In this document: one piece after another, positions 1-64,000 of the stretch
How positions within the stretch are numbered: position 1 is the stretch's first letter
How the letters are laid out: each line of letters opens with the position of its first letter
Virus record (IMG/VR): IMGVR_UViG_3300029305_002733
Location: 1-64,000 of that record
Source of the DNA: a virus
Taxonomy: Duplodnaviria > Caudoviricetes
Direction: 5' to 3' (one strand)
DNA length: 64,000 bases
Position numbers and translations under genes: made by a program
The notes under the pieces: model-generated
What the model saw: the letters and a program-made list of their open reading frames with translations, nothing else
Database searches by the model: none
What the model was told of the DNA's origin: nothing

Positions 1-107
1 TCAAAATGAAGGACATTCTTCATCTTCTTGCCACATTTCCTACAAAGCATATCTTTCGTTCCTTTCCAAATAATGGTTTTAATTATGTCTAGTTACCTTG
101 TGAGTTA

Positions 108-136
108 AATATAACATAAGAAAAATAAAATGTCAA
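108..136 (-). promoter_or_regulatory. sigmaA-type promoter TTGACA-17-TATATT, flanked by 17-bp operator-like motifs at 78-94 and 147-163
   Basis: Reverse complement of tgtcaa at 131-136 and aatata at 108-113, 17-bp spacing. Confidence 0.7.
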
Positions 137-147
137 TACCTGTTTAT

Positions 148-342
148 TTAATTTTGCGTAGTTAAATAATCTTCTTCTAATGCCTGTCTAGTAGACTCTT
201 CCATTTTCTGTTGTTGAATAGTCCGATTACTTAAGCACCAACTACAAGTACCATGGTTCCGGCAGGAACAATCAAATGCCTTAGAACCGATATAAGGTTT
301 TCTTTTTTCTTTACCATGCTCAATAGCTTTATCAAGACTCAT
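148..342 (-). CDS. small Cys/His-rich phage hypothetical protein
   Basis: 64-aa ORF with GAGG SD; CxCxxHGxCxxC pattern. Confidence 0.75.
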   Translation of the reverse strand: MSLDKAIEHGKEKRKPYIGSKAFDCSCRNHGTCSWCLSNRTIQQQKMEESTRQALEEDYLTTQN

Positions 343-368
343 AACTACTACCTCTTTTTTAATTATAT

Positions 369-1082
369 CTAGTTTAAAATATTGGTAGAATTATTGTAAG
401 ACCATTCACCAAAATATTTCTCTTCAGCTTCTTTACGAACTTTAACTGCATCTTCAAGTTTATCAAACGATCCCAAATGTTCACGCATAATATAGGCGAC
501 CCATTTTTGAGATTTTTTATTCCAAGTTACTCCCGTAGTTCCGGACGAGTTATTTATTTGTAACCCTTTATTCCAATTATTGTGTTGTGGGCTAAGAGAT
601 TTTAAATTTTCTTTTCTATTGTCTTTTCTATTACGATTAAAATGGTCTACTTGTATTTCTGGGTTGTTTTCGTCCATAATAAGTCGATGCATTATGATAT
701 ATTCATCATCACATGTACTATACATATATCCATTACTATTGGTACTCCAACAATAATCTTTAATTCTGTCATAGTCTTCTAAATCAAAATAGAATTCCTC
801 ATTATCATTAGATGAATATCCTATTCCATAATCCCCACTCAAATCATAAGTGTTATATTTCTTATTTGCTTTATTACGTTCTTTCATAAATTCTTTATGA
901 ACACAACCACACGATTTAAGAAGAACTGCTGTTTTTCTAAGACTTGCTCCACGCATTGTAATAAAATTTCCACATTCACATTTGCATAACCATCTGGAAT
1001 TACCTGAGTTAGTATTTTCTTCTCGTCTTATTACAGTTAATAACCCAAACTTTTGACCAGTTAAATCAATACATTCACCCAT
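369..1082 (-). CDS. HNH homing endonuclease with C-terminal AP2-like DNA-binding domain
   Basis: DLTGQKFGLLTV..WLCKCECG N-terminus, VDHFNRNRKDNRKENL HNH motif, SGTTGVTW..KWVAYI..HLGSF AP2-like tail. Confidence 0.85.
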   Translation of the reverse strand: MGECIDLTGQKFGLLTVIRREENTNSGNSRWLCKCECGNFITMRGASLRKTAVLLKSCGCVHKEFMKERNKANKKYNTYDLSGDYGIGYSSNDNEEFYFDLEDYDRIKDYCWSTNSNGYMYSTCDDEYIIMHRLIMDENNPEIQVDHFNRNRKDNRKENLKSLSPQHNNWNKGLQINNSSGTTGVTWNKKSQKWVAYIMREHLGSFDKLEDAVKVRKEAEEKYFGEWSYNNSTNILN

Positions 1083-2469
1083 TTTTCAACTGCTCCTTAT
1101 ACTGTCTGATTACTTCGTGAGTGATAATGGTCATATTCGGTTTGGCTTGAGAGTATGTATCCCACTTTTCGTAGTTATTAATATCGGTTTCAAAGGCATC
1201 ACCAATACTGACCTCATATTCTCGCCTTCCATATTCCTGCCAAGCAATCGTCCTATTAATTTCCTCAACCAAGGCTTCAAATCCGTATAAAGCAATTTCT
1301 TCTTTTCCTAAGAATTTATTTTCGTATTGAACGATATGTTTGAATTTCTTAGGTGCTCTCAGATATTTTCTTACTGCCTTTTCAGTCCATTCCTGAACAC
1401 GAATATTGTTGAAGATATTATACATAATAACTTTCTTTTTATTACAATCATAATTCAAAACATAAAATTCAAACTGCATTATTTACCTCCGTAAAAATTA
1501 TTACATTGTGCCCATTGTTCTGGAGTTAATTTTCTCATTGATAATTCGTACACATCTCCATTATTTATATGTACAAATACTCTCCTTCTATCAGTCCATG
1601 TTTCTTCTTCTATTGTTTCAACATATTCCAGTGCATAATTACTATCTCCCGGAGAATAAAAACTTTCATCAAAACAGCTTCCATTACGTTCCGTATCATA
1701 AAAAGCAACTTGTAGTTCTTTCACTCTGCATTTACCATTATTGTCGTACCACATTATCTCACCTCCGGATCAAATTCTGTATTTATTCACCGTATTTAAC
1801 ATATCTTTCAAACGCTTCTATAAAAGCATCTCTACTCATAACCTTGTGGGCATATTCAGTATATACTTCACCGAACTGGTCATATTCAAATATTTTCTCA
1901 TAGATGCCATCCGGTTCCACAAAGTATTTTGGTTCGCTGCGAGAAACAGTGTAACGTAACGTAGCTTCTTTTGCCAGTTCTAAAGGCATTGTAATATTCT
2001 TACCATTGTAATATAATTCGTTTGTTGACATATATCCTCCAATCATCAAATGCTGCTTTTATCAATCCACATAATCCGTAAATTCTTTTCTACAACATAA
2101 GCACTTTACTGTTTGACACTCTACTATACCACTTGGTAAAAATTCAAACACAAACTGTTCGCCTGCTGTTGCACGAGATACACAACCTTGCTCTCTATGC
2201 TTTTCTATCCACTTATCTATTTTTTTACTTGTTTCAAATTTCATACCTTCACCTCGAATCCGAATAAAACTTTGTTTTTATTTATCCAAAGGACATTCAT
2301 CAGGACAATCCGTACACATCGGACAACAACCAAATATTTCTGCGTACTGTCTTCCAACTATATTTTGAATATCATCAATAATGTCATCAGCCAACTCTTC
2401 AATAGTAATGTCTGCATGAACATTCAGGTCGTATAAATCTTGTATTAATTTATCTCTAAACTCTTTCAT
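1075..2469 (-). CDS. five small hypothetical phage ORFs (1075-1479, 1479-1754, 1783-2049, 2062-2244, 2278-2469)
   Basis: Tightly packed co-oriented ORFs, most with GGAGG-type SD; no recognisable domains. Confidence 0.7.
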
Positions 2470-2501
2470 AATTCCTCCGAATCAAAGATTTATTTTATTT
2501 A

Positions 2502-3071
2502 CTATTCATTTAAAATTTGAATTGCTTGTCTGATATGTTTATTAGCCAAACCACTCCACTTCATCTCGGAACAAGCAATGTAACCCTCATAATCTTTATG
2601 CGAAGTTTTAACTAAATGGTTGTCTGCAAACATTTGCAAATCCGCATCTTCATCATCCAAAATGACATAATTCTCAATTTCATACCTATGTTCTGATAAC
2701 CAAGCCATTATCTCATCTTCTCTTTTATAAGATGTTTCAAGTTTTGGTGTTTTTCCAATTACTTCAATATGATACTTATCCATCAAGTCCCAAAATAGTT
2801 TATTCCTGTCAAGGTCATAATGTCTTTTCCCAGTGTGATGAAGCAACCCATTTCTCCAAGAAGATGATAAGACAACTTTCGCACCGGTTTTCTTGCAAAT
2901 CTTACCCAATCGTTTTACACGTCTCTTATCCACATTCGTATAATGAGATTTTGATCTAATGAAATCTTTTATCTTCTTAGACGGAATGATGTTCCATATG
3001 TTATATTTTACATATTCGGAAAAATCCCATCCATTTAAGACTCCATCAATATCCAAAAATACAATCTTCAT
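2502..3071 (-). CDS. HAD-superfamily phosphatase, Swiss-Army-Knife RNA-repair type (HAD_SAK_2-like)
   Basis: KIVFLDIDGVLN motif I, VVLSSSWR motif II, YVILDD motif IV. Confidence 0.85.
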   Translation of the reverse strand: MKIVFLDIDGVLNGWDFSEYVKYNIWNIIPSKKIKDFIRSKSHYTNVDKRRVKRLGKICKKTGAKVVLSSSWRNGLLHHTGKRHYDLDRNKLFWDLMDKYHIEVIGKTPKLETSYKREDEIMAWLSEHRYEIENYVILDDEDADLQMFADNHLVKTSHKDYEGYIACSEMKWSGLANKHIRQAIQILNE

Positions 3072-3096
3072 TCTTCCTCCAATTCAAATGTTAATT

Positions 3097-4870
3097 TTAT
3101 TTACCCAATTCTTCTCTTCCACGAATACCTAATAACCAATATTCATACTGTTTTTCTGTAAGTCCCAAATATTCTATTGCAGATAATCCTGTATCTGAGT
3201 CGTGCCAATCATCCATTGCATCTAACAATAATGTTTCTATGGCAATCTCAGTAGCAGTTTTATATGCACCATCTGTAATTTCAGGAACATGCGACATTAA
3301 AACTTTTGCTGCCAAAATATTATTCATAATTATATATCCTCCAAATAAAATATTAGTTTGAAGGAATTACCACTCGTAATCCCAATTAATTAATTTTCCA
3401 ATACAAATATCCCATTTCCCAAGAGCAATCATGAAATAAATTTGATCATAATCTTTACAAAAGAATGCGCCTATATGCCAACGCTTACCATGTTCTTTTT
3501 CAATTGAAAACCATTTATACTTTCTCTGCTTCTCTTCCATCTTTATTCCTCCATCAACTTAGCCTTAACTACGTTTCTAACTTCATCCAGGATATTGTCG
3601 CAGCTACCACGAGAAGAAATCCATTCGCCATTCAGGTACAGGTCGTACACATTGTCTCCACGCAGCTTAATCTTAATATCAAAATTCATAACAGTTTCAT
3701 TATTCATAGTTCTTGTCCTCCAGTTTAATCGTTTACATCAAGCACTCGAATATTTGATATCCCGTAGGCAGTACCATTTAACATTTCTTTCAGCATATCT
3801 GCTACTTCTTCATCTTCTGCGATATCATCTCCATCAATCCAAAAGTCTAATTGCACTGTATAAGTCATAATTTAATCCTCCGATCAAAGTAAAGTTTTAT
3901 TTACCTAAATGTCTATGAATATGATTAGCCAAATCAAGTAAATATTCTTTGGCTCTGTCACTACTTCTTGCTACCGAGAATGCATATACATCATCACGCT
4001 CAGCGTTAAGCATTACTTCATCAATACATCTGTCAATAATAAACATTATTTTTTCTTGATTTTCATATGCTTTGTTATCATAATTTGTTTCTTGAATAGG
4101 GTGAATCTCACCTGTCATCTTAAATAAAACTTCCGAGATTGCTTCATTATCTAACATACTTTCTCTCCTTCCAATCAAAGCAAAATTTGATTTAATCTTT
4201 TTCACTAAAACCACAGAATATCCACACCAAAAACCAGAACAGTTCGTTCAGCGGATATGTGGTATCAAATATCTCCATAAATGGCATATTACAAACATCT
4301 AAAATCCAAAATATTGTAATTGCCGTTTTTATTAACCATATTAAACTCATATACTAATAACACTCCTCAAACAGAATTAATTCTGGTTTTATAAAACGAG
4401 CTTCTTCACTAATAATTCCATAATCTATTAGATGATTTAAGTGACTTATTGCTTCAGCCTTACCAGTTACTAAATCATCATCACTAATACTAACAGAGCA
4501 ACCTTCAAACTGTCGTCCCTTAGCAAATATGTAGCCAAGATATAAATGACAACCGCTCATAGGATCGTCGAAAATCTGTGTCCTTCCTGGAATCTGATTG
4601 CAGGAATATTTCTCTCCTTCACTAGACCACTTCCAGTCCTCAAACTTATCTGTATCCATACCGGTTAAATTGTAACCATAAATTAAATAATGTCTACTTT
4701 CTACGCTCATTTACCAAATCTCCTTTCGTTCATTATCTGCATTCAAGTCGCAAACTATAATGCACTCACCTGTCTGAGAATCTTCTATGTAAACCTTGTC
4801 GTGTTTTACGAAGGTATTAAATGTTCCGTTCCTCAGTTCGGTTCTAAGTTCCACTAAATCAATCATTATT
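3097..4870 (-). CDS. run of small hypothetical ORFs (3097-3327, three untracked ~45-60 aa ORFs in 3365-3868, 3897-4157, a ~52-aa membrane ORF ~4190-4350, 4354-4710, ~4710-4866)
   Basis: Co-oriented ORFs with SD; several translated by hand from the minus strand. Confidence 0.6.
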
Positions 4871-4881
4871 TACTTCTCCTA

Positions 4882-4910
4882 TTGAAAATTTCGTTATATT
4901 ATTGTATAAT
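4882..4910 (+). promoter_or_regulatory. sigmaA promoter TTGAAA-17-TATAAT for the plus-strand gene
   Basis: ttgaaa 4882-4887, tataat 4905-4910. Confidence 0.7.
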
Positions 4911-4938
4911 TTCTCCATCACACTAAAGAGGATTTATT

Positions 4939-5223
4939 ATGAAAAGCATTAAAGAATACTGTTACGGATTCCATGCCAAAGGTGGCGACTTAATTGTATA
5001 CGGAGACAATGTAAAGATATGCAGGCAGTATATGGATACTCTAACACCTGATTGTATTGAAGATGTGTGTGAATACTGTTCACAACACGATATTCGGATA
5101 TTCCATAAATTCGACCGTTCTATTGGTGGATTAATATCTCTTATAGAAGTCTACATTCTTACTAAAAAATATAATGTTCATAGTTCATTTAAAGAATTAG
5201 TACAGTATCTTGAATCCGAGTGA
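4939..5223 (+). CDS. counter-oriented hypothetical protein (moron or cassette)
   Basis: 94-aa ORF with AGAGGA SD and its own promoter, in a gap between minus-strand genes. Confidence 0.75.
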   Translation: MKSIKEYCYGFHAKGGDLIVYGDNVKICRQYMDTLTPDCIEDVCEYCSQHDIRIFHKFDRSIGGLISLIEVYILTKKYNVHSSFKELVQYLESE

Positions 5224-5240
5224 TAAAAGAGTTGTTTGAT

Positions 5241-8200
5241 TTAGTATAATTTCAAACTTAATTCTTCTAAATCTGCTTTGATTCTATCTATTTCTGTAAG
5301 TCCGGTAATATCATTTAATAAATCTATAATGTCATTTACATCACTTTCAATATCGTTAATGACATCTATAACTGCGCTTTCTGGAATAAGATTTTCTTTT
5401 CCATCATCATATCCAAATTCAACCAATTCGCTATACGCAAATCCATTGCCTGTTATTGCTTTTCTGTACTCACTTCTGTTTGACATATGTTCACCTCTAC
5501 TTCCTATATAATTGGTAAATCTTCGTTTATGTACCCCGGAATCACACCGCAAAACAAATTAGTAACATGTTTACATCTAGGGCACTCAATTGCATGCCAG
5601 TCTTTATATTGTGGAGTTTTAATATACAGGGTATATCCACATTCGCAGAATGCTGCGGAATATCCTTCCATCTCTCTTGTTCCTTCTCCATAACTAGGTT
5701 TAGTTATAACTTCATCACCTTTATACATATATTCCTCCAATCAAAGAACTGTTTGGTCTATACTGTTCTCATATACATTTTGTCTATCTCAACATGGCTA
5801 TTGCAGTCTGGGCACACGATGTATTTTATAAAATTACAATCTCGTTGACTAATATAATATTCTTTCTCCTTAATATCTTCTGTTGTATATTTCAATTTCG
5901 CATCACAGAAATCACAACTTATAATATTTTTATTTCCGTGTTCAATTACTTCTACCATACTATGTTTCACTCCAATCCAATCTCTGCCCACAATCTGAGC
6001 AATAATCACTTTCCCAATCATTAATTCCGTACTCGAAATCATGCCCACATATCGGACACTTTGCATAGTCATAACACAAAAGTCCGTCTGCATATCCATC
6101 AGCAATATAATCCGGTCTCATCGGTGTCTGTTTATCCAATGCATTTTTAATGATTGTCAACGCACTATCTACGTCAACGCACTTCCACTTTAAGTGTGGA
6201 TTTGCAACAATATGTAATGCTTCTTTATTTGTCATATCTATTCTCCAATCAAATGAAAATTTGGTTTATCCTACCAACTTCCTATACAGTTCATCTGCTT
6301 CTTTCTCTTTGAAAACCTTTAATATTTTCGGAGGATTAACACGAGATACCATTAATAAGGAAATGTCTCCGTTATATCCTTCCTCGTAGGCTATTGTTAA
6401 AAGATCTTCAATAGGTTTCTTACGTTCCGGCTTCTTATATTCCATTGCCGCAGCTTCTAACAAACCTTGCATTGTATCATCAAAAAATTTACTCATTATC
6501 CCTCCAGTAGTTTTAAAAACTGCACAAAGTAGTTCGTTTTTGCACTACTCTGTGTAAAAATTAAAATGGCGGTGCAAGGCTTCTCACCTACTGCAAACCT
6601 CTCATGGATGTCGCCATAGTTTTATGTGTTGGTATCCCACTCGTTCCATGTTGTAGAGTCCGTATTTTCTTTCGCAACTTTATCTTTGTTCAACCGCCAA
6701 TTTTATTTATTTAATAACTCCCATCCCTGATACCACATAGAATTTGAATTTGCATACTCTTTAATCAAGTTAAGCATTTCATCTTCTTCTGGGAAGAATG
6801 GGTCACGCTTCTTTGTTGAGTTAATCCAGCCCAACGCATTCATCATGAATTGGCCAAATCTCATATCTGGGAATGAATGTTTATGTATTTCTTTTAACTC
6901 CGCATAAAATGAATCTAATCTATTTACGTCTCTCATATTTTTCTCCGATCAAATTGATAATTGATGGTGTCTCTATATCCAATTTAAATTAACCTCATCG
7001 TTCTGAACTCTTTCAAGATCATGCTGCTTGCTTTTAATTTGACTCTGTAAAAAGTCAATCTCATCTTGGATACGTGCCAACACCTTTTCTTTATTTTTTA
7101 TAGCACCTTTTCTTACGTAGTATTTACCACCACAATACATTCCTCCACTGTCTGTTGCTACATGCCACCAGTCACCTTCATCATATTCCCAAATATGTTG
7201 ACCAGAATGTTTGTTTACTTCATCAAAGTCAAATAGGAATTCAAATTCATCAAAGTTCTCATCTGTTAATTCGATGTACTTATCATTGAAATATGTATCC
7301 ACCATATACCATGTATTATCAATTTCACCATGGCAAACTTTAAACGTCCAATTGAAGCAATGATACATATCATCCCAATATAATGAACTTCTGTATCTTT
7401 TATCTGGTTCATGGCGATACAAACCATGTATTACGATTTTATCTACATTTTCTTTTGATAACATTTTTCCTCCAACAACCAAACCGATATTTTATTTACC
7501 AAGATACAAAAACCATAAACTCATTTGGTTGTAATCTTGAATATTTCACTTCAAAATCATTTTCAACAAAATTTTCTAATGCTTTGTATAAACATTTTTC
7601 AAACAAAGGGTCTTCATCTTGTAGCTTTATAACCACATTATTCATTCCGTCTTTTGCAGCTTGTAAAATATCTTTTTCTATTTTTTCTTCATACTCTTTT
7701 ACCAACTCTTCATAAATTGGACGATACATTAATTTTCTAACTTCATCTGCATTAATCATAATTTATCCTCCGGCAATCAAATCAAACTTTTATTCACTTT
7801 TTGAATCAATATATTGTATGTACTGCTCATCTGTTATACATTATATGGTGGTTCGTATTTTTTGAACAACTCACCCATTGTCATGTTGTTATACTTAGCA
7901 AGATCCATGGCTAATGCGCAGACATTTCTAGGTTGCGAAGCTCCAACTACATTACAAAGATAACTAGTAAGACTTCTTTCGAAAATGTCATACTCATCTA
8001 CTTCATCTTCGTCATCCCATGTTTTGCCAGACCAACCTAACATCTCAAGTCCATTTACATAGACTTTTGTATCCGGTGCATCTAAAACACTACCTTCTGC
8101 ATGTCTCCACCACGCATTTTTTCCTGCAAGGTCAACAAACATTTCCTCAGTGATGTCGCACATATCTTTGAATAAGTTATCAGACACTTCCCAGACTTCA

Positions 8201-8849
8201 TATCTGTCACCTTTGTATGTACGCTGATGTCGTTCATATTCTTTATGGTCTGACATTCTAATCATAAAATTCATTAAATGATTTCCTAAAATCTCTACCA
8301 TATTAATTCTCCTATCAATTAAACTTTGGTTTACTCAACTACTTTTGCTTTCATAAATATGTATGCCAAAATTAAAGACTCAATAATAATTGTCAAATTA
8401 GCACATACAAGCTGCCATGCTGTAACCTCAACACCTCTTGCAACATCTACAATTGCCCAAAATGCAAATGCAGAGCAAAAACAAAAAATCCAATGTAATA
8501 CATTAAATCTGTTATTCCATCTCTTCTTATCTTTATCTGTCATATAATCCTCCTAACCATCAAACAAAACTTTGATTTACGCTTCATACGGTTCGAATGG
8601 CATCCATGCAATCACAGTACTTACAACTTTCATTCTTCTGCCGCCAGTACCATAAGAAAACCATATGTGCTCAACCTTATCTCTCTTCGAGCCACATTCT
8701 CTTCTTGTATATGTAGCAACGAAATTGTCTCCTTTTTTGGTTTGAATCAATACTTCTTCAGAAGTATATGTTGCAAGATACTCACTACAATAATCTAATT
8801 CTGCATCTGGATATCTCTCACTACATAAAATCCAATCTTCTTTACTCAT
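5241..8849 (-). CDS. array of small hypothetical ORFs, including Zn-ribbon protein 5960-6235, membrane protein 8331-8543 and DUF551-like 8577-8849
   Basis: CPICG..CSDCGQRLDW motif; two hydrophobic segments; WILCSERYP..VIAWMPF pattern; most ORFs bounded by 7-6-7 sites. Confidence 0.65.
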
Positions 8850-8928
8850 TATATTTCCTCCCGATCAAACTCAGTTTTTATTCACCTTTTCATTCAATAT
8901 CTTGTATCTTTATTCATACACCACCACA

Positions 8929-10026
8929 TTATGTAGTGGTGTAATCTGTGAACTTCATGTCGAGGTATCTGGAAATCTCCGGATGCTCTCTTTCGAAGTC
9001 TAAAATGTATCTATTACATGCACTTGCCTCTCCATTTGCCACACCAAACTCTCTCAAAGACTTCTTCTTAAAGAAGCTTGGCTGGTTACACCATCTGGCA
9101 ATACTGATATACAATCCTCTATACGGTGATTCTTCATATCTATTAAATCTCATTATGTAAGGGAGACACTTGTACTTCATAAGAATCTCAATTCTCTTGA
9201 AGATATCAAAAATATCTTGTGTCCAGAAATCACTATCCCACTTATCTGCTCTGTCAAATCCACAGAATACATAGAATTTCGGGATCTTGTCTGTATGTTT
9301 ACGCAACAACTGTAACTTTCTTTCAATCAATTCTGCATCTGCTACGTTGTCAAATGCGAAAATGTATTCGCCATCATATCTGCTCTTGAATAACATCTCA
9401 CACTTTTCTTCAGTAAGAATTCTTTCATCAAGACCTTGCTTAAATTGGAACTGCTTACCGGTTGCTTGTAACTGTTCCAGAAGGTTCTTCCAATTCGGAC
9501 AACCTAAGAAGTTATCATCCAATAAACAAATCTTCTTGCGAGATTCATCAACAAACTCGCTCAGAGGACTATGTTCTTCGACTTTCTTGTAGTTTCTATT
9601 CACACAAAACTCACACTGTCTGAAGCATCCTCTTGTGACAAATCCAATTGAGTAGTCAAGATAATACTTAAAGTCTACTCTCTTACCACCATTTTCTAAC
9701 TGTTCATTCACCCATTCATCATAGAGATGATAGTCAGGCATATGATGTTCTACTTCATTTGGAAGCTTCGGAGCTTTGTCATAATAAAATCCGGTGCCAC
9801 CATATTCTACGTTAGGTAAATTTAATACCTCTTCATCTATTGGAGTGTCAGTAAATACTTTTGAAATGAACACCTTATCGTACTGATCGAGGTTGTCATA
9901 ATCCATCTTTAGTTCTACGTCTGCTCCGAGTTCCTTATAATAACCAGATAATTTCATACAAGCCAGATTAGGAAATCTATGCTTGTTACGTCCTATCAAG
10001 TCAGCATCAATAATTGCTATCTTCAT
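8929..10026 (-). CDS. radical SAM protein
   Basis: TRGCFRQCEFC (CxxxCxxC), LLDDNFLG, FKQGLDERIL; N-terminal KIAIIDAD..FPNLACMKL segment. Confidence 0.85.
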   Translation of the reverse strand: MKIAIIDADLIGRNKHRFPNLACMKLSGYYKELGADVELKMDYDNLDQYDKVFISKVFTDTPIDEEVLNLPNVEYGGTGFYYDKAPKLPNEVEHHMPDYHLYDEWVNEQLENGGKRVDFKYYLDYSIGFVTRGCFRQCEFCVNRNYKKVEEHSPLSEFVDESRKKICLLDDNFLGCPNWKNLLEQLQATGKQFQFKQGLDERILTEEKCEMLFKSRYDGEYIFAFDNVADAELIERKLQLLRKHTDKIPKFYVFCGFDRADKWDSDFWTQDIFDIFKRIEILMKYKCLPYIMRFNRYEESPYRGLYISIARWCNQPSFFKKKSLREFGVANGEASACNRYILDFEREHPEISRYLDMKFTDYTTT

Positions 10027-10119
10027 TAGTAATCAGGAGTAAATCATGATTTGTCCTGCGCAGAAACCTCTTACTCCTTTCGTTTAATTTTGTTTAGTTT
10101 AGAACCCAATCAAATCGGG

Positions 10120-11528
10120 TTTCTATCTTGTACAACTCACTTCATCAATATCTGTCCAAATAATTAAATCACCGTCTGCATCGCAGCCAAATCCATTAAA
10201 TCTTCCAACATAATTGCCTTTTCCTTCTACGGAAGCAACGATATATATATTTTTTTCTCTTAATTTATTTTCTATTTCTCTCATTTCTGCTATTGTCATC
10301 ATTAATTCCTCCTTTAAACTAGGCTAATACTCCCAATGTCCATATGCAAAACTTCCTAAATATCTACCACAGTTTTTGCAATATAAACTATATTCAACTT
10401 CAACAAAGACACCACCAATATCTTCCTTATAAATATTTCTCTGCTCCGTTTCTTTACAACCACATTCACAAGTTAATGGTAAATCTTCCATTTTTAATCC
10501 TCCACCAAATCTGCTTTCTATTTTTTGAACTTTTCATAATCAATAAGCTCGAACTCGTCATATACATTTGGAATAAAGATTCCTACCCAAAAATTATCTT
10601 GCGCATTCTGCCTATATATAATTGTTTCATTCCATTCCTGAACTTCATCAAGAACTTCTTTACTCAATAAACCAAATTCATCTTTACAAGCATCACTTTC
10701 AATCTTATATACAATTGCTTTATATGTTTCTCTCTGTTTTTCAAGATCAGCATCTAAAGTTACATAATTCACCATAATTATCAGTAATAAAACGGCAGTT
10801 ATAATTCCTGATATAGTTACCACGAAAGAACCAATATCTTCCCAATGGTAATCTCCATAAATCGTAACTAATACTCCAACAATTAATAAAATAACAAAAA
10901 TCCAAAATATCATATTTACTTACCTCCAAATCAAATCTGTTTTCTATTCATGGTACTCTGTCATCTTTGCTACTTCTTCGTTACTGAAACTCCACTGCCA
11001 TTCGTGATAAAAATCATCAATTACTGTTTTGTTATCAACAATTCCAACATCAACAGATAAAATATTGTTAAGTGGATACATTGTTCCATTATTATCCAAA
11101 ATATAACCTTGGCTAATTATGTCGCATCTTCTATCATCTTCAACATTAATTCTGTCATAATCTAACCACTTAGAACGGTAGCCGATATGCTTCTCGCCGT
11201 CTATAGTAGTAAATACAACTCCGGTTTTAACCAAGGTCATTGTCTTTGGCTTTTTATCTTTTTTCTTCCAAAACATATTTTCACTCCCGACCAAATTTAT
11301 TTTTTATTTTGTCTCCATTCCCATATTTAAGCAGCACCATCCACCAGTCCAGAACAAGATACTACCTACCCACCATTGCCAAGTTGTTATCTGATACCCT
11401 ATTGATGGAAAGAACATTCCTACTAGAGCACAGATAATCCACCATCCAATTGTATATATTTTCTTTCTACTTATTTTTTCTCCCAACCAAATCTCGAATT
11501 TATTTCTTATGTCCAATATACTAAACAA
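10120..11528 (-). CDS. five small ORFs (~10123-10300, ~10320-10490 Zn-finger-like, 10518-10913 membrane, 10944-11276, 11304-11528 membrane)
   Basis: SD-led ORFs; hydrophobic N-terminal segments in 10518-10913 and 11304-11528. Confidence 0.65.
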
Positions 11529-11579
11529 AACCTCATATTCTGTTTAGCATATTGAACGTTACAATTTAATTATATCTAG

Positions 11580-13262
11580 TTAGACTGTTTTAAAAATGTT
11601 AACCTCTTCCATTAACTCGTTTGCAGTATCGGCAACTCTATTTGCTTTATCAAGAATCTGTTCAATAGTTGCTGCCTGCTGTTCTATATTGGCCATTGTT
11701 TCCTGTGTACTTGCACTATTCTCTTCGCTAATAGCTGATAAATTAGAAATAATATCTACAATCTCAGCAATATTCTTATTAATGATTTCAATCATTGAGT
11801 TAATACCATTCACTCTATCAACTGTATTATTAATATTTTCACCAAGAGAATTAAATACATCATAAGTTTCATTGATCTTCTGACTCTGATAATCTACATT
11901 GGTTGTAGTATTCTTCATACTATCTTCAATCAGATTATAATTCTTATTTAAATCCTTAAGAATCTTTTCAATTGCCTCGGAAGAATTTGCAGACTGAGTA
12001 GCAAGTTCTCCGATACTAGATGCTACAACACTGAATCCTCTACCCGCTTCACCGGCACGAGCTGCTTCAATATTTGCATTCAGAGATAATAACTTAGTCT
12101 GATCAGCAATTTCCTTAATTACATTTACTGCATCTTGAATCTTTTCTACGCTCTCACTGGTAATGCCAACCTGAGTATTCATGTTCTGAACATCTCTTAC
12201 AATCTCATTATTAGCTTTCTTTAAACCATCAAGCACGGTCATTGCTGTATTTTTTACTGCATTCATGTCCCTAGCAACACCATCGAGTTCATTGGCATTA
12301 ATACCAATCTTATTTAATTCGTCTGCTACACTACCGACCATCAGAGTTGCGTTACTTGTTTCTTCTGCCTGTGAATTTGCACCCTGAGCAACATCTGTAA
12401 TTGCTTTGGCAATTTCATTAGAAGCATTATTTGTAAGTTCCGCAGATGATTTTAAATTTTCAGCAATATCATTAAGTGTATCAACGGTTCCTTTCGTAGT
12501 GTTCATCATTATATTTAACTGTGAAACAAGATTAGCACTAACATTGTTGATGGTTTCAATTTCGTCTTTTGGATTTTCATATATCTCATAAGTATTAGAC
12601 AAATCATTCATAGACAAATCATTTACTACCTTATTGGTCTTTACTAATTTTAATCTAATTTTTCGAACGCGGAAAAGCACAAAAGCACTAATAACAAGCA
12701 CTACTCCAACTCCAACTTTAAGCATAGTCACCATTGTATTTATAATCTCACCATCTACATTGGAAGCAGGCTGTCCTGCAAAGATAGCTCCTACACATTG
12801 ACCGTCCTTCATTACCGGCTCATACCATGCGTAATACTTTATACCGTTTACGTTTGCATCCTTAGCAGAATAAATTTCGCCACTCTGTAATGCTTCATAT
12901 ATGCCATCGTCTATTTTTGTTCCAATAGCATTTGGTATTGTAGAAAACTTTCTAACCAAAGTACGTTCTTCTTCATCATAAGCAAATATCGTTATATCTG
13001 ATTCATTTACTTCTTTAAAATCTTCAAGCAAATCGGTTACTACTGCCATTTTTGTGTTATCTGCCGACATTAAAGCTGTTTCTTGAATAATGGCATATGT
13101 AGAAAGTCTTAAATATTCCAGCATGTCATTTTTCATAGTCTTACCAATCATAAGGGCACACACACCAACTGAAATAAAGGTTGTTATCATTGCTGGGGCA
13201 GTAGCATATGCTATGATTGCTGCGCCCAATGTATGAAGCCACTGTTTAATTTTTTTAATCAT
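11580..13262 (-). CDS. methyl-accepting chemotaxis protein with a Cache-type extracellular sensor
   Basis: Two TM segments around a Cache-like domain ([21 protein letters not shown]); hairpin-tip signature [27 protein letters not shown]. Confidence 0.93.
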
Positions 13263-13271
13263 AAATCCTCC

Positions 13272-14171
13272 TTATCCAAACACATTGTTTTTAATTTCAT
13301 CTAGTTTAAATGGGATGTAATATGAAAACCCATTATTTTCGTTACAAGTATATTCAAAATTAGAATAACTCTGTAATTTATCTGGTGTAGCTTGTGCTCT
13401 ATAACAAGTGTCTTTAACCGGACATTCATTACTAGTGCACATAGTCACGTCTGGCATTTTTAATCCTCCTCCTTTGTTGATTCTTCCTGTAATCTTCTTC
13501 TAAATTCTCTTTCGGCCATTGACATACCTTGACCTAATGCCCCAATATCTAAGATACATTTAACGTTATATTCCTTTAAGAGTTCAACAATAATTTGTTC
13601 ATAGATTTCATTTGCTCTCTTCCATGTTATAGTTGGATATTGAAGTGCCAAATAAAATAATCGTCTTGGGACATAATACTGAGCATTCATCATATGATTA
13701 TAAAATTCTTCATTAGTAATACAAGACACCTCCAATCAAAAGTTGTTTTTATTGTATAGTTTTAATTATGCGTAGTTCCCTTTATTTTTAAAGGCAAGGA
13801 AAAATTTCCCTGCCTTGGATACAAAGGCTGAACTGTTTCTTTTGTTCACACCTATACAATAACACTACTTTTTAATTTTGTCAAGTATCTAATTGCATAT
13901 TTTTTAATTATGCGTAGTTAAGAACATTAAGAATGATTGGATAGCCCTCTCCGTAATAGAAACTATCATTATATGATACGAAATCCACTGCTTCTTCATA
14001 GTCCATACCTTCCTTCTCAATAAGCCATTCAATCATTTTGTCATAATCGTACACTGCTCTGTTGTCATTAGTAACACCGATGAAGGCATCATCATATGAT
14101 GGATTCTCATAGATGATAACATCTTCATAGCCATAATCTTCAATCATCTCTCTGGCTTTCATGTGAATCAA
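13272..14171 (-). CDS. three small hypothetical ORFs (13272-13457 Cys-rich, 13460-~13700, 13908-~14162)
   Basis: ORF track; SDs for the first two; DDAFIGVT..AVYDYDKMI pattern typical of phage small proteins. Confidence 0.65.
13856..13884 (-). promoter_or_regulatory. sigmaA promoter TTGACA-17-TATTGT with extended -10 TG, between operator motifs 13903 and 13761
   Basis: tgtcaa 13879-13884, acaata 13856-13861. Confidence 0.7.
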
Positions 14172-14185
14172 AATCTCCTTTTATT

Positions 14186-16438
14186 TTAGTTGTTATTCTC
14201 AAGCATCATCCATGTATTTCTCTTATTATGACTTGTGCGAATACACTGTAAAAACGCCTGTGGTTCTGCTAATAATAAGCATCTCTTCTTTGCTCTAGTT
14301 AACATTGTATACAGCATACAGTTATCAAGAAGCTGATAATGTGTATTATCAATAATTCCAATTACCGTCTTTCTACCGGCACCTTGAAGCTTATGTGTTG
14401 TCATTGCATAAGCAAGATCTAAAACACCAAGATCTTTCTTTGTATATTCAATCTGCTTAGTTCCAAGGACACTATCATTAAAAGTAACAATACAATACTC
14501 TTCTTTTTTCTTACCATCATAACGTTCATCAATTGTGGTTATACATCCAATTTCTCCATTAAAGACATTCTTATCATAATCATTAACAGTTTGCATAACT
14601 CTTGCACCAAGCTTAAAAGTCATGTTGTAATTGGAAATACTTTTCTTTTCATTTGCAAGCAACTTATCTTGAATAATTTTATTCAGTTCAAAGGTACTAT
14701 TAAGACAATCCTTTTTTCTTGGAACCGCAATAACCACATTATCTAATCCATCTGTTTCAACTGATTTTAAAAATGTCTTTACTGCAATATCAAAAAGAGA
14801 CTGTCTGTTATCTCTAAACATATAGAACATATCCTGTAATTCACCATGTACAATTTTTGGTGCTACCTTTTCAGAAATCGGATTTATATTTTCACGGATT
14901 AAATTAGCATCTACTAAGATACCACTCTGTTCTGCCTGTCTCATTGGTTTAATCAATTTGCTTACAACAGAATCATCTAACATCTCAATTAAATCTGAGA
15001 AAACATTGCCAAATCCAATTGGAGGGAGCTGCTTATGATCACCGGAAATAATAATTCTCGTATTATCGCTAATCGCCTCTAGCCAATGCAAAAACAAACT
15101 TGCATTTACCATACTTCCTTCATCAAGAAAAGCAACATTTACAATCATCTGATTATCTTTATTGAAAGTGAATTCATTAAAACCCATACATCCCAATGTT
15201 CTATGAATTGTCATCGCTGGGAATGATGTCGCTTCAGTAATTCTCTGAGCCGCCATTGCTGATAACGCAGATGCCGCAATCGAATAACTATTTTCTTGAT
15301 AGGCCTTTATGATTGCTCTCATAATAGAGGTTTTACCAGTACCGGCCTTACCGGTTATTAAACTTACCGTTCTATTTAAACTGTTCTTAATTGCTTCTAA
15401 CTGTTCTGGAACATAGGTAAAGCCTTGTTCGTCCTCGGCATGCTTGATTGCTTTTTCAATTTGTTCATCAGTTAACTTGATAGTTGTACTAATCTTTGCT
15501 TTAGCAAAAAGTAATTCAAAGATTTTCATTTCAATATCATAGTAGTACTTTAACCCGATTTTACCATCATTCATGTGTAAGAACTCATTGTTTTCAAACA
15601 ACCAATCAACTTTGTCTGCACATTCTGGAACGTTGTTACTAATTGCTGCTCTTAAAATACTTTCAGAAACCCATGTGTGACCGTTACTTTCTCCAAGTTC
15701 ACGAAGATGATATCTTACAAAAGCAACCAATCTTTCAGTAGAATTGACAAGGTGTGGTTTTAATTTTAACGCTAAATCATCTGCCTTTTTAAATCCAATA
15801 CCGTCAATTTTACATACAATCCAAGGATTATCTTCAAGTTGCTGTTTGAGCAATGCAGGATTAGGTTCATCCGACAATAGCTTTTTAATCATCGCATATG
15901 TAACCCCTAATGGTTTTAACATTGTAATAATATCTGAAATAAGATAGTTATTCATGATTTTATCCTTAATCTTATTCCAAGTTGCCTCTCTAACACCTTT
16001 AACCCTGTCATAATCAATAACCTTTAATTTGCCATTTACAACATCTGATACTACATTTGGATATGCCTCTATCAAATTTTCTGCAATTGTTGGATGAATT
16101 AAAGATTGTAAAAACAATAATTGTGACTCCCTACTCTGAGGAAGAATGGCATATACAGATACAGGAACGTACTGATGTCCATATGTTTTGTCACATTTAT
16201 ATTTTGCTTTAACAAGATACTCTCCACCAACAATTAACTGTTGCATCTTACCGGCGAGAGTACAAATCTTCTTTGCAGGTGATTTTGTTTTTCCATCAAA
16301 GAATGGATCTGCCGCAACCTTTTGACAATATGGGATATCATCTTCTGTGGAGAATCCATAAACTCCCCACAGCGATTCATCAGAATACCATCGTTCTCCA
16401 GTAATGGTTACTTTAAATTCAAAAATTTCATCATCCAT
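14186..16438 (-). CDS. recD2: RecD2/TraA-family SF1B helicase
   Basis: ITGKAGTGKTS Walker A, LDEGSM, GDHKQLPPIG, YAMTTHKLQG, YTMLTRAK; N-terminal HhH-like region. Confidence 0.92.
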   Translation of the reverse strand: MDDEIFEFKVTITGERWYSDESLWGVYGFSTEDDIPYCQKVAADPFFDGKTKSPAKKICTLAGKMQQLIVGGEYLVKAKYKCDKTYGHQYVPVSVYAILPQSRESQLLFLQSLIHPTIAENLIEAYPNVVSDVVNGKLKVIDYDRVKGVREATWNKIKDKIMNNYLISDIITMLKPLGVTYAMIKKLLSDEPNPALLKQQLEDNPWIVCKIDGIGFKKADDLALKLKPHLVNSTERLVAFVRYHLRELGESNGHTWVSESILRAAISNNVPECADKVDWLFENNEFLHMNDGKIGLKYYYDIEMKIFELLFAKAKISTTIKLTDEQIEKAIKHAEDEQGFTYVPEQLEAIKNSLNRTVSLITGKAGTGKTSIMRAIIKAYQENSYSIAASALSAMAAQRITEATSFPAMTIHRTLGCMGFNEFTFNKDNQMIVNVAFLDEGSMVNASLFLHWLEAISDNTRIIISGDHKQLPPIGFGNVFSDLIEMLDDSVVSKLIKPMRQAEQSGILVDANLIRENINPISEKVAPKIVHGELQDMFYMFRDNRQSLFDIAVKTFLKSVETDGLDNVVIAVPRKKDCLNSTFELNKIIQDKLLANEKKSISNYNMTFKLGARVMQTVNDYDKNVFNGEIGCITTIDERYDGKKKEEYCIVTFNDSVLGTKQIEYTKKDLGVLDLAYAMTTHKLQGAGRKTVIGIIDNTHYQLLDNCMLYTMLTRAKKRCLLLAEPQAFLQCIRTSHNKRNTWMMLENNN

Positions 16439-16439
16439 T

Positions 16440-19400
16440 TTATACTGCTACTCCTTTCTTCCTCATTTGCTCTAACCACAAATCATATGGTTTTATTTTT
16501 TCAACAATTACTTTTTCTTCATTATCTTTCTTGCATAAGATTGCAATTTGCTGACCCTTTTTTACAATATCCTCATATTCTTTTAACTGTGAATGCCATA
16601 CAATCCCTTCAACCAATCCAAAGCTAGAATAGATATTGATATAAGCAAACTGTTTGCCGTTTTTATCTTTTTTCTTTTGTACTCTTGCAATAATACCTAC
16701 TAATGTACACTTGTCACCATCTGGAATATCTTCAAATGGAGTTAAGAATGAATACGCTGCATCAAACGGATTATTATCAATGAATACTTGTAAGGTTTCA
16801 AACTCCCAAAACTGTTCGTTCTCAAGATACTTTTTATTCTCATCAATGTATTTCTGAAAACGAACCTGTTGCTCTGCATCAAATTTAATCTTTTTACGTT
16901 TATTATATTCTACTAACAAAGCTTCTTTATCATATGTAACTCTTTTACCACTTGATGGAAGAATATATTTGTCAATATTAATACCCCACTCATCCTGAAG
17001 TGCCTTATATGTAGGAAGAGATTTAACCTCCACAAACTGCAATGCCTGATATTGAGACTTCAGATATGATATAAGTTTCTCTCTCTTATTCTTACAAGGG
17101 ATTGCCCCAGATTTAATTAACGCAATAACCTGAGCCTTTGTTAATGGAACTCTTGATACTAAGTCATCAAATGATTTAAAGTTACCATTTGCATTTCTCT
17201 CTTCAATAATTTGAGTAGATAATGTTTCTCCAATTCCACTAATAGCAGATAATCCGAATAATACCTTATCATCTACTACTGTAAAGTTCATACCAGACTG
17301 GTTAATCTTTGGAGGAGTAATATTTACATTGAAGTATCTTGCATCTAAGATATACTTATTAATTGCTCCGGCCTTATCTTTATTCTGGTTAAATAATGCC
17401 TTGAAGAAATGAGTTGGATAATGTGCCTTAAACCATGCTGTTTCAAAACAAAGAACTGCATATGAGTACGAATGCGACTTATTAAACAGATAGCCACCCT
17501 TTGTAGATAATTCATCTGCGATCTTATCTGCAATCTCTTTAGGATATCCATTGGCAACAATTTCTCCTCGAAGAATTTCTGCCTCTTTCTTTACTAACTC
17601 TGGAATCTTTTTACCAATTGCCTTACGGAACAAATCCGCCTGTCCATAAGAACGTCCACCGAATTTTCTAACAATATCTAAAAGCTGTTCCTGATAAATG
17701 AGACAGTAGTTTGTATCCTTAAGAATCATATCCATATCTGCATGAATAGATGTTGGTCTATGACCACTTGTTGCCATTTCAATAAACTCATCCAAGGCTC
17801 CCATACTATCTGGTCGATACAGTGCTAAGATGACAGAAATAATTTCAAAATCTAACTGCTCAAGCTTTGGCTTCAACTTAATCAATAAGTCCTTCATTCC
17901 ACCGGATTCAACCTGGAACACTCCATTCGTTTTACCAGTTGCTAACAAAGCATATGTTTCTTCATCCTTCTCGAATACTGGATTGTTAATGTCGTAATCC
18001 CATGGATCAAGATTTAAATCGTCTTTAATTTCTTTAACAAGGTTCAATGTAGCAACACCAAGTAAGTCAAACTTTACAATACCAATATCTTCAATGTAAT
18101 GCTTATCTACTTGGATAACATGTTCTCCCTTGGTTCCAATCTTCATTGGCATATAATCATTAATGTTTGTATCAACGATTCCAATACCACCGGCATGAAT
18201 AGATACAGTTTTAACACGACCACTTAAATGCTTTGCTATATCAAACAATTCTGCATACTGAGGATTATCCATAATCAACTTAGGATTTGCTTTTATACAG
18301 TCATCCCACTTGTCAAATGTAAACTTCTGAGATAACTTCTGCATCTGATTATATTGGAAACCAAGAATTTTACCTACATCAGTGATTGCCACACATGGTG
18401 TAATATATGAATAGTTGATAATCTGACATACTCTATCTTCTCCATACTTATCAACCAAGTAATCAATAATAACATCTCTGTCACCTACGTCAGTATCAAT
18501 ATCCGGAAGACCAACTCGTTCTGGATTTAAGAATCTTTCAAAAATCAGTCTATACTTAATTGGGTCGATATCTGTGATATGACAACAATAACAAACCAAT
18601 GAACCTGCGGCAGATCCTCGTCCCTTACCAACCTCAATACCAAATCGTTCGGCTGCTTTAATGAAGTCCCATACGAATAAGAAGTATCCATCAAATCCCA
18701 TGGAATGAATAACACCCATTTCATATTCAAGACGGTCTCTTCTTTCTTTTTGTTCTTCCTTGCTTAACTTATCATAGCCTCTATCAACCCAGCCTTGTTC
18801 TACTAAATGCCAAAGAAATTCATTATTGTCTTTAAATCCTTCTGGTAATGGGAAAGTAGGTAACTGAGGTTTCTGAAATGGCATATCAACATCTTCGATT
18901 AAATCTGCAACCTTGTTTGTATTCTCCAACCCAAGACAAACATTGTCATACCCGATTTGTTCATCCATACATTCATGAATTTCTTCTTCTGATTGCATAT
19001 AACAACCTTCGTAAACTTCACTGTTTTCAATTGCAGTTTTATCATTGTTTGCGCTGTTTCTACCAATCTTAATTAATTTATCCTGATAGTATAAATCTTC
19101 TTTTGTCGGTGCATGACTATCTGTTGTAATAACGAATGGTACACCAGTGGTCTCTGATAATTTTAAAATCTTTCTATTGTATTCACATTGGTCTTGATGC
19201 TTATGTGACTGCATTTCAAGAAAGAAATACGGGAACACTTCTTTGTACTCATTTACATAATCAACACACTTTTGAAAATCTTCTTCTCGTGCAATCTTAC
19301 TTGCCAAACAAGCAGATGAGATAACAAAGTTTTCTGCATATGGTTTTAAATCATGAATGGTACATCTTGGCTTAGAATAGAATCCTTCAAAATTGCTCTT

Positions 19401-19709
19401 TGTAATAACCTTATTTAAATCTTTTCTCCCCTGTTCATTTCTAATAAGACAGATTAAATGGGAGTACTTATTATCTTTATCCTTAATTTCGATATCATCA
19501 CATTCATATAATTCGCAGCCATAAATCATTTTTACATCCGGATAATCCTTTTTGATCAAATCGAAGTAAATATGTGAATAAACATTTCCATGCTCTGTGA
19601 CTGCGAATGCTTTTAATCCAAGTTTTTGTGCCTGTTCCATCATTTCTTTAGGACTTCCATATCCATCAAGTAATGAGTAATATGTATGATTATGTAATGA
19701 ACTGTACAT
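16440..19709 (-). CDS. dnaE: DNA polymerase III alpha subunit (YorL-like)
   Basis: PHP domain HNHTYYSLLDG, GRGSAAGSLV, PDIDTD catalytic motif, FNKSHSYSY, C-terminal OB fold. Confidence 0.97.
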   Translation of the reverse strand: MYSSLHNHTYYSLLDGYGSPKEMMEQAQKLGLKAFAVTEHGNVYSHIYFDLIKKDYPDVKMIYGCELYECDDIEIKDKDNKYSHLICLIRNEQGRKDLNKVITKSNFEGFYSKPRCTIHDLKPYAENFVISSACLASKIAREEDFQKCVDYVNEYKEVFPYFFLEMQSHKHQDQCEYNRKILKLSETTGVPFVITTDSHAPTKEDLYYQDKLIKIGRNSANNDKTAIENSEVYEGCYMQSEEEIHECMDEQIGYDNVCLGLENTNKVADLIEDVDMPFQKPQLPTFPLPEGFKDNNEFLWHLVEQGWVDRGYDKLSKEEQKERRDRLEYEMGVIHSMGFDGYFLFVWDFIKAAERFGIEVGKGRGSAAGSLVCYCCHITDIDPIKYRLIFERFLNPERVGLPDIDTDVGDRDVIIDYLVDKYGEDRVCQIINYSYITPCVAITDVGKILGFQYNQMQKLSQKFTFDKWDDCIKANPKLIMDNPQYAELFDIAKHLSGRVKTVSIHAGGIGIVDTNINDYMPMKIGTKGEHVIQVDKHYIEDIGIVKFDLLGVATLNLVKEIKDDLNLDPWDYDINNPVFEKDEETYALLATGKTNGVFQVESGGMKDLLIKLKPKLEQLDFEIISVILALYRPDSMGALDEFIEMATSGHRPTSIHADMDMILKDTNYCLIYQEQLLDIVRKFGGRSYGQADLFRKAIGKKIPELVKKEAEILRGEIVANGYPKEIADKIADELSTKGGYLFNKSHSYSYAVLCFETAWFKAHYPTHFFKALFNQNKDKAGAINKYILDARYFNVNITPPKINQSGMNFTVVDDKVLFGLSAISGIGETLSTQIIEERNANGNFKSFDDLVSRVPLTKAQVIALIKSGAIPCKNKREKLISYLKSQYQALQFVEVKSLPTYKALQDEWGINIDKYILPSSGKRVTYDKEALLVEYNKRKKIKFDAEQQVRFQKYIDENKKYLENEQFWEFETLQVFIDNNPFDAAYSFLTPFEDIPDGDKCTLVGIIARVQKKKDKNGKQFAYINIYSSFGLVEGIVWHSQLKEYEDIVKKGQQIAILCKKDNEEKVIVEKIKPYDLWLEQMRKKGVAV

Positions 19710-19724
19710 TGTTACCTCCTAAAA

Positions 19725-21524
19725 CTACCAAGCTTCATCTTCATCTGTAATTTCCTCATCCCATTCAGAGGAACTTGTATTTGTTGTAGAAATAACATTG
19801 ATATCTTCAATGGTAATCTGAGGAGTTCTGATACCGTTATATTCATTAATTGATGGTTTACCAACAATAGTGAATGTAATACTATCATTCTCATCCCATG
19901 CGTCTTGAAGAAAATCATATAGTTTATTTCCTTCTTTACACTTGAACTGTATATATTTTATTTCGTTAAGTGTAAAACTAATTGTATCGGCATTACTGCC
20001 AAATATCTCAAAACAATCCTTTGTTAATGTAATATTTTCAACTGCAATCATCGGCTCATCAAGACCTTGCCCAATAACATCTTCAAGTCCACCCAATTCC
20101 ATAATTAAGCCAACAGTTACGTCTTCTGGATATAGAATAAAATCCACTGTATATGTAGAGTCATATTCAACATCTTTTAGCATATGATTTAACTCATTAA
20201 TAGCTTCGTCCTTTTTATCTAAGTCAAGATTAATGCCAAAGGCATTAGCATGACCTCTACCCCAATTGAAAGCTGTACAACTGTTAATCACATCCTTCAA
20301 ACTTTCTACCGGGCTATGATCAACATTTCTTGCACTACCACCATAGGTTGTTTTTCCAGTCTTTTTATCAAAAAACTGATTGAGTAAAATACATGGTTTA
20401 TTAAACATCTCTGCTACTTTAATTGCAGTCACACCACTTAACCCGCTATCAAGTAGTTCAGTTGTATCAACAATAATAACCTTATCATCAAAAGGCATTT
20501 CATTTACAACTTCTGCAATTGCCGCTATACCTTTTTCTTTAGCTTTATCCTGTCTGCTCTTTGCATTTTTACAAAGTCTGGCAGCTCTATCATAAATGCT
20601 TTCCTGAATTACTTCCGCAGGCTTGTCTTTTGTTGCACGTTTCTTATATTCAAAAAATGCATCTTGTTCAATAAATGCTTTGAATAGCAATTCTTTTTCT
20701 TCACTAGAGCCAAAACGAATCATACCGTTTAAGATTGTCGTAATATACCACTGTACACCATGAATGTTAACCTTGCTCTTCATACTATAATCTTGAGCTG
20801 TAACAAGTGCTTGAAAACATTTGTTCTGTACATTAGACAACCCCGTATCAACAAAATATCTTGTCTCAAAGGCTTTCATATCCATAACATCACTGATATT
20901 TGCCAAAGCACATAAATCTAAATAATCATCTGCAAATTCGTTCCAGTTTTCTTCATCTAACGCTTGTAAGAAACGATATACAACACCGGCACCACATAAA
21001 TTCTTATTAAAATAATTAGCACTCATCTGGTTATTTACAATAAGAGCATAAGGATTATCTTCTTCTTTTTCATGATGGTCTAAAATTAAAATGTCTGTAC
21101 CCTTCTCAGATAATTCTTTGCACTGTTCTGTATCATTTGTTCCAGCATCTGGAATAATGAGTAACTTAATATCTTCTGGAATAATTACATCTTCCGAAAG
21201 ACCATGCGCTTTTGCCTTACCATGTAAAATATATTCTACCGGGTAATTCTCATCCATTCTTTTAACATACAAATACATCATCGCTGCGGAGCAAAAGCCA
21301 TCAGGATCTTCGTCCACCAAGATACCAATTTTATTTTGTTCAGTGTAATGCTTCATGAACAATTCTACTGCCTCTTTGATATTATCTAATTTCTGATATG
21401 GAATTACCACATCATCGGAGAGGTTTAAATACTGTTCGTAGTCGTCTATACCACGGCAATCAAAGAACGATTTTATTGCCTCTGTGGTATCATTTTTTGA
21501 GTTCTTATATAATCTATATTTCAT
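19725..21524 (-). CDS. recJ: RecJ-like DHH ssDNA exonuclease (YorK-like)
   Basis: DEDPDG, ILDHHE, ANISDVMD, GGSAR, GHANAFG. Confidence 0.92.
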   Translation of the reverse strand: MKYRLYKNSKNDTTEAIKSFFDCRGIDDYEQYLNLSDDVVIPYQKLDNIKEAVELFMKHYTEQNKIGILVDEDPDGFCSAAMMYLYVKRMDENYPVEYILHGKAKAHGLSEDVIIPEDIKLLIIPDAGTNDTEQCKELSEKGTDILILDHHEKEEDNPYALIVNNQMSANYFNKNLCGAGVVYRFLQALDEENWNEFADDYLDLCALANISDVMDMKAFETRYFVDTGLSNVQNKCFQALVTAQDYSMKSKVNIHGVQWYITTILNGMIRFGSSEEKELLFKAFIEQDAFFEYKKRATKDKPAEVIQESIYDRAARLCKNAKSRQDKAKEKGIAAIAEVVNEMPFDDKVIIVDTTELLDSGLSGVTAIKVAEMFNKPCILLNQFFDKKTGKTTYGGSARNVDHSPVESLKDVINSCTAFNWGRGHANAFGINLDLDKKDEAINELNHMLKDVEYDSTYTVDFILYPEDVTVGLIMELGGLEDVIGQGLDEPMIAVENITLTKDCFEIFGSNADTISFTLNEIKYIQFKCKEGNKLYDFLQDAWDENDSITFTIVGKPSINEYNGIRTPQITIEDINVISTTNTSSSEWDEEITDEDEAW

Positions 21525-21527
21525 CTC

Positions 21528-22550
21528 TTACCTCAATTTATATATGTTATTATCAACTAATCGCTGCCATTTCATTGGATTATCAGAAGGAGATTCGTGG
21601 CCACTTAAAATATCATCTTCATCAAACATATACAACAATGGAACTCCCTCTGGAAATTTCTCAGCAATCTCTTCAATCTCTTCTTTTGTTACATCCTTGT
21701 CAAAACACAACACAATTTCTACTCCAAGACGAACTAACATATCAATTTGATGATGTGACAACTCCTTGCCGCCGGTACTACAACTATTCCGGTATCCATA
21801 TCCCCAAAGCTGAAGTGGGAATTTCTCAGATTCTCCAACGTAAACACGGCCAGTCGCTTTAATATAACTGATTGTTTTATATAGTCCGTATAAAATTCTT
21901 GACTTTGCACATCGTTCTAAATAAATATATTTATTTTCTCCCTCTGGAACATCTCTGTGAAAATATCTTGCTTTGACACCAACTAAATCACCAAGTTCTG
22001 ATCTAATTGGAATGGTATATCTATTTGTTTCTTCATCAAACCCTATCTCAAATTCTCTCTGTGTTGAATAGTCGATGTTATCTTCATAAAACAAATCGTT
22101 GACATATGGTTTGTAATAACTGAGAATCTGTTCACTAATTGGAATCAATGGTTTTTCTTTCTCTATATTAGAGTTACTATCCATGTCATCAAGTAGTTTC
22201 AAAATTTTAAAGCACTCAGGCATATCTTCTTCAAAATCATGGTAATATGACAATCCGATTTCCTGGCATATATATTTCAACCCTTCCGGGAATAATAATT
22301 TCTTTGTATAACAAACTAAATCAATTAAGTCTGTTGCTCTATTAGTTGAAACCATTTGTCTGGTATAATTTATTGCTGTAAGATATTCATTTTCATATAC
22401 ACAAATTGCAGTTGCATTATCTCCATCTGCATTGGCACATTGCCAAAATCCGCTTCTATGTTTTATATGATGACAACCAATACTAACTAAAATTTGTTCG
22501 ATATAGTTGTTTTCATATATGTAGGTTTTAAATTCTCTAATATCAAGCAT
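21528..22550 (-). CDS. dnaG: DNA primase (TOPRIM; YorJ-like)
   Basis: RYTIPIRSELGDLVGVKAR, VYVGESEK, CFDKD; position between helicase and RecJ. Confidence 0.82.
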   Translation of the reverse strand: MLDIREFKTYIYENNYIEQILVSIGCHHIKHRSGFWQCANADGDNATAICVYENEYLTAINYTRQMVSTNRATDLIDLVCYTKKLLFPEGLKYICQEIGLSYYHDFEEDMPECFKILKLLDDMDSNSNIEKEKPLIPISEQILSYYKPYVNDLFYEDNIDYSTQREFEIGFDEETNRYTIPIRSELGDLVGVKARYFHRDVPEGENKYIYLERCAKSRILYGLYKTISYIKATGRVYVGESEKFPLQLWGYGYRNSCSTGGKELSHHQIDMLVRLGVEIVLCFDKDVTKEEIEEIAEKFPEGVPLLYMFDEDDILSGHESPSDNPMKWQRLVDNNIYKLR

Positions 22551-22578
22551 TTTCTACTACCTCTAGAGAAACAATAAA

Positions 22579-22631
22579 AGGTATGAAATTATTCACTATA
22601 TAATTGTTCATAGTCATATAACTTCATACCT
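22579..22631 (-). promoter_or_regulatory. 14-bp RNA stem enclosing a 12-codon mini-ORF (22589-22627), followed by a U-rich tract; candidate attenuator
   Basis: AGGTATGAAGTTAT/ATAATTTCATACCT (one G-U pair on the minus strand); GAGGAGG SD, then MKLYDYEQLYSE*. Confidence 0.5.
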
Positions 22632-22638
22632 CCTCGCA

Positions 22639-24180
22639 TCAATCTTTTTCTTTCTGCTTTCGAATAATGTAACCAACATTAATCCATAAGTTGTAATTCA
22701 ATTCAATTTCGAAAGCCATAATCTTATCCTTATCGCCAGATCTATTTTTATCTGCTTTGATAGCAAAATACTGCTTATTATAATCCAAATCTTCTACAAC
22801 TGGGTCTCCCCATGATTCGTTTTCAAGTACAATCTGGTATTTATGATATTCATCCTTGGATATCTTCTTACCAAGTGTAAGAGCATCTGTTACATGCTTC
22901 ATACCTTTTGCACCGGCAATATTATTACTACTTAAACTAAAAACATCTGTGAACACAGTATCATCTGTTAACTGGAATACAATAAACCCTGACATTCCAA
23001 GTTCCTTTGTCAACTCCTTTAGTCTTGTTGCAGACTGTTTAATGGTACTCCATTCTTCAGAACGATATCCTTTTAAGGTATCATATCCGTAATAGATAAC
23101 ATTTGATGTGGCTCTGTATTTTCGAAGTTCAAACTCCAATCTACTGTCACTATAGTCGTCACCAACATCTTTAAACAGTAACTTGCCATTATCATGTTCA
23201 TCTATCCAATTACCAACTTTTACAACATCCCAATACTCATCAGAATTATCTTGAATTCGCTGTAAGAACTGGTCTTTAGTTTCAATATAATTACCTTCTT
23301 CGTCAATCTTTCTACGAATTAACTCTCCAGTCTTATCTCTGTATACGCCAAGAATAATTTCTTTTTCCGGTTTCATTAACGTGACACCATGTAACTCTTT
23401 GAACTCAGGATTATTTAATACTGTCGTAATAAGACAACTCCGAAGCTTTTTCTCACTCATTTCGTTACTCATTAACAAGAAGCTCTTGTTCTGTACTAAC
23501 GTTACATACGCCGCCAGCTTCATAAGTTTACGAGTTTTACCTTCGTTACTTAAAAACCCTTCGAGAATAATATCTTCTTGAGTTAACCCTAAGAACATCT
23601 CGTTGTATAAATACCAAGGAGTTAACAATCCCATTAAAGGTACATCAATATATGAATTGATTGCATCCGAATTGTTTTTTGTAAGTTCTACCGCTTCATC
23701 ACCTGCGTTAATAACAGTGTTAATCTTATCTGCTTTCACACGAATAATGCGATAAATATCATTTGCCGTTAATGAATCAAACTTCTTATGTTTCAGAATC
23801 TTGTCTACTGGGAATCCATTTCTTTCATACTCTCGTAACAAGGAATACTTTTTTATTAACTGAAAATAGTTCTCAACATCGCTTACATCTGCCAAGGAAA
23901 TAAATCGCTGGATGGTCTTCCATCCCTTATATTGCTTATATTCTTGCAAGCGTTCCTCATTCTGACTCATAAACACATTCATCTTCTTCTCATCAATTGT
24001 CTGAGAAAATGTGAGATAATATGTTTCTAAGCTGTCATACAAAAATCTTGTAACAGGGTCTGCAAAGTCATATTTGCTTCGCATGAAATTGCCATAACTG
24101 ATATACAAATCCGGTTCACTGTATAATGCACCAATAAAGCACATCTCGGCCTGTATATTATTTGTTTTAATATCTTCCAA
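22639..24180 (-). CDS. dnaB: replicative DnaB-like helicase (YorI-like)
   Basis: N-terminal AEMCFIGAL, variant Walker A GFLSNEGKTR, SNEM, YDTLK, FQL, KADKNRSG. Confidence 0.88.
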   Translation of the reverse strand: MEDIKTNNIQAEMCFIGALYSEPDLYISYGNFMRSKYDFADPVTRFLYDSLETYYLTFSQTIDEKKMNVFMSQNEERLQEYKQYKGWKTIQRFISLADVSDVENYFQLIKKYSLLREYERNGFPVDKILKHKKFDSLTANDIYRIIRVKADKINTVINAGDEAVELTKNNSDAINSYIDVPLMGLLTPWYLYNEMFLGLTQEDIILEGFLSNEGKTRKLMKLAAYVTLVQNKSFLLMSNEMSEKKLRSCLITTVLNNPEFKELHGVTLMKPEKEIILGVYRDKTGELIRRKIDEEGNYIETKDQFLQRIQDNSDEYWDVVKVGNWIDEHDNGKLLFKDVGDDYSDSRLEFELRKYRATSNVIYYGYDTLKGYRSEEWSTIKQSATRLKELTKELGMSGFIVFQLTDDTVFTDVFSLSSNNIAGAKGMKHVTDALTLGKKISKDEYHKYQIVLENESWGDPVVEDLDYNKQYFAIKADKNRSGDKDKIMAFEIELNYNLWINVGYIIRKQKEKD

Positions 24181-24192
24181 TCTGATTCACTC

Positions 24193-24882
24193 CTAGTCTT
24201 CAAATATGTCATCAACCAAATCAGACATATCATCATTCTTTTGTTGTAAGCTTCCCTCACTCGCTTTTACACTAATGACGCTTACGCTTATCTCGGTCTT
24301 TCTATCCTCGATGGCTTTTTTATTTTCTGCTTCAATAATTTTCTGCTTCTCAAGCCATTTTAAATAACTGTCATATTTGTTAACCAAGATTGTTAAATCA
24401 TAATTTAATCGTTGCTCTGCCGACATGGACTTTCCTCTAGTTCGATTCTTATCAGCAGTTGCATTCAACATATCAATTTTTCTTTCCCACATATCTAACA
24501 AATGATGTGGTGGAATACCCTCACTCATCCCTTTGAATGTACCGGCATAAATATTTCCTATTTTCTGCCACACTGTACTTGGAATAATTGTGATATCATA
24601 TTCAACTTTAATAAATTCAAAAATCTCTTCTTTAACAATTGCTGTGTTAAAATGTTCGAAACTTTCTTGCTTAAGTGAATCTAAATTGTTTAAGATTCTA
24701 GTCCATCGTTGAGCAATATCCTTTCGATTACCATTTATTCGCTTTTCACATAAGCTGATAAAGCAACTACTATGATAGGTTTTTTTATCATAGTAGATTG
24801 CATTATCAATATTTTTTTTACCTATGTAGAACTCATTCCCACAGCAACCACATTTTCTTTTAATCTGACTGCCATTCCTCAT
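24193..24882 (-). CDS. YorH-like replication protein with N-terminal Zn-finger
   Basis: CGCCG..YHSSC; position directly upstream of the helicase as in SPbeta. Confidence 0.6.
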   Translation of the reverse strand: MRNGSQIKRKCGCCGNEFYIGKKNIDNAIYYDKKTYHSSCFISLCEKRINGNRKDIAQRWTRILNNLDSLKQESFEHFNTAIVKEEIFEFIKVEYDITIIPSTVWQKIGNIYAGTFKGMSEGIPPHHLLDMWERKIDMLNATADKNRTRGKSMSAEQRLNYDLTILVNKYDSYLKWLEKQKIIEAENKKAIEDRKTEISVSVISVKASEGSLQQKNDDMSDLVDDIFED

Positions 24883-24897
24883 AGGTCACTCCTTATA

Positions 24898-26052
24898 TTA
24901 GGCGAACATATCTAATACTTGCTGAAGAATAGCTGCGTCAGTAACATTCTTGTAAGAGGTTGGTAAACCAGCGGATTCTAACTTTTCTTTCATATTCTTC
25001 TTATCAAGTGGAGATAAAGCGTTTCTCTTAGCTACAATTTCCTTCTTCATTTCCTCAATATCAGAAGTAGAATCAGTTGTTTCAGAAGATGTAGTAGTTG
25101 TTGTTTCAGACTTACCAAGAATTTCCTTGCTGTAAATATCCTGTTCAATATCTACTGCCTTAGTTAAGTCGTTCTTAACTACAAACTGCTTCTTGTCAGC
25201 AGTCTTATCAATTACTGCCTGCCAATCAACCAACGTTGGATCTTCGAGAATTACATTATCCTCATGTACATGGGTTCTGTCCTTTTCAACATGGCCACAT
25301 ACAATACCGTCTTCATTTCTAAACATACGGATAACAGTCTTTGCATTATAAGACATACCCTTGAAACCATCCGGCTGCTTTCTACCAGTTACAACACTTG
25401 TTGTACTTCCATCGGCCTGTTTAACAGATACTTTTTCATCTGTTTCTCTTGCTGTTGCAATGTAATGAACACCAGATGCCATAAGGTCAAGAATTAAATC
25501 CTGTCCCTTAAAGTTGATTACCTGATAGTCCTTAAGCTCTAATCCGGAGCCTTCAACCTTTACTAATCTTGCTTCACCAACAAGACCATCCTTATCTGCC
25601 TTAACCTTGTTTCTCTTCTTAGAGAACTCGATTAATCCCTGCTTAGTTGTCAGATTTAAAATACTTGTACCATCTACAACAATTGCATCTGCTCTAAATG
25701 GTTCGCCGTCTGCATCTAACACAACATCTGTTGTTTCTTCACCATCTTCATCGAGTTCATAAAAATCTTCGTTATTCTTAACCTTTGCAATATACTGTCT
25801 TACTTCACCGAGAGACTGTGTATAAACAATATAAATATTATTAAGATCAACTCCATTTGCTTCTAACTCTGGAAGATAATCATCAATGGAACCAGTTTCT
25901 GGGTCAATATATAATACTCTGAATGGCTTACCATCCGGTCTCTTAAAGTACGCCAACTGCATAGCCATAGTAGACTTACCAGTAAACTGTTCGCCATATA
26001 AAATCATTCCTAATTTACTCTGTGTAACTGAGGCTCTTCTTGCCTTTGCCAT
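24898..26052 (-). CDS. AAA_24/Sak4-like P-loop ATPase (YorG-like)
   Basis: YGEQFTGKST Walker A, IDPETG, IVVDG. Confidence 0.82.
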   Translation of the reverse strand: MAKARRASVTQSKLGMILYGEQFTGKSTMAMQLAYFKRPDGKPFRVLYIDPETGSIDDYLPELEANGVDLNNIYIVYTQSLGEVRQYIAKVKNNEDFYELDEDGEETTDVVLDADGEPFRADAIVVDGTSILNLTTKQGLIEFSKKRNKVKADKDGLVGEARLVKVEGSGLELKDYQVINFKGQDLILDLMASGVHYIATARETDEKVSVKQADGSTTSVVTGRKQPDGFKGMSYNAKTVIRMFRNEDGIVCGHVEKDRTHVHEDNVILEDPTLVDWQAVIDKTADKKQFVVKNDLTKAVDIEQDIYSKEILGKSETTTTTSSETTDSTSDIEEMKKEIVAKRNALSPLDKKNMKEKLESAGLPTSYKNVTDAAILQQVLDMFA

Positions 26053-26077
26053 AATCTATTCCTCCGTCTCTATTGAA

Positions 26078-27154
26078 TTAATCCCATGCTTCATCGTCAT
26101 CATCGTCGCCAGAAAGATCTGCATCGCCCCAACCACTGTCAGAGTCATTACCAAAATCATTTTCTGCCTTATTAGCCTTTGCAATCTGCATAAGAGCTGT
26201 TTCAATCTTTTCTTCTGTATAAACTTCCTTGTCAATAGAAGAACCTTTGGCTCCTGTGATGATAAACTCACGCTTTACTGGTGCAGATACTCTTTCCATA
26301 GCATCTTCTTCACCCCAGTTATCATCATCGTCACTTGCTACAGTTTCAACCTGTGCGGAAGATACCATGTGACCATTAACCTTGATTGCATAATATGGCT
26401 TTAAGGACTTCTTAAACTTTGTTGCTAAATCCTTATTTTCAATAATGAATTCAACATCTTCAATTGTGCTATAAGTTACAATCTTTGCGGCAACAATGAA
26501 TCTACCAGTTGGCTTATCATCAACCCTTTCCTGGTCAATGCCCATAAAGATGATTACCTGATTAAAATCATTCTGCTGAGTAAACTTTTCATCATCAAAC
26601 TCAACGTCTGCACAAAGAGATACCTGATTAGGAATTAACTTTGTAGATGTTCTCTTATTACCCTTATCATCTGCAAAACTACTGTAATCAAGAGTTCCCT
26701 TGATAAATACGCTTGCTCCATCCTTTAAGTTATCCTTAATTTCCTTACAAGCATCAAAGTCAGTTAATACCTTCTTATCGTTTACTGCCTTACCGGTTTC
26801 ATCAATCTTCTTCTTAACACCGATGTTCTTACCAATAAGTCTGAAGCCTTCACGATTGTATGTGAATCTGTCAGCCCAAGGAACCTTAACTGTCTCACCC
26901 TTCTGTCCTTTTTCTTCTGCTCTCTTAGAGAAGTAAACACTTTCCTGTTCCATGCCCTGAAGATTTGCATAAAGAGTACCAGTACCATCGTAACAAACGC
27001 CAAAGTTTAAAATTCTCATGTCCTTGTTACTCTTAGTCTTAATTTCCTTAAGCGCACCTTCCTTTTCCATGCCACTTACGACACCCTTTAACTGGAAAGA
27101 ACCCTTTGTTTCTGGTAAATCAAATAATCTACCCTTCTTCTTTGTTTCTGCCAT
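26078..27154 (-). CDS. YorF-like protein, probable ssDNA-binding protein
   Basis: Acidic C-terminal tail (DDDDDEAWD); first gene of the replication block. Confidence 0.6.
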   Translation of the reverse strand: MAETKKKGRLFDLPETKGSFQLKGVVSGMEKEGALKEIKTKSNKDMRILNFGVCYDGTGTLYANLQGMEQESVYFSKRAEEKGQKGETVKVPWADRFTYNREGFRLIGKNIGVKKKIDETGKAVNDKKVLTDFDACKEIKDNLKDGASVFIKGTLDYSSFADDKGNKRTSTKLIPNQVSLCADVEFDDEKFTQQNDFNQVIIFMGIDQERVDDKPTGRFIVAAKIVTYSTIEDVEFIIENKDLATKFKKSLKPYYAIKVNGHMVSSAQVETVASDDDDNWGEEDAMERVSAPVKREFIITGAKGSSIDKEVYTEEKIETALMQIAKANKAENDFGNDSDSGWGDADLSGDDDDDEAWD

Positions 27155-27229
27155 TTTATATATTCCTTTCTTTTAATAAAATATTGTTTTCATTTAATTA
27201 TGCGTAGTTTGAATAATTAAAAAAATTAT

Positions 27230-27433
27230 TTACTCATAATATCTTGGATCAAAATTTACATTCTGTTCCGCTTCATACTTGACTGGCTGCCAACAACCAC
27301 AATTTGGACACTGTGCTAACTTTGTTGGCGTGTATCCCTGATAATCCCATTTACATTCTTCGTTGAAGTATACAAAATTCACTCTGCAACGAAGACACTG
27401 ACGGTTATGTTTCTTGTTCTCTTCCATCCACAC
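27230..27433 (-). CDS. small Zn-finger hypothetical protein
   Basis: CLRC..CPNCG. Confidence 0.6.
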   Translation of the reverse strand: MWMEENKKHNRQCLRCRVNFVYFNEECKWDYQGYTPTKLAQCPNCGCWQPVKYEAEQNVNFDPRYYE

Positions 27434-27471
27434 TTGTCACTCCTTTCTGCCACGATGCCACACTTATTAGT

Positions 27472-28677
27472 CTAGGAGTGCTTTAAAAGATACTGGCGAG
27501 AAACGTTTTTGAAACTTTGAGTTCCATCCTTGGAACGAAATACAAAACCTTCTCTTGGAACATCTGTTATAGCTGAAAGTCCGTCCGCCATCATTTTTAA
27601 AGTTTCCATGTCTTTTGGTAAATAAAAGTTTGTATCAATAATTGCCACAAATGGGATATCATACTTAGCTAAAATAGCTCTTGCTTCCGTTGATCCTAAT
27701 CTCTGACCATTGATAATTAAGTTAAATGCTGCAAAACGTCTTTCATTTAACTTATAAGGATTACCCTGTAAAGATTCGCCGTAAGTCTCGCCTTGTAATA
27801 CTACTCTGTCTGCATTATGTGTCTTTGCAATATCTTGCAGAGCCGTTTCAATATTGTACTTGCCAGCCATCTCCCAGTACACATTGCCACAGGTATGATA
27901 ACACTCTTGGTCTACATCCAACTGTCTCACATTTCGTGAACAAACAATGAATTCTCCCTTTTTCGTTTTTGTAAAATCAAGAGCATATGTACTTGATGTA
28001 CCATCCACCTTTTCAGTGACAATCCATGGTTCTGTACTTTCCAGATACCAAGGAGCATTTTCAATCCGAGTTTCGTCTGTTTTGACAATCCAATCCGGAA
28101 ATGCCTTTGGCTTATCTTTCTTTCTACCAAAGAAAAAGAATAATAATTTTCTTCCCCATGGTCGTTTCATTAACCATCTAAATGGTTTCTTCTTAAATAA
28201 ATTCTTGTGTCTTGCTGCCATAGAATTATACTTCGCATTAGGATCTCCGTTATTAGATTTACGGATATTATCCTCTGCCACATAGTAAGTGACACCAAGT
28301 AAATCAGTTACATCTGTGCCAATTTCCCATTCCTTACTTTGAAGTTCCGGAATAACTGATACCGGCAATGCTAATCCCTGGCTGATGCAATTAAATTTTC
28401 CTAGCTTCATTGTTTTTACCTTGAAGCTCTTTGGTCTCATAAATTCTGACCATTCTTTTTCAGGCAGCTTTGAATCAATTTCGAAATAAACTGCGGGTTC
28501 TCCTACTTTAAACTCACCTTTCTTGGCAATACACACCCAACCAAGAACTCCTATGAGTTCAATATTATCCGCGCCTTCAATCGGCTTGATCCAAGCTATC
28601 TGTTCAATGTGAGCTAATGCTCTTTCGCTTGTCCCTCGGACGGTGTTTTGTGTAACTTTATTTTCTTTCTTCATCAT
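27472..28677 (-). CDS. RNA ligase, Rnl2/DRB0094 family
   Basis: N-terminal IEGADNIEL..GWVCIAKKGEFKVG..VYFEIDS domain; motif I TEKVDG; VLQGETYG; motif IV REGFVFR. Confidence 0.9.
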   Translation of the reverse strand: MMKKENKVTQNTVRGTSERALAHIEQIAWIKPIEGADNIELIGVLGWVCIAKKGEFKVGEPAVYFEIDSKLPEKEWSEFMRPKSFKVKTMKLGKFNCISQGLALPVSVIPELQSKEWEIGTDVTDLLGVTYYVAEDNIRKSNNGDPNAKYNSMAARHKNLFKKKPFRWLMKRPWGRKLLFFFFGRKKDKPKAFPDWIVKTDETRIENAPWYLESTEPWIVTEKVDGTSSTYALDFTKTKKGEFIVCSRNVRQLDVDQECYHTCGNVYWEMAGKYNIETALQDIAKTHNADRVVLQGETYGESLQGNPYKLNERRFAAFNLIINGQRLGSTEARAILAKYDIPFVAIIDTNFYLPKDMETLKMMADGLSAITDVPREGFVFRSKDGTQSFKNVSRQYLLKHS

Positions 28678-28721
28678 AATTTTTTATAAGAAGTCATGCA
28701 CTGCGCATATGCACGACTTAA

Positions 28722-28790
28722 TTGGCATGCATGAGACTCGAACTCACATTTCCGATATCATAGTTACTCCATTCACTACTACCATGCCAA
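28722..28790 (-). ncRNA. tRNA-like element with acceptor stem, D and T arms but no proper anticodon arm
   Basis: TTGGCATG/CATGCCAA terminal stem, GTGAG-TTCGAGT-CTCAT T arm, TGG in the D loop; only ~14 nt where ~22 nt (anticodon plus variable region) are expected. Confidence 0.6.
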
Positions 28791-28813
28791 GAGAACTCAA
28801 TCAAAATTCTCTT

Positions 28814-30499
28814 TTATTTTCTAAATGTAAACTGATTTGTCAGTTCACTTAAAGATACAGATTGTGCTGATAACTCTTCACTTACTGCGGAAGTTTCCTC
28901 TGCTGTAGCAGAATTGCTCTCTACTACTGCTGAAATCTGTTCAACATTTGTTTCAATTTCTTTAATCATATCTGTCTGCGTCATAAATGCTTTCGCCATA
29001 TTACTAGCAGTTACTTCAAAATGTTCCATGTCTGCAATGGTCTGTTCCATAATCTTAGTTGTATTCTCTACAATCTTATTACCATTCTGAATTTCCTGAA
29101 GCGACTTATTGATTAAGTCTTTTGTCTTTACTGCTGACTTTGCACTATCTGCGGCAAGCTTACCAATCTGATCAGCTACAACAGCAAATCCACGTCCAGC
29201 TTCACCAGCTCTTGCTGCTTCAATCGAAGCGTTTAAGGATAAGAGGTTCGTCTGAGAAGCAATGTCTTCAATGTCTGCGATAATATCTTCAATTTCTTTA
29301 GAAGTATCAGTAATTCGTGTCATCGCATTAGTTAACTCAGATGCTTCAACCTTACCTTGTTCTGCCGCAAGTACCGCTGTCTTTACATTATTAACTGTAT
29401 CTGTTGCTCTGTTTGTACTTTCTACAGAAATATTTGTAATATTTTCAATCGTTGTAGATAAGCCCTTAATGGCATTTGCCTGCTCAGTAGCACCTTCAGC
29501 AATTTCTTGTGCTCCATGTGCCAACTGCTCTGCACCGGTAGATACCTGATGCACTACCCGATTAATATTATTTAATGTCTCACTCTGATTTTCTGCCGTT
29601 ACTTTTACATCATTGATAATCTTCTTAAATGCACCAACATATAATGCTTCATTCTTAGAATTTACATTAAAGTTGCCATTCTTCAATTCATCAAGAACAT
29701 AAGATAAATCAACAATAATTGCCTTTAACATATCACATGTTCTTCGGAAAGAATTTGCTAAATCTCCAAGTTCGTCAACAGCTTCGTATTTAATCTCAAC
29801 ATCTAAGTTGCCTAATGTTAATTGTTCTGCAACACCTTTAATCTCTTCTACTGGATTTTTTACCATTTCAATTAAGATGTTCACAGCTCTAACAGTAATA
29901 ATGATACAGGAAATCAACATGGCAAATAAGAATAACGTACTTGCAATAGTTGTATTACGTGCCATTCTATATTCGTTTGCCGCATCTGCTTCTGCTTCAT
30001 GGCCAATATCATCTAATAATGTTTGTAATTCATTAACAACGACTTCATAATCACCTACATATAACATAATTCCGCCAACTTTATCACCGGCATCTACATA
30101 ATTAATAATTTGTTGATGCATAGTTAAGAAGCTTTCCCATAATTTATCAAGCTCTTTAAGCTGACTTTTGTTATGATATTTTTCATTTAACTTCACAATA
30201 TTCTCTTCGATGTTTTCAATTGCTGTCGCAACCATTCTCATATGTTCTTCAATCTGAACTGGGTCACTTACAGATACCGCCCATAACATATGCTTACCTG
30301 CGTACTGTAAGTCTTTTCTCATTTCCAACTGAATAACCGAACTGGTATACGATTCGTTGTAGAATGTTTTAAATTGTTTTGCTGAAATTGTAGAACCTAA
30401 AACATTCATAAAAAGAGCAAAAGTAAATACGAAAATAATAATGTTCATTACTGTTTTAATTTTCTTACCAACCGTTAGCTTTTGTAAATGCTTTTTCAT
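28814..30499 (-). CDS. methyl-accepting chemotaxis protein with 4-helix-bundle sensor and HAMP domain
   Basis: Two TMs, HAMP ([24 protein letters not shown]), [27 protein letters not shown]. Confidence 0.93.
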
Positions 30500-30517
30500 T
30501 TGTATTTTTCCTTTCTT

Positions 30518-30720
30518 TAGTATGAAATTATTTGATACCGTTACTGAAAACTTATAAAAAATTATAAACTTTTATGTTTCATTCCTACTTCAATGTGTAT
30601 GCTTTCGACGATATAAATATCAGTCTACTCACAAGTTCTTGTACACTCCATAGGCGTAAATTCCTGGCTAACGCATCAGTACATATCTGCATTAACTTGA
30701 AAGTGTTATGCTACAGATTT
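30518..30720 (-). ncRNA. predicted TnpB omegaRNA/right end (scaffold ending ...AGTTTTCAGTAACGG at 30538; putative guide TATCAAATAATTTCATACTA)
   Basis: Directly 3' of tnpB; ends in AACGG, resembling IS607-type right ends as recalled; TTATAA repeats near the end. Confidence 0.6.
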
Positions 30721-31887
30721 TTCTAAAAACATTTCTCCATATCTTTTCAGATTTAAACTTGCTTGATAATCTCTGTCAATTACGTTGCCACATTCACACT
30801 TGTAAATGCGGTCACTAAGTTTTAAATCCTTTTTGATATTTCCACAACAACTACACAATTTAGAACTTGGAAAGAATCTATCTGCAATAATTACAGGAAT
30901 ATTATTCCATGCAGATTTATATTCAATTTGTCTCCTAAATTCTCCAAAACACTGTTGTTGTACTGCCTTAGATAAATGTTTATTCTTCATCATCCCTTTG
31001 ACATTCAAATCTTCTAACACTATATAAGATGGTTTGGTTTTCACTATCTCAGTAGTTGTTTGATGTAAATGATTCTGACGAATATTCGTTAGTCTGTGAT
31101 TTAATTTTAAAAGTTCTTTTTCTCTTTTTATAATGTTACTTGTTTTGCAGTAACCTCCTCCTTTCTTATTCTTTTCATATCTTCTTGATATGGAACGCTG
31201 TAACCTGCGTTTTCTTTTTTCTAATTTCTTTACTTTTTGAGTTTTATTGATATTTTTATAAGTTATTTTGTCTGAGCATATTGCTAAATCTTTAATTCCT
31301 AAATCAATTCCAATACCATCATTAGATGGGCGAGAAGCAGAGTCTTCATACTCAATACCAACTGTAATCCACCAATTAATTCCATCATACTTAATACGAG
31401 GATTCATGTATTTTGCATTTGCACTTGGTATACGACCATGTTCAGCAAGTTTAATCCAATTCAATTTTTGCTTATTCTTTTTCTTAGAAGTAGCAAATCC
31501 TTCAACTTTTACATGTGTATCTGTAAATTGTATTTTTACATTGTCTTGATAGAATTTTGGTACTGAATGTTTTCTACTTTTGAATCGTGGAAACTTTGTA
31601 TATCCTTTGAAGAAATCTCTATATGCTTCGCAAGCGTCTTTTATAGCTTGTTTTGTTACATTATTTGAAATGTTATTTAACCATGCATAGCCAGATGTTT
31701 TCTTTAACTGCGTAAACTCTTTTCTTAAATCTCCATCAGATATAAATTTTCCACCATTTTTGTAATTTTCTTGTTCTCTTGCTAATGCCCAGTTATAAGC
31801 AAATCTTGCAGTATTAGCATATTGAAATAGTTTAGTTTTTTGTTTGTTATTTGGTAATAGCATTACTCTTATTGTTTTTATCATCAT
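30706..31887 (-). mobile_element. tnpB: solo TnpB RNA-guided endonuclease (IS200/IS605/IS607 superfamily), no tnpA
   Basis: HTH N-terminus, GIDLG (RuvC I), LEDL (RuvC II), CSCCG..CECG Zn finger, DRD (RuvC III); start placed at ATG 31887 after GAGGTG SD. Confidence 0.92.
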
Positions 31888-31917
31888 CTTCACCACCTCT
31901 CATCCTTTTATGAGAAA

Positions 31918-31988
31918 TCACCCAGGGCGAAGTCGAATCGCCATCTCCTCCCGTGTGGAGGTATTCTACCAATTATTACTACCGGGCA
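31918..31988 (-). tRNA. degenerate tRNA-Val(CAC)-like element with shortened anticodon loop
   Basis: GGCGA-TTCGACT-TCGCC T arm, TGGTAGA D loop, CCTCC/GGAGG stem with a 5-nt loop ACACG; wobble-rich acceptor stem. Confidence 0.55.
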
Positions 31989-32029
31989 ACCTTTGCTAAA
32001 AATGAAATACCTTGTTCAGTTAACAATTT

Positions 32030-32368
32030 CTTATTTGATGGTTTAACGTTTCACCAACAACGGACGCTCACCCTACTGCTCACAGGGAACAGTTTTATCA
32101 TACCACTGACAAGATAATATTGAAAAAATACACGCGTGACCTATGTATTCGCGACTACATAGGATTATACTTCCCACGTTTTACGTCCCGTTAAAGTATT
32201 AAACGCCAGACGTTTCTTCCTTTCTCCCTTTCGGCAAAAGAAGATAATGCTCCAAACGCTTAGTCGTTACCTCCGTTGTTCACCTCCATCCACGGTAGGG
32301 GTATGTTCTTTTTGAACTTGCCTCAAAAGTCAGACTATACATTAGTCAATTTTGGCTTCATCAGCCAA
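32030..32368 (-). ncRNA. candidate ~340-nt structured non-coding RNA between tRNA genes
   Basis: GC-richer, no convincing ORF; hairpins TTGGC/GCCAA, GACTA/TAGTC, CC-GAAA-GG, CCTATGTA/TACATAGG; long-range AACAACGGA/TCCGTTGTT. Confidence 0.5.
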
Positions 32369-32453
32369 CGACTGTTGAGCGATTCGAACGCTCGGAGCTG
32401 TTAAGCTCACTGGTTTTCAAGACCAGCTCCTTAAACCACTCGGACAAACAGCC
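32369..32453 (-). tRNA. tRNA-Ser(UGA)
   Basis: GGCTGTT/AACAGTC acceptor, CTGGT-CTTGAAA-ACCAG anticodon arm, long variable arm, TTCGAAT T loop. Confidence 0.95.
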
Positions 32454-32456
32454 AGA

Positions 32457-32529
32457 TGCGAGATATTGGAGTTGAACCAATCGCAACAGCTTTATAAGAA
32501 CTGCCCCATAACCGCTTGGGTAATCTCGC
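32457..32529 (-). tRNA. tRNA-Ile(UAU)
   Basis: GCGAGAT/ATCTCGC acceptor, CAGTT-CTTATAA-AGCTG anticodon arm, ATTGG-TTCAACT-CCAAT T arm. Confidence 0.9.
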
Positions 32530-32717
32530 TTATTTTGCCGGAATATACCGTCCGGCACGGTTGAAAGAGGAGGAGAATCAAACTTCGATTTTATTTAATT
32601 ATGTCTAGTTTGATTGTTACGTATTTGTGCGTTTTTGTTTAGGTGACGCACCCCACCGCCTTACAAAAGAGGTTCAAAAATGAAACAACTATCAACCAAT
32701 GTGTCTTTCGACACAAG

Positions 32718-32790
32718 CTGGGCATACTGGATTTGAACCAGTGAAATGCAGCAGTCAAAGTGCTGTGCCTTACCGCTTGGCGAATGCCCA
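32718..32790 (-). tRNA. tRNA-Gln(UUG)
   Basis: TGGGCAT/ATGCCCA acceptor, CAGCA-CTTTGAC-TGCTG anticodon arm, TTCAAAT T loop. Confidence 0.95.
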
Positions 32791-32985
32791 ATGTAATGTG
32801 CAGTAGCAATATTATTTTGATTTGAGAGGAGGTACGTTGCTACTGCACCTTAACTAAGAAAGGAGGCTTCTTCAATGTACAAAAGAGAAGAACCATTACG
32901 AATCTTAGATGTAAGCTTTTTCATCACTACTATTTAATTATGCGTAGTTTAGAGATTTTTTTAAGTTCCTTATTGGAACATCTTT

Positions 32986-33114
32986 ATGATAACACATTCA
33001 AACTCATTTGTCAATACTTATTTTAAATATTTTAATTTTATCTAGTTTGAAGTGTTTTTAAAGTGTTCCTCTTTGGAACAACTTAATGATATCATATTAA
33101 AAAGGATTTGTCAA
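32986..33114 (-). promoter_or_regulatory. tandem sigmaA promoters (TTGACA-17-TATCAT twice) for the tRNA locus, interleaved with operator motifs
   Basis: tgtcaa 33009-33014 with atgata 32986-32991; tgtcaa 33109-33114 with atgata 33086-33091; motifs at 32933, 33031, 33125. Confidence 0.8.
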
Positions 33115-33145
33115 CACCTTTTTATTTAATTTTACGAAGTTTATT

Positions 33146-34063
33146 TTAATGGGCTGCGAGATCACAAGCATGAATTTGAAATACCTCCTCAACTGTCTTC
33201 TGTCCAAATAATTTAGTATCCTTCTCCAGCTTCTGCTCGTTATTCTTCCATTCTAAATAAGGTCGCATATGCAACTCAATTAATAAAGCAACATACTGTT
33301 TATCAATCCAAGGCCAATTATCCATATCAAAGAATAAAGAAGCGTAGCAACCGCTGTTATGGTGGCTAAAGTAGTGAACTTCACCATCATCTTCTCCTTT
33401 TCTGTTTTGCGAAGAACGTGTGACCGGCTTACCAATATCATGCATAAATGCAGCCATGGTTACATCATCAAACTGACCTGTATTTTCTAAACACACTTGA
33501 CCTGCTTTTTCCATATGATTTCCTAGAGACAAACCATGATGACTATTACCTTGGTCATAATTCTTTAACTCTTCTATATAATCAAATGGATTACCATAAT
33601 AACATTCATATTCTGGTTTAGTATATGCTACTTCTACTTCATTCCAACCTTCTGCCCTAGATGGCATCTGAAAATTGAAATACATACGGAATAATATATC
33701 TTCCGGAACCTGACGTTCTCTTGCAGCATTATTACAAATGCACTCCTCAAAAGGAGTTGCGACAATAACACATTTCTTATAACAGTTTACTCTTTTAAGG
33801 GTATAAAGCAAATGGATGCGATTACGTCTTCTAAGGTTGGTAGCGTCAATAACCACATTCTTTCCCACTAACAAATCCTCTTTAACTCTTTTATACAAAA
33901 TGTCAAACACTTCTGTATTATGGGATTGATCTGTTTCATCTCCCATTTCCGCACGAATCCTATCTGAAGCATGAACCACATAACCTTCAGATTCATATTT
34001 TTCGACATATGTACTTTTACCTGCACCCGGCAAACCACAGATTAAAATTAATTTACTTTTCAT
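33146..34063 (-). CDS. polynucleotide kinase (AAA_33) fused to HD phosphohydrolase
   Basis: GLPGAGKST, HASDRIR, VIDATN; HH..LGNH, MHDIGK, HACD. Confidence 0.9.
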   Translation of the reverse strand: MKSKLILICGLPGAGKSTYVEKYESEGYVVHASDRIRAEMGDETDQSHNTEVFDILYKRVKEDLLVGKNVVIDATNLRRRNRIHLLYTLKRVNCYKKCVIVATPFEECICNNAARERQVPEDILFRMYFNFQMPSRAEGWNEVEVAYTKPEYECYYGNPFDYIEELKNYDQGNSHHGLSLGNHMEKAGQVCLENTGQFDDVTMAAFMHDIGKPVTRSSQNRKGEDDGEVHYFSHHNSGCYASLFFDMDNWPWIDKQYVALLIELHMRPYLEWKNNEQKLEKDTKLFGQKTVEEVFQIHACDLAAH

Positions 34064-34097
34064 ATCAAATCACCTTCCAATCTTTTACAAATATATC

Positions 34098-34126
34098 TTG
34101 CAATTTTTTCCAATTTGTTGTATATT
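34098..34126 (+). promoter_or_regulatory. sigmaA promoter TTGCAA-17-TATATT
   Basis: ttgcaa 34098-34103, tatatt 34121-34126. Confidence 0.65.
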
Positions 34127-34157
34127 AATGTCATAAAATATAAGGAGGACATCACAT

Positions 34158-34478
34158 ATGGATGATGACGTACCACTCTTACAAACGAGAACCTCTCAGC
34201 GTATATTTACTTATGTAATTACTGAGAATCTAAACACTACTTATGAAGAAGCCCGTGTTTTTGAATTTGGGATCGAATGCACAGTAACTAACTCTAAAGG
34301 GATAGTCATATCTTATAAACATGTAAGATGTATATCTCCTGACTTTGATAAAGTATACGGCATTGCCATCCTATTTCAAAAACATAAAGTATATCCGGAA
34401 CACATGTTGGATATTATTGATGATTTGCTTGCTATGAACGAGCTTCCAGAAGCAATTTACTATCCAAAATGCGCCTAA
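34158..34478 (+). CDS. counter-oriented DUF6514-like protein
   Basis: AAGGAGG SD; FGIEC..ISPDFDKV..VYPEHMLDIIDDLL resembles the clostridial DUF6514 pattern. Confidence 0.7.
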   Translation: MDDDVPLLQTRTSQRIFTYVITENLNTTYEEARVFEFGIECTVTNSKGIVISYKHVRCISPDFDKVYGIAILFQKHKVYPEHMLDIIDDLLAMNELPEAIYYPKCA

Positions 34479-34486
34479 AATAAACC

Positions 34487-34514
34487 AGGGTGGGGTTAAC
34501 TCACCCTATTTTTT
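34487..34514 (+). terminator. intrinsic terminator
   Basis: AGGGTG..CACCCT stem followed by ATTTTTT. Confidence 0.7.
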
Positions 34515-34536
34515 ATACAATAAAAAGCATCTTTTA

Positions 34537-36385
34537 TTACTCGTTATCCCGCATTAATTTCTGCCCACACTCCGGACAATATTTATCTATTCCGGGTACA
34601 ACTGTACCTAAACACGCAGGACAGGAATTATTATATACTCCTACTGCTTTTTTAGGTATCTGTTTCTCAATCATGGCCTTTAAATTTGCACCATTGATTT
34701 CTATTCGTTGATGATACCCTCTTTCTGTGTAATATTCTTGAATTACTCCTAAGATAAAGTCATCTGTTTGCTTTATGTTATCATTTACATAAGCCTCAAT
34801 ACTTCCCATATAACCTAAACTAATCCGTTGATCTGTCACGCTGCTACTCCCTTATTTCTTTTGTTTTCTTCTTGCCATTCTTTCAAGGCTTCTATACTCT
34901 TTTTGATTTCTAACATGAGATTATATATGACCTCTGCTAATTCTCTGTTTGTCATACTACTCTCCCTTCTGATATGGTGCAATCGGCAAAGGCATCCATT
35001 CAATTACGCAATTATCAACCTCAAAACTTGAACGATAACCCATATCAATAAGTACATGCATTTTCATTGTTCTAAAACACTGTCCGTAAATATCATAAGT
35101 GCTTTGATACACTCTGTTTCCATCAGTGACAATGAATCTACCATCATTCTGAAAAAATTCTTCTTTGCTCGGCAATCTCTCATTGCAAGGAATCCAACCA
35201 TATTCCTTTGCTACTTCTTGCTTTTCCATTGCTTCGATTGCCATATCCAATGCCATCTGCTCCCTAAAGTCTAAACAATTTACTGGAAATGATTTTAATT
35301 CTGCCAATGCTTCCGCTTCCGTCATTCCTTACCCCTCCTTTAACTCCTCTGCCACTTCATTGATTTTTCTAGCACAATACCAATCTCTGCCATCAACATC
35401 TAATTTGCTTAGAATCAACTCCGCAAATTCATCAATAGCCGATGCCCTTATCTCTGCTTCGGTTGTGGTTTCCATGAACTTGGCGTGTTCCATTGCATCG
35501 TGAATTGCTTCCATGTAACCCTTGCCCCAATCAGTAATGCCATTCATGTCTAATTCTCGTTCAAGTAAAAACATCAGCTTACTTCTATCAATTAACTCTG
35601 CCATCACTCCACCTCCGAAATCTAATAAGACCAATTACCATAAGCAAAATGTCCTAAATAACTTCCACATTCTTTGCAATGCAAATCATATTCTACAAGA
35701 ATTGCATCTTCAAAATGTTCATTTCGAACCTCTTTTTCCACACACCCACAATCACATTCGATTGGTGGATAATCTCTTTTATCGTAACTCATCTACTCCA
35801 CCCCACCTTTCCGAACAATTTCAAATATCCTGCTCCATGCGCAAATCTTACAGCCTTGTCCTTGTGCAAATTCTTCACTGCATTTACTGTTGCAACCCAT
35901 GTAGCGTTTTAACTCTTCAATAACTGCTTCTACATCATAAGCTGTCTTTGCATTGCTGATTTTTGCTGCGCATTGATAGAATGCTTGATGCTTTGCCCTA
36001 TCGTATTCATAGTCTGCATCGTTCTCTATTTCCTGTATCAAAGGCTCTGCATATACTAACCGTGCCATCACTCTTCCTCCGAAATCTTTATAGGCTTTCC
36101 ACAGTATGGGCATATACAATCAAAATCTTCCAAAACAATTCGTAAATTCTTAATATATGAACTGTTATAGGTTGAACATTTTTCATCTGCACAATGCCAC
36201 GCAATTCCAGTGTTTTCTTCAAGTTTCCACTCACAACAATCCGATTCCCACTTTGCTTCGGCTTCGTTAATGATGCGATTGACTCTTTTAATGCCTGTGT
36301 ACTCTTCTCCGAATAACTCCACACCTATTGTTGCGTTTATCTCCTCACGCATCCAATCAAATATCTGTTTTATCGTCATTTTCAC
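34537..36385 (-). CDS. cluster of small phage ORFs (34537-34839 Zn-ribbon, 34957-35325 DUF551-like, 35329-~35604, ~35793-36068, 36068-36379)
   Basis: CPACLG..CPECGQKL; WIPCNERLP..VIEWMPLP; overlapping starts and stops. Confidence 0.65.
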
Positions 36386-36483
36386 TTTCCTTTCTAAACG
36401 ACGAAAAAATCCCTTTATTTATAAGGGTTTTCAAGGGATTTTCGCCATTATTCTCATAAAAACTACCCAATAAAAAACATTTT

Positions 36484-37173
36484 TTATTCACTCTTTTGGT
36501 TTAATTTTGTCCAGTTATACCATCCATACAGACAGTTGATTGTCCATGCAATATACATCGCAACCATAGACCAGTTGCCATCAACAAACCACATCTTCAA
36601 ACATAAAATATCAATTGCTAACCACCAAATCCACTGCTCTCTATAACCCTTAATCATTAAAAGCTGTGCTACAATTGCAAATACATTTGTTGCTGCATCT
36701 GTATATGCCTGCTGACTATTAATAAGAGTTAATGCATATCCAGTACCCATTGTTAATGCACCGGTTACAGCTCCGGATAAAAGCCACTGTTTAACTGTAA
36801 ATTTCTTCGCCTTAACCTGAGTAGAACCATCGTCATTCTTATTCATGTTCTTTTTCCAAATGAAAATACCCCAAATCATAGTTACAAGATAAAAGATATT
36901 CTCTAAGAACTCACCGTAAAACCTTGCTTCCCATGTAAGCCATAAACAAATACCAGTCTGCACAAATCCAATAAAGTAAAAACTCAACTTTCCCTTTGCA
37001 CAAAGTACTACAGAAATTGTTCCTGCAACACCTGCAATCATACTTAACCAAGAGTCCGGAGCAACTACAAATACTGCAATCTGTAATACAACCATAGAAA
37101 TCATAAATAACTTTTCAAATACGTTATATCCTACCCAAAATTCATTCAATAACCAATTCTTAATTCTTTCCAT
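36484..37173 (-). CDS. pnuC: PnuC nicotinamide riboside transporter
   Basis: Multi-pass membrane; VVLCAKGKLSFYFIG, YTDAAT..AQLLMIKGYREQWIWW, INCLYGWYNW. Confidence 0.92.
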   Translation of the reverse strand: MERIKNWLLNEFWVGYNVFEKLFMISMVVLQIAVFVVAPDSWLSMIAGVAGTISVVLCAKGKLSFYFIGFVQTGICLWLTWEARFYGEFLENIFYLVTMIWGIFIWKKNMNKNDDGSTQVKAKKFTVKQWLLSGAVTGALTMGTGYALTLINSQQAYTDAATNVFAIVAQLLMIKGYREQWIWWLAIDILCLKMWFVDGNWSMVAMYIAWTINCLYGWYNWTKLNQKSE

Positions 37174-38281
37174 TTTCAATAATCTCCCTTACATAATTTA
37201 CTACCGCCATAAAGTTCTCATAATATGTACCGTCAAGGATAGTAACCTTATCCCAATCCCCAACATCAATTAAACTCTGTTTTAAGATTTCGAATAATTC
37301 CTTACGTTCTTCTAAGCCAGAATGATTCATAAATCTTACACCATCATCTACAAATACACCATGTGGCACTACGCAGAAAATCTTATCCCAACGACTTTTC
37401 TTTGCATATTCATATGCCACAGGTTTAATTTTTGTTTCATAATCTTCAACTGTAAGTAAGCACGTAGGATCTTTTGCATAGTACTGTGCATACATATTTG
37501 TTACCAAAGAATCTGTATCTGCAAAGAATACACCATGATTCCCTGGGGAATTAATTTCCTGACGATTATGATTAAACTGTCCATCCAAGAATGCCAAGAA
37601 ATCCGCTGCATCTAATTCCCAATCTGCTACGCAGCTCTCTTTCATATAATCTCTTGCCCATTCATGGCTATGTGGCGCATTGAAATATTTACCAAGGTCA
37701 ATTACCATAGTAGATTTACCTTCGGATGCGGTACCGGTAATTAAAATATTTGTACTGAAAACTCTTCTAAATGGAAAGGTTATCTTATCCCAATTCTTAA
37801 TTGGATTCTGTCTAATCATTGTTGCACAGATTGGATTGTCTGCAACCCGGTCAACAAGAACTGCGTCTTCATTCCACATATTAACTAGGTCTGTATAGTA
37901 ATTCTCATCTCCTACATACCAGGTTCTTTTATTTGGCCAACTCATATCAACTGCTGTTTCATAAATTCTTTCAAATTCTTTCATCCAGCCTGGCCATCCA
38001 TCTGGATAATTACTGATACCAAGTTCAGAATCATTAATTGCATACACAGATACTAAATCATCATCTGCAAAGAATTCTCTTACATAACGATATCTCTTGG
38101 CATGTGGCATAAGAGGCTCCCCTTTATCACCCTCAAATCCACAAACAATAACTAATGCTCCGCCGGCATTTTCTTTTTTAGCTCTCATAATCAAATCAAG
38201 ATGCCCCTGATGTAACGGAGCAAAGGAACCAAATACGACTCCAACCTTCCCTTTTAATGGTTTCTGATAAGCGTGTAACAT
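37160..38281 (-). CDS. nadR: NadR-type bifunctional NMN adenylyltransferase / ribosylnicotinamide kinase (no HTH)
   Basis: FGSFAPLHQGH (HxGH), ICATMIR, ITGTASEGKST P-loop, HEWARDY, FADTD. Confidence 0.92.
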   Translation of the reverse strand: MLHAYQKPLKGKVGVVFGSFAPLHQGHLDLIMRAKKENAGGALVIVCGFEGDKGEPLMPHAKRYRYVREFFADDDLVSVYAINDSELGISNYPDGWPGWMKEFERIYETAVDMSWPNKRTWYVGDENYYTDLVNMWNEDAVLVDRVADNPICATMIRQNPIKNWDKITFPFRRVFSTNILITGTASEGKSTMVIDLGKYFNAPHSHEWARDYMKESCVADWELDAADFLAFLDGQFNHNRQEINSPGNHGVFFADTDSLVTNMYAQYYAKDPTCLLTVEDYETKIKPVAYEYAKKSRWDKIFCVVPHGVFVDDGVRFMNHSGLEERKELFEILKQSLIDVGDWDKVTILDGTYYENFMAVVNYVREIIENGKN

Positions 38282-38302
38282 TATTTATACTCTCCTTATA
38301 AA

Positions 38303-40273
38303 CTAATTAATCATTTCTAAATAATCCTGCTCGGATATAATCTTGCAGCCCACTTGCTTTGCCTTGGTGTTTTTGGAAGAACTACTGTTTACGTCATTAT
38401 TTATGAGATAATTGGTCTTAGATGTTACAGAACTCACATACTTTCCACCATGTTCCTCAATATCACTAATTAAAGCATCACGGTTCTTAAATCTTTCTAA
38501 TGAACCGGTAATGCAGAAAGTGGCATTATTTAAACTCTTACCATTATTTTTATTATGCGTAGTTTCAACAATAAAATTAAATTCCTGCTTCAGTGCTAGG
38601 AATTCAATCCAATGTTTGTTCATCCAACTAACTAATGATTCATACATTGCCTGACCAAAACCTTCAATCTTGGTAAACTGCTTTGCCTTACCGGTACTCA
38701 TAATTTCACAGAACTTTTCAATATCTCCGTTACAGAACTTTGCAATATCTTTACTTACTGTACGGCCAATAAGTGGAATGGATTGTGCGCAAATGAAACG
38801 CTCGGCCGTAGTTGTTCTAGACTTTTCAATTGCTTCTCTTATTTTATCAACAGACTTTTTCCCAAAGCCCGGAGTTGCAACCCATTTCTGGTATACTTCT
38901 TTATAGAATGGAATCCTATACAAATCCTTAATGGACTTCACTTCTAGCTCTTCAATCATATATTCAAGTGTTGCTTCCGAGAGTCCGTCGATATCCAGTG
39001 CATTCTTACTTACCGCATTACACAACTTACCAAGCAACTTACCCTGACAGTCTTCGTTGCTGCACATCAGAACTTTAGTATCATTGTCCTTTACAATCTT
39101 GGTTAATCCACCACAAATCGGACATACATCTGGAAATGTAATTGTATTACTTCTTGTAAGATTATCTGCAATTTGTGGAATTATCATATTTGCCTTATAT
39201 ACAGTAATTGTATCTCCAATACCTAATTCAAGTTCCTGACAAAGACTCCAGTTGTGCACGGAAGCTCTTTCTACAGTTGTGCCTTCAATTTCAACCGGAT
39301 TGAAAATCGCTACCGGACAAAGACAACCTGTTTTACCCATGCTCCACTGGATTTCCTTTAAAGTAGTTTCATAAACATCATCCTTAAACTTAAATGCTAT
39401 CTGGGATCTTACGTGATGCCCCGTCATTCCCAAAGACTCTCCATAGGCCACATCCGAGTATCCGAAAACGACTCCATCTATTGGATATCCCTTTCCTTCA
39501 GCAGCTCTTACCAAATCATTGATAATATTCTGAATCTCATCTCTGGAAGAACCTTTTCCCACCTTGAGATAAGGAACCACTTCAAATCCAAGAGCGTTTA
39601 ACTTGAATAGTCTTGTGCAGAAATCATTATCTTCCATTCCCTTAATAACTTTCCATGCGACAAACTTAAGACCTCTCTGCTTTGCAATCTTACTATCGAG
39701 CTGGCGAATTGAGCCGCTTGCTAAGTTACGTGGGTTCTTATATTTTTCATCTGCCGGTAAACATGCGTTAATTTTCTCAAAAGTTGGATAGTCAATAATC
39801 ATTTCTCCGTCCACAATCAAGTCATCATAAGAAACTCTCAAAGGAATATTGGTAACTACCTTGGCATTATGCAGAATATCCTCACCAATTTCACCCGTCC
39901 CGCGTGTCTCTGCGCCAATCAAATCTCCATTATATTGGAGTGAGCAGGTTAGGCCATCCATCTTTAACATCGCTATTCCATCATGGTTTTTAAAGAAATT
40001 AACAATATCATCTACACTCTTTGTCTTATCAAGTGATAACATCGGATGATTATGTTTAATTTTATTCAGTTCAGACTTTACTTCATAACCAACAGTTTGC
40101 GTTGGACTATTACTCATGTAAACACCGGTTTCTTTTTCCAACTCTACCAGTCTATCAAACAATCTGTCATATTCCTGATCGCTTACACTCGGATTAGATT
40201 TATTATAATACTCGTCCCGGTAAATATTTAACTGCTCCACTAACCGCTTCATTTCATTGATTTTTTCATTCAT
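38303..40273 (-). CDS. ligA: NAD+-dependent DNA ligase
   Basis: YY..NPSVSDQEYD, LKMDG, TRGTG, KNPRNLASG, DGVV, C4 Zn finger, C-terminal BRCT; start placed at MNEKINE. Confidence 0.96.
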   Translation of the reverse strand: MNEKINEMKRLVEQLNIYRDEYYNKSNPSVSDQEYDRLFDRLVELEKETGVYMSNSPTQTVGYEVKSELNKIKHNHPMLSLDKTKSVDDIVNFFKNHDGIAMLKMDGLTCSLQYNGDLIGAETRGTGEIGEDILHNAKVVTNIPLRVSYDDLIVDGEMIIDYPTFEKINACLPADEKYKNPRNLASGSIRQLDSKIAKQRGLKFVAWKVIKGMEDNDFCTRLFKLNALGFEVVPYLKVGKGSSRDEIQNIINDLVRAAEGKGYPIDGVVFGYSDVAYGESLGMTGHHVRSQIAFKFKDDVYETTLKEIQWSMGKTGCLCPVAIFNPVEIEGTTVERASVHNWSLCQELELGIGDTITVYKANMIIPQIADNLTRSNTITFPDVCPICGGLTKIVKDNDTKVLMCSNEDCQGKLLGKLCNAVSKNALDIDGLSEATLEYMIEELEVKSIKDLYRIPFYKEVYQKWVATPGFGKKSVDKIREAIEKSRTTTAERFICAQSIPLIGRTVSKDIAKFCNGDIEKFCEIMSTGKAKQFTKIEGFGQAMYESLVSWMNKHWIEFLALKQEFNFIVETTHNKNNGKSLNNATFCITGSLERFKNRDALISDIEEHGGKYVSSVTSKTNYLINNDVNSSSSKNTKAKQVGCKIISEQDYLEMIN

Positions 40274-40414
40274 AATCTTTTCCCTTTCTTGCAATTTTTC
40301 AGCTATGCAAAAGTTTTTTTCACATAGCTGAAAAGTTTTTTCACTCATTGAAAATTTGTATGTAGTTTGTTTCGTTATCTTTTTCAGATACTTCCATTTT
40401 AATTATATCTAGTT

Positions 40415-40711
40415 TTAAAGCTTTGTAATATAAATGTTTTCGTTCTTTAGATGAATCTGATATTCGTTCTCAATTTCATCGTAAAAAATCTCAATTCCGT
40501 CAATTTCCCGGATGTTTAAGATACAACCCTCTCCCTCAATATAAATTTTTTCATCAAAATTGTACTCATACGGTATAAAAGAATAAACTGATACACTACT
40601 GTTATTCTCTTGACATACACTAATCTGATTTTCTCCCTCTACCGCATTCATAATCATGTTAATAAACTGCTGCATTTCTTCTATACCTCCATTATTATTA
40701 TTCATACTCAT
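40415..40711 (-). CDS. hypothetical protein with its own promoter (TTGACA 40733-40738, TACAAT 40710-40715); true start likely ~40673
   Basis: GGAGG SD near 40686; operator motifs at 40747 and 40398 bracket the gene. Confidence 0.6.
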   Translation of the reverse strand: MSMNNNNGGIEEMQQFINMIMNAVEGENQISVCQENNSSVSVYSFIPYEYNFDEKIYIEGEGCILNIREIDGIEIFYDEIENEYQIHLKNENIYITKL

Positions 40712-40834
40712 TGTAAAATATTATTCCCTTTTTGTCAACTATTTTATTTAATTTCATCTAGTTACTGCTATTTTTCACCAAACTGACATACATTTTTCAC
40801 TACTTGAAAATTAATTGAGAAAAATACCTAGCTA

Positions 40835-41779
40835 TTATGCCAGGTATTTTTCATATTTTTCATAGAACGCACCTTTACTTGGAATCCTACATCCAAATTG
40901 CTGCGTAATCTCTTTTGTATGTTCGAAAATAAATTCTTTGCAACTTATACCAAGTTCTTCACTCCTCTTCTTAATAAAAGCAATTCTTCCACTTTCATAA
41001 AAAGCATTTCCTTTTATATAATCAGAAATTCCAATAGCTGACGCACATCGTACAATTCGATTATATAATCTCCGGCCTGCACGATATTCATCATCACTAC
41101 GAAGTGTATTTGGATAATTCTTTATTATTAAATCTTCTTTTTGTAAATTTATCGGAGGTTTTGTGTCTCCATAAGGATAATAAAATAATTCTTCATCAGA
41201 CTGTATAGCAAGGTTATATAACTCTTCACTTACTTGAATTGTTCTGCCAGTACATAAAGTAACTTTGCCATCATGAAAATCTGAGAGTTTTAAATTTGTC
41301 AATTCCTTATATTGTTCTCCTTTAATTCCCTCAAATAAAGCCAAAAACATAAATCCGTCACTTGGATTATTAAGCTGTCTAGCCCAAGCAAGCACTTGTT
41401 CTCTGGTAACAATTTTCTTATCGTTCACTATATTGTTTATACAAGACATAAAAATGTCTTTATTAATTTCTATAAAATGATTCTGTGCATCTGCTACTAA
41501 ATTCTGTTCCAAACACCATTGAGTGTATAATGATAAATGACTATTACTAACCTGTAATACTTCATAGGAAGATTCATTCCATGTTTTATACATATTCACG
41601 ATTTCATAATACGTAAAACTACTTACATCTTTCCCTAATTCAGTTTCAAACTTTTCTGTTTTACTAAACAGTCGTTCTAAATAACCATTTGCCATAATTG
41701 TAGAGTCTATTTTAAATTCTATATATCTCGATTTTATATCATTATTATACATTTCAGCCATATTATTGTACCTCCTCAA
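40835..41779 (-). CDS. catalytically inactive tyrosine-recombinase-fold protein, YopR/MrpR-like master repressor candidate
   Basis: MYNNDIKSRYI start, SAM-like N-terminal region, ALFEGIKGEQYKELTNLKLSDF in place of box I, no HxxR motif; third gene of the trio. Confidence 0.7.
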   Translation of the reverse strand: MRRYNNMAEMYNNDIKSRYIEFKIDSTIMANGYLERLFSKTEKFETELGKDVSSFTYYEIVNMYKTWNESSYEVLQVSNSHLSLYTQWCLEQNLVADAQNHFIEINKDIFMSCINNIVNDKKIVTREQVLAWARQLNNPSDGFMFLALFEGIKGEQYKELTNLKLSDFHDGKVTLCTGRTIQVSEELYNLAIQSDEELFYYPYGDTKPPINLQKEDLIIKNYPNTLRSDDEYRAGRRLYNRIVRCASAIGISDYIKGNAFYESGRIAFIKKRSEELGISCKEFIFEHTKEITQQFGCRIPSKGAFYEKYEKYLA

Positions 41780-43007
41780 ACAATTTATCTAAATCGTTAG
41801 TTAATGTTTTACCAAGTTTCTTAGCTGGCTGTAACTTTGCTTTATTAATTCTATCAATTCTAGTAGTTATACCGGATATATATTTCTCAAATTTATTTGC
41901 ATCATCAATACGAGAAAATACATATAATGTAATCAACATATCTACATAAGAATACTTTTTCATTCCATAATCAATATTTGACATAATTAAAGAGTTAAAC
42001 TTATTTTTAACTTTCTGCATTACTTCAAAGTACAATTGATTTTCATTTGTTCCTTCGGAGCCTTGACAGAAGAAATAATCTAACACCTTAATAAATTCTG
42101 ATCTAGATAACTTACCGCCGGTATTATTGATTTCTCCAAAAAGTCTAAAAGATGTATCCTTATTTAAATCTTGGGCAACTCTATTTGCTACACCATAAGA
42201 ATACATCGCCTTTTCATCAATTTTCTTCATTTCTGTCTTCTGGGATTCTTGATAAACAAAGTATTTCGCTTTGTCCTCAGAGAATTTTACAATTCGTAAC
42301 TCCCATGGATAGTTTACATCTGGATTCATATCTTTTTCACGACACATAGACACGTATCTGTGATAACCATCAGAAATATCAAAATACTTTAACGAACCTA
42401 TTACAAGTGCGCGTTGTTCTTTGTCATAATAAAAATCAAATTCTTCCGGAGGAATATTTAATGTAATAGCTGTAGGAATATACTCTTCTTTCTGTAAGCT
42501 TTTTCTAATTCCCGTAATTGTCTTTTCATTTTGAGTAATTTTCCATTGTTCACCATTTCGTGTCATTACTCGTGTTAACGCTCTCTGAGCATTGATATTG
42601 TAATTTATCATCTGCGCTCTTCTTAAGTCCATAAAGAAATTTGTATCCGTAGCACCAATCCATTGATCATCAGCTACCTGAATACATGGGATAACAAGAG
42701 GAAATTTTATTTCATCCTTTGGAAGCTTCATCTTTGAAAAATTTTCAATTTCAATTTCAGTAAAGAAACTCTCCAAGACATTCTTATCATTAGTAATTTG
42801 TATAATTCCGTCTAGTAAACAAAATAAAACATATTCGGTCTGCTCTGCAAGTTTAGCTCTAGCAATCATATCTGTTGCTGTGCCAGTCGGAATTTCGTAC
42901 TTCTCATACATGTAATCAACAACTTCGCTTGTTTTCTTTGCATTTAATGCAATCTTTTCACATTCATGTAACAAATACTTTTCTAATACTTCTCTATCTT
43001 TCTTCAT
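41763..43007 (-). CDS. YopQ-like protein with DGQHR/DndB-like (ParB-superfamily) motif
   Basis: INYNINAQR, PTAITLN, DISDGYHR; lies between recombinase and repressor-like genes. Confidence 0.7.
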   Translation of the reverse strand: MKKDREVLEKYLLHECEKIALNAKKTSEVVDYMYEKYEIPTGTATDMIARAKLAEQTEYVLFCLLDGIIQITNDKNVLESFFTEIEIENFSKMKLPKDEIKFPLVIPCIQVADDQWIGATDTNFFMDLRRAQMINYNINAQRALTRVMTRNGEQWKITQNEKTITGIRKSLQKEEYIPTAITLNIPPEEFDFYYDKEQRALVIGSLKYFDISDGYHRYVSMCREKDMNPDVNYPWELRIVKFSEDKAKYFVYQESQKTEMKKIDEKAMYSYGVANRVAQDLNKDTSFRLFGEINNTGGKLSRSEFIKVLDYFFCQGSEGTNENQLYFEVMQKVKNKFNSLIMSNIDYGMKKYSYVDMLITLYVFSRIDDANKFEKYISGITTRIDRINKAKLQPAKKLGKTLTNDLDKLFEEVQ

Positions 43008-43033
43008 AACGCAGAACCTCCTTCTCTTGTTTA

Positions 43034-43065
43034 ATATTACCATATACTTTTAATTTTGTCTAGTG
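43034..43065 (-). promoter_or_regulatory. promoter TAGACA-17-TAATAT with the operator motif overlapping the -35
   Basis: tgtcta 43057-43062, atatta 43034-43039, motif 43049-43065. Confidence 0.6.
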
Positions 43066-43085
43066 TTAGTTTAAACAAAAATATA

Positions 43086-44099
43086 TTATGATTTTCTTAT
43101 TGTAATTTTTGACATAATATTTGCCGCCTTTTGGCTGTTAACATCTTCTTGGCCTCGAATATAATTCTCAGTTACTTTTGGGCTACTATGTCCCATCATT
43201 TTTTGTACAAAATATACATCTTTTGTACTATCATATAACGCTGTTCCATAACTAGCTCTAAGTTTATGAGGAGTAATGTTCTTACCCTTAATGCCTTCTG
43301 CATATTTTTTTACAACTTTAGCAACGGCACCGGAACACATTCTTTCTCTTCGATTAGCTATAAATAATGCGCTTTCTTGTTTTCCTTTTAAAAGGATATC
43401 TCTTTTTTCAAGCCATTCATAAATATAAACCATTAATTCATCAGACAAATCGAAGGTTTTAATGTGGTCGCCTTTATCAATTACTAATAATTTTTGATTT
43501 TTAAAATCAATATTTTCTAAATCTAATTTGCATAACGCAGTACATCTAATTCCAGTATTAAGAAACAATAAAACAATAAGCAAATCTCGCTCTTTCCATT
43601 CCTTTTGTCTGTTTTTAGATCTTTCTGACCCGCTTCCCTTTTCAACCGCAGCAATGTACTTTTTAATTTCTTTAGTGTCCATCCAGCCTTTGTTTCTCTT
43701 TTCAATAGTTTCAGTACTTTCTTTAAACTGTGGTCGTTGTACATGTGCCATTGGGTTCGATTTATTTTTTTCACTAGCATACAAATATTCAGAGAATTTT
43801 TTCAATGCAGAATACATGGCAATCTGATAAGAGACAACGTTGTTTTCGTAATTATTCAGGAAGGAAGTATAATCATCAAGATTGACATCGGAAACATCTT
43901 TTTTATTCCAATCCATGAACTTAACAACAAAACGGATGTAATCGTATTTCGTATTTAAGGATGTACGAGTACCCATAAAATTCTTAAAACCAATCAAATA
44001 TGGCTTATCAGTGTTTTTGTTTATTAGATTATTAATTTTCTCATTCTTTTTTCTTTCAACAATTTCATTCCCGTTCATCTTACTTTCCCTCCTTGTCAA
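43086..44099 (-). CDS. tyrosine recombinase/integrase (YopP-like), catalytic residues intact
   Basis: NTGIR (R), DKG (K), HKLR (HxxR), MGHSS (H), TENY (Y); likely start ATG ~44078. Confidence 0.93.
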   Translation of the reverse strand: MTRRESKMNGNEIVERKKNEKINNLINKNTDKPYLIGFKNFMGTRTSLNTKYDYIRFVVKFMDWNKKDVSDVNLDDYTSFLNNYENNVVSYQIAMYSALKKFSEYLYASEKNKSNPMAHVQRPQFKESTETIEKRNKGWMDTKEIKKYIAAVEKGSGSERSKNRQKEWKERDLLIVLLFLNTGIRCTALCKLDLENIDFKNQKLLVIDKGDHIKTFDLSDELMVYIYEWLEKRDILLKGKQESALFIANRRERMCSGAVAKVVKKYAEGIKGKNITPHKLRASYGTALYDSTKDVYFVQKMMGHSSPKVTENYIRGQEDVNSQKAANIMSKITIRKS

Positions 44100-44105
44100 T
44101 TAATA

Positions 44106-45040
44106 TTAAACAATTTCGTTTAATAATTCAAGTATATCATCTGTTTTTTCAATAACATCTTCCATATTATTAATTGCACTTTCAGAATTATAAGCCCTTT
44201 CAGAATTCTGTAAGTTCTCAGGGATACAATCAAAATATGTCTGCTCATCATCTAAGATTTGTTGTAATTGGTCTCTTATTTTGTCAAATTTAGATATAAC
44301 TTCTTCTATTTGTTTTCTTCTTTCTTTATTCATCAACATCTTCCACCTTTTACAAATATTGCGCCAATATTCTTTGCATACTGGAACAATTCATCTTTTG
44401 TCATTCCACTATTCCCTTCATTGGCAAGATAATCACAACGCCAACGATTATATTTATCATCAGCTTCTAAATACTTTAAATTCTTTCTTGCATCTATACC
44501 GCATTCATATAGCCGAAATTTATATTTCGCATCTACATATACACTTCTATTATGTCTAATATCATTGCGAGGTACACTATAGTCTATAACGTTTTTATCA
44601 ACTTCAAGCAGCAAATTATCACTTACTCTTCTTTGAAAGTATTCCCATGGAAGAATACCAATTGTCGGATCTTTTCTTTTTTCTTTTGAAGAATAAGCAT
44701 ACCTGCCTTCTTTAATGGCTTTTTCCTTTTCCTTTTTATTATCTTCAGCCCAACTTAGCTCTTCCTGTTGTCGCTTCAATCGTTCTTCTTGACTATAGTT
44801 CCGGAGAATTTCGTTTGTCTTCATGTCTAAATCAACTTTATCTCCAGTTCGATAGTCTGTTACATGTTCTAAAATTCTATGATTGTTATCAATGCGACGT
44901 TGTTTTCCATGCCAATCTAAATAATATTTTTGATTTGCGTTCTTTGCATTTTGTTTACTTCTATTGTCTTCTATACCATTCTTACATGAATGAACAAATG
45001 CCCCGATCAAAAAAATAATAATCACAAATAGTCCCCACAT
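44106..45040 (-). CDS. two hypothetical ORFs: 44333-45040 (N-terminal TM anchor) and 44106-44333 (helical phage protein)
   Basis: Co-transcribed upstream of the recombinase; MNKERRKQI..IPENLQNSER pattern. Confidence 0.7.
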
Positions 45041-45106
45041 TTATTAAATTATCCTCCTTATAAACAAAATTATCTTGCATCAAAGTAGCAACACTCCTTT
45101 CATTTA

Positions 45107-45135
45107 ATTATATCTAGTTTACCAACAAATGTCAA
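45107..45135 (-). promoter_or_regulatory. perfect sigmaA promoter TTGACA-17-TATAAT with the operator motif overlapping the -10
   Basis: tgtcaa 45130-45135, attata 45107-45112, motif 45103-45119. Confidence 0.85.
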
Positions 45136-45143
45136 CTATAATT

Positions 45144-45863
45144 TTAATGTGCAGGGAAAATAACAGATTCATGTTCCTTCAGCTTAAAACAGCCTTCCTC
45201 GTTATAATGACAATGAGCACAATTACCCTTGCAGTAATAGCTACCATAATCAGGTGCCGTAGTAAAACCGTCTGTATACAACACATGACTTGTAGGAAGA
45301 TTATGTCTATTTTCCATCGGTGTATTTTTCCAAGCACTCATAATACAATGAACATTAGGTTCAAACTTATTTGTATCTAAGAAATCATTAACTGCTTCAT
45401 AAGTTTTAGTAAAAAATAAGATATCACATTTCGGATTTTCCCTTGCCACCTTGTTAATGAAAGGTAAATCTTCTGCTGTGATATCTCCACCAACGTTCAA
45501 TCTTAATGCTTGAACACAATGATATTTAATTCCACAATTTACTTCTTCCCAAAATCTACTAATATCCAACCGATGAACCGCAGAGTTTCTTGCACGATCA
45601 TTCTGTACTGCTGGCTGGAAACATACATTGATTACATCATAACATTCTTTTTTGCATTCTTTGCAATTATGGCCACAATCTGCGATAGGAATTAAACTTA
45701 CTGTATAAACATTTTTTCCGGTTTTAGAATTACCTTGCTGTAATTTAACATGTACATTTTCAATATCTTTTTCATACTCTTTACGTAATTCAACCATCTT
45801 CTGTACTCTACCCATAATTGTTTCTGTGCTAACATTCTTAATTTTCTTAGGTTCTAATCCCAT
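45144..45863 (-). CDS. Gp88-like Cys-cluster (radical-SAM-like) phage protein
   Basis: QGNSKTG, CGHNCKECKKECY, LRLNVGGDI, FFTK, CKGNCAHC. Confidence 0.75.
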   Translation of the reverse strand: MGLEPKKIKNVSTETIMGRVQKMVELRKEYEKDIENVHVKLQQGNSKTGKNVYTVSLIPIADCGHNCKECKKECYDVINVCFQPAVQNDRARNSAVHRLDISRFWEEVNCGIKYHCVQALRLNVGGDITAEDLPFINKVARENPKCDILFFTKTYEAVNDFLDTNKFEPNVHCIMSAWKNTPMENRHNLPTSHVLYTDGFTTAPDYGSYYCKGNCAHCHYNEEGCFKLKEHESVIFPAH

Positions 45864-45895
45864 TTTCCTCTACCTCTTTTCTTAAATTTGCGCAT

Positions 45896-45928
45896 AAAAA
45901 AGAGACATCAGATTTCTCTAATGTCTCT
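45896..45928 (-). terminator. strong intrinsic terminator closing the long early operon
   Basis: AGAGACAT-T-AGA-GAAA-TCT-G-ATGTCTCT then TTTTT. Confidence 0.8.
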
Positions 45929-46024
45929 CGGTGATCAAAGAATACTTTTATTCACATACGATAAACTTGTTTGTAAACCAGTTTACAAACAACTTCCTGT
46001 TGAATCAAATTTCACTTTTATTGG

Positions 46025-46783
46025 CTACGCTGCATTATAATTTTTATCATTTCTAATATCAACTTTATACTTGTATAATGCATTATACACTTGCTCAGGA
46101 ATTATTTCCTTATATTCATCTGCAACTTGCTTTATGTACTCTTCTTTTGCTTGGGCATATACTTCATAAGCATCCATAACTGTATCATAAACACCAAGCT
46201 CCCTTGTGTTGTATTTTGCCAAATAGCCATTCCCTTGCTGAACAATACCATTTGGTAATCCTCTGTTGTTTGATTTGTTCATGAAAATCATACTAATTCT
46301 TTGTGGTATTACTAAGCACCTATTAGGAGCATATACTTTGTTACCAGGATACAGAATGTCTTTATCTACATGAAGTCTCTCATTAACATCATATTTATGA
46401 GCTTCATACCAATCTGCAAAAGTGTGAAAACATTGCCATTCACTACATACGGTTGAAGTTCCATAGTATGCTGGATATTTTTCTTTTTCCTTTTCGCCAT
46501 AGCAACGAGCAATAATTTCATGCCATATATTATATGTCCTTGATGTTTTATCATCTACTTTTGTTGGATGATCTCCAAGACCAATATAACCAACACCATG
46601 TACAATCCTATCATAAGGATTTTTTACTACGCCTCTTTTAAAGTTTTGATATGTTTGATGCTCTTTGATGTAATGGAATTCGTCTAAAAATTCAACATCA
46701 ATATCTGCACTATTTTCATATCTAATAATTCTCATTGGCGTTCCTCTTGTGTTTCTATTTATTTCATATAATCTTTCGTTCAA
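46025..46783 (-). CDS. HNH-like homing-endonuclease-type protein, paralog 1
   Basis: GTPMRIIRY..DIDVEF, TYNIWHEIIARCY, VCSEW..F..W, HVDKDIL..NKVYAPNRCLVIP. Confidence 0.75.
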   Translation of the reverse strand: MNERLYEINRNTRGTPMRIIRYENSADIDVEFLDEFHYIKEHQTYQNFKRGVVKNPYDRIVHGVGYIGLGDHPTKVDDKTSRTYNIWHEIIARCYGEKEKEKYPAYYGTSTVCSEWQCFHTFADWYEAHKYDVNERLHVDKDILYPGNKVYAPNRCLVIPQRISMIFMNKSNNRGLPNGIVQQGNGYLAKYNTRELGVYDTVMDAYEVYAQAKEEYIKQVADEYKEIIPEQVYNALYKYKVDIRNDKNYNAA

Positions 46784-46828
46784 TACTTACTCCTTTCATA
46801 AAAGTCAATAACACTAGAATTTGGTAGA

Positions 46829-47578
46829 CTATGCTGCCATCAAATTCTTATCATTTCTAATATCTACTTTGTATCTAAGCATAGCTTCATAAACATGTTC
46901 TGGTATCATATCTTTGTATTCTTCAGCTACTTGCTTAATATGATTCTCTTTTGCATTAGCATATGCTGAGTATGCACCTTCTAAAGAATCAAATATACCA
47001 AGTTCTACAAGATTGTATCTCGAAGAATATCCATCTCCCACCTGCATAACTCCATTCGGCAATCCTCTTTTATTCTCTTTATTGGTAAAGAGCATATTAA
47101 TTCTCTGAGGAACTAATAAACAAGTGTATGGAGAATAGATTTTATTTCCCGGATAAAGAATATCCTTGTCCAAATGCAATCTGCCTTCGCATTCATACTT
47201 ATTTGCATCAAACCAATCAGCAAATGTCTGATAACATTTCCAATCTTCACAAACGGTACAAACATCATAATAAGCTTCGTAAATGTCTGAACGTCCTTCT
47301 TCGTAGCATCTGCCAATCATATCGTGCCATGCATTATATGTACGCACTCTTTTATTATTAATCTTTGTTTGGTGTTTTCCTACGCCTAAATACCCGATCC
47401 CGTATACAGACTTATCATATGGATTTTTCATATTGCCCTTTTTAAAATTCTGATATACTGCATGTCTTACGACATAATTATGATCATCCATGAACATAAC
47501 ATCAATATCAGAACTACTTCCATAACGGATAATTTTCATTGGCGTACCATATCTATTGTAATTTATTTCTCCTAACAA
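46829..47578 (-). CDS. HNH-like homing-endonuclease-type protein, paralog 2
   Basis: Same motifs as the neighbour over the full length; shared upstream TTTTATGAAAGGAGT and C-terminal YKVDIRNDKN..AA. Confidence 0.75.
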   Translation of the reverse strand: MLGEINYNRYGTPMKIIRYGSSSDIDVMFMDDHNYVVRHAVYQNFKKGNMKNPYDKSVYGIGYLGVGKHQTKINNKRVRTYNAWHDMIGRCYEEGRSDIYEAYYDVCTVCEDWKCYQTFADWFDANKYECEGRLHLDKDILYPGNKIYSPYTCLLVPQRINMLFTNKENKRGLPNGVMQVGDGYSSRYNLVELGIFDSLEGAYSAYANAKENHIKQVAEEYKDMIPEHVYEAMLRYKVDIRNDKNLMAA

Positions 47579-47622
47579 TACAAACTCCTTTCATAAAATT
47601 AAAAGTGAAGGAAATCAGCCTT

Positions 47623-48703
47623 CTATCTTACCTCGTTTAATACCTCTTGATAGTATCCATAAGAATCATTTTTCCACAACTTCTCTGCTTCTTTAACTTT
47701 CTCCATAGTTTCCGGTGTAGGATAGCCAAGAATTTCTCCAGCTAAAAATCCCTTACAATAATCGTCCCACATATGATCGCTGACAGAAATAGTTTCATCA
47801 CAAATTCCATCTACTGTTTCATCCATAATTTCATAGAATGCAAAATTAATATCACAACCATTATCTTCTGCGTAATCAACTATGATTTTAGCAAATGTTG
47901 CACAATCTTCACTGCCAGTCCATTCACTAACTCTGTCATCATCTCTCTCATTTAATTCCATATCAAAGTAATAACCTACTTCCATTGCCTTTTTAAAAAT
48001 ATTATTCATATCATATACCTCCTAATCAAACCATTCTTCTATTTCATTCTACTAAGAATTTCTGTCTTCAATTTATCTACCTTAATCTGTAATTTATCAA
48101 CTTCATCGAGTTTATTCTGTTCTGTTTTAATACTCATCCAGATTAAAGCCTTTTCTAATTCATTCAATAATTCTTCGTTTGATTTGTCTTTCATTACTAC
48201 CTCCAACTTACGTACTAACTTGCGTATTATCTTACTTTTACTAATTTGTAAAACTTTGTTTCGTCACCGCCACTAGAAAGCAATCTGTAAAACAACTGTT
48301 CTGCCGGAACCAAACTATTAAATTCATAAGTCGCTGGCATCTTCCACATTGTTTTCATTCTGTTGGTAATATACACCTTATCACCATTGCAATATAATTC
48401 TTTTGCTTCTTCTTCTGAAATCTCTATGTATTTATCCATATCATTCACCTCTACCAAATTAATCTTTTATTCAACCTCAATAACAATTTTAACACCATAT
48501 CCAGTATCTTTAGGCATAGCATATATATATGTAATTTCCATGTCTAAAATATCTTCAATATCAGAATGGTTCGCTTCTTCGAATTCATCACCTTCGGCAT
48601 GAATTTGATATTCTTCAATAATATCATCATACTCCTTAATTTGATACCCACCTTGAATTCTAATTCCCTGGTCTAATAAATCTCTAATACTCATATTTAC
48701 CAC
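47623..48703 (-). CDS. small hypothetical ORFs (47623-48009, ~48039-48194, 48227-~48439, 48467-~48694)
   Basis: SD-led ORFs, several bounded by 7-6-7 sites. Confidence 0.65.
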
Positions 48704-48768
48704 CTCTCATCATATCACATTTTTCGAGCTATTTCCATATTTTTCTGGAAAGCAAATCCGTATTTTAT

Positions 48769-48972
48769 TTACACTAAATTGTGTTCCTTGCACAATCTAC
48801 GCCAAACCATCGGGTTTAACTTACCATTAGTGTTAATGATAACTCTATCACCATTACTATTAACATAATGCCTATGGGAACTTGCTGTCTTTCTGTTCTT
48901 ATCCCACTGATAACCATTCTTCCGTAAAATCTTTTCTGCATTTCGCCAATCAATCTGCTTGTAACTACACAT
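48769..48972 (-). CDS. HicA/YcfA-like small protein (putative mRNA interferase), no HicB
   Basis: AEKILRKNGY..SSHRHY..GDRVII..L..MVWRRLCKE fits the HicA dsRBD-like pattern. Confidence 0.6.
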   Translation of the reverse strand: MCSYKQIDWRNAEKILRKNGYQWDKNRKTASSHRHYVNSNGDRVIINTNGKLNPMVWRRLCKEHNLV

Positions 48973-48979
48973 ACATACC

Positions 48980-51900
48980 TCCTATTTATCTTTCTGTAAC
49001 AATTACTTCATCAATAAAATAATTACATCCAAACTTATCTCGTGCGATCTTCTCCGCTTCTTCTGGACTGCTTGCCTCAATAAAATATTCATCACTCATT
49101 AAAAGTTTTACATCATATGTTTTCTTTTCAATATTTTGATTCGACATAATCTCAACCTCCTACCAAAACTTAAATTCTTCATTTGCTTTTTCAATAAGAT
49201 CTACGTGAATTGCCTTAAAATCTGTTGTATATTCCTTACATGCATTGATATGATTTTCTATATACTCTCCAAGTTCCTTCATGAAATCATCAATACTCAT
49301 ATTCTGTACCGGCTTATCCCAGCAGAAGCTGCATGAATCAGCATAATCGTATGGATATTCTTCATAATTCTTTTTATAACTATACCCATATCCACTATCA
49401 ACACCGCCAACATATAAATCAAACCACAATCTGTTTCCCCAATTCAAGATATCAAAGCAAAGATTGCCAACTCTTGCAGATCCTATGTATTCAGCTTCAC
49501 CATCTTCATCAGTGTACTCATGCTGATGTTTCTTATAATCTTCAAATTCTTTTTCCATTAAGAACCATTTAATTTCCATCTAATCATCTCCTATTCCATA
49601 TCTAAAATTGCATTATACTTGTTAGCATATTCATAGAAATCTTCCGTATCATCTGCCGTATAGTTACCCATAAAATCCTCATATGTCTTCCATTCACAAT
49701 CGGAATCTTTAACACACTCATCAAAATACTGCCTGGTAAAATCTACTGTTACCTCAATATCAGTCAGATTACTATCGTCATCATGTTCCTTAATTGTATC
49801 TTTGTAAACAGTAACCCATACTGTGTCAAGATTATGTAACTCTTCCAATGTATCACACATCGCGGCCTTCAGCTTGTCCTGCCAGTCGGCCTTGTCAAAA
49901 TCAATTTCATAATGAACAAATGAGTTGTAATCGGTTTCCATGTGATCGGTTTCAGGATTAATTTCTGTTTTGTATATTGCGCAACAATTTTCACCGGAGT
50001 CAATACAGAAGTTATACTCAACACCAATGTCGTTCAGCCAAACAAATGCTGCGCCCCACTCGTCGGTTTCAATATCTTTATAAGATTCATCTATATTACA
50101 TTCAAATTCATACATAATATCTACCTCCTATCTATTTACGCCAAGTGTTTTCAAAACCTCATCTGCTTTATCATCTTCAAAATTTTCAATATGATTTACT
50201 AAATCATTTAATAACTCAATCGCCTTTTCGCAGCACATAATATCCTGAATCCAAGGATCTTCAGATTCATCTGTATAAGCCCCATCATACTCTTTATCAA
50301 GCTTTCCTTCATACGACTCTTTACCATATTCAATCAGACTTTCTAAATTAGAAATAACAGCCTCCAGCTTTACATTCTTTTTCTCTTCATTAATCCATTC
50401 TCTAACGGTCATATTAACTACCTCGCTTTTATCTTTATTTGTGCTTTATGTTATTCATCACCCAACAATTTAATTTTATTTAGTTTTCAGTAGTCTTTGG
50501 AGTAATAAAACCTGTCCATCTCTTTCTTAAGAAATTTAAATAACCTTCAATACTTCCATCTTCATATGCATAAAAAGCATCTTCGTCATAACACCACCAA
50601 ATAATTACTTCGTGGCCACTTGTTACATGACTAAACGTTGTATTGATATTATCTTTCACGGTCTTTTCTCCAGCACCGTTCTTAATTGCTTTTAAGTACA
50701 GATATCTTTGAAGATTTTCTAAATCTCGATCTGTCTGAACATCAAAAATCTCAACTGGACTATCATCACAACCTTCATCTAACATAGCATAAACACTAAG
50801 ATAATTGGTATGCAACTTTTTAAGCTGCTTGCTTACTGCAAATAAAGCAGACTCTTCATATTTCTTACATTCTTCTTCATTTCGGAATACTGTTCCATCC
50901 TCTGCAATATATTCAACTCTTACCACCTGCTCAACTGTTTTCTTAATTTCGTTTGTTCTCATAATTTAAATCCTCACTTTCTTTTAATATTAGTTCTGTT
51001 CGTTTCTATTATAATGTTCTATATCCTTCCAAGATGCAGTAACAGTTGCACCCAATACCGGATAATCATATGTTCTCTCAATTGTATCTGCAAATGCCTC
51101 TACTATTGTATCATCGTAATTATCTTCCACCTCAATATCCATTGAAACCTGTATGATCATACTTTTTACCTCCATTCAAACGTCTCTTTGGGTTACACAT
51201 AATATCCAACCGGTGTATCCATTGTTAATTCATCTTCCATTTTGGTGATTTTGACAAATCTACCATACCAATTATTTGCTATTTCAAACGCCTCTTCTTC
51301 TGTAACGTCACCAATATAATCGTTACCTCGAACATCATATGCACCATCAAAATCTTCTTCACTCATAGCTAAATATTCTTCTAATGAAAAGTCCATGCCA
51401 TCGGAATACTCTACAACTCGGTAAGTCAGAGTTTTATCTTCTTCGCCATGTTCGTTATATCCAGGGTCTCCGTTGGTATAAATATACCCACTAAAAGCAA
51501 TTCGTTTTTTCCCATCCTGTTCATATATAGAGTAAAAATCACCTGCATTAAGCACTTCATCAATTGTTTTAAACAACATAATCATTTCCACCTTTCATCA
51601 AACGTCCATTTTATTCCAAAGGTATCCAACTAGAACATTCATCATTTCCATTTGTGATACCTGCATATTTCATGCAAACACCCTTGTTCTTATAAGAATA
51701 ATCTCTTTCCCAACGGTTGCATGTTTCACATCTCTGTTCACAAGGTTCCTCTTCTTCCCAAGCATCATCATTTACACACTCAACCTCGTACTCTACTTCT
51801 ACTGGTAACTCCTTTAATGCATTTTGAATTGTTGCCCAAGCTTTATCATAAGCTTCGTCAACACTTTCAGCTTCCTCATAAAAGGTTCCCTCTGTTAAAT

Positions 51901-54900
51901 GAAATGTGACCGCAAATTCATATTCTTTCATAATTACCTCCTAGTCAACATCTACAATATAAAATTCTGTTGTATCTTCATCAGCCCAAGTAATAAGAGC
52001 AATATCTTCTTCACACCAACAGTTTTCTTCATCCAACGGATCGTCTATTTCTCCATTTAAATTATCAGCAATAATATCGTTATAAAAATCTTCCCACGCT
52101 TTTCTTAAAGCATCTTCAGATGTTTCATTTTCTTTCACTCTAATAACTTCAGGCATTGCTTCACCCATTTCCATATCATGATACTTTTTGTAAATCAAAA
52201 TTACTTTCATAATCCTCTACCTCCTAATCAAATGTGAGTTTGATTTAGTTGCTATCTAATACTCAACTCATCTTCGAAAACATCATTTTCAGTTCCATCA
52301 TTAAATCTGCACTTGTACATATATCCAACATCGTCAATATCACATTCCAAGTTTGTTAACGGTCTGATGATTTCAACTTCTGTTCCGTTGTACTGTAATA
52401 AATCTGTATCTGTTGTAGTAAATATAAATTTCATTCCGTTTTCTAACATAATAATTACCTGCCTTTCATCAAATACGAGTTTGATTAACACCAACTAAAC
52501 GGTTTCTGTTGTCCATTTGCTACATAATCTTCATTGCTTGTCTTACAAATATGTAACCAATCATTAACCATTGCTTCGGCGGATTCATATTCATAATGTC
52601 TAAGTTCTCCATCTGCTGTTTCTCTTTCAATATTCTTACCGAAGAACTTGTAATACTTCTGATGCCAGTCTTGATAATAACCATTGTTAATTACAATGTT
52701 ACCTTTCTTGTTCCATGCAAATCCATAACCATAAAAGCTACAGATTTCTGCCATCTGTTCTTCTGTTTCGCTCCACTGCTTACCGGTTTCTCTTTCATAA
52801 TCTTCTCTTACATCTAAATCAATAATGCTATCCATATTCATTCTCCTTTCATGGACAAAATTCCGATTTGATTTACTTTACTACCTTTACATTCTTCCCT
52901 AATACCTTACAAATCTCTTCTACGGTCATTTCAACTGTATCATTGTTTTGATTATCCCTATCATAAATCAGCTCTGCAAATCTATCAGTCCATGAAAACT
53001 CTTCATTCTCTAACATTGATGCTAAATTTGTCATATGCTTTTGTGTCCAAATTTTCATAACATCGTACTTGGAGCAATACTTATTTATTGCACTATCTGT
53101 CTGTAACGTATGTTCGTCTTGATAGTCAGTTGAATAAGTTAAATTCTCATTATAACTACTCAAACACATGTGCCCCAAATAACCAATTAAATAACCATCA
53201 ACAACAAGGTATTTAACGCCACTTCTTAACTCCACAATCATTCCACTTTTTAAAATACTTTTCATACTAATTCCTCCTAATCAAATCCCAATTTGACTGC
53301 CACTTAAATGTGACAGTCAACAGCAGTTACAACAACATCTTCTTCTAAACTGCTAATGAAGTTTTTAAATTCTATTTCCCAACTATCTTTATCTTTTTCA
53401 TTGGACACGCAAGCCCACCATCCCATTTCGCCACGCTCATGCCATCTTCCATCAGGTGAAATAAATGCAAATGGTACAGTTTCTGTCCAATCAATTTCTG
53501 AAGCATAATCTTCATTTGTGGGTTCTCCAGAAAGTGTCTTAAGATAACCATTCCATCTTCCACCAATTGAATACCAATCCCATTTTGAATTTGGGTTATA
53601 TGTAGAATAAAGATTACCTTCTTCATCCTTATCATCGTCTTCATACCAACTAGCTACATCTTCATAACACTCATCATCTGTCCAATTCATCTTCTTTGGG
53701 AATTCTTCACGAAGATAGTGCAAATGTTTTTCATTAGAACAATCTTCTGCATACTTTTCCGGGTTCTCTAAATACCTTGCATAAGTTCCATTCTTGTATT
53801 CTTCGATTTCCTTTCTGGTTTTTGCAATTGCCTGTTCTCTCGTGTACTTAATATATGGTGCAACTACAATATTCTCATCATAAGGTGCGAGTAATTCCTC
53901 AACTGTTCTTCCTTCTTCTTTTGTAAATACTAAAGTAATAAAATGTGACATAATTCATTCTCCTTTCATCTAATCAAATCTTGCTTTGGTTAACACCAAA
54001 TCCCTAATCTGTACATTAAATCATACAGACCATGGTAAAAATCTGTTTCATGATATTCACTATCTTCATCACAAACGCTTTCTAAAACATCATCTGCTTT
54101 AGTTAATGCGTTAACTAATTCTCTTTTCTGTTCCTCAGATAATCTGTTTACCAATTCTTCCATATCAACGCCTCCTTATAGAATCATTATTCTATTCATC
54201 CTCATTTGGCCAGTATCCAAGTAAATTTGCATTCAGTTCAATCATCTCAATCTGCTCATAATTCTCTTCATAATCAAGATTAAATTTATCCATAAGCCGA
54301 TTCCAATTGTAACCAGTAACATCACTCTTATAAATTTCAATACTCTGTGTTGACGCATTTGGAACATGTAAGTAATTGATAATGTATGGTAAGAAATCAT
54401 CAATCTGATTTGTTTCATTACAAATCTTAACTGCTGTTCTTATCAATGCCTGAACAAATGCATCAGACATGAATGCACTACCAGTAACTTCCTTAATCTC
54501 CTCTTCAGTAATCTCTTTTACATTTTCCCAACCCTTATCCATGATGTATGTAACCACTGTCATTGCTACATGTTCATCAAAGTACTTCCGAATAATATCT
54601 CTTACGTTGTCTCCTGCTAATTTCATATCTTTTTCCTCCTCTTAGCTCACTCTTTTCTGTGGCTCAATTCCATGTTCCCAACAAATCCTATCTATCTCTT
54701 CATTTGTGAGAATTTTTAGTACCTTAATGGCTCCGGCTATTATCCAGTCTTCATACATAAGTGGACTGGTTTTATATCTGTAATAACCATTCACTGGAAT
54801 TTCTTTTAAGTAACTCTTTACCGGAATTACCTTGCCATCCTTATTAGTTCCATTCTTATTAGCGACAGGTTGATAATCAACCTCATCACTATATTCAACC

Positions 54901-56063
54901 TCACACCATACAGTGTCTGGTTTCATCAGTAAGTTGCCCTCTCCATCCTTCTGTCCAATGTGAGCAGCATAAGGAATATCTGCCAAGTGAAACCCTGGCC
55001 TGAAGCATAACTGGCCAAGTTTTGATTTAACCTTTCCATTATCTAACAACTCACCAGTCTCAGCTTCGATCCATTCGCCCATTGGAATTTCCTTATCTGC
55101 AAGTATGTACAATGGATAAAGCTTTCCGCTTTTAATTTTGAATAGTTTATAAGCTGTTTTCATGGTTCCTCCTTAAATCATCTTGTAAACTGCTTTCATA
55201 ATGTCATTGATAATAGATACACCACTATCACCTTCAACACTCTGGTATGTAGCGAAGATATCACTTTGCTTACCCCAGCTTAACTGAACTTCTTCACGAG
55301 GATCATCACGCTTATTTAGCTCTCTGTCAGATTCATGGAATGTAATGCTAATTATTTGTCTTTTTCCATATTCATCCGGTTCTGTATAAGTCCGTTCTGC
55401 CCAACCATACTTAATATTGATACCCTCACAAGCTCTTGTTGTTCTTAACAATGCTTCTAAATCCTTAATAATCTGTAATCTGTTTTCCATAGTTAATCCT
55501 CCTTATTGCAACGCAGCAAAGTTTTTTGAAGCCACTCTAAATCCGTTTTCTTTCAATAACTTTATTGCCTTTTCAGTATCTCTTTTTACTTTATTATTAT
55601 GACTGTCAATTAACTTGTGCATTTTGTCATAATCTTCAGATTCATAATATGCATGCTTAAATTCAAATCGTAATTTTGCAGTTTCTTTCGCATGTTCTAA
55701 ACCTTTATTAGTCCATACTTGTGAGAAGTGATAGTAAGCCGGGTCTTTTACTAAGAAAACATAACATTTATCTTCAATTGGCTTTAAAATATCTCTTACT
55801 GATTTTGCAAAATCACTATCATAAGATGCAATTTTATGTAATTCACTATAAGAATTTATATAATCAACATCTATATTTTCAGAAAATATCAAATATCCAA
55901 TTCTGTTTGCCCATGTAAATCCTTTATTAAAATAGCTTCCGCCGCTATCACACTCTGTAAATACACACCAACCATTTTCTTTAATTGCTTTTGCCTGGTC
56001 GTTATTTAATTCTGATATTGACATATACTTAATCATAATTTTTCCTCCATTTCTGTGAACCAA
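48980..56063 (-). CDS. long array of acidic small hypothetical ORFs, including conserved phage protein 53304-53951 and 54642-55163
   Basis: About 17 co-oriented SD-led ORFs; YNPNSKWDWYSIGGRW..DCHI and YKLF..LYPL..FRPGFH patterns. Confidence 0.7.
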
Positions 56064-56072
56064 ACTTTCATT

Positions 56073-56528
56073 TTATTCACCCTCTCTCTTTAACAACTCA
56101 AGCATATCTATTCTGTACTGCTCGATCTGTTCTGCTGTTATCCATTCAGGCTTATCCTCATTGGAAAATGATTCATATAACTTCTTCATTTCGTCACAAT
56201 GTTTGTTCACTTCCTTAAAGTACAGATGTCCTTCATAGCCATTTCCGTATCCTAAGAAATACTTACAATCACTCTGATATCTACTAAGCATCATGTAATC
56301 AAATTCTCTTACATGTCTCACAAACGGCTCATCACATTCAACCGGTTCCTCAATATGTCTATTCGGTTCGCCACAAATATCTCCATCTTCCGGATGTCTG
56401 TAAGCACCTGTATGAAGATATAAACCACCTCTACCATCATTCAAATCGAAATAAATCTTTCCGTTTTCATCTTCGTAACAAGGATATTCCATATATCCAC
56501 CGCCAAAACCTATATACTTAACCTTCAT
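56073..56528 (-). CDS. LPD11 (large polyvalent protein domain 11)-containing protein
   Basis: DYMMLSRYQSDCKYFLGYG..MKKLYESF..KPEWIT matches the LPD11 pattern as recalled; start at MKVKYIG. Confidence 0.7.
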   Translation of the reverse strand: MKVKYIGFGGGYMEYPCYEDENGKIYFDLNDGRGGLYLHTGAYRHPEDGDICGEPNRHIEEPVECDEPFVRHVREFDYMMLSRYQSDCKYFLGYGNGYEGHLYFKEVNKHCDEMKKLYESFSNEDKPEWITAEQIEQYRIDMLELLKREGE

Positions 56529-56529
56529 C

Positions 56530-59500
56530 TTAATATTCCTCCTTATAAAATCTGATTGTACGTTCCTTTTCAGCTTCATAATCTTCTCTGTTACTATAAG
56601 GACATAATGTGATATCTCCTTCACAATATGTAAATACTGCCATCTGCTCATCAGAGTAAGCATAAGAAGAATAACCATCAATCTGATGTAATACAAAGTC
56701 ACACTTGGCAGCGAACGCATAACACAAATCATCCAACCAATGACCACTTAACATATAATCGCCTTCTCTGTTTGTGGTTTCCTCGGTGAAATTAATGTTT
56801 ACAATTCTCTGTGTGGTTTCATTCAAGTGATAAGCAGAGAAATCAATCGGTAAAATCTCATATTCATCATCCTTTGGGATTCTTCCAGTTTCTCTAATCA
56901 TGTTATAATAATCATTCCGTTTAATTTTCTGTGCTGCCATCTTATTTACCTCCATGTAATCTAAACCATAATGCACCCTGCATAAACTGTATCAAGCCTT
57001 CTACACTCTGCGAATGACAAATCATATCTTCCATCATGTGCTTCGTGTTTGCTTTGTAGATGTAATATCCGTCGCTTCCCTTATAGAAATCAACTGGTGT
57101 TACACAATTTTCAAAACCAATTAAAGCACCCTTACCATAAGAATCTGTGCTAATCTTCTCTCTAATCTTATCTGCCATAATTATCTCTCCTTTATCTCTG
57201 CTAACATATTGTCAATGCACAACATTAAGTTCTCTTCCATGTTTTCCTTAGCCATTTCTAAATGCTCTTTAATCTGCTGACGAATTTCTTTCTTAGTTAC
57301 GTTATGTCCGTAGTTTGCAACCACTTCATCAATGATTTCCTTGTAGGTAAATCCAAGAAGTAAATCATCATTCATATGAATTGGCAAATCATAAGTAAAT
57401 TCCTTACCATTTCTTTCATCTATTTCCGGGTCATACATCCATCTACTCATACTCTAACCGCCTTTCTATTTTCATATCTCTCTTGCATTCTGTTTAAGAA
57501 CTCTTGATATTCCTCTGTAAATTCTATTTTCTTTCCTGTCTCAAAAACATAATTCTTATTACGTCCATATATCCAACACTTGTCTATTGGATTCCAACTC
57601 ATATAACAATGCCAATACCAATTTGAAAGACATATAATCAAGCTCTGTCTCTGTGTGCATGTCAATCTTTTTATTCCTGAGAAGTCGCTTCCCATATACA
57701 TTTCTTTAGGAATGACACCATTATGGTGATCCTCAATCAAAAGGTTTTGCATTTCTGGAGTTATAATGTTATGCCAAAAGTTATCATCTTTATCTCTATT
57801 GCCTTGTTTGTCTTCAAGCCAACTATGATATACATCTCCATCAATTGCCCAAACTCTCATACTTTGATTACAAACCTCATACTTACCTAAGATTTCCATC
57901 TTATTTTCCGCCTTTCGTTTTAATTATGTTTAGTTTCGTGACTAAACCAAATTTAAGATTTATTACCTATGCTGCTTCAATTCTTTTTAACAAGTCGTCT
58001 GTTTCTAACTCATAAAATTCGCCAATGCTATCTTGTTTTTCTGTATCATATACATCATACCCTTCTCTAAATAGGTTTATATCTGCTACATATCTATCAT
58101 TTATGTCTTTCATTTGTGTCATGGATTCCAAGTAGAATAAATCATCAAAATGATCAAACTTGACTGCAAAATAATCTGAATAACCACCACGAATATCACC
58201 GAAAAGATGAACCATGAATAACATTACTCCACAATTCTTTTTGTAATTCATGTTCAAGTCATTACAAATATTCGCTCCCCAATTATATGTATTATCTCCC
58301 TCGGAATCTTCTCTGAATTTTTCAATCCATTCGTCAGATACATTAATTTCGTATTCTTTCAATTCTTCAAGAAGTGGAAGAATATCCCCACAGATAACAT
58401 CATTTCTAATATTCCCATCGTCATCAAAAATCCAAGCTCTATGATTTTTATCTACCAAACGAATGGATTTCACTTGTTCAATTACTCTATCTAATCTACT
58501 CATTTGCGTTCCCTCCGTTTCTTATCTGTTCCGCCTACATCTTCAGGCTTAATCTTACATCCGTACTTTGCAGATACTAGACCGGCTATATCTGCCTTTG
58601 TAAGTCTGACATGTAATTCTCTTTTTGTGTTCGTTCCATACAACGTCATGTTATATCCTCCTTTTAATTAAGTGCAGTTAGGCTATGGCTTCTAAACTAT
58701 CAAACACCTTGTCAAAACCTGCTTCTAATGCAATTTCTTCAATCAAATCATCGCCCCATTTACTAGAATAGAATCCCCAACAAGAATCCGTGTTTTCATT
58801 CCACTCATCATCTTCTGCGTCAATAAGCTCATCAATGATATAACCATAACATTCTCCCTGTAGATACATGTCATATTCTTTGACTTCGCTTTTAAGCCAC
58901 TTGTAAGCAGCATCTTTCCAATTCTTATCAGTAACTTTAATCCAATTACCTTTCTTTGATTGTATTTTCCCACCACACTTAAAAATTTCTTCTTTTGTGG
59001 TATAAATCCAACCGGCCTGACCACTATCCCATGGACATGAAAAACCACCAATATTCATTGTAATTCCACTATGTTCATAGATATATAATGGCAAACTATA
59101 AAACCCTTCGCTCTCAAGCAACTTCCATTTATCCTCAAAGTTCATAGCATCAATGATATCATCAACAAGATAGTCAATTGGATAGTTACTTTCAATTACA
59201 CCATGATGTACTTCGTTACCAGTCCACCAATATCTATAATAACCCCAAAGTTCCCATAAGTTTTCGCTTCGGTTATACTTCAGTTCTAATCCATTAGATG
59301 TCTTACCGGACTTCACAAAGTTAATAATTTTCTTTTCGGAAACGTGATATCTTACCAAGTGATTCAAGAAATCTTCAGGCTCCTTAAATTCATTTTTATC
59401 TCCAAGATCATATCTATTCCACCAACACATCATGTGACCAATATTACCATCCCAATCAACTCTAGGATTAAGTGGCTCACTATCTTGTTCGACGTGGATT

Positions 59501-62500
59501 CTATAAATTTTACCTTGATAATCCTTTGCGTATTTATATTCTCTCATCTCAACAACCTCCTGCTGTACACATAAAATCATCCGGTACAAATGTAATATCT
59601 TTAAACAGTTTCTTAATAAGCTCGTTGGATATCTCATCCGGAGCTTCTGCAACTTCACTCATATAAGGATATCTTCCTTCGCTATGAGCTAAAGCACATA
59701 CATAATTTACTTTTAATTCATCAAGCTGATCCTGATTTAAATCGTTTACGCTCATGTTGACCTCCTATAATGGCTTTAACTTTACCTGTCCTTTGTATAT
59801 GGACAATCTACTTGTTACATACATATCCTGTGAAAAGTCATAATCATAAACATGCCAGATTTCATCATCATTTTCGAGTCTGAATTTCACATCATTCATA
59901 ATCTTACAAATCTTATTTGCACTTGAATCAGGAACAAAGAATGCATTCTGTTTAGAGTGAAAGAATTCCGTTCCCTTTCGTGTCTTAGCTATCAGTTTCA
60001 TTTAATCACTCCTTTCAGTGAATAGAAGTAGAATTTTATTACCAGTCTTCTTCATCTTCGTCCGGTTTGCTAAACCAATCTGTTTCTTTAAGTTTCTTTG
60101 ATTTATATAAAGACTTTCTCGAAACATCAACTTTTTTCAAATGACTCTGTTCAATTGCACCAACTGTAAAATGATAATCATTGTACTGTACAGTTGCCTG
60201 ATACACTGGATATGCAAAAGTATCCCAACCACAACTAATATATTCGTAGTCTGTATCTGTATCACTAGCAAAGTCTAAAGCCATTGCTCTGACTTTCTCT
60301 TTCATTTGTTCTTCTGTTCCGTTGAATGTGTGTAAATCCAATCCATCAGAATCAGTTGCGATTCCGTAAATGTAATACTTCATAACCATTTTCCTCCTAA
60401 CCAAATGAAACTTTTATTCATAATACTCTGTTTCAAATTCAAAACGAATTTCATAATCATTTTCGCCATCGTAAAGTTCACATATGCCAATACAATCACT
60501 AAAAGTATCCTCATTGCATAATTTCAAATTCTCTTCACTATCATTTACCGGATAAATACCAACTATAAATTCTGTTCCCATTTGTAGCAGCTCGGCTATT
60601 CTCTTAATAGGGAACATCTCATCAACTTCTTCTTCGGATAAATCGTACAAGTCAATTTCACTTCCATTTGTATTGTTATATAAAACCCACGGAATTAAAT
60701 CACCCTTACATCGACAATCTAAACTGTTTGGATCATAGTCAATGTCTCCATGAATGTCTAATGTCAATTCAAAGTTTTGTCTATCTTCCACATAAGATAC
60801 CTTTAACCAGTCGGGTGTATATCCTATATTGTTTTTACTTTTTGCGTTTAGATATAATCTCATATCTCTTACCTCCGTTTAATCAAATATAATTTCTATT
60901 TCCATCCATTGTCCTTTTTCATTTCCTCTGCATACTGCATAAGTGCTTCAACCACTTCTGCAACGTTTGTGTCATTGTCGTCTGCAATCTTTTCAAGTTC
61001 CTTTGCTTCAATGTCATATACAGTAATATTTGTCATATGTTATACCTCCGTTTCTTTAACCGGAATCAACTTTCCGCTGTCAATCAACTCATTCAAGCGT
61101 TTTTCACTTATATACTCTTCGATTGAGAACAACGTAGAATTGTCATTTCCATAACCAGTTCCTTCAACGGTAATAATAAATTTCTGTCCCTTTTCAATTT
61201 TCATAATTCTATACCTCCTAATAAAATGCGGGTTCTATTTGCTCATTTCGTAACACATTGCTTCAAAATATTTCCCAACTTCATCAAATTTTTCCTTGTT
61301 AATATTCCAAGGCATAACAATCATAACTATTGAATCGGTTGAGCCATCACTCCACTTCTCTGTTTCTTCTCCAAGGATAACATCGTACTCTGGATACTTA
61401 TTTGAGCAATCAACGGCTTTTTCTTTGGCAATCTGAATAAGGTTCTCATACGTCATTTCTAAATCTTCTGCATATCCCTTATCATATCCTGCCTCAAAAG
61501 CAATCCCGTATCTGCCATTAAACTCTACGAGATAGCATCTAAGACCGTAAACGCCCTCACACCACAGCTCGTTATATGCATGTTGCAATTCCTTCGGCAA
61601 ATCCTCAACCTTATCGATGTCGTACTCCCCGTTGTGGTGTAAGTCTCCACAACTATTACTCCAGTATAAAAAGTTTCCGCCTAACTCATTTTTAAATTCA
61701 TATAACATATCTTTTTCCTCCTAATAAAATGTTGGTTTGGTCTTACCATCCATTAGAATCAAAACCATAATTGTTATTGATATCAAAATCTTTATGCATA
61801 ATGATTTCACTTTCCTCAATATGCAATTCTCCTGCCCATAACTCTGTATACGGCTTATCATAAACATGAGGATTACTATACTTTTCTACATAAGCTTCCG
61901 CATCTACTTTACTTTCGAAGATTGCTACCAAATCGGTACAACTAACTGCATCTCCGAATCCACCATCTACATCATAATTGTGAAATACACTATAAGTTTT
62001 CATTTTCTCTTTCCTCCAATCAAATAAGGTTTTTATAATCCTTTTTTCTGTTGCTTTCTCAACTGTTCAATACTTGATACACATAAATAATTAAGTCCTT
62101 TTGCTTTAAGTTCCGCATTGAGAGTGTCAATGTTTTTAAATTCAGAAAACTTGATACACATTTCGCATCGTTTACTTCCGGTTCTCCATCGTGTACAGTT
62201 ATAACATCCTACCTCGTCAGGCTTTAAATGCTCCCTTCCTTTTACCATCGCTATTCCTCCTATACAATCAAACAATGTTTTGATCATCTAGTCACTAAAC
62301 GCATATCTATAACCATGTACCATGTTTACTAGTGTTCTCACGCCGACAAACGCTTCCATACTTTCATATATTGGAACACGTCTATCTATATAATCTCCGT
62401 TCTCAAATATGTTCCATACAGATGTTCTCTTTACAAGAACACTATGCTTCAATGAATCGGCATTTTTGTAATAATACTCCTTTCCAGTTTCTATCATTTC

Positions 62501-63693
62501 ACTTCCTCCTATATAAAATCACTTATACTCATTCCGGGCGCATCCCATGGATTACTCGGTGAATAATCTCCATTGGTTGATGACGAACAATATTCATCTT
62601 CATCAAAACCTTCATAAAAATTAAACCAGTCCCACGCTTCCGTTTCACTATCACATTGCCAGTCAAAATCTTCAGTTTCCGGTAGATAAACATCTTTATC
62701 CCCAAAAACAAATACATATTCTTCATTCTCTGTATCAAAATACATGGTATAATCAGTATAAAATCCGTCTGCATCTTGTACTGATTTACTTGCTTTCTCA
62801 ATAAATCTCATTTCTATTACCTCCTTTAGTTTAGTTACTAAACTAATAATCATATCCTTCATCATACCAATATTTTGGGTCTCTTAATGATTGCCCAAAT
62901 GCGTTATACCATTGTCCACAATCACACATTTGGTCGCCTTCTAAATAGATCTCTCTTCCACAACTACACTTTGCCAATGCTGGTTCTGTATAGTTCCAAC
63001 TACGTTCTTCTACACCTCTATCCTCATACTTCTCAGGATGTGCAAGACAATACTCATAATTCTTTCCCCAACACTCATAACTCTCATCTTTAATAAGAGT
63101 TCCGTCTGCTTCACATGGGAAAGAATATCCGTTGCCTGGATAATCTCCAATTAATTGGAATTCCCTTCTATACTCTACATGCCGTTTGCGTTCACGCTCA
63201 GATATAATCTTTACAATATGACTCATTTCTATTACCTCCACTTTTAATTATGCCTAGTTTAGCAACTAAATTCTTCAATTTTGGCACATAATTCTACGAA
63301 TGCGTACTTAATATACTTATTATCATTCGCAGATAGTTCTCCAAGTAATCTATTTACCGTTACCTTCCTATATTCTTCATCATCATACCCATCTGATATA
63401 CAATCGAATATTCGATTCGCTAACTTTGGATCGTCCGTGAAAACAAGCTCTTTCGTGATTTGAGTCCACCAATATTTAGCATCCTCATTATCTGGCTCAT
63501 ACGCAAAATCTTCCATAAGATTCTCACATAAGGTTTTAATATTACTTGCTACTCTTCCATTTACTTTTGACCATTGCATATCTGCATAATAATCATATGC
63601 ATATCCGGCTACCTCTTTGGAAGTGAAATTCCGTTTGTTCCACTTTTCATTTGCATAGCATGCAATGTCATAAAAATCTCGATACTCTAACAT
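56530..63693 (-). CDS. array of hypothetical ORFs, including conserved proteins 57967-58503 and 58678-~59548
   Basis: NTYNW..VHLFGDIRGGYS; LPLYIYEHSGITM..WDSGQAGWIY..YLQGECYG; co-oriented with SDs. Confidence 0.7.
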
Positions 63694-63843
63694 ATCTTTC
63701 CCACCATCCTTTCTCTGCTATTAAAGCATACATGAACACCTATATTTGAAAGGCGGTGTGAGTCTGAGTTTCAACTCACTACATAGATGCTCATGTATGC
63801 TCACGAACTTTCGCTCGTAAGCATTTTAATTTAATCTAGTTAC

Positions 63844-63873
63844 ACTCTAGCATTAATGTTTTCGCTTTGTCAA
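63844..63873 (-). promoter_or_regulatory. promoter TTGACA-18-TAGAGT heading the ~18-kb early operon, with motifs at 63825 and 63885
   Basis: tgtcaa 63868-63873, actcta 63844-63849. Confidence 0.6.
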
Positions 63874-64000
63874 TAACTATTTTATTTTATTTTACGCAGT
63901 TTAGGCAATCTTCGCAAGTACTGCCTGTAAATATCCTCCGTTATATGTACGTGTAATTCCTAACTCTTCACATACCCAATCTTCTACATACATCAGTAAA

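Follow-up and report, generated by a model that had tools for sequence, protein, structure and literature searches.

Results

Dyad elements at gene junctions of an SPbeta-like phage

The window, a 64,000-nt stretch of the record IMGVR_UViG_3300029305_002733 (Caudoviricetes), comes from an SPbeta-like phage whose whole record is 83.6 kb. It contains many copies of a 20-bp dyad that reads AATMAAA-N6-TTTKATT on the coding (minus) strand and usually lies after a stop codon and ahead of the next Shine-Dalgarno (SD) sequence. The sites are listed below with a cassette gene that two of them enclose; the N6 centre is given as a spacer or address, and scores are from a position weight matrix (PWM).

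62266-62285, minus: dyad, spacer acattg, PWM 18.1
62018-62037, minus: dyad, address acctta, PWM 15.3; in same order in G006, G011, L312 and L315
61723-61742, minus: dyad, address ccaaca; spacer also in G006, G011, L312 and L315
61220-61239, minus: dyad, address cccgca; spacer also in G011
60881-60900, minus: dyad, address attata; upstream boundary of cassette 60414-60863
60414-60863, minus: cassette gene, 149 aa, no family, between addresses attata and gtttca; more than 200 homologs
60399-60418, minus: dyad, address gtttca; downstream boundary of cassette 60414-60863
60021-60040, minus: dyad, address ttctac; spacer also in G006, L312 and L315
57945-57964, minus: dyad, spacer cttaaa
56058-56077, minus: dyad, address tgaaag; spacer also in G006
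53972-53991, minus: dyad, address gcaaga; spacer also in L312
53279-53298, minus: dyad, address ttggga; spacer also in L312
52854-52873, minus: dyad, address tcggaa; spacer also in L312
52467-52486, minus: dyad, spacer ctcgta
52226-52245, minus: dyad with perfect palindrome arms, address ctcaca; spacer also in L312
51596-51615, minus: dyad
48750-48769, minus: dyad
48452-48471, minus: dyad, spacer gattaa, also in L316
48024-48043, minus: dyad, address gaatgg; spacer also in G008
46003-46022, minus: dyad, address gtgaaa; spacer also in G008
45933-45952, minus: dyad
43074-43093, minus: weak dyad, PWM 11.6; adjoins directional 19-bp motif
39917-39936, minus: dyad inside NAD-ligase gene
36469-36488, minus: dyad
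36355-36374, minus: dyad
34519-34538, minus: dyad
32576-32595, minus: dyad; abuts directional 19-bp motif
28799-28818, minus: dyad at stop of second chemoreceptor gene
27175-27194, minus: dyad, spacer acaata, also in G006, L312 and L316; abuts directional motif
21458-21477, minus: dyad embedded in RecJ-like CDS
14166-14185, minus: dyad after RecD2-like gene
13734-13753, minus: dyad
11485-11504, minus: dyad
11289-11308, minus: dyad
10929-10948, minus: dyad
10503-10522, minus: dyad
10108-10127, minus: dyad
8863-8882, minus: dyad
8558-8577, minus: dyad
7775-7794, minus: dyad
7477-7496, minus: dyad; weak second match at 7511-7530
6247-6266, minus: dyad
5739-5758, minus: dyad
5222-5241, minus: dyad, address caactc; spacer also in G011 and G013
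4173-4192, minus: dyad with perfect palindrome arms
3882-3901, minus: dyad
3082-3101, minus: dyad
2480-2499, minus: dyad, address taaatc; spacer also in G007
2263-2282, minus: dyad, address acaaag; spacer also in G007, G011 and G010
2044-2063, minus: dyad, address gcagca; spacer also in G007
1768-1787, minus: dyad, address acagaa; spacer also in G007

The exact pattern AAYMRAA-N6-TTTKRTT gave 41 strand matches at 23 positions in the window, where 0.23 were expected. With an arm-only weight matrix we found 51 non-overlapping minus-strand sites against about 4.8 in Markov shuffles, and 43 against 0.2 at a stricter cut-off, in agreement with the 45-50 copies counted by eye in a first-pass annotation of this DNA. 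The sites are confined to early and accessory regions with one-way transcription; a search of the other 19.6 kb of the record (64-83.6 kb) returned none. The spacer is 6 bp in all 51 sites and no two spacers are identical, as that annotation had also described. Its placement of the stop codon at the left arm and of the SD behind the right arm was likewise confirmed. In 16 sites arm positions 3-5 are the stop codon (TAA or TAG); in about 12 others it ends at the first or second arm position. The right arm of about 33 sites stops 9-21 nt short of a start codon, and the SD lies in this gap. The claim that most accessory-gene junctions carry the element was overstated, since a dyad is found at 42 of 125 junctions (18/34 in 0-14 kb and 18/48 in 44-64 kb). 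Occupancy depends on the gap: 26 of 43 junctions with a gap of 25-45 nt carry a dyad, against 3 of 48 with a gap of 24 nt or less. The replication block, described as free of sites, is mostly so, except that a top-scoring site (21458-21477) lies within the RecJ-like CDS, away from any junction. It encodes AIKSFFDC where relatives have VLVEVLKN, without an indel. Neither this site nor the one at 39917, which is also inside a CDS, is a cassette border.

Both arms show the same degeneracy spectrum in mirror symmetry. No arm covariation was detected across the 51 sites, and 31 of them have an A.G mismatch as their central arm pair. Typical sites fold at 0 to -1.7 kcal/mol (z about 0); only in the two perfectly palindromic copies is a weak hairpin possible (-3.8 and -4.3 kcal/mol). 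A search of the sites against Rfam found nothing. As the arms do not covary and typical copies are unfolded, the dyad is not an RNA or DNA hairpin, contrary to the mRNA processing hairpin once suggested for it. Judged by these sequence features, the dyads are symmetric DNA sites recognised by protein.

Spacers are conserved and ordered between phages

No spacer is repeated within a genome in any of seven genomes. For the 51 window spacers only 0.7 repeats would be expected, so non-repetition by itself is not significant. We then compared spacers between diverged related phages from independent assemblies. Oriented spacers are collinear between them, the longest runs being 6 for the window phage with G006, 6 with G011, 4 with G007, 9 with L312 and 5/5 with L315, and 9 between G006 and L312; the null gave means of 0.02-0.5 and a maximum of 1-3. 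Every shared address points the same way with respect to transcription.

This conservation does not extend to the surroundings. Flanks of same-address sites show DNA identity at random level (0.27-0.38), and no nucleotide blocks of at least 80% identity joining the gene arrays of these genomes were found. Arm identity is 0.82-0.83 between same-address sites, compared with 0.80 where the addresses differ; just 4 of 63 same-address pairs match fully in both arms, and the contiguous bases in common usually number only about 12. As the arms are no better conserved than in unrelated sites, the conserved island is the spacer.

Slots hold unrelated genes and homology switches at the sites

When slots bounded by the same two addresses in two phages were compared, 33 of 34 had contents without tblastx similarity. 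The slot from acctta to ccaaca holds five unrelated fillers. By contrast, the cassette at 60414-60863 is 96.3% identical in nucleotides to its counterpart in the same slot of L315, over 60899-60389. At the upstream edge homology begins at the attata spacer: the spacer, right arm and SD are the same, whereas the left arm (3 of 7 bases) and all preceding sequence differ. At the downstream edge the gtttca spacer is the same and divergence starts within the right arm. A second block, of 85% identity between G006 and L315, starts within the ttctac site, 4 nt from its edge. In all, two breakpoints could be placed at nucleotide level. The comparison of breakpoints between relatives, a test suggested in the first-pass annotation, came out positive and supports the view that the sites delimit exchangeable gene units: homology between related phages switches on and off at dyad sites, with the 6-bp spacer as the conserved crossover island. 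L312 has a homolog of the same cassette (76% nucleotide identity) in another slot, indicating that cassettes are not strictly slot-bound and that another process also moves genes. Taken together, the comparisons indicate allelic, in-register replacement between genomes and not integron insertion.

A directional motif and the dyads of SPbeta and phi3T

A separate directional 19-bp motif, promoter-like and flanked by several dyad sites, occurs in 23 copies in the window. The SPBRE of the literature is a long A-tract box without symmetry that a monomer recognises at about 10 promoters (PMC10516654; bioRxiv 10.1101/2025.11.27.690993). We rejected the dyad as an SPBRE/SroF operator because that box is not a 7-6-7 dyad and the dyads sit at stop-SD junctions; the directional motif is the likelier SPBRE counterpart. 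SPBRE and phi3TRE resemble the dyad in belonging to the same phage family, in being AT-rich repeats dispersed over the early region and in having a binder of tyrosine-recombinase fold (MrpR/YopR/SroF). Unlike them, the dyad has symmetric arms about a free 6-bp centre and is present in about 50 copies. In SPbeta and phi3T themselves 14-15 dyads of the form AATAAAA-N6-TTTTATT were counted, compared with 2-3 in the control. Four of the 15 in SPbeta are no more than 30 nt from the end of an SPbeta/phi3T homology block (P about 0.03, gene-junction null).

Candidate proteins

The window encodes a candidate enzyme, a possible alternative binder of the arms and a repressor of the recombinase fold.

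43086-44099, minus: YopP/SroD-like Xer-type tyrosine recombinase (Pfam Phage_integrase, 9e-31); putative enzyme
41763-43043, minus: YopQ/SroE-like protein (phrog_5732); possible alternative arm binder
40835-41779, minus: MrpR/YopR/SroF-like recombinase-fold repressor (Pfam MrpR_N_CB, 5e-15)

The recombinase at 43086-44099 had been called intact, and indeed every catalytic residue is present: R, K, HxxR, H and Y each find their counterpart when it is aligned with XerD and XerC-like structures. The YopQ of SPbeta has been reported to contain a ParB_N/Srx domain (PMC8612738); a Pfam search with the YopQ-like protein of the window gave no match and hence no ParB hit. Dyads co-occur with MrpR-family modules in the window phage, G008, G010 and SPbeta, and G001-G005 and G009 have neither. 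The association is not complete. YopP-like and/or MrpR-like proteins are encoded by L302, L310, L318 and L319, yet neither these dyads nor any other junction dyad was found there, and in L302 and L303 the module is present without dyads. Conversely, G011 and G006 have dyads, and a YopP homolog was not detectable in the fragments examined. The 43086-44099 protein is named as a first candidate enzyme, a weak assignment.

Discussion

A model of in-register exchange at addressed slots

We consider it somewhat probable that the dyads are protein-recognised DNA crossover joints, which would divide the early and accessory arms of the phage into about 50 address-labelled slots for in-register gene exchange. 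The common 7-bp arms (AATMAAA/TTTKATT) would be the binding sites of a symmetric, dimer-type protein, and the junction-specific 6-bp spacer would serve as the address, as the overlap does in a tyrosine-recombinase core site. When related genomes meet, through co-infection or when a superinfecting phage encounters a resident prophage, exchange would be completed only where both sites have the same spacer. Through two such same-spacer exchanges a slot would receive a new gene or genes in register, and sites with different spacers in one genome would be unable to delete the genes between them. The unit of exchange would comprise the right arm, the SD, the ORF or ORFs, and the stop codon with the left arm. 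A tyrosine recombinase may catalyse strand exchange, the YopP homolog at 43086-44099 being the first candidate, and the arm-bound protein may also act in the lysogen as a roadblock to transcription.

All 51 sites have the 7-6-7 form of a tyrosine-recombinase core site, in which two inverted arms surround an overlap of 6-8 bp. Xer-type sites have a 6-bp central region; the dyad arms, at 7 bp, are shorter than the 11-bp Xer arms. The L315 case and the 63 same-address pairs are consistent with crossover inside the overlap, the arms staying with their own flanks. Partners among such core sites need the same overlap sequence, with which the conserved address order and the lack of repeated spacers would be compatible. 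As this is the pattern expected for crossover within a 6-bp overlap, we infer that the sites are heterospecific exchange joints of the tyrosine-recombinase type. The more specific proposal of a natural multiplexed cassette exchange is tentative and falls a little short of an even chance. Here one phage-family recombinase would act on common 7-bp arms with about 50 mutually incompatible 6-bp overlaps as addresses, so that single accessory genes are traded slot by slot without deletion of the phage's own genes and draw on a population-wide pool of unrelated 'alleles' for each slot.

Comparison with known systems

Recombinase-mediated cassette exchange with heterospecific lox or FRT sites is engineered, and sites with different spacers do not cross-react. 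It shares with the proposed system common arms, one recombinase and in-register replacement of DNA by two same-spacer exchanges; the phage case would differ in being natural and in having about 50 spacer variants in one genome. The stoperators of cluster A mycobacteriophages, bound by the repressor (gp71 in L5), are dozens of sites in short intergenic gaps along lytic operons and are not known to have a gene-exchange role. They are asymmetric 13-bp, orientation-dependent sites without a variable centre, whereas the phage dyads are symmetric with a variable one. In ParB-parS a ParB-family CTPase binds a contiguous palindrome of about 16 bp, whereas the dyad palindrome is interrupted by six free bases.

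The pdif sites of dif modules in Acinetobacter plasmids, acted on by XerC/XerD (Mindlin et al. 2019, PMC6449649), are alike in being many short Xer-type sites of two arms and a 6-bp centre that flank single adaptive genes in accessory regions. Their genes are likewise found in different replicons with homology ending at the sites, and there too the recombinase has for most modules been inferred rather than demonstrated. However, pdif sites have XerC- and XerD-type arms of 11 bp and flank modules in opposite orientations, and the modules move to new places by the host XerC/XerD. The dyads, carried by a phage, lie between co-transcribed genes with the stop codon in an arm, show allelic slot replacement with position-specific centres in map order, and have a phage-encoded Xer-like candidate. 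We rejected an assignment to pdif/dif modules because the dyad arms are 7 bp and alike and the sites share one orientation to transcription. PeSL cassettes of T4-type phages, each a promoter with a terminator stem-loop (Arbiol et al. 2010, PMC2839356; PMC4122927), are likewise intergenic repeats, located where small accessory genes form hyperplastic regions, and they bound indels and replacements between relatives. They recombine with each other by homology and give mini-circles, unlike the 20-bp, unfolded dyads with ordered, position-specific centres. The dyads were rejected as PeSL cassettes because they have no stable stem-loop and 20 bp is too short for a sigma-70-type promoter and a terminator.

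Alternative explanations

The first-pass annotation had envisaged an integron-like system, which in strict form would have the recombinase excise single-gene circles and re-insert them at a platform site. The likeness lies in mostly promoter-less single-gene cassettes, a site that takes in the stop codon at the gene's 3' end, and a nearby gene for a tyrosine recombinase, but we think this form very improbable. As every spacer in the genome is different, neighbouring sites are incompatible and a conventional tyrosine recombinase could not excise single-gene circles. Nor is there an attI-like platform or a shared crossover point; the sites are 20 bp and unfolded, not folded single-stranded attC of 57-141 nt, and the arms neither covary nor fold. 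Dyads flank the recombinase gene on either side across 60 kb, which does not fit a single entry point, and a conserved address order is the opposite of what insertion there would give. We give equally little credence to an element acting in RNA, whether an mRNA processing site, a translational operator or an intercistronic hairpin. The position between stop codon and SD on the transcribed strand and the weak hairpins of the two perfect palindromes would suit it. The frequent A.G pair, the unpaired, non-covarying arms and the empty Rfam result argue against it, as does mirror-symmetric degeneracy of the kind seen in double-stranded DNA recognition, and the ordered, conserved spacers would be left unexplained.

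Two readings place a DNA-binding protein on the dyads without a dedicated recombination system. In the simpler, which we regard as improbable, the dyad is purely regulatory, through stoperator-like silencing or other DNA binding, and shared spacers reflect descent of a scaffold whose genes were replaced by unrelated processes. Its symmetry, copy number and junction position do recall multi-site repressor systems such as the L5 stoperators, and the shared presence and absence of dyads and MrpR-family modules would agree with it, L302 and L303 excepted. Illegitimate replacement would however destroy dyads, so the intact 20-bp sites at both ends of the 33 of 34 same-address slots with unrelated genes speak against it, as do breakpoints in dyad sites at nucleotide resolution. 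The other reading is unlikely in our view but has more in its favour. Here the dyad would mainly be an operator or roadblock for a symmetric sro-module repressor (the ParB-like YopQ/SroE, or YopP/SroD as a DNA binder only), and swapping would arise incidentally, by recombination over short homology or by replication template switching at the conserved AAA-spacer-TTT core, without site-specific catalysis. This accords with the restriction of dyads to early and accessory one-direction regions, with their flanking of the promoter-like motif and with the site embedded in a CDS. Binding to many sites has been reported for SPbeta-family repressors (bioRxiv 10.1101/2025.11.27.690993), annealing proteins are among the products of this phage family (YorG of SPbeta is Sak4-like), and PeSL-mediated shuffling in T4-type phages provides a precedent (PMC2839356). 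Against it, a stretch of about 12 contiguous shared bases is very short for homologous recombination, and the arms of same-address sites differ as much as in unrelated pairs. Nor would an operator function account for spacers that remain identical and in order while their surroundings are replaced, and the window's YopQ-like protein lacks a Pfam ParB match.

Implications

Why large temperate phages replace their accessory regions one gene at a time, with gene order and operon structure intact, is a question of long standing. The joints are visible here as short, symmetric, position-labelled sites whose 6-bp centres outlast every surrounding gene. If a recombinase reads the dyads, they would represent a new organisation of horizontal exchange, allelic replacement at addressed slots, distinct from insertion at an integron platform and from homology between identical PeSL repeats. 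It would also provide a single enzyme with dozens of spacer variants that are orthogonal by nature, of use in multiplexed genome engineering. The hypothesis is directly testable in the model phages SPbeta and phi3T, where the same dyad occurs at lower density, and if it holds, a function would be assigned to the conserved, catalytically intact and so far unexplained YopP-type recombinase of SPbeta-like phages.

A 20-bp dyad at gene junctions

The window is the first 64 kb of an 83.6-kb virus contig, and its minus strand carries every gene. Along this coding strand runs a 20-bp dyad, AATMAAA-N6-TTTKATT, in which two 7-bp arms flank a 6-bp spacer. The degenerate repeat AAYMRAA-N6-TTTKRTT reported by the first-pass annotation is real, with 41 matches (23 positions) against 0.23 expected. 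An arm-only weight matrix found 51 non-overlapping coding-strand sites, where Markov shuffles gave about 5, and at a higher cut-off 43, where they gave 0.2; the final 19.6 kb of the record hold no dyads. Contig L142 (IMG/VR contig 3300018494_000614), whose positions 1-2687 equal window positions 2687-1 at 99.6% identity, extends about 10.6 kb past the left end; the record thus falls short there and could be lengthened.

The anatomy proposed earlier, with a stop codon in the left arm and the right arm before a Shine-Dalgarno (SD) sequence, matches the sites. In 16 sites (AA-TAA-AA or AA-TAG-AA) the stop codon fills arm positions 3-5, and in about 12 further ones it ends at arm position 1-2, while the next start codon follows 9-21 nt beyond the right arm, with the SD in between. 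Placing the element at most accessory-gene junctions was too strong, because dyads occur at 42 of 125 junctions: 26 of the 43 with a junction spacer of 25-45 nt, and 3 of 48 tighter ones. One perfect-scoring dyad lies within a gene:

21458-21477, minus strand, dyad inside the 5' part of the RecJ-like coding sequence

It was made by substitutions alone and encodes AIKSFFDC, against VLVEVLKN in relatives; the junction upstream of this gene is too tight for a dyad. A top-scoring dyad within a coding sequence indicates that the element needs no junction.

We then considered the arms as a pair. In 31 of 51 dyads an A.G mismatch sits at the central pair of the arms, variable positions change independently of their partners, and the degeneracy is mirror-imaged in both arms (T>C at position 3, A/C at position 4). 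Folding is weak and confined to the two perfect palindromes, typical dyads giving 0 to -1.7 kcal/mol (z about 0), and an Rfam search at the dyads returned no match. A hairpin or RNA element is rejected on the absent covariation together with the folding energies. Mismatched, non-covarying and mirror-degenerate arms are the signature of a putative symmetric protein site on double-stranded DNA.

Distribution of the dyad among relatives

The same dyad at stop-SD junctions was found in further contigs, all of independent assembly: the comparison genomes G006, G007, G008 and G011 (from one JGI sample), G010 and G013, and also L312, L315 and L316. L312, a Logan assembly, has 36 strand matches where 1.4 are expected. 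A sparser form, AATAAAA-N6-TTTTATT, occurs in the Bacillus phages SPbeta and phi3T, at 14-15 copies compared with 2-3 in the control. A further 77 viral contigs, reached by way of their DNA polymerase (78-86% identical in amino acids), have the replication block in common; their small-gene arrays are unrelated, none has an MrpR-family protein, and dyads are all but absent. Having only the replication block in common, and that without dyads, they were useless for breakpoint mapping. Scanning viral contigs for relatives with a YopQ-like protein yielded none; a viral-collection scan with one 15-nt address gave chance matches only, apart from genomes already known, and the exact pattern AATCAAA...GGAGG gave one match, by chance.

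A first hint that the dyad occurs together with the sro module came from G008 and G010 as against G001-G005 and G009. Strict co-occurrence is broken by five contigs (L302, L303, L310, L318 and L319) that carry the module or parts of it and no dyads, and no lineage-specific alternative dyads were found in these five. Among species genomes, the nearest MrpR-like proteins are those of L302, L303 and L304, in MAGs labelled Lachnospiraceae, Lachnoclostridium and Absconditabacterales (the last probably mis-binned); these labels point tentatively to a clostridial gut host and away from Bacillus.

Ordered addresses and unrelated slot contents

Within each genome the spacers differ from one another. 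Between genomes they recur, in the same orientation and order, so that each can be called an address and the gene or genes between two addresses a slot. The addresses acctta, ccaaca, (cccgca), attata, gtttca, ttctac and tgaaag have a common order in the window's phage, G006, G011, L312 and L315; so do taaatc, acaaag, gcagca and acagaa in the window's phage and G007, and gcaaga, ttggga, tcggaa and ctcaca in the window's phage and L312. The longest collinear address runs reach 4-9 (5 of 5 in L315); under the null the mean is 0.02-0.5 and the maximum 1-3.

The DNA flanking shared-address sites on either side has random identity, and no nucleotide blocks at least 80% identical join the gene arrays of these genomes. 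When two genomes have a slot bounded by the same two addresses, the contents lack tblastx similarity in 33 of 34 cases and are of unequal length; in one slot five unrelated fillers occur. Arm identity is 0.82-0.83 between same-address sites and 0.80 between unrelated sites, both arms being identical in only 4 of 63 pairs. As the arms are no more alike at shared addresses, the 6-bp spacer alone makes up the conserved island. Judged from these comparisons, the arms appear to travel together with the adjoining genes.

Acinetobacter plasmids with pdif sites and dif modules (PMC6449649) and T4-type phages with PeSL cassettes (PMC2839356) offer the closest described systems, neither of which has ordered position-specific centres or phage slot-wise replacement. 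The literature searched for this element held no description of it.

Breakpoints at nucleotide level

The first genome set contained no pair informative on whether homologous cassettes keep their addresses. Later, one gene of the window gave a same-slot pair (L315) and a different-slot pair (L312):

60414-60863, minus strand, cassette gene with more than 200 homologs

It is 96.3% identical in L315, between the same two addresses, and both neighbour genes are unrelated. Similarity starts at attata; the arm to the left of this spacer (AATAGAA vs GATAAAA) differs, as does everything upstream. From the spacer on it spans the right arm, SD, gene, stop/left arm and spacer gtttca, and stops within the next right arm (TTTGGTT vs TTTGATA). 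G006 and L315 have another such block in common, which begins 4 nt into the ttctac site. The L312 homolog, in another slot, shows that processes besides slot exchange also move genes.

Between SPbeta and phi3T, homology blocks end no more than 30 nt away from 4 of the 15 dyads (P 0.0005 against random positions; with gene junctions as the null the result is marginal, P about 0.03). The near-identical strains L305-L308 are identical at the dyads and so uninformative. At the dyad upstream of yorE (SPbeta NC_001884 99496-99515; phi3T KY030782 89338-89357) the arms are the same and the spacer is reverse-complemented (TGATAA vs TTATCA, record orientation); either a local inversion or inversion of the centre alone could account for this.

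The sro trio and a directional 19-bp motif

The window encodes an SPbeta-type trio:

43086-44099, minus strand, YopP-like recombinase, every catalytic residue aligned to XerD
41763-43043, minus strand, YopQ-like protein
40835-41779, minus strand, MrpR/YopR/SroF-like recombinase-fold repressor

The MrpR/SroF operator, SPBRE, is found at about ten promoters as a long A-tract box, asymmetric and recognised by a monomer (PMC10516654; bioRxiv 10.1101/2025.11.27.690993). Identity of dyad and SPBRE is ruled out, since the published phi3T box is asymmetric and monomer-read and the window has a separate directional motif. This strictly directional 19-bp motif, AAACTANNCATAATTAAAA, occurs in 23 copies (at most 3 mismatches) against 1.8 expected, all on the coding strand and mostly at the heads of gene groups; several adjoin a dyad. 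Examples are:

57918-57936, minus strand, copy of AAACTANNCATAATTAAAA
63242-63260, minus strand, copy of AAACTANNCATAATTAAAA
40397-40415, minus strand, copy of AAACTANNCATAATTAAAA
27192-27210, minus strand, copy of AAACTANNCATAATTAAAA

In the window's phage the motif appears to be a better SPBRE counterpart than the dyad, and is likely a promoter and/or an SPBRE-type operator of the MrpR-like repressor. In SPbeta, GAATAAAAATAAAAT, the core of the phi3T-type SroF box, stands directly before several SD sequences, and twice immediately after a dyad (comparison sequences L003 18684, 37767, 24410; L001 45638).

Other features of the arrays

A RAGATH-18 RNA (Rfam, 74.5 bits; 30582-30654, minus strand) lies directly downstream of a 396-aa putative TnpB ORF (30706-31896) and probably supplies the guide RNA to an IS605-type element within the phage. 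Three consecutive tRNA genes occupy 32369-32790 (minus strand; Rfam, 52-57 bits). Two adjacent paralogous HNH-endonuclease genes (46025-46783 and 46829-47578) have a 65-72% nucleotide homolog at L315 1256-1990, in a different slot (ccaaca to attata); this points to a homing-type gene in the arrays with mobility of its own. The same accessory arrays of relatives hold a 420-425-aa reverse transcriptase gene (Pfam RVT_1), absent from the window:

L310, 8993-10255, RVT_1 gene
L312, 12909-14171, RVT_1 gene
L318, 2660-3922, RVT_1 gene
L319, 5455-6732, RVT_1 gene

Proposed exchange joints and rival explanations

Xer, Cre and lambda Int cut their core sites where the arms meet the overlap, and both partners have to carry an identical overlap. 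A core site of this tyrosine-recombinase type predicts three features of the dyad: shared arms, a 6-bp centre whose sequence has to match, and arms segregating with their flanks. The obvious candidate enzyme would be the window's YopP homolog, which is Xer-like and intact. L302, L310, L318 and L319 encode YopP-like and/or MrpR-like proteins, yet have no junction dyads, and no YopP homolog was detected in the dyad-bearing fragments G006 and G011.

The dyad might instead be an operator or roadblock for the sro module, the gene swaps being a by-product of microhomology recombination or template switching. This explanation, which we regard as possible but rather unlikely, accounts for the regulatory-looking distribution of the dyads and draws on the ParB_N/Srx domain reported for SPbeta YopQ (PMC8612738); however, it is silent on why about 12 contiguous bases would be enough for recombination and on why the spacers persist. 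A purely regulatory site fits poorly and is improbable. An RNA element and a true integron are also poor fits, and we give either very little credence.

On balance we lean, with some reserve, towards the dyads being tyrosine-recombinase-type exchange joints, at which slots would be replaced in register between phages. With a different overlap at each junction, the sites of one genome would be mutually inert, so that no deletions would follow, and same-address sites of two phages could still exchange. Two such exchanges would replace one slot in register, as in engineered heterospecific-lox cassette exchange.

Follow-up and report, generated by a model that had tools for sequence, protein, structure and literature searches.

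A phage-encoded transmembrane chemoreceptor with a predicted formate-type sensor

The window analyzed here, a stretch of 64,000 nucleotides, belongs to a large, uncultured gut phage that is represented by a linear metagenomic viral fragment of 83.6 kb, estimated to be about 55% complete. On its minus strand, at positions 11580..13262, lies an open reading frame of 560 amino acids plus stop encoding a chemoreceptor (MCP), here called MCP1. The protein matches the Pfam families MCPsignal (PF00015, residues 350–510; 113.2 bits against a cut-off of 34.6) and sCache_3_3 (PF17202; 55.1 bits against a cut-off of 28.8), and residues 123–558 match the phage protein family phrog_8572 (E 5e-37). A Shine–Dalgarno sequence that we read as AAGGAGG (13267..13273, minus strand) is located 4 nt 5' of the ATG and overlaps the stop codon of a preceding 61-aa ORF. 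The gene sits in the replication module of the viral record, with RecD2, Pol III alpha, RecJ, primase, and a DnaB-like helicase directly upstream. RNA ligase, NAD-dependent ligase, NadR, PnuC, and a radical-SAM protein are found among the phage genes that flank it, and these extend for tens of kilobases on both sides. Its GC content (0.345) and GC3 (0.253) are to be compared with phage means of 0.338±0.027 and 0.275±0.045, and an identical protein is present on 9 contigs. The same phage carries a second MCP with a 4HB-HAMP arrangement at 28814–30499, in which a 4HB sensor takes the place of the sCache_3_3 domain of MCP1, as well as SPbeta-like lysogeny-type genes, namely a trio of recombinase-fold genes with integrase PHROGs at 40835–44099. 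The host is probably a member of the Lachnospiraceae, and the candidate-host genomes encode CheW and CheA.

An earlier note on this DNA had described a complete receptor with a Cache-type sensor, a TM-sensor-TM-signalling layout, and an intact hairpin tip, and Pfam, hydropathy, and AlphaFold now agree on this description, the sensor being assigned to sCache_3_3 at the score given above. In the full-length AlphaFold model (pLDDT 83.9), a TM segment, the Cache domain, and a further TM segment are followed by a helix, a connector, and a long hairpin, a topology concordant with the two TM segments that flank the sensor by hydropathy. TM1 (residues 12–43; 13134..13229, minus strand as for all parts of the protein) belongs to a modeled helix of residues 12–63 that continues into the sensor helix. 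The extracytoplasmic sCache_3_3 sensor occupies residues 44–171 (12750..13133), with support from Pfam, AF2, Foldseek, and profile comparison, and TM2 (residues 172–203; 12654..12749) lies in a modeled helix of residues 166–217. The linker that follows (residues 204–250; 12513..12653) is HAMP-like in the AF2 model, where a helix, a 16-residue connector, and a second helix with a DEIE motif succeed one another, and its NDL and DE residues are invariant among relatives. Pfam returned no HAMP match to MCP1, even at E 0.1, and only the topology of the model suggests a HAMP domain here.

The cytoplasmic signalling hairpin (residues 251–560; 11583..12512) is of the 44-heptad class, with lengths like those of Lachnospiraceae MCPs. 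The tip is separated from the C-terminus by 155 aa, or about 22 heptads, and from TM2 by 202 aa, and the tip-to-C-terminus distance is 154–155 aa in 184 of 226 relatives. Columns invariant in relatives mark out the tip itself (residues 385–425; 11988..12110), which is canonical in sequence and includes a 27-residue stretch that varies little or not at all across 78 relatives; over residues 375–435, identity with viral and bacterial relatives is 59–69%. The best solved match to the hairpin is TM1143 of Thermotoga maritima (2CH7, 3JA6; E 2.4e-15), which has the same long hairpin and 10-residue tip sequence, although the likeness to this cellular receptor of an unrelated organism is confined to the signalling domain. 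Searching for the pattern [ASTG]xx[EQ][EQ]xx[ASTG] identified three heptad-spaced methylation-consensus sites beginning at residues 510, 517, and 524 (E513/E514, Q520/E521, and E527/Q528; 11670..11738), the first of them a strict 10-mer match, and E514, A517, and A524 are kept in relatives. A defective or altered tip was considered on account of S416 and G418, which we take to be the equivalents of Tsr E402 and R404. These positions vary widely in chromosomal Lachnospiraceae MCPs (E/Q; S/Q/R/G/K), and this reading was therefore dropped. Judged by its sequence, MCP1 is an intact transmembrane chemoreceptor that is genuinely encoded by the phage.

The AF2 model of the sensor has a pLDDT of 95.4, and its top five Foldseek matches are all chains of the formate-bound structures 8PY0 and 8PY1 (probability 1.0, E 1.7e-7), four of the five aligning at about 24% identity with an rmsd of 1.7–2.0 Å over about 105 columns. 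A profile of the MCP1 sensor likewise matches 8PY0 with an E of 1.6e-17. These structures represent R6 from Oscillibacter ruminantium (8PY0) and R3 from Asticcacaulis benevestitus (8PY1), members of the PacF/Atu0526 family (PMC11804620) that have the sCache_3_3 fold in common with MCP1 and, like it, are two-TM MCPs with the sensor in the corresponding position. In R3, formate is contacted by T105, R118, and Y167, and the arginine that forms a salt bridge to formate is R118 in R3, R111 in R6, and R142 in PacF (PMC11804620). The R3 ligand residues align with T91, R104, and Y147 of MCP1, which thus keeps the formate-binding Thr, Arg, and Tyr, each at least 90% conserved across 78 relatives. MCP1 differs from R3 and R6 in being phage-encoded, in a sensor only 19–24% identical to theirs, and in a formate binding that is predicted; the loop behind its Arg-bearing strand is shorter, and this strand has a 4-residue insertion, VRKF. 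Owing to the insertion, the identity of the pocket-facing Arg (R100 or R104) depends on the alignment: one MAFFT run puts R100, not R104, at the key-arginine column, an Arg being present there in both alignments. The equivalent of PacF T145 is a serine (S107), a conservative replacement that is found in 42 of 56 clade rows, the other 14 having Thr, and T115 fits PacF T158 by eye, in a GT motif behind the 5-residue-shorter loop. The loop is 5 residues shorter throughout the phage clade than in chromosomal sensors, so the ligand specificity of the phage receptors could differ from theirs. A majority of the sCache_3_3 sensors in gut Clostridia have formate as their measured or predicted ligand, and the sCache_3_3 MCPs of Roseburia hominis are among the predicted cases (bioRxiv 10.1101/2025.02.11.637667). 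The model and the alignments restrict the predicted ligand of MCP1 to formate or a small carboxylate resembling it. Formate is among the two attractants that motile gut Clostridia sense most commonly.

The nearest promoter upstream of MCP1 is a sigma-A-type TTGACA-17-TGn-TATTGT at 13856..13884 on the minus strand, with 10 of 12 matches plus a TG extension in our promoter scan. Between it and MCP1 are two small ORFs, of 91 aa and a Cys-rich 61 aa (13272..13735, minus strand), tightly packed as one operon; neither has a Pfam match, and they are not conserved next to the MCPs of other phages. A scan of the minus strand from 10900 to 14300 found no terminator-like site. A 17-bp motif, AACTAnnnATAATTAAA, occurs in 19 copies, all on the minus strand, against 0.24 expected. 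One copy (13903..13919) is upstream of the −35 box and another (13761..13777) lies in the leader downstream of the promoter, while a third (11565..11581) overlaps the MCP1 stop codon, as the earlier note had observed. The same note had called the promoter operator-flanked: the promoter and the motif copies that bracket it are borne out, and the operator role is putative, assigned by analogy only. The analogue is SPBRE, recognized in the MrpR/SPBRE system of SPbeta as a short element that recurs in numerous promoter regions of this large Bacillota phage (PMC10516654), and both SPbeta and the phage studied here encode a recombinase-fold YopR-like protein, at 43086–44099 in the present record. 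As far as can be told, the 17-bp motif is unrelated in sequence to SPBRE. Since the motif holds a −10-like ATAAT, it could instead be a promoter element.

MCPs are very rare in GenBank phages, where 17 of 50,697 records have a match and several of these resemble mislabeled bacterial contigs. This fits the earlier statement that they are not a usual phage cargo, a statement that has to be qualified in that MCPs recur in large uncultured gut phages and have a PHROG family of their own, phrog_8572. A survey of MCPs in related phages, which had been proposed as a check, recovered homologs of MCP1 in five viral genomes that are 93–100% complete and 41–230 kb in size; among the relatives in 190–230-kb genomes, at least one genome has terminal repeats. 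In one locus (L009), the MCP homolog is situated between RecJ and RecD2, that is, inside the replication module, and in another (L007), its neighbors are the NAD ligase and three other genes in synteny with the window. The L009 protein (464 aa) seems to be without a Cache sensor. Comparison of seven phage loci revealed no conserved gene next to the MCP, and no che partners (CheW) were found in the five 93–100% complete relatives. A viral scan with patterns from MCP1 (P0001) alone found nothing, and a metagenome scan for MCP1 relatives gave, among the matches listed, only about 30% identity. The phrog_8572 phage MCPs and the second MCP of this phage resemble MCP1 in being receptors without che partners in a large phage. 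What sets MCP1 apart from the other phage MCPs is a predictable ligand and a mostly phage-borne clade that can be traced.

The closest homologs of MCP1 are 40–61% identical to it, the nearest relative with a nucleotide sequence having 44% protein identity, and the best match in 401 Lachnospiraceae genomes reaches 36–38%, amid housekeeping genes. In a phylogeny against host MCPs, a second check that the earlier note had suggested, MCP1 belongs to a 31-row clade with a support of 97, whose genomic context is known for four members and is viral in all four. An initial FastTree phylogeny had contained a purely viral clade of 88 rows, which we dropped after adding the best chromosomal hits: a chromosomal copy in a pyrimidine-biosynthesis neighborhood (L244, the P0072 group) nests inside this wider MCP1 family, with another bacterial sub-lineage (L245) as sister, and the claim was therefore narrowed to the 31 rows. 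The best tree needs three changes for host-to-phage transfer, and a single clade of the phage copies is not rejected by the AU test (p 0.232). Sensor identity averages 43% within the clade of MCP1 and is 58% to one phage copy (P0033), compared with 22% to chromosomal copies. The chromosomal sCache_3_3 MCPs of Lachnospiraceae (Roseburia, Butyrivibrio, Pseudobutyrivibrio, and Eubacterium) have the architecture and length class of MCP1 and a tip that is on average 60% identical to it, but their identity to MCP1 does not exceed 38% overall and is 22% for the sensor, and they occur in housekeeping neighborhoods of genomes that encode 10–20 MCPs each along with che genes. The phage copies derive from the gene family of these chromosomal receptors. 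MCP1 is no isolated capture: the presence of related copies in related large phages suggests that the virus gains a selective advantage from the gene.

An assembly artifact, in which host DNA was misassembled onto a phage contig or a prophage border was miscalled, has next to no probability. The record is a linear metagenomic fragment of about half a genome, and some of the GenBank "phage" MCP hits are clearly bacterial contigs. Against this, MCP1 matches the phage in composition and has phage genes on both sides for tens of kilobases, the phage motif overlaps its stop and brackets its promoter, the same protein was recovered on all 9 contigs noted above, homologs lie deep within complete phage genomes, and no searched cellular genome exceeds 38% identity. 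The chimeric assembly that the earlier note named as a refutation is thereby excluded as far as sequence allows, and an artifactual origin of MCP1 is already effectively refuted.

Searches of the 83.6-kb record (about 55% complete) for CheW, the CheA dimerisation domain, CheR, CheD, and receiver domains gave no match, in agreement with the earlier note's observation that the window has no che genes, so MCP1 would rely on host partners. We lean, with a little better than even confidence, toward a phage-controlled, formate-type MCP1 that docks into host arrays during infection and adds or amplifies a formate response. As the third gene of an operon under the host-type promoter at 13884–13856, MCP1 would be kept off in the prophage through the 17-bp motif and come on at the start of the lytic programme, if the analogy to MrpR/SPBRE of SPbeta holds. 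The protein would then insert into the membrane, take its place in the receptor trimers of the host by way of the conserved tip, and make use of host CheA and CheW, with the methylation enzymes of the host adapting its EE/QE sites, and it would add or amplify the response of the infected cell to formate or a similar small carboxylate. Array docking is the natural mechanism in view of the intact anatomy, the tip at 59–69% identity, the methylation motifs, and the lack of che partners in the record. The earlier suggestion of docking with an added ligand specificity thus stands as regards anatomy, tip, and missing partners, the function itself being something that we infer. Given the likeness to formate sensors and the presence of the same gene in related phages, the phage probably alters the navigation of the infected cell, changing its swimming target by way of MCP1. 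The likely benefit would be that the infected cell is steered to fermentation hot-spots rich in nutrients and new hosts. More tentatively, and on balance doubtful in our estimation, a large gut-phage lineage may have long kept its own formate chemoreceptor and express it during infection, steering infected swimmers up formate gradients to dense fermenting consortia; if so, bursts would be larger and encounters between progeny and new hosts likelier, the virus navigating with the motor of its host.

Instead of acting during infection, MCP1 could be expressed by a resident prophage as a case of lysogenic conversion, an extra chemotactic sense benefiting host and prophage alike. Such a role would suit the SPbeta-like lysogeny-type genes of the recombinase-fold trio with its integrase PHROGs, the MCP1 promoter is host-type, and a host-beneficial sensor is typical moron cargo. 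We nevertheless consider it unlikely, if a serious contender, since MCP1 does not form a promoter-to-terminator cassette of its own and is placed within the replication block behind a motif-bracketed promoter, the analogous SPbeta element marks repressed lytic promoters (PMC10516654), a search of 401 Lachnospiraceae genomes with the YopQ-like protein gave no prophage relatives, and relatives of MCP1 reside in the 190–230-kb genomes, at least one of them with terminal repeats. A quite unlikely alternative is that ligand sensing is irrelevant and that MCP1 locks or disrupts kinase output as an array poison or motility switch, for example blocking superinfection by flagellum-dependent phages or saving energy through stopped or biased flagella. 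The sensor is, however, the most specifically conserved part of the protein in the phage clade (43–58%, as opposed to 22% to chromosomal copies), the ligand triad is at least 90% conserved, and the three methylation-consensus sites are retained, none of which a mere poison would need. These features count against poisoning, which could otherwise draw on the lack of che genes in the phage record, the related L009 copy that seems to lack a Cache sensor, and the presence of two different MCPs in one phage, which could merely raise receptor dosage.

Che-like pathways unrelated to motility also make use of MCP signalling domains, and MCP1 is part of a regulated early operon; both points would accord with a receptor that reads formate as a proxy for host metabolism or community density and controls the timing of lysis or the choice between lysis and lysogeny. 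This role for MCP1 is very improbable: the record (about 55% complete) yielded no phage kinase, adaptor, or receiver domain, the seven phage loci have no conserved MCP neighbor, and the tip is conserved like that of ordinary array-forming receptors.

Discussion of phage auxiliary genes centers mostly on the boosting of metabolism. A phage receptor that redirects the swimming of infected cells would, if true, amount to a behavioral takeover, for which we found no experimental study in any phage. Our literature search for phage-encoded bacterial chemoreceptors found no dedicated study, only passing annotations such as those in Nitrosospira phages (bioRxiv 10.64898/2026.05.02.722434), and the jumbo-phage surveys that we searched leave chemotaxis unmentioned. 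New here, as far as a modeled structure can indicate, is a phage sensor whose best matches are the formate-bound 8PY0 and 8PY1, with the formate-binding Thr, Arg, and Tyr kept. As the prediction of formate is specific and structure-based, the attractant is a common one, and published assays cover the sCache_3_3 sensors, by ITC of the isolated domain and by receptor chimeras in E. coli, MCP1 is unusually easy to test.

The 560-aa product of the minus-strand ORF at 11580–13262, MCP1, is a complete methyl-accepting chemotaxis protein, as the earlier note had claimed. Pfam recovers sCache_3_3 over residues 76–173 (55 bits) and MCPsignal over residues 350–510 (113 bits), hydropathy places membrane segments at residues 12–43 and 172–203, and a PHROGs search leads to phrog_8572, a group of phage MCP-like proteins without an assigned function. 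In the full-length AlphaFold model (pLDDT 83.9), TM1 continues into the sensor as a helix of residues 12–63, residues 72–165 form an alpha/beta core, and a helix of residues 166–217 leaves the sensor and crosses the membrane via TM2, followed by a 16-residue connector and a single long helical hairpin (residues 234–554). Pfam calls no HAMP domain in the whole protein or the isolated linker, which appears HAMP-like only in its topology and conserved NDL…DEIE residues. Between the end of TM2 and the hairpin tip there are 202 residues, and between the tip and the C-terminus 155; the latter distance is 154–155 residues in 184 of 226 relatives, or about 22 heptads per arm, which is the 44H class. 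Among solved structures, T. maritima TM1143 (2CH7) matches the hairpin best, and three heptad-spaced methylation-consensus sites (E513/E514, Q520/E521, and E527/Q528) lie on its C-terminal arm.

A model of the sensor alone (residues 40–182, built with a 68-sequence alignment; pLDDT 95.4) was searched with Foldseek, and the best five matches were all chains of 8PY0 and 8PY1, the chemoreceptor sCache sensors of Oscillibacter ruminantium (R6) and Asticcacaulis benevestitus (R3), both formate complexes. The MCP1 sensor profile matches them with E-values of 1.6e-17 and 1.7e-14, respectively. Formate is held in R3 and R6 by a salt bridge to an arginine (R118 and R111) and by hydrogen bonds to a threonine (T105 and T100) and a tyrosine (Y167 and Y160) (PMC11804620). 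Pairwise alignment to 8PY1 places these at R104, T91, and Y147 of MCP1, each at least 90% conserved among 78 relatives, with an identical Thr-to-Arg spacing of 13 residues. Three differences qualify this match. A 4-residue insertion, VRKF (12951–12962, minus strand; residues 101–104 or 103–106), is unique to MCP1 among 226 relatives and resembles a tandem duplication of the beta-strand that bears the Arg; in one alignment R100, not R104, occupies the conserved Arg column. T145 of PacF, a sensor of the same family, is a serine in MCP1, and chromosomal sensors have 5 more residues in the loop that follows the Arg strand. In a survey of gut Clostridia, most sCache_3_3 chemoreceptor sensors were measured or predicted to be formate sensors, and formate and lactate were the commonest attractant specificities (bioRxiv 10.1101/2025.02.11.637667). 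We consider it somewhat more likely than not that the MCP1 ligand is formate or a similar small carboxylate.

The IMG/VR record is 83.6 kb long and estimated to be 55% complete, with the window as its first 64 kb. Genes for a DnaB-like helicase, primase, RecJ, Pol III alpha, and RecD2 lie 5' of MCP1 on the same strand, and the record also encodes RNA ligase, polynucleotide kinase, NAD-dependent ligase, NadR, PnuC, homing endonucleases, three tRNAs, and a second MCP. A chimeric assembly with host DNA is very unlikely as the source of MCP1, because its GC (0.345) and GC3 (0.253) fall within the phage's own distribution, copies of a 17-bp motif lie at the gene, and the identical protein is known from nine contigs. 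The observation that the gene is embedded in phage DNA is upheld, and MCP1 is confirmed as genuine phage cargo. The phage belongs to a distant, uncultured lineage: by polymerase, its nearest neighbours in GenBank, at ~30–32% identity, comprise uncultured human-faecal fragments, Moorella phage MTATph1, and Brevibacillus phage Sundance. For a YopQ-like protein (phrog_5732; 41763–43043, minus strand), a search of 401 Lachnospiraceae genomes at E 1e-10 gave no match, and that sample showed no integrated relatives of the phage. At 36484–40348 (minus strand), genes for a PnuC-like transporter, a NadR-like adenylyltransferase, and an NAD-dependent DNA ligase stand in a row, fitting the NAD+ salvage-and-use modules of gastrointestinal jumbo phages (PMC11662467). 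Several unrelated IMG/VR contigs (L040–L043 and L055) carry one gene that is matched, at ~41% identity, by both of two adjacent paralogues of ~250 aa (46025–46783 and 46829–47578, minus strand).

MCP1 starts with an ATG 4 nt 3' of AAGGAGG, and two small ORFs are tightly packed against its 5' side. One, a 61-aa Cys-rich ORF (13272–13457, minus strand; CxxxCxxxxxC…C), appears to be coupled to MCP1 in translation. Pfam recognises nothing in it, and it is not a conserved neighbour of the MCPs of other phages. The nearest upstream promoter (13884–13856, minus strand) reads TTGACA-17-TATTGT with a TG extension, and a scan of 10900–14300, a stretch that runs past MCP1, revealed no terminator-like site on the coding strand. 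The leader between promoter and first ORF contains a stable hairpin of 11 bp, AAGGCAGGGAA/UUCCUUGCCUU (13790–13816, minus strand), as part of a structure with a folding energy of −27.5 kcal/mol (z −3.2). Because UUUAAAAAUAAA follows this hairpin in place of a U-run, it may be an attenuator or processing site. The 17-bp motif, AACTAnnnATAATTAAA, occurs 19 times in the window against 0.24 expected, always on the minus (coding) strand (for example, at 78–94, 358–374, 27193–27209, 32933–32949, 45103–45119, and 63243–63259). Copies lie on either side of the MCP1 promoter and another overlaps the MCP1 stop codon, an arrangement already reported in the earlier note. With a −10-like ATAAT inside it, the motif could act as a promoter element of the phage as well as, or instead of, an operator. 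In SPbeta, the recombinase-fold master repressor MrpR uses a repeated promoter-region element of similar size as its operator (PMC10516654), and a trio of such recombinase-fold proteins is encoded by this phage too. By analogy with SPbeta, the prophage would keep the MCP1 operon silent, and the operon would be switched on with early lytic genes.

At least 104 loci in IMG/VR encode relatives of MCP1. Five relative-bearing genomes are rated 93–100% complete (210, 230, 206, 190, and 41 kb, the 190-kb genome with terminal repeats), and each has exactly one MCPsignal match and none has CheW. In the 190-kb genome (L009), the MCP gene lies between RecJ and RecD2, 3' of helicase and primase, and is thus within the replication module, as MCP1 is. 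This protein (9770–11164) has only 464 aa, with TM2 ending at about residue 99; it seems to lack the Cache sensor and may be a sensor-less variant. At another phage locus, L007, the MCP adjoins NAD ligase and three genes syntenic with window 38303–44099; no other gene was found to be conserved beside the MCP across seven phage loci. The view that MCPs are not usual phage cargo holds for cultured phages, where 17 of 50,697 records match, but the case is not unique and the same phage has a second receptor. We found no experimental study of any phage-borne MCP in the literature. The second MCP (28814–30499, minus strand; 561 aa) has 4HB_MCP_1, HAMP, and MCPsignal domains, lies directly 3' of a TnpB gene (30706–31896), and is unrelated to MCP1; with only ~30% identity in the signalling domain, it is a separate acquisition.

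Among species-representative genomes, cellular relatives of MCP1 reach at most 35% identity and are mostly from Lachnospiraceae; a direct search of the 401 Lachnospiraceae genomes gave best matches of 36–38%, the top two being chromosomal judging by their pyrimidine-biosynthesis, tRNA-synthetase, and PTS neighbours. The closest homologues share 48–61% identity. In an IQ-TREE phylogeny of 78 rows, MCP1 falls within a 31-row clade (support 97) in which context is known for 4 rows, all viral (MCP1's phage, L004, L005, and L006); the members looked up have metagenome sources only. L007 with L009, and L016, form separate viral branches, a chromosomal sub-lineage (L244), present in NCBI genomes, is nested among the viral branches, and the chromosomal L245 is the sister of the group as a whole. 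The MCP family is therefore common to Lachnospiraceae and to large phages of theirs. Three host/phage switches are needed on the best tree, but the AU test does not reject one phage clade (p-AU 0.232).

The sensor is on average 43% identical within the MCP1 clade; identity is 58% to the phage copy P0033 and 22% to chromosomal copies. The tip is 59–69% identical to every group compared. Genomes with the nearest chromosomal relatives contain CheW and CheA. The ligand site and the methylation sites, both conserved, and the host-matched hairpin length fit a receptor that is in use, not decaying, and that would join host arrays. The suggestion that the phage could add a ligand specificity to host chemotaxis, or bias it, is the best-supported functional prediction, now specified as a formate-type sensor with 44H array compatibility and probable lytic-programme expression.

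Follow-up and report, generated by a model that had tools for sequence, protein, structure and literature searches.

The stretch of DNA analysed here (the window, 64,000 nt) belongs to an 83.6-kb IMG/VR phage record that is ~55% complete. Two chemoreceptor genes, MCP1 and MCP2, are found in it, and MCP2 lies directly behind a tnpB gene on the same strand, with an array of tRNA genes further upstream (Table 1). MCP2 is internal to the record, with phage genes on either side; neighbouring genes of the record encode an RNA ligase, SSB, a helicase, a primase, RecJ, DnaE, RecD and an NAD ligase. The phage also carries an integrase and is therefore probably temperate. Neither CheW nor CheR is encoded in the record, the missing part of which could hold che genes, and on this content the receptor has to find its partners in the host.

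Table 1. Features of the MCP2 locus and of the second receptor gene (window positions; parts of MCP2 in residues)
Feature	Position	Strand	Remarks
MCP1 chemoreceptor, 560 aa	11580..13262	-	sCache_3_3 sensor, 44H-like signalling domain
7-6-7 dyad, 20 bp	28799..28818	.	coding-strand left arm includes the MCP2 TAA stop
MCP2 chemoreceptor gene	28814..30499	-	intact ORF, 561 aa
MCP2, TM1	residues ~13-40		
MCP2, 4HB sensor	residues ~41-181		
MCP2, TM2	residues ~182-213		
MCP2, HAMP	residues 213-254		
MCP2, conserved linker	residues 269-313		poorly modelled
MCP2, signalling hairpin	tip G432/E433		36H class
MCP2 leader	30500..30537	-	ribosome-binding region AAAGG ~10 nt before ATG
IS607-type right end / omegaRNA scaffold	30538..30705	-	downstream of tnpB; terminates ...CAGTAACGG
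18-bp terminal repeat	30551-30568		within right end; repeat search
RAGATH-18 RNA	30582-30654	-	Rfam RF03064, 74.5 bits (gathering score 44.9)
Solo IS607-type tnpB, intact, 393 aa	30706..31887	-	directly upstream of MCP2
Non-coding stretch, 42% G+C	31888..32367	-	between tRNA array and tnpB
Degenerate tRNA-like sequence	~31918-31990		within non-coding stretch; homologous to tRNA-His of L004
tRNA-Gln, tRNA-Ile, tRNA-Ser array	32368..32790	-	upstream of tnpB-MCP2 unit
Two near-consensus promoters	32986..33114	-	TTGACA-17-TATCAT with TG extension; promoter scan

MCP2 is a complete, transmembrane 4HB-HAMP chemoreceptor carried by a phage, as the initial annotation had proposed; the intact reading frame, the Pfam domains, the structural model, the Foldseek matches and the phage-gene neighbours all confirm it. 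In Pfam searches, the MCPsignal domain (PF00015) was recovered at residues 372-538 with 121.3 bits (cut-off 34.6), and HAMP at 34.2 bits (cut-off 25), while the 4HB_MCP_1 sensor (PF12729, residues 7-180) scored 26.5 bits, marginally below its cut-off of 27. Hydrophobic segments were found at residues 13-40 and 182-213. In the AlphaFold2 model, the sensor consists of four helices flanked by both TM segments with pLDDT ~90, the signalling hairpin turns at residue 432, and the segment between HAMP and the signalling bundle has low pLDDT. With the full-length protein, Foldseek recovered Tsr and McpB, 8C5V being the best fold match. For the sensor, it gave local matches to the 4HB ligand-binding domains of MCP2201, Adeh_2942, Vc1313 and Tar, with target TM-scores of ~0.5-0.85 and weak E-values.

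The closest well-known counterparts are the E. coli 36H receptors Tsr and Tar (PDB 6S1K, 8C5V, 3ZX6, 1QU7), which share with MCP2 the 4HB sensor, TM2, HAMP and the signalling hairpin at ~19-31% identity. Taking 18 heptads per arm and zero length difference from Tsr as the criterion, MCP2 falls in the 36H class, since a profile alignment pairs its residues 301-561 with Tsr 259-519, both spans of 261 residues, and its C-terminal arm has 128 residues. MCP2 differs from Tsr and Tar in an extra conserved segment of ~45 residues (the linker of Table 1), and in lacking the flexible C-terminal tail or NWETF-type pentapeptide; its C-terminus reads FTFRK. The residues of the hairpin tip, around ARAGE...GRGF, are invariant in 18 homologues, as are many more. 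Candidate methylation sites are present as loose EE/EQ-x-x-A-S/T-like matches at 339, 520, 534 and 541, with the strict 10-residue consensus unmatched.

The initial annotation had named misassembly or a host island as readings that would overturn it. Both are ruled out by 12 independent contigs from several samples with identical gene order, together with the phage genes on either side: the locus is phage. A related explanation holds that MCP2, as passenger DNA captured recently or as host contamination, does nothing for the phage, and MCP-like matches in viral contig collections do often sit at contig ends, where prophage host flanks are common. For example, an alignment search of IMG/VR with MCP2 returned distant matches only, at no more than 35% identity, and many of them were at contig ends. 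MCP2, in contrast, is internal to its record and recurs in the 12 assemblies, and its GC content and codon use match those of the phage. With the selection on the phage copies described below and a stop codon that lies within a gene-end motif of the phage itself, a passenger origin appears extremely unlikely.

This motif is a 7-6-7 dyad, which at MCP2 reads AATAAAA-GAGAAT-TTTGATT on the coding strand. As first noted from the sequence, the MCP2 TAA lies in an arm of the site: the stop codon occupies 28814-28816, inside the arm 28812-28818. The pattern AATMAAA-N6-TTTKATT has 13 copies in the window, where shuffles give an expectation of 0.03. Across the 83.6-kb record, a looser form matches the coding strand at 22 places; 14 of them touch or overlap the stop codon of an ORF of 50 aa or more, compared with ~5% of random 20-mers. 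The motif is also present in related phage loci (L004, L182 and L265), and none was found in the bacterial-context loci checked. The dyad is thus a general, genome-wide gene-end motif of the phage and is not specific to chemoreceptors. We also considered an MCP-specific cassette bounded by two such sites, and rejected it: the next such site upstream, at 32576, is within the tRNA array, and copies of the motif stand at the ends of many unrelated genes.

In a tree built from a quick search, the phage-context copies of MCP2 form a clade (SH-aLRT 99) next to a bacterial-context clade; for two of the loci, L006 and L179, the phage context was inferred from gene content and GC, the MCP being all that they have in common with the record. 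The sister clade is formed by MCPs P0005-P0008 of uncultured Lachnospiraceae, which have the same length and architecture as MCP2 and are 55-58% identical to it; the bacterial-context relatives at 55-56% are from metagenome contigs. P0005-P0008 differ from MCP2 in their chromosomal neighbourhoods, with glycoside hydrolase, MerR, flotillin, ABC transporter and PilZ genes, and in their GC content, 39-42% in the bacterial copies against 34-35% in the phage copies (34.6% in MCP2). Judged from the taxonomy of such homologues, the phage host is probably a member of the Lachnospiraceae. The best full-length match to MCP2 in 400 Lachnospiraceae genomes was 43% identical, which places the donor lineage outside that sample. 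A GTDB pattern scan gave only distant ones among the matches listed, a single-protein search of IMG/VR found no close relatives, and the 6-kb neighbourhood, compared with GenBank phages by megablast, matched at tnpB only.

Compared with its 85% identical phage relative (L004), MCP2 has a dN/dS of 0.08 with dS ~1, and values within the phage clade range from 0.08 to 0.2. The sensor is as conserved as in bacterial homologues, and purifying selection covers the entire gene. These values strongly suggest that MCP2 has been kept under purifying selection in phages. As would be expected of an accessory gene, MCP2 is host-derived, embedded in a phage genome, reproducible across assemblies and under selection.

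The second receptor, MCP1, is only 30% identical to MCP2 and has a Cache rather than a 4HB sensor, so that the description of MCP2 as a second MCP with an unrelated sensor holds. Its C-terminal arm has 155 residues, and its best match is the 44H receptor TM1143. Homologues of MCP1 at 61% and 48% identity adjoin the DnaE replication module in related phages, the same position as here, and the phage-borne relatives of MCP1 and MCP2 form separate sets. Given the low identity, the different sensors and the different length classes, the two genes would be separate acquisitions. The initial annotation had suggested two independent chemoreceptor captures; it is fair to read these comparisons as two separate acquisitions, both maintained by selection.

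Upstream of MCP2, the TnpB protein has the HTH_OrfB_IS605, OrfB_IS605 and Cas12f1-like_TNB domains in Pfam and a guided_TnpB match of 305 bits in NCBIfam. RuvC residues are present in IDLG, LEDLN and IDRD motifs, read off the translation rather than from an alignment to a solved TnpB, and a CxxC...CxC zinc finger is also present. IS607 elements terminate in GG, and their TnpBs use RAGATH-18 as guide RNA (PMC13565253). The window copy shares with such elements the TnpB domain set, the RAGATH-18 RNA, the GG end and a guide in the 3' flank. It differs in residing in a phage genome and in its missing parts: a search of the whole 83.6-kb record gave no Resolvase domain, and hence no resolvase-type tnpA, and the window has no left-end repeat. 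The MerR-HTH plus Resolvase tnpA and the left end are both present in the sister copies L008, L058 and L022. Without these, the window copy cannot transpose by itself and is a solo derivative rather than a complete IS607 element.

The right end of the element is conserved up to 30538 across more than 45 related copies, where it reads ...AACGG, and beyond this position the flanks are unrelated from copy to copy. The TnpB guide is therefore predicted to begin at 30537 and to run downwards through ~16-20 nt of the MCP2 leader (TATCAAATAATTTCAT...); the 16-mer occurs once in the window. The RNA fold of the region 3' of tnpB was no more stable than shuffles (z = -0.42), so the omegaRNA call rests on the Rfam covariance match. 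The position of the RAGATH-18 RNA and the right-end boundary of the related copies agree with the earlier proposal that the region upstream of MCP2 supplies the guide. The predicted guide start, 30537, is also exactly the end coordinate that the initial annotation had named.

Further upstream, the degenerate tRNA-like sequence next to tnpB was called by neither ARAGORN nor Rfam. In the relative L004, the MCP lies inside the equivalent tRNA array, in the order Gln, Ile, Lys, MCP, Ser, His. A second candidate, a tRNA mimic downstream of MCP2 (28691-28790), was discarded: its alignment to the L004 tRNAs that flank the MCP is unconvincing, and ARAGORN and Rfam did not call it either. The two promoters upstream of the array could drive the tRNA genes, tnpB and MCP2 together. 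The scan that gave these promoters found no terminator-like site between tnpB and MCP2, and transcription of tnpB and the omegaRNA probably continues into MCP2.

The most far-reaching part of the original proposal was that TnpB is tied to the receptor, and helps to spread the linked allele by cutting tnpB-free alleles in co-infecting relatives. By this account, in a mixed infection the omegaRNA complex would cut the tnpB-free MCP2 leader next to a TAM, and repair would co-convert tnpB and the MCP2 allele. The parts for such a homing drive are in place, namely a TnpB with intact catalytic motifs, a canonical omegaRNA and a defined guide. Homing into co-infecting phages has been put forward as a possible mode for such elements in a review that also names AGGAG/GAGGG as TAMs for the majority of IS607 TnpBs and cites T4 SegB in its tRNA region (PMC13565253). 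Like the window TnpB, SegB is a nuclease encoded in a phage tRNA region, and it can favour neighbouring markers in mixed infection (PMC13565253). SegB is, however, a protein-guided GIY-YIG enzyme whose marker exclusion has been demonstrated, whereas the window TnpB is RNA-guided and a comparable effect would be a prediction. Related phage contigs are polymorphic for a sister IS607 element (78% TnpB identity), which is present or precisely absent over 2,067 bp, with 15 occupied and 6 empty sites; this makes homing and co-conversion mechanistically reasonable. At the empty site of that element, AAGGAGG runs straight into the sequence that matches the guide; the sister copies insert after AGGAGG, in the one resolved case behind a Shine-Dalgarno-like AGGAGG and ahead of a gene start.

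The comparison of loci with and without tnpB, which the initial annotation had recommended, does not bear out a dedicated link. All 12 contigs with the window's MCP2 allele carry tnpB, a fixation that homing would explain and that simple descent predicts equally. The nearest tnpB-free relative, at 85% MCP identity, is diverged at the guide target, with ~7 of 19 positions matching by eye. No empty allele with the exact 23-nt guide and leader was found in viral or JGI metagenome contigs, which is a weak negative, and a search for the empty site of a solo sister copy (the L010/L054 guide) recovered nothing beyond the two occupied sites and some chance matches. The left junction of tnpB is ill-defined, reading AAAGG or GGTGG and not the AGGAGG of the sister's empty site, and the element lacks tnpA and its left end. 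TnpBs at 76-89% identity are found in other large gut phages at many different sites, without a bias towards MCP genes; none of five large TnpB-bearing phage records checked, three of them rated complete, has an MCP. TnpB next to MCP2 looks incidental, an ordinary selfish element that landed there by chance, and we consider a homing drive at this locus decidedly unlikely.

The reading that we regard as probable, with room for doubt, is that MCP2 is a functional bacterial-type receptor resident in a large DnaE-type gut phage, and that its adjacency to TnpB is accidental. An ancestor of the phage group would have taken MCP2 from a Lachnospiraceae-like host, and the gene would since have been inherited and kept in phages. 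Expressed from the phage or prophage, MCP2 would insert in the host membrane and, through its conserved 36H hairpin tip, join host CheA/CheW arrays, adding or overriding sensory input and so altering the swimming of the lysogen or infected cell. MCP1, as a 44H-like separate acquisition, may address a different array or pathway. The IS607 remnant, a solo tnpB with an intact nuclease, would have inserted 38 nt before the MCP2 start codon, so that its omegaRNA necessarily uses the MCP2 leader as a guide; their adjacency would be an insertion accident in a tRNA-region hot spot and not a dedicated MCP drive. A role of MCP2 in host chemotaxis, and in manipulating host motility as the initial annotation had suggested, is an inference.

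Another possible role for a phage chemoreceptor is that of a lytic-phase jammer, an overproduced receptor that locks CheA output and stops or biases swimming. The infected cell could in this way stay close to susceptible neighbours, spend less energy, or be closed to superinfection by flagellotropic phages. MCP2 does lie among replication and tRNA genes and not in an obvious lysogeny module, strong promoters precede the tRNA-tnpB-MCP2 block, and a pair of receptors in different length classes could serve two arrays. A pure jammer, however, would not need a sensor conserved as in bacterial homologues or purifying selection over the whole gene, and the integrase points to a temperate phage, so that we think this role unlikely. 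It is possible to combine the more ambitious proposals, such that interchangeable receptors of two length classes reprogramme host swimming in phages of gut Clostridia while a leader-guided TnpB gene drive spreads the receptor allele by co-conversion; we judge this combination very unlikely. The functional bacterial-type receptor, with an incidental TnpB, is the reading retained here.

Phage-carried chemoreceptors have been annotated already but, as far as we could find, are unstudied; our literature search found no paper on the function of phage MCPs. For example, both receptors match phrog_8572, a PHROG family of unknown function, MCP2 along almost the entire protein (E 1.9e-55) and MCP1 at 5e-37. 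MCP2 shares with known phage MCP-like proteins a complete MCP signalling domain and the lack of che partners in the phage. The phage described here differs from them in its gut Clostridia host, probably of the Lachnospiraceae, in having two receptors that differ in sensor and length class, and in the placement of MCP2 in a tRNA-array region with an IS607 TnpB in its leader.

The value of this locus for further study lies in the two length classes in one phage, each conserved in phage relatives, in an identifiable bacterial sister clade and in the strong purifying selection. The IS607 TnpB family, polymorphic among related gut phages, offers a natural system in which to test RNA-guided homing between viruses. 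Should the receptors prove functional in the host, phages could alter where motile gut Clostridia go.

The gene that the initial annotation took for a phage-borne 4HB-HAMP chemoreceptor, here MCP2, encodes a 561-aa protein. It lies in the window, which spans the initial 64 kb of an 83.6-kb IMG/VR record; the record is listed as linear, with an estimated completeness of ~55%. All long ORFs of the window are on the minus strand. A misassembly or a host island could have produced such a locus, but 12 contigs, drawn from JGI and ENA samples, encode the identical MCP2 protein, and every one reaching far enough keeps the order tnpB, MCP2, RNA ligase amid phage genes; misassembly was rejected because these contigs agree. 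MCP2 has a G+C of 34.6%, and both its G+C and its codon usage are like those of the phage. It matches PHROG family phrog_8572, annotated there as function unknown, and no study of a phage-encoded chemoreceptor was found in the literature searched. Neither CheW nor CheR domains are encoded in the 83.6-kb, ~55% complete record. The anticodon-less tRNA-like element pointed out between MCP2 and the RNA ligase gave no ARAGORN or Rfam call and could not be aligned to the tRNAs that flank the MCP gene of L004, a contig carrying an 85% identical relative.

Features of the MCP2 locus and of related positions in the record
Feature	Position	Strand	Details
MCP1	11580..13262		sensor sCache_3_3
tRNA-like element	28691-28790
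7-6-7 site	28799-28818		coding strand AATAAAA-GAGAAT-TTTGATT
Example 7-6-7 sites	14166-14185, 32576-32595, 52226-52245
MCP2 ORF	28814..30499	minus
4HB_MCP_1	MCP2 residues 7-180		Pfam, 26.5 bits, slightly below cut-off 27
HAMP	MCP2 residues 213-254		Pfam
MCPsignal	MCP2 residues 372-538		Pfam, 121 bits
RAGATH-18	30582-30654		Rfam
TnpB ORF	30706..31887		intact
Degenerate tRNA-like sequence	31918-31990	minus	immediately upstream of tnpB
Non-coding stretch	31991-32367	minus	G+C above phage's
Downstream of MCP2			Rnl2-type RNA ligase, SSB-like, DnaB-like, primase-like, RecJ, DnaE-type polymerase, RecD2
Upstream of MCP2			three tRNA genes, kinase/HD protein, NadR-like, NAD-ligase, tyrosine integrase

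The domain assignment was borne out by an AlphaFold2 model based on 18 homologues (mean pLDDT 78). The sensor is modelled as a four-helix bundle flanked by two membrane segments (pLDDT ~90), with TM1 running on as helix 1, helices 2 and 3 following, and helix 4 passing through TM2 into the HAMP domain; residue 432 forms the turn of a long antiparallel hairpin. The top Foldseek matches were Tsr in the E. coli core signalling unit and B. subtilis YvaQ/McpB, and the sensor also gave local hits on 4HB ligand-binding domains. Since residues 301-561 of the family profile align to Tsr 259-519 over equal spans of 261 residues, and the arm after the hairpin tip has 128 residues, MCP2 belongs to the 36H class of receptors. 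Its C-terminal residues are FTFRK, and it has neither a flexible tail nor an NWETF-type pentapeptide. Between the HAMP domain and the signalling bundle, residues 269-313 (window ~29561-29695) have pLDDT <50, and G275, N276, Y287, V288, G289 and F291 are invariant across homologues; this segment may be a degenerate second HAMP.

The nearest homologues share 85%, 79% and 65% identity, followed by others at 58-53%, and beyond these lie hundreds at ~44-40%, including named Lachnospiraceae MAG proteins. In L004 the MCP gene sits within a tRNA array (Gln, Ile, Lys, MCP, Ser, His) adjoined by an ATP-dependent DNA ligase gene. The copies on L179 (65%) and L006 (55%) are surrounded by small ORFs and by HPr and FolD genes resembling those of a clearly related phage; we infer that both contigs are phage, and the MCP is the sole gene they have in common with the window record. 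Three homologues with 55-56% identity have ordinary bacterial neighbourhoods. A quick maximum-likelihood tree groups the phage-context copies in one clade (SH-aLRT 99), sister to a bacterial-context clade (SH-aLRT 100), and the MCP genes have 34-35% GC in phage context versus 39-42% in bacterial context. Between the window and L004, dN/dS is 0.08 with dS ~1. A FolD (THF dehydrogenase/cyclohydrolase) gene is followed by a Cache-type MCP in L182:9178-11689 and by a 4HB-type MCP in L006:3150-7018, which suggests a FolD-adjacent slot for receptor gene exchange in these phages.

The region upstream of MCP2 was correctly singled out as the source of the predicted TnpB guide. The terminal ...TATAAGTTTTCAGTAACGG is kept in >45 of 80 retained related IMG/VR loci, and the sequence past it is unrelated between sites, which places the right end at 30538 and the guide from 30537, 38 nt ahead of the MCP2 ATG. 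The window contains neither the MerR-HTH plus resolvase TnpA nor the left-end repeat that full sister copies have. The left junction is not sharply defined and falls just past the degenerate tRNA-His-like sequence, which is homologous to the L004 tRNA-His (anticodon ATG), including ~16 nt of 3' flank, and received no ARAGORN or Rfam call. The interval 31897-32367 has a G+C of 42% versus 34% for the window; the non-coding stretch within it contains several hairpins as well as an extended -10-like TGGTATGAT, and it matches no Rfam family. As no terminator-like site was found between tnpB and MCP2, and the tRNA array is preceded by two near-consensus promoters, tnpB and MCP2 are probably co-transcribed.

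Of the related phage contigs, 15 contain a 2,067-bp IS607-type sister element (tnpA, tnpB, omegaRNA), whose TnpB has 78% identity to that of the window, and 6 are precisely without it (IMG/VR contigs L266-L286; occupied examples L022, L268). Its empty site is AAGGAGG with guide-matching sequence directly after, which places the insertion between a Shine-Dalgarno-like TAM and a gene start. These sites show that the family is mobile in these phages; its putative TAM resembles a ribosome-binding site. One solo tnpB copy has the 16-nt right-end terminus (AAGTTTTCAGTAACGG) a second time, immediately before the tnpB start (L009:2983-3006), which would fit insertion of the element beside an older right-end remnant.

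Homing, in which TnpB would cut tnpB-free alleles in co-infecting relatives and spread the linked MCP2, might operate at this locus. The proposed comparison of relatives did yield a tnpB-free one, L004, but its guide position has diverged, and exact searches of viral and JGI metagenome contigs for the MCP2 leader returned no match. TnpB relatives occupy many different sites, five large TnpB-bearing phage records contain no MCP domain, and tnpB is already in every contig carrying this MCP2 allele. On these grounds there is no sign of a tie between TnpB and the MCP, and the IS607 TnpB in the MCP2 leader looks incidental.

As noted initially, the MCP2 TAA does lie in an arm of a 7-6-7 site, the first arm on the coding strand. 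The motif has 13 copies against 0.03 expected (41 strand-matches against 0.22 for a looser form). Of 22 coding-strand sites in the record, 14 overlap or abut an ORF stop, versus ~5% of random positions, and 11 have an ORF start <=25 nt downstream. Related phage loci have the motif too, whereas all bacterial-context loci checked lack it. The dyad is the phage's general gene-end signal, not a property of the MCP. It is also present between two tRNA genes, so the dyad may act in RNA processing or termination beyond protein genes.

The claim of two independent captures held. MCP1 differs from MCP2 in its sensor, shares 30% identity with many gaps in the cytoplasmic part, and has a 155-residue C-terminal arm, best matched by the 44H receptor TM1143. 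Its own homologues in related phages (61% and 48% identity) lie just downstream of DnaE replication genes and are followed by RecD2 or nuclease genes. MCP1 and MCP2 are therefore separate acquisitions, each long resident in the phage group and differing in length class. Given the known chemoreceptor classes, this difference suggests that MCP1 and MCP2 may address different host arrays or pathways. MCP2 is a genuine phage chemoreceptor that is under selection, and its host group is a new one.
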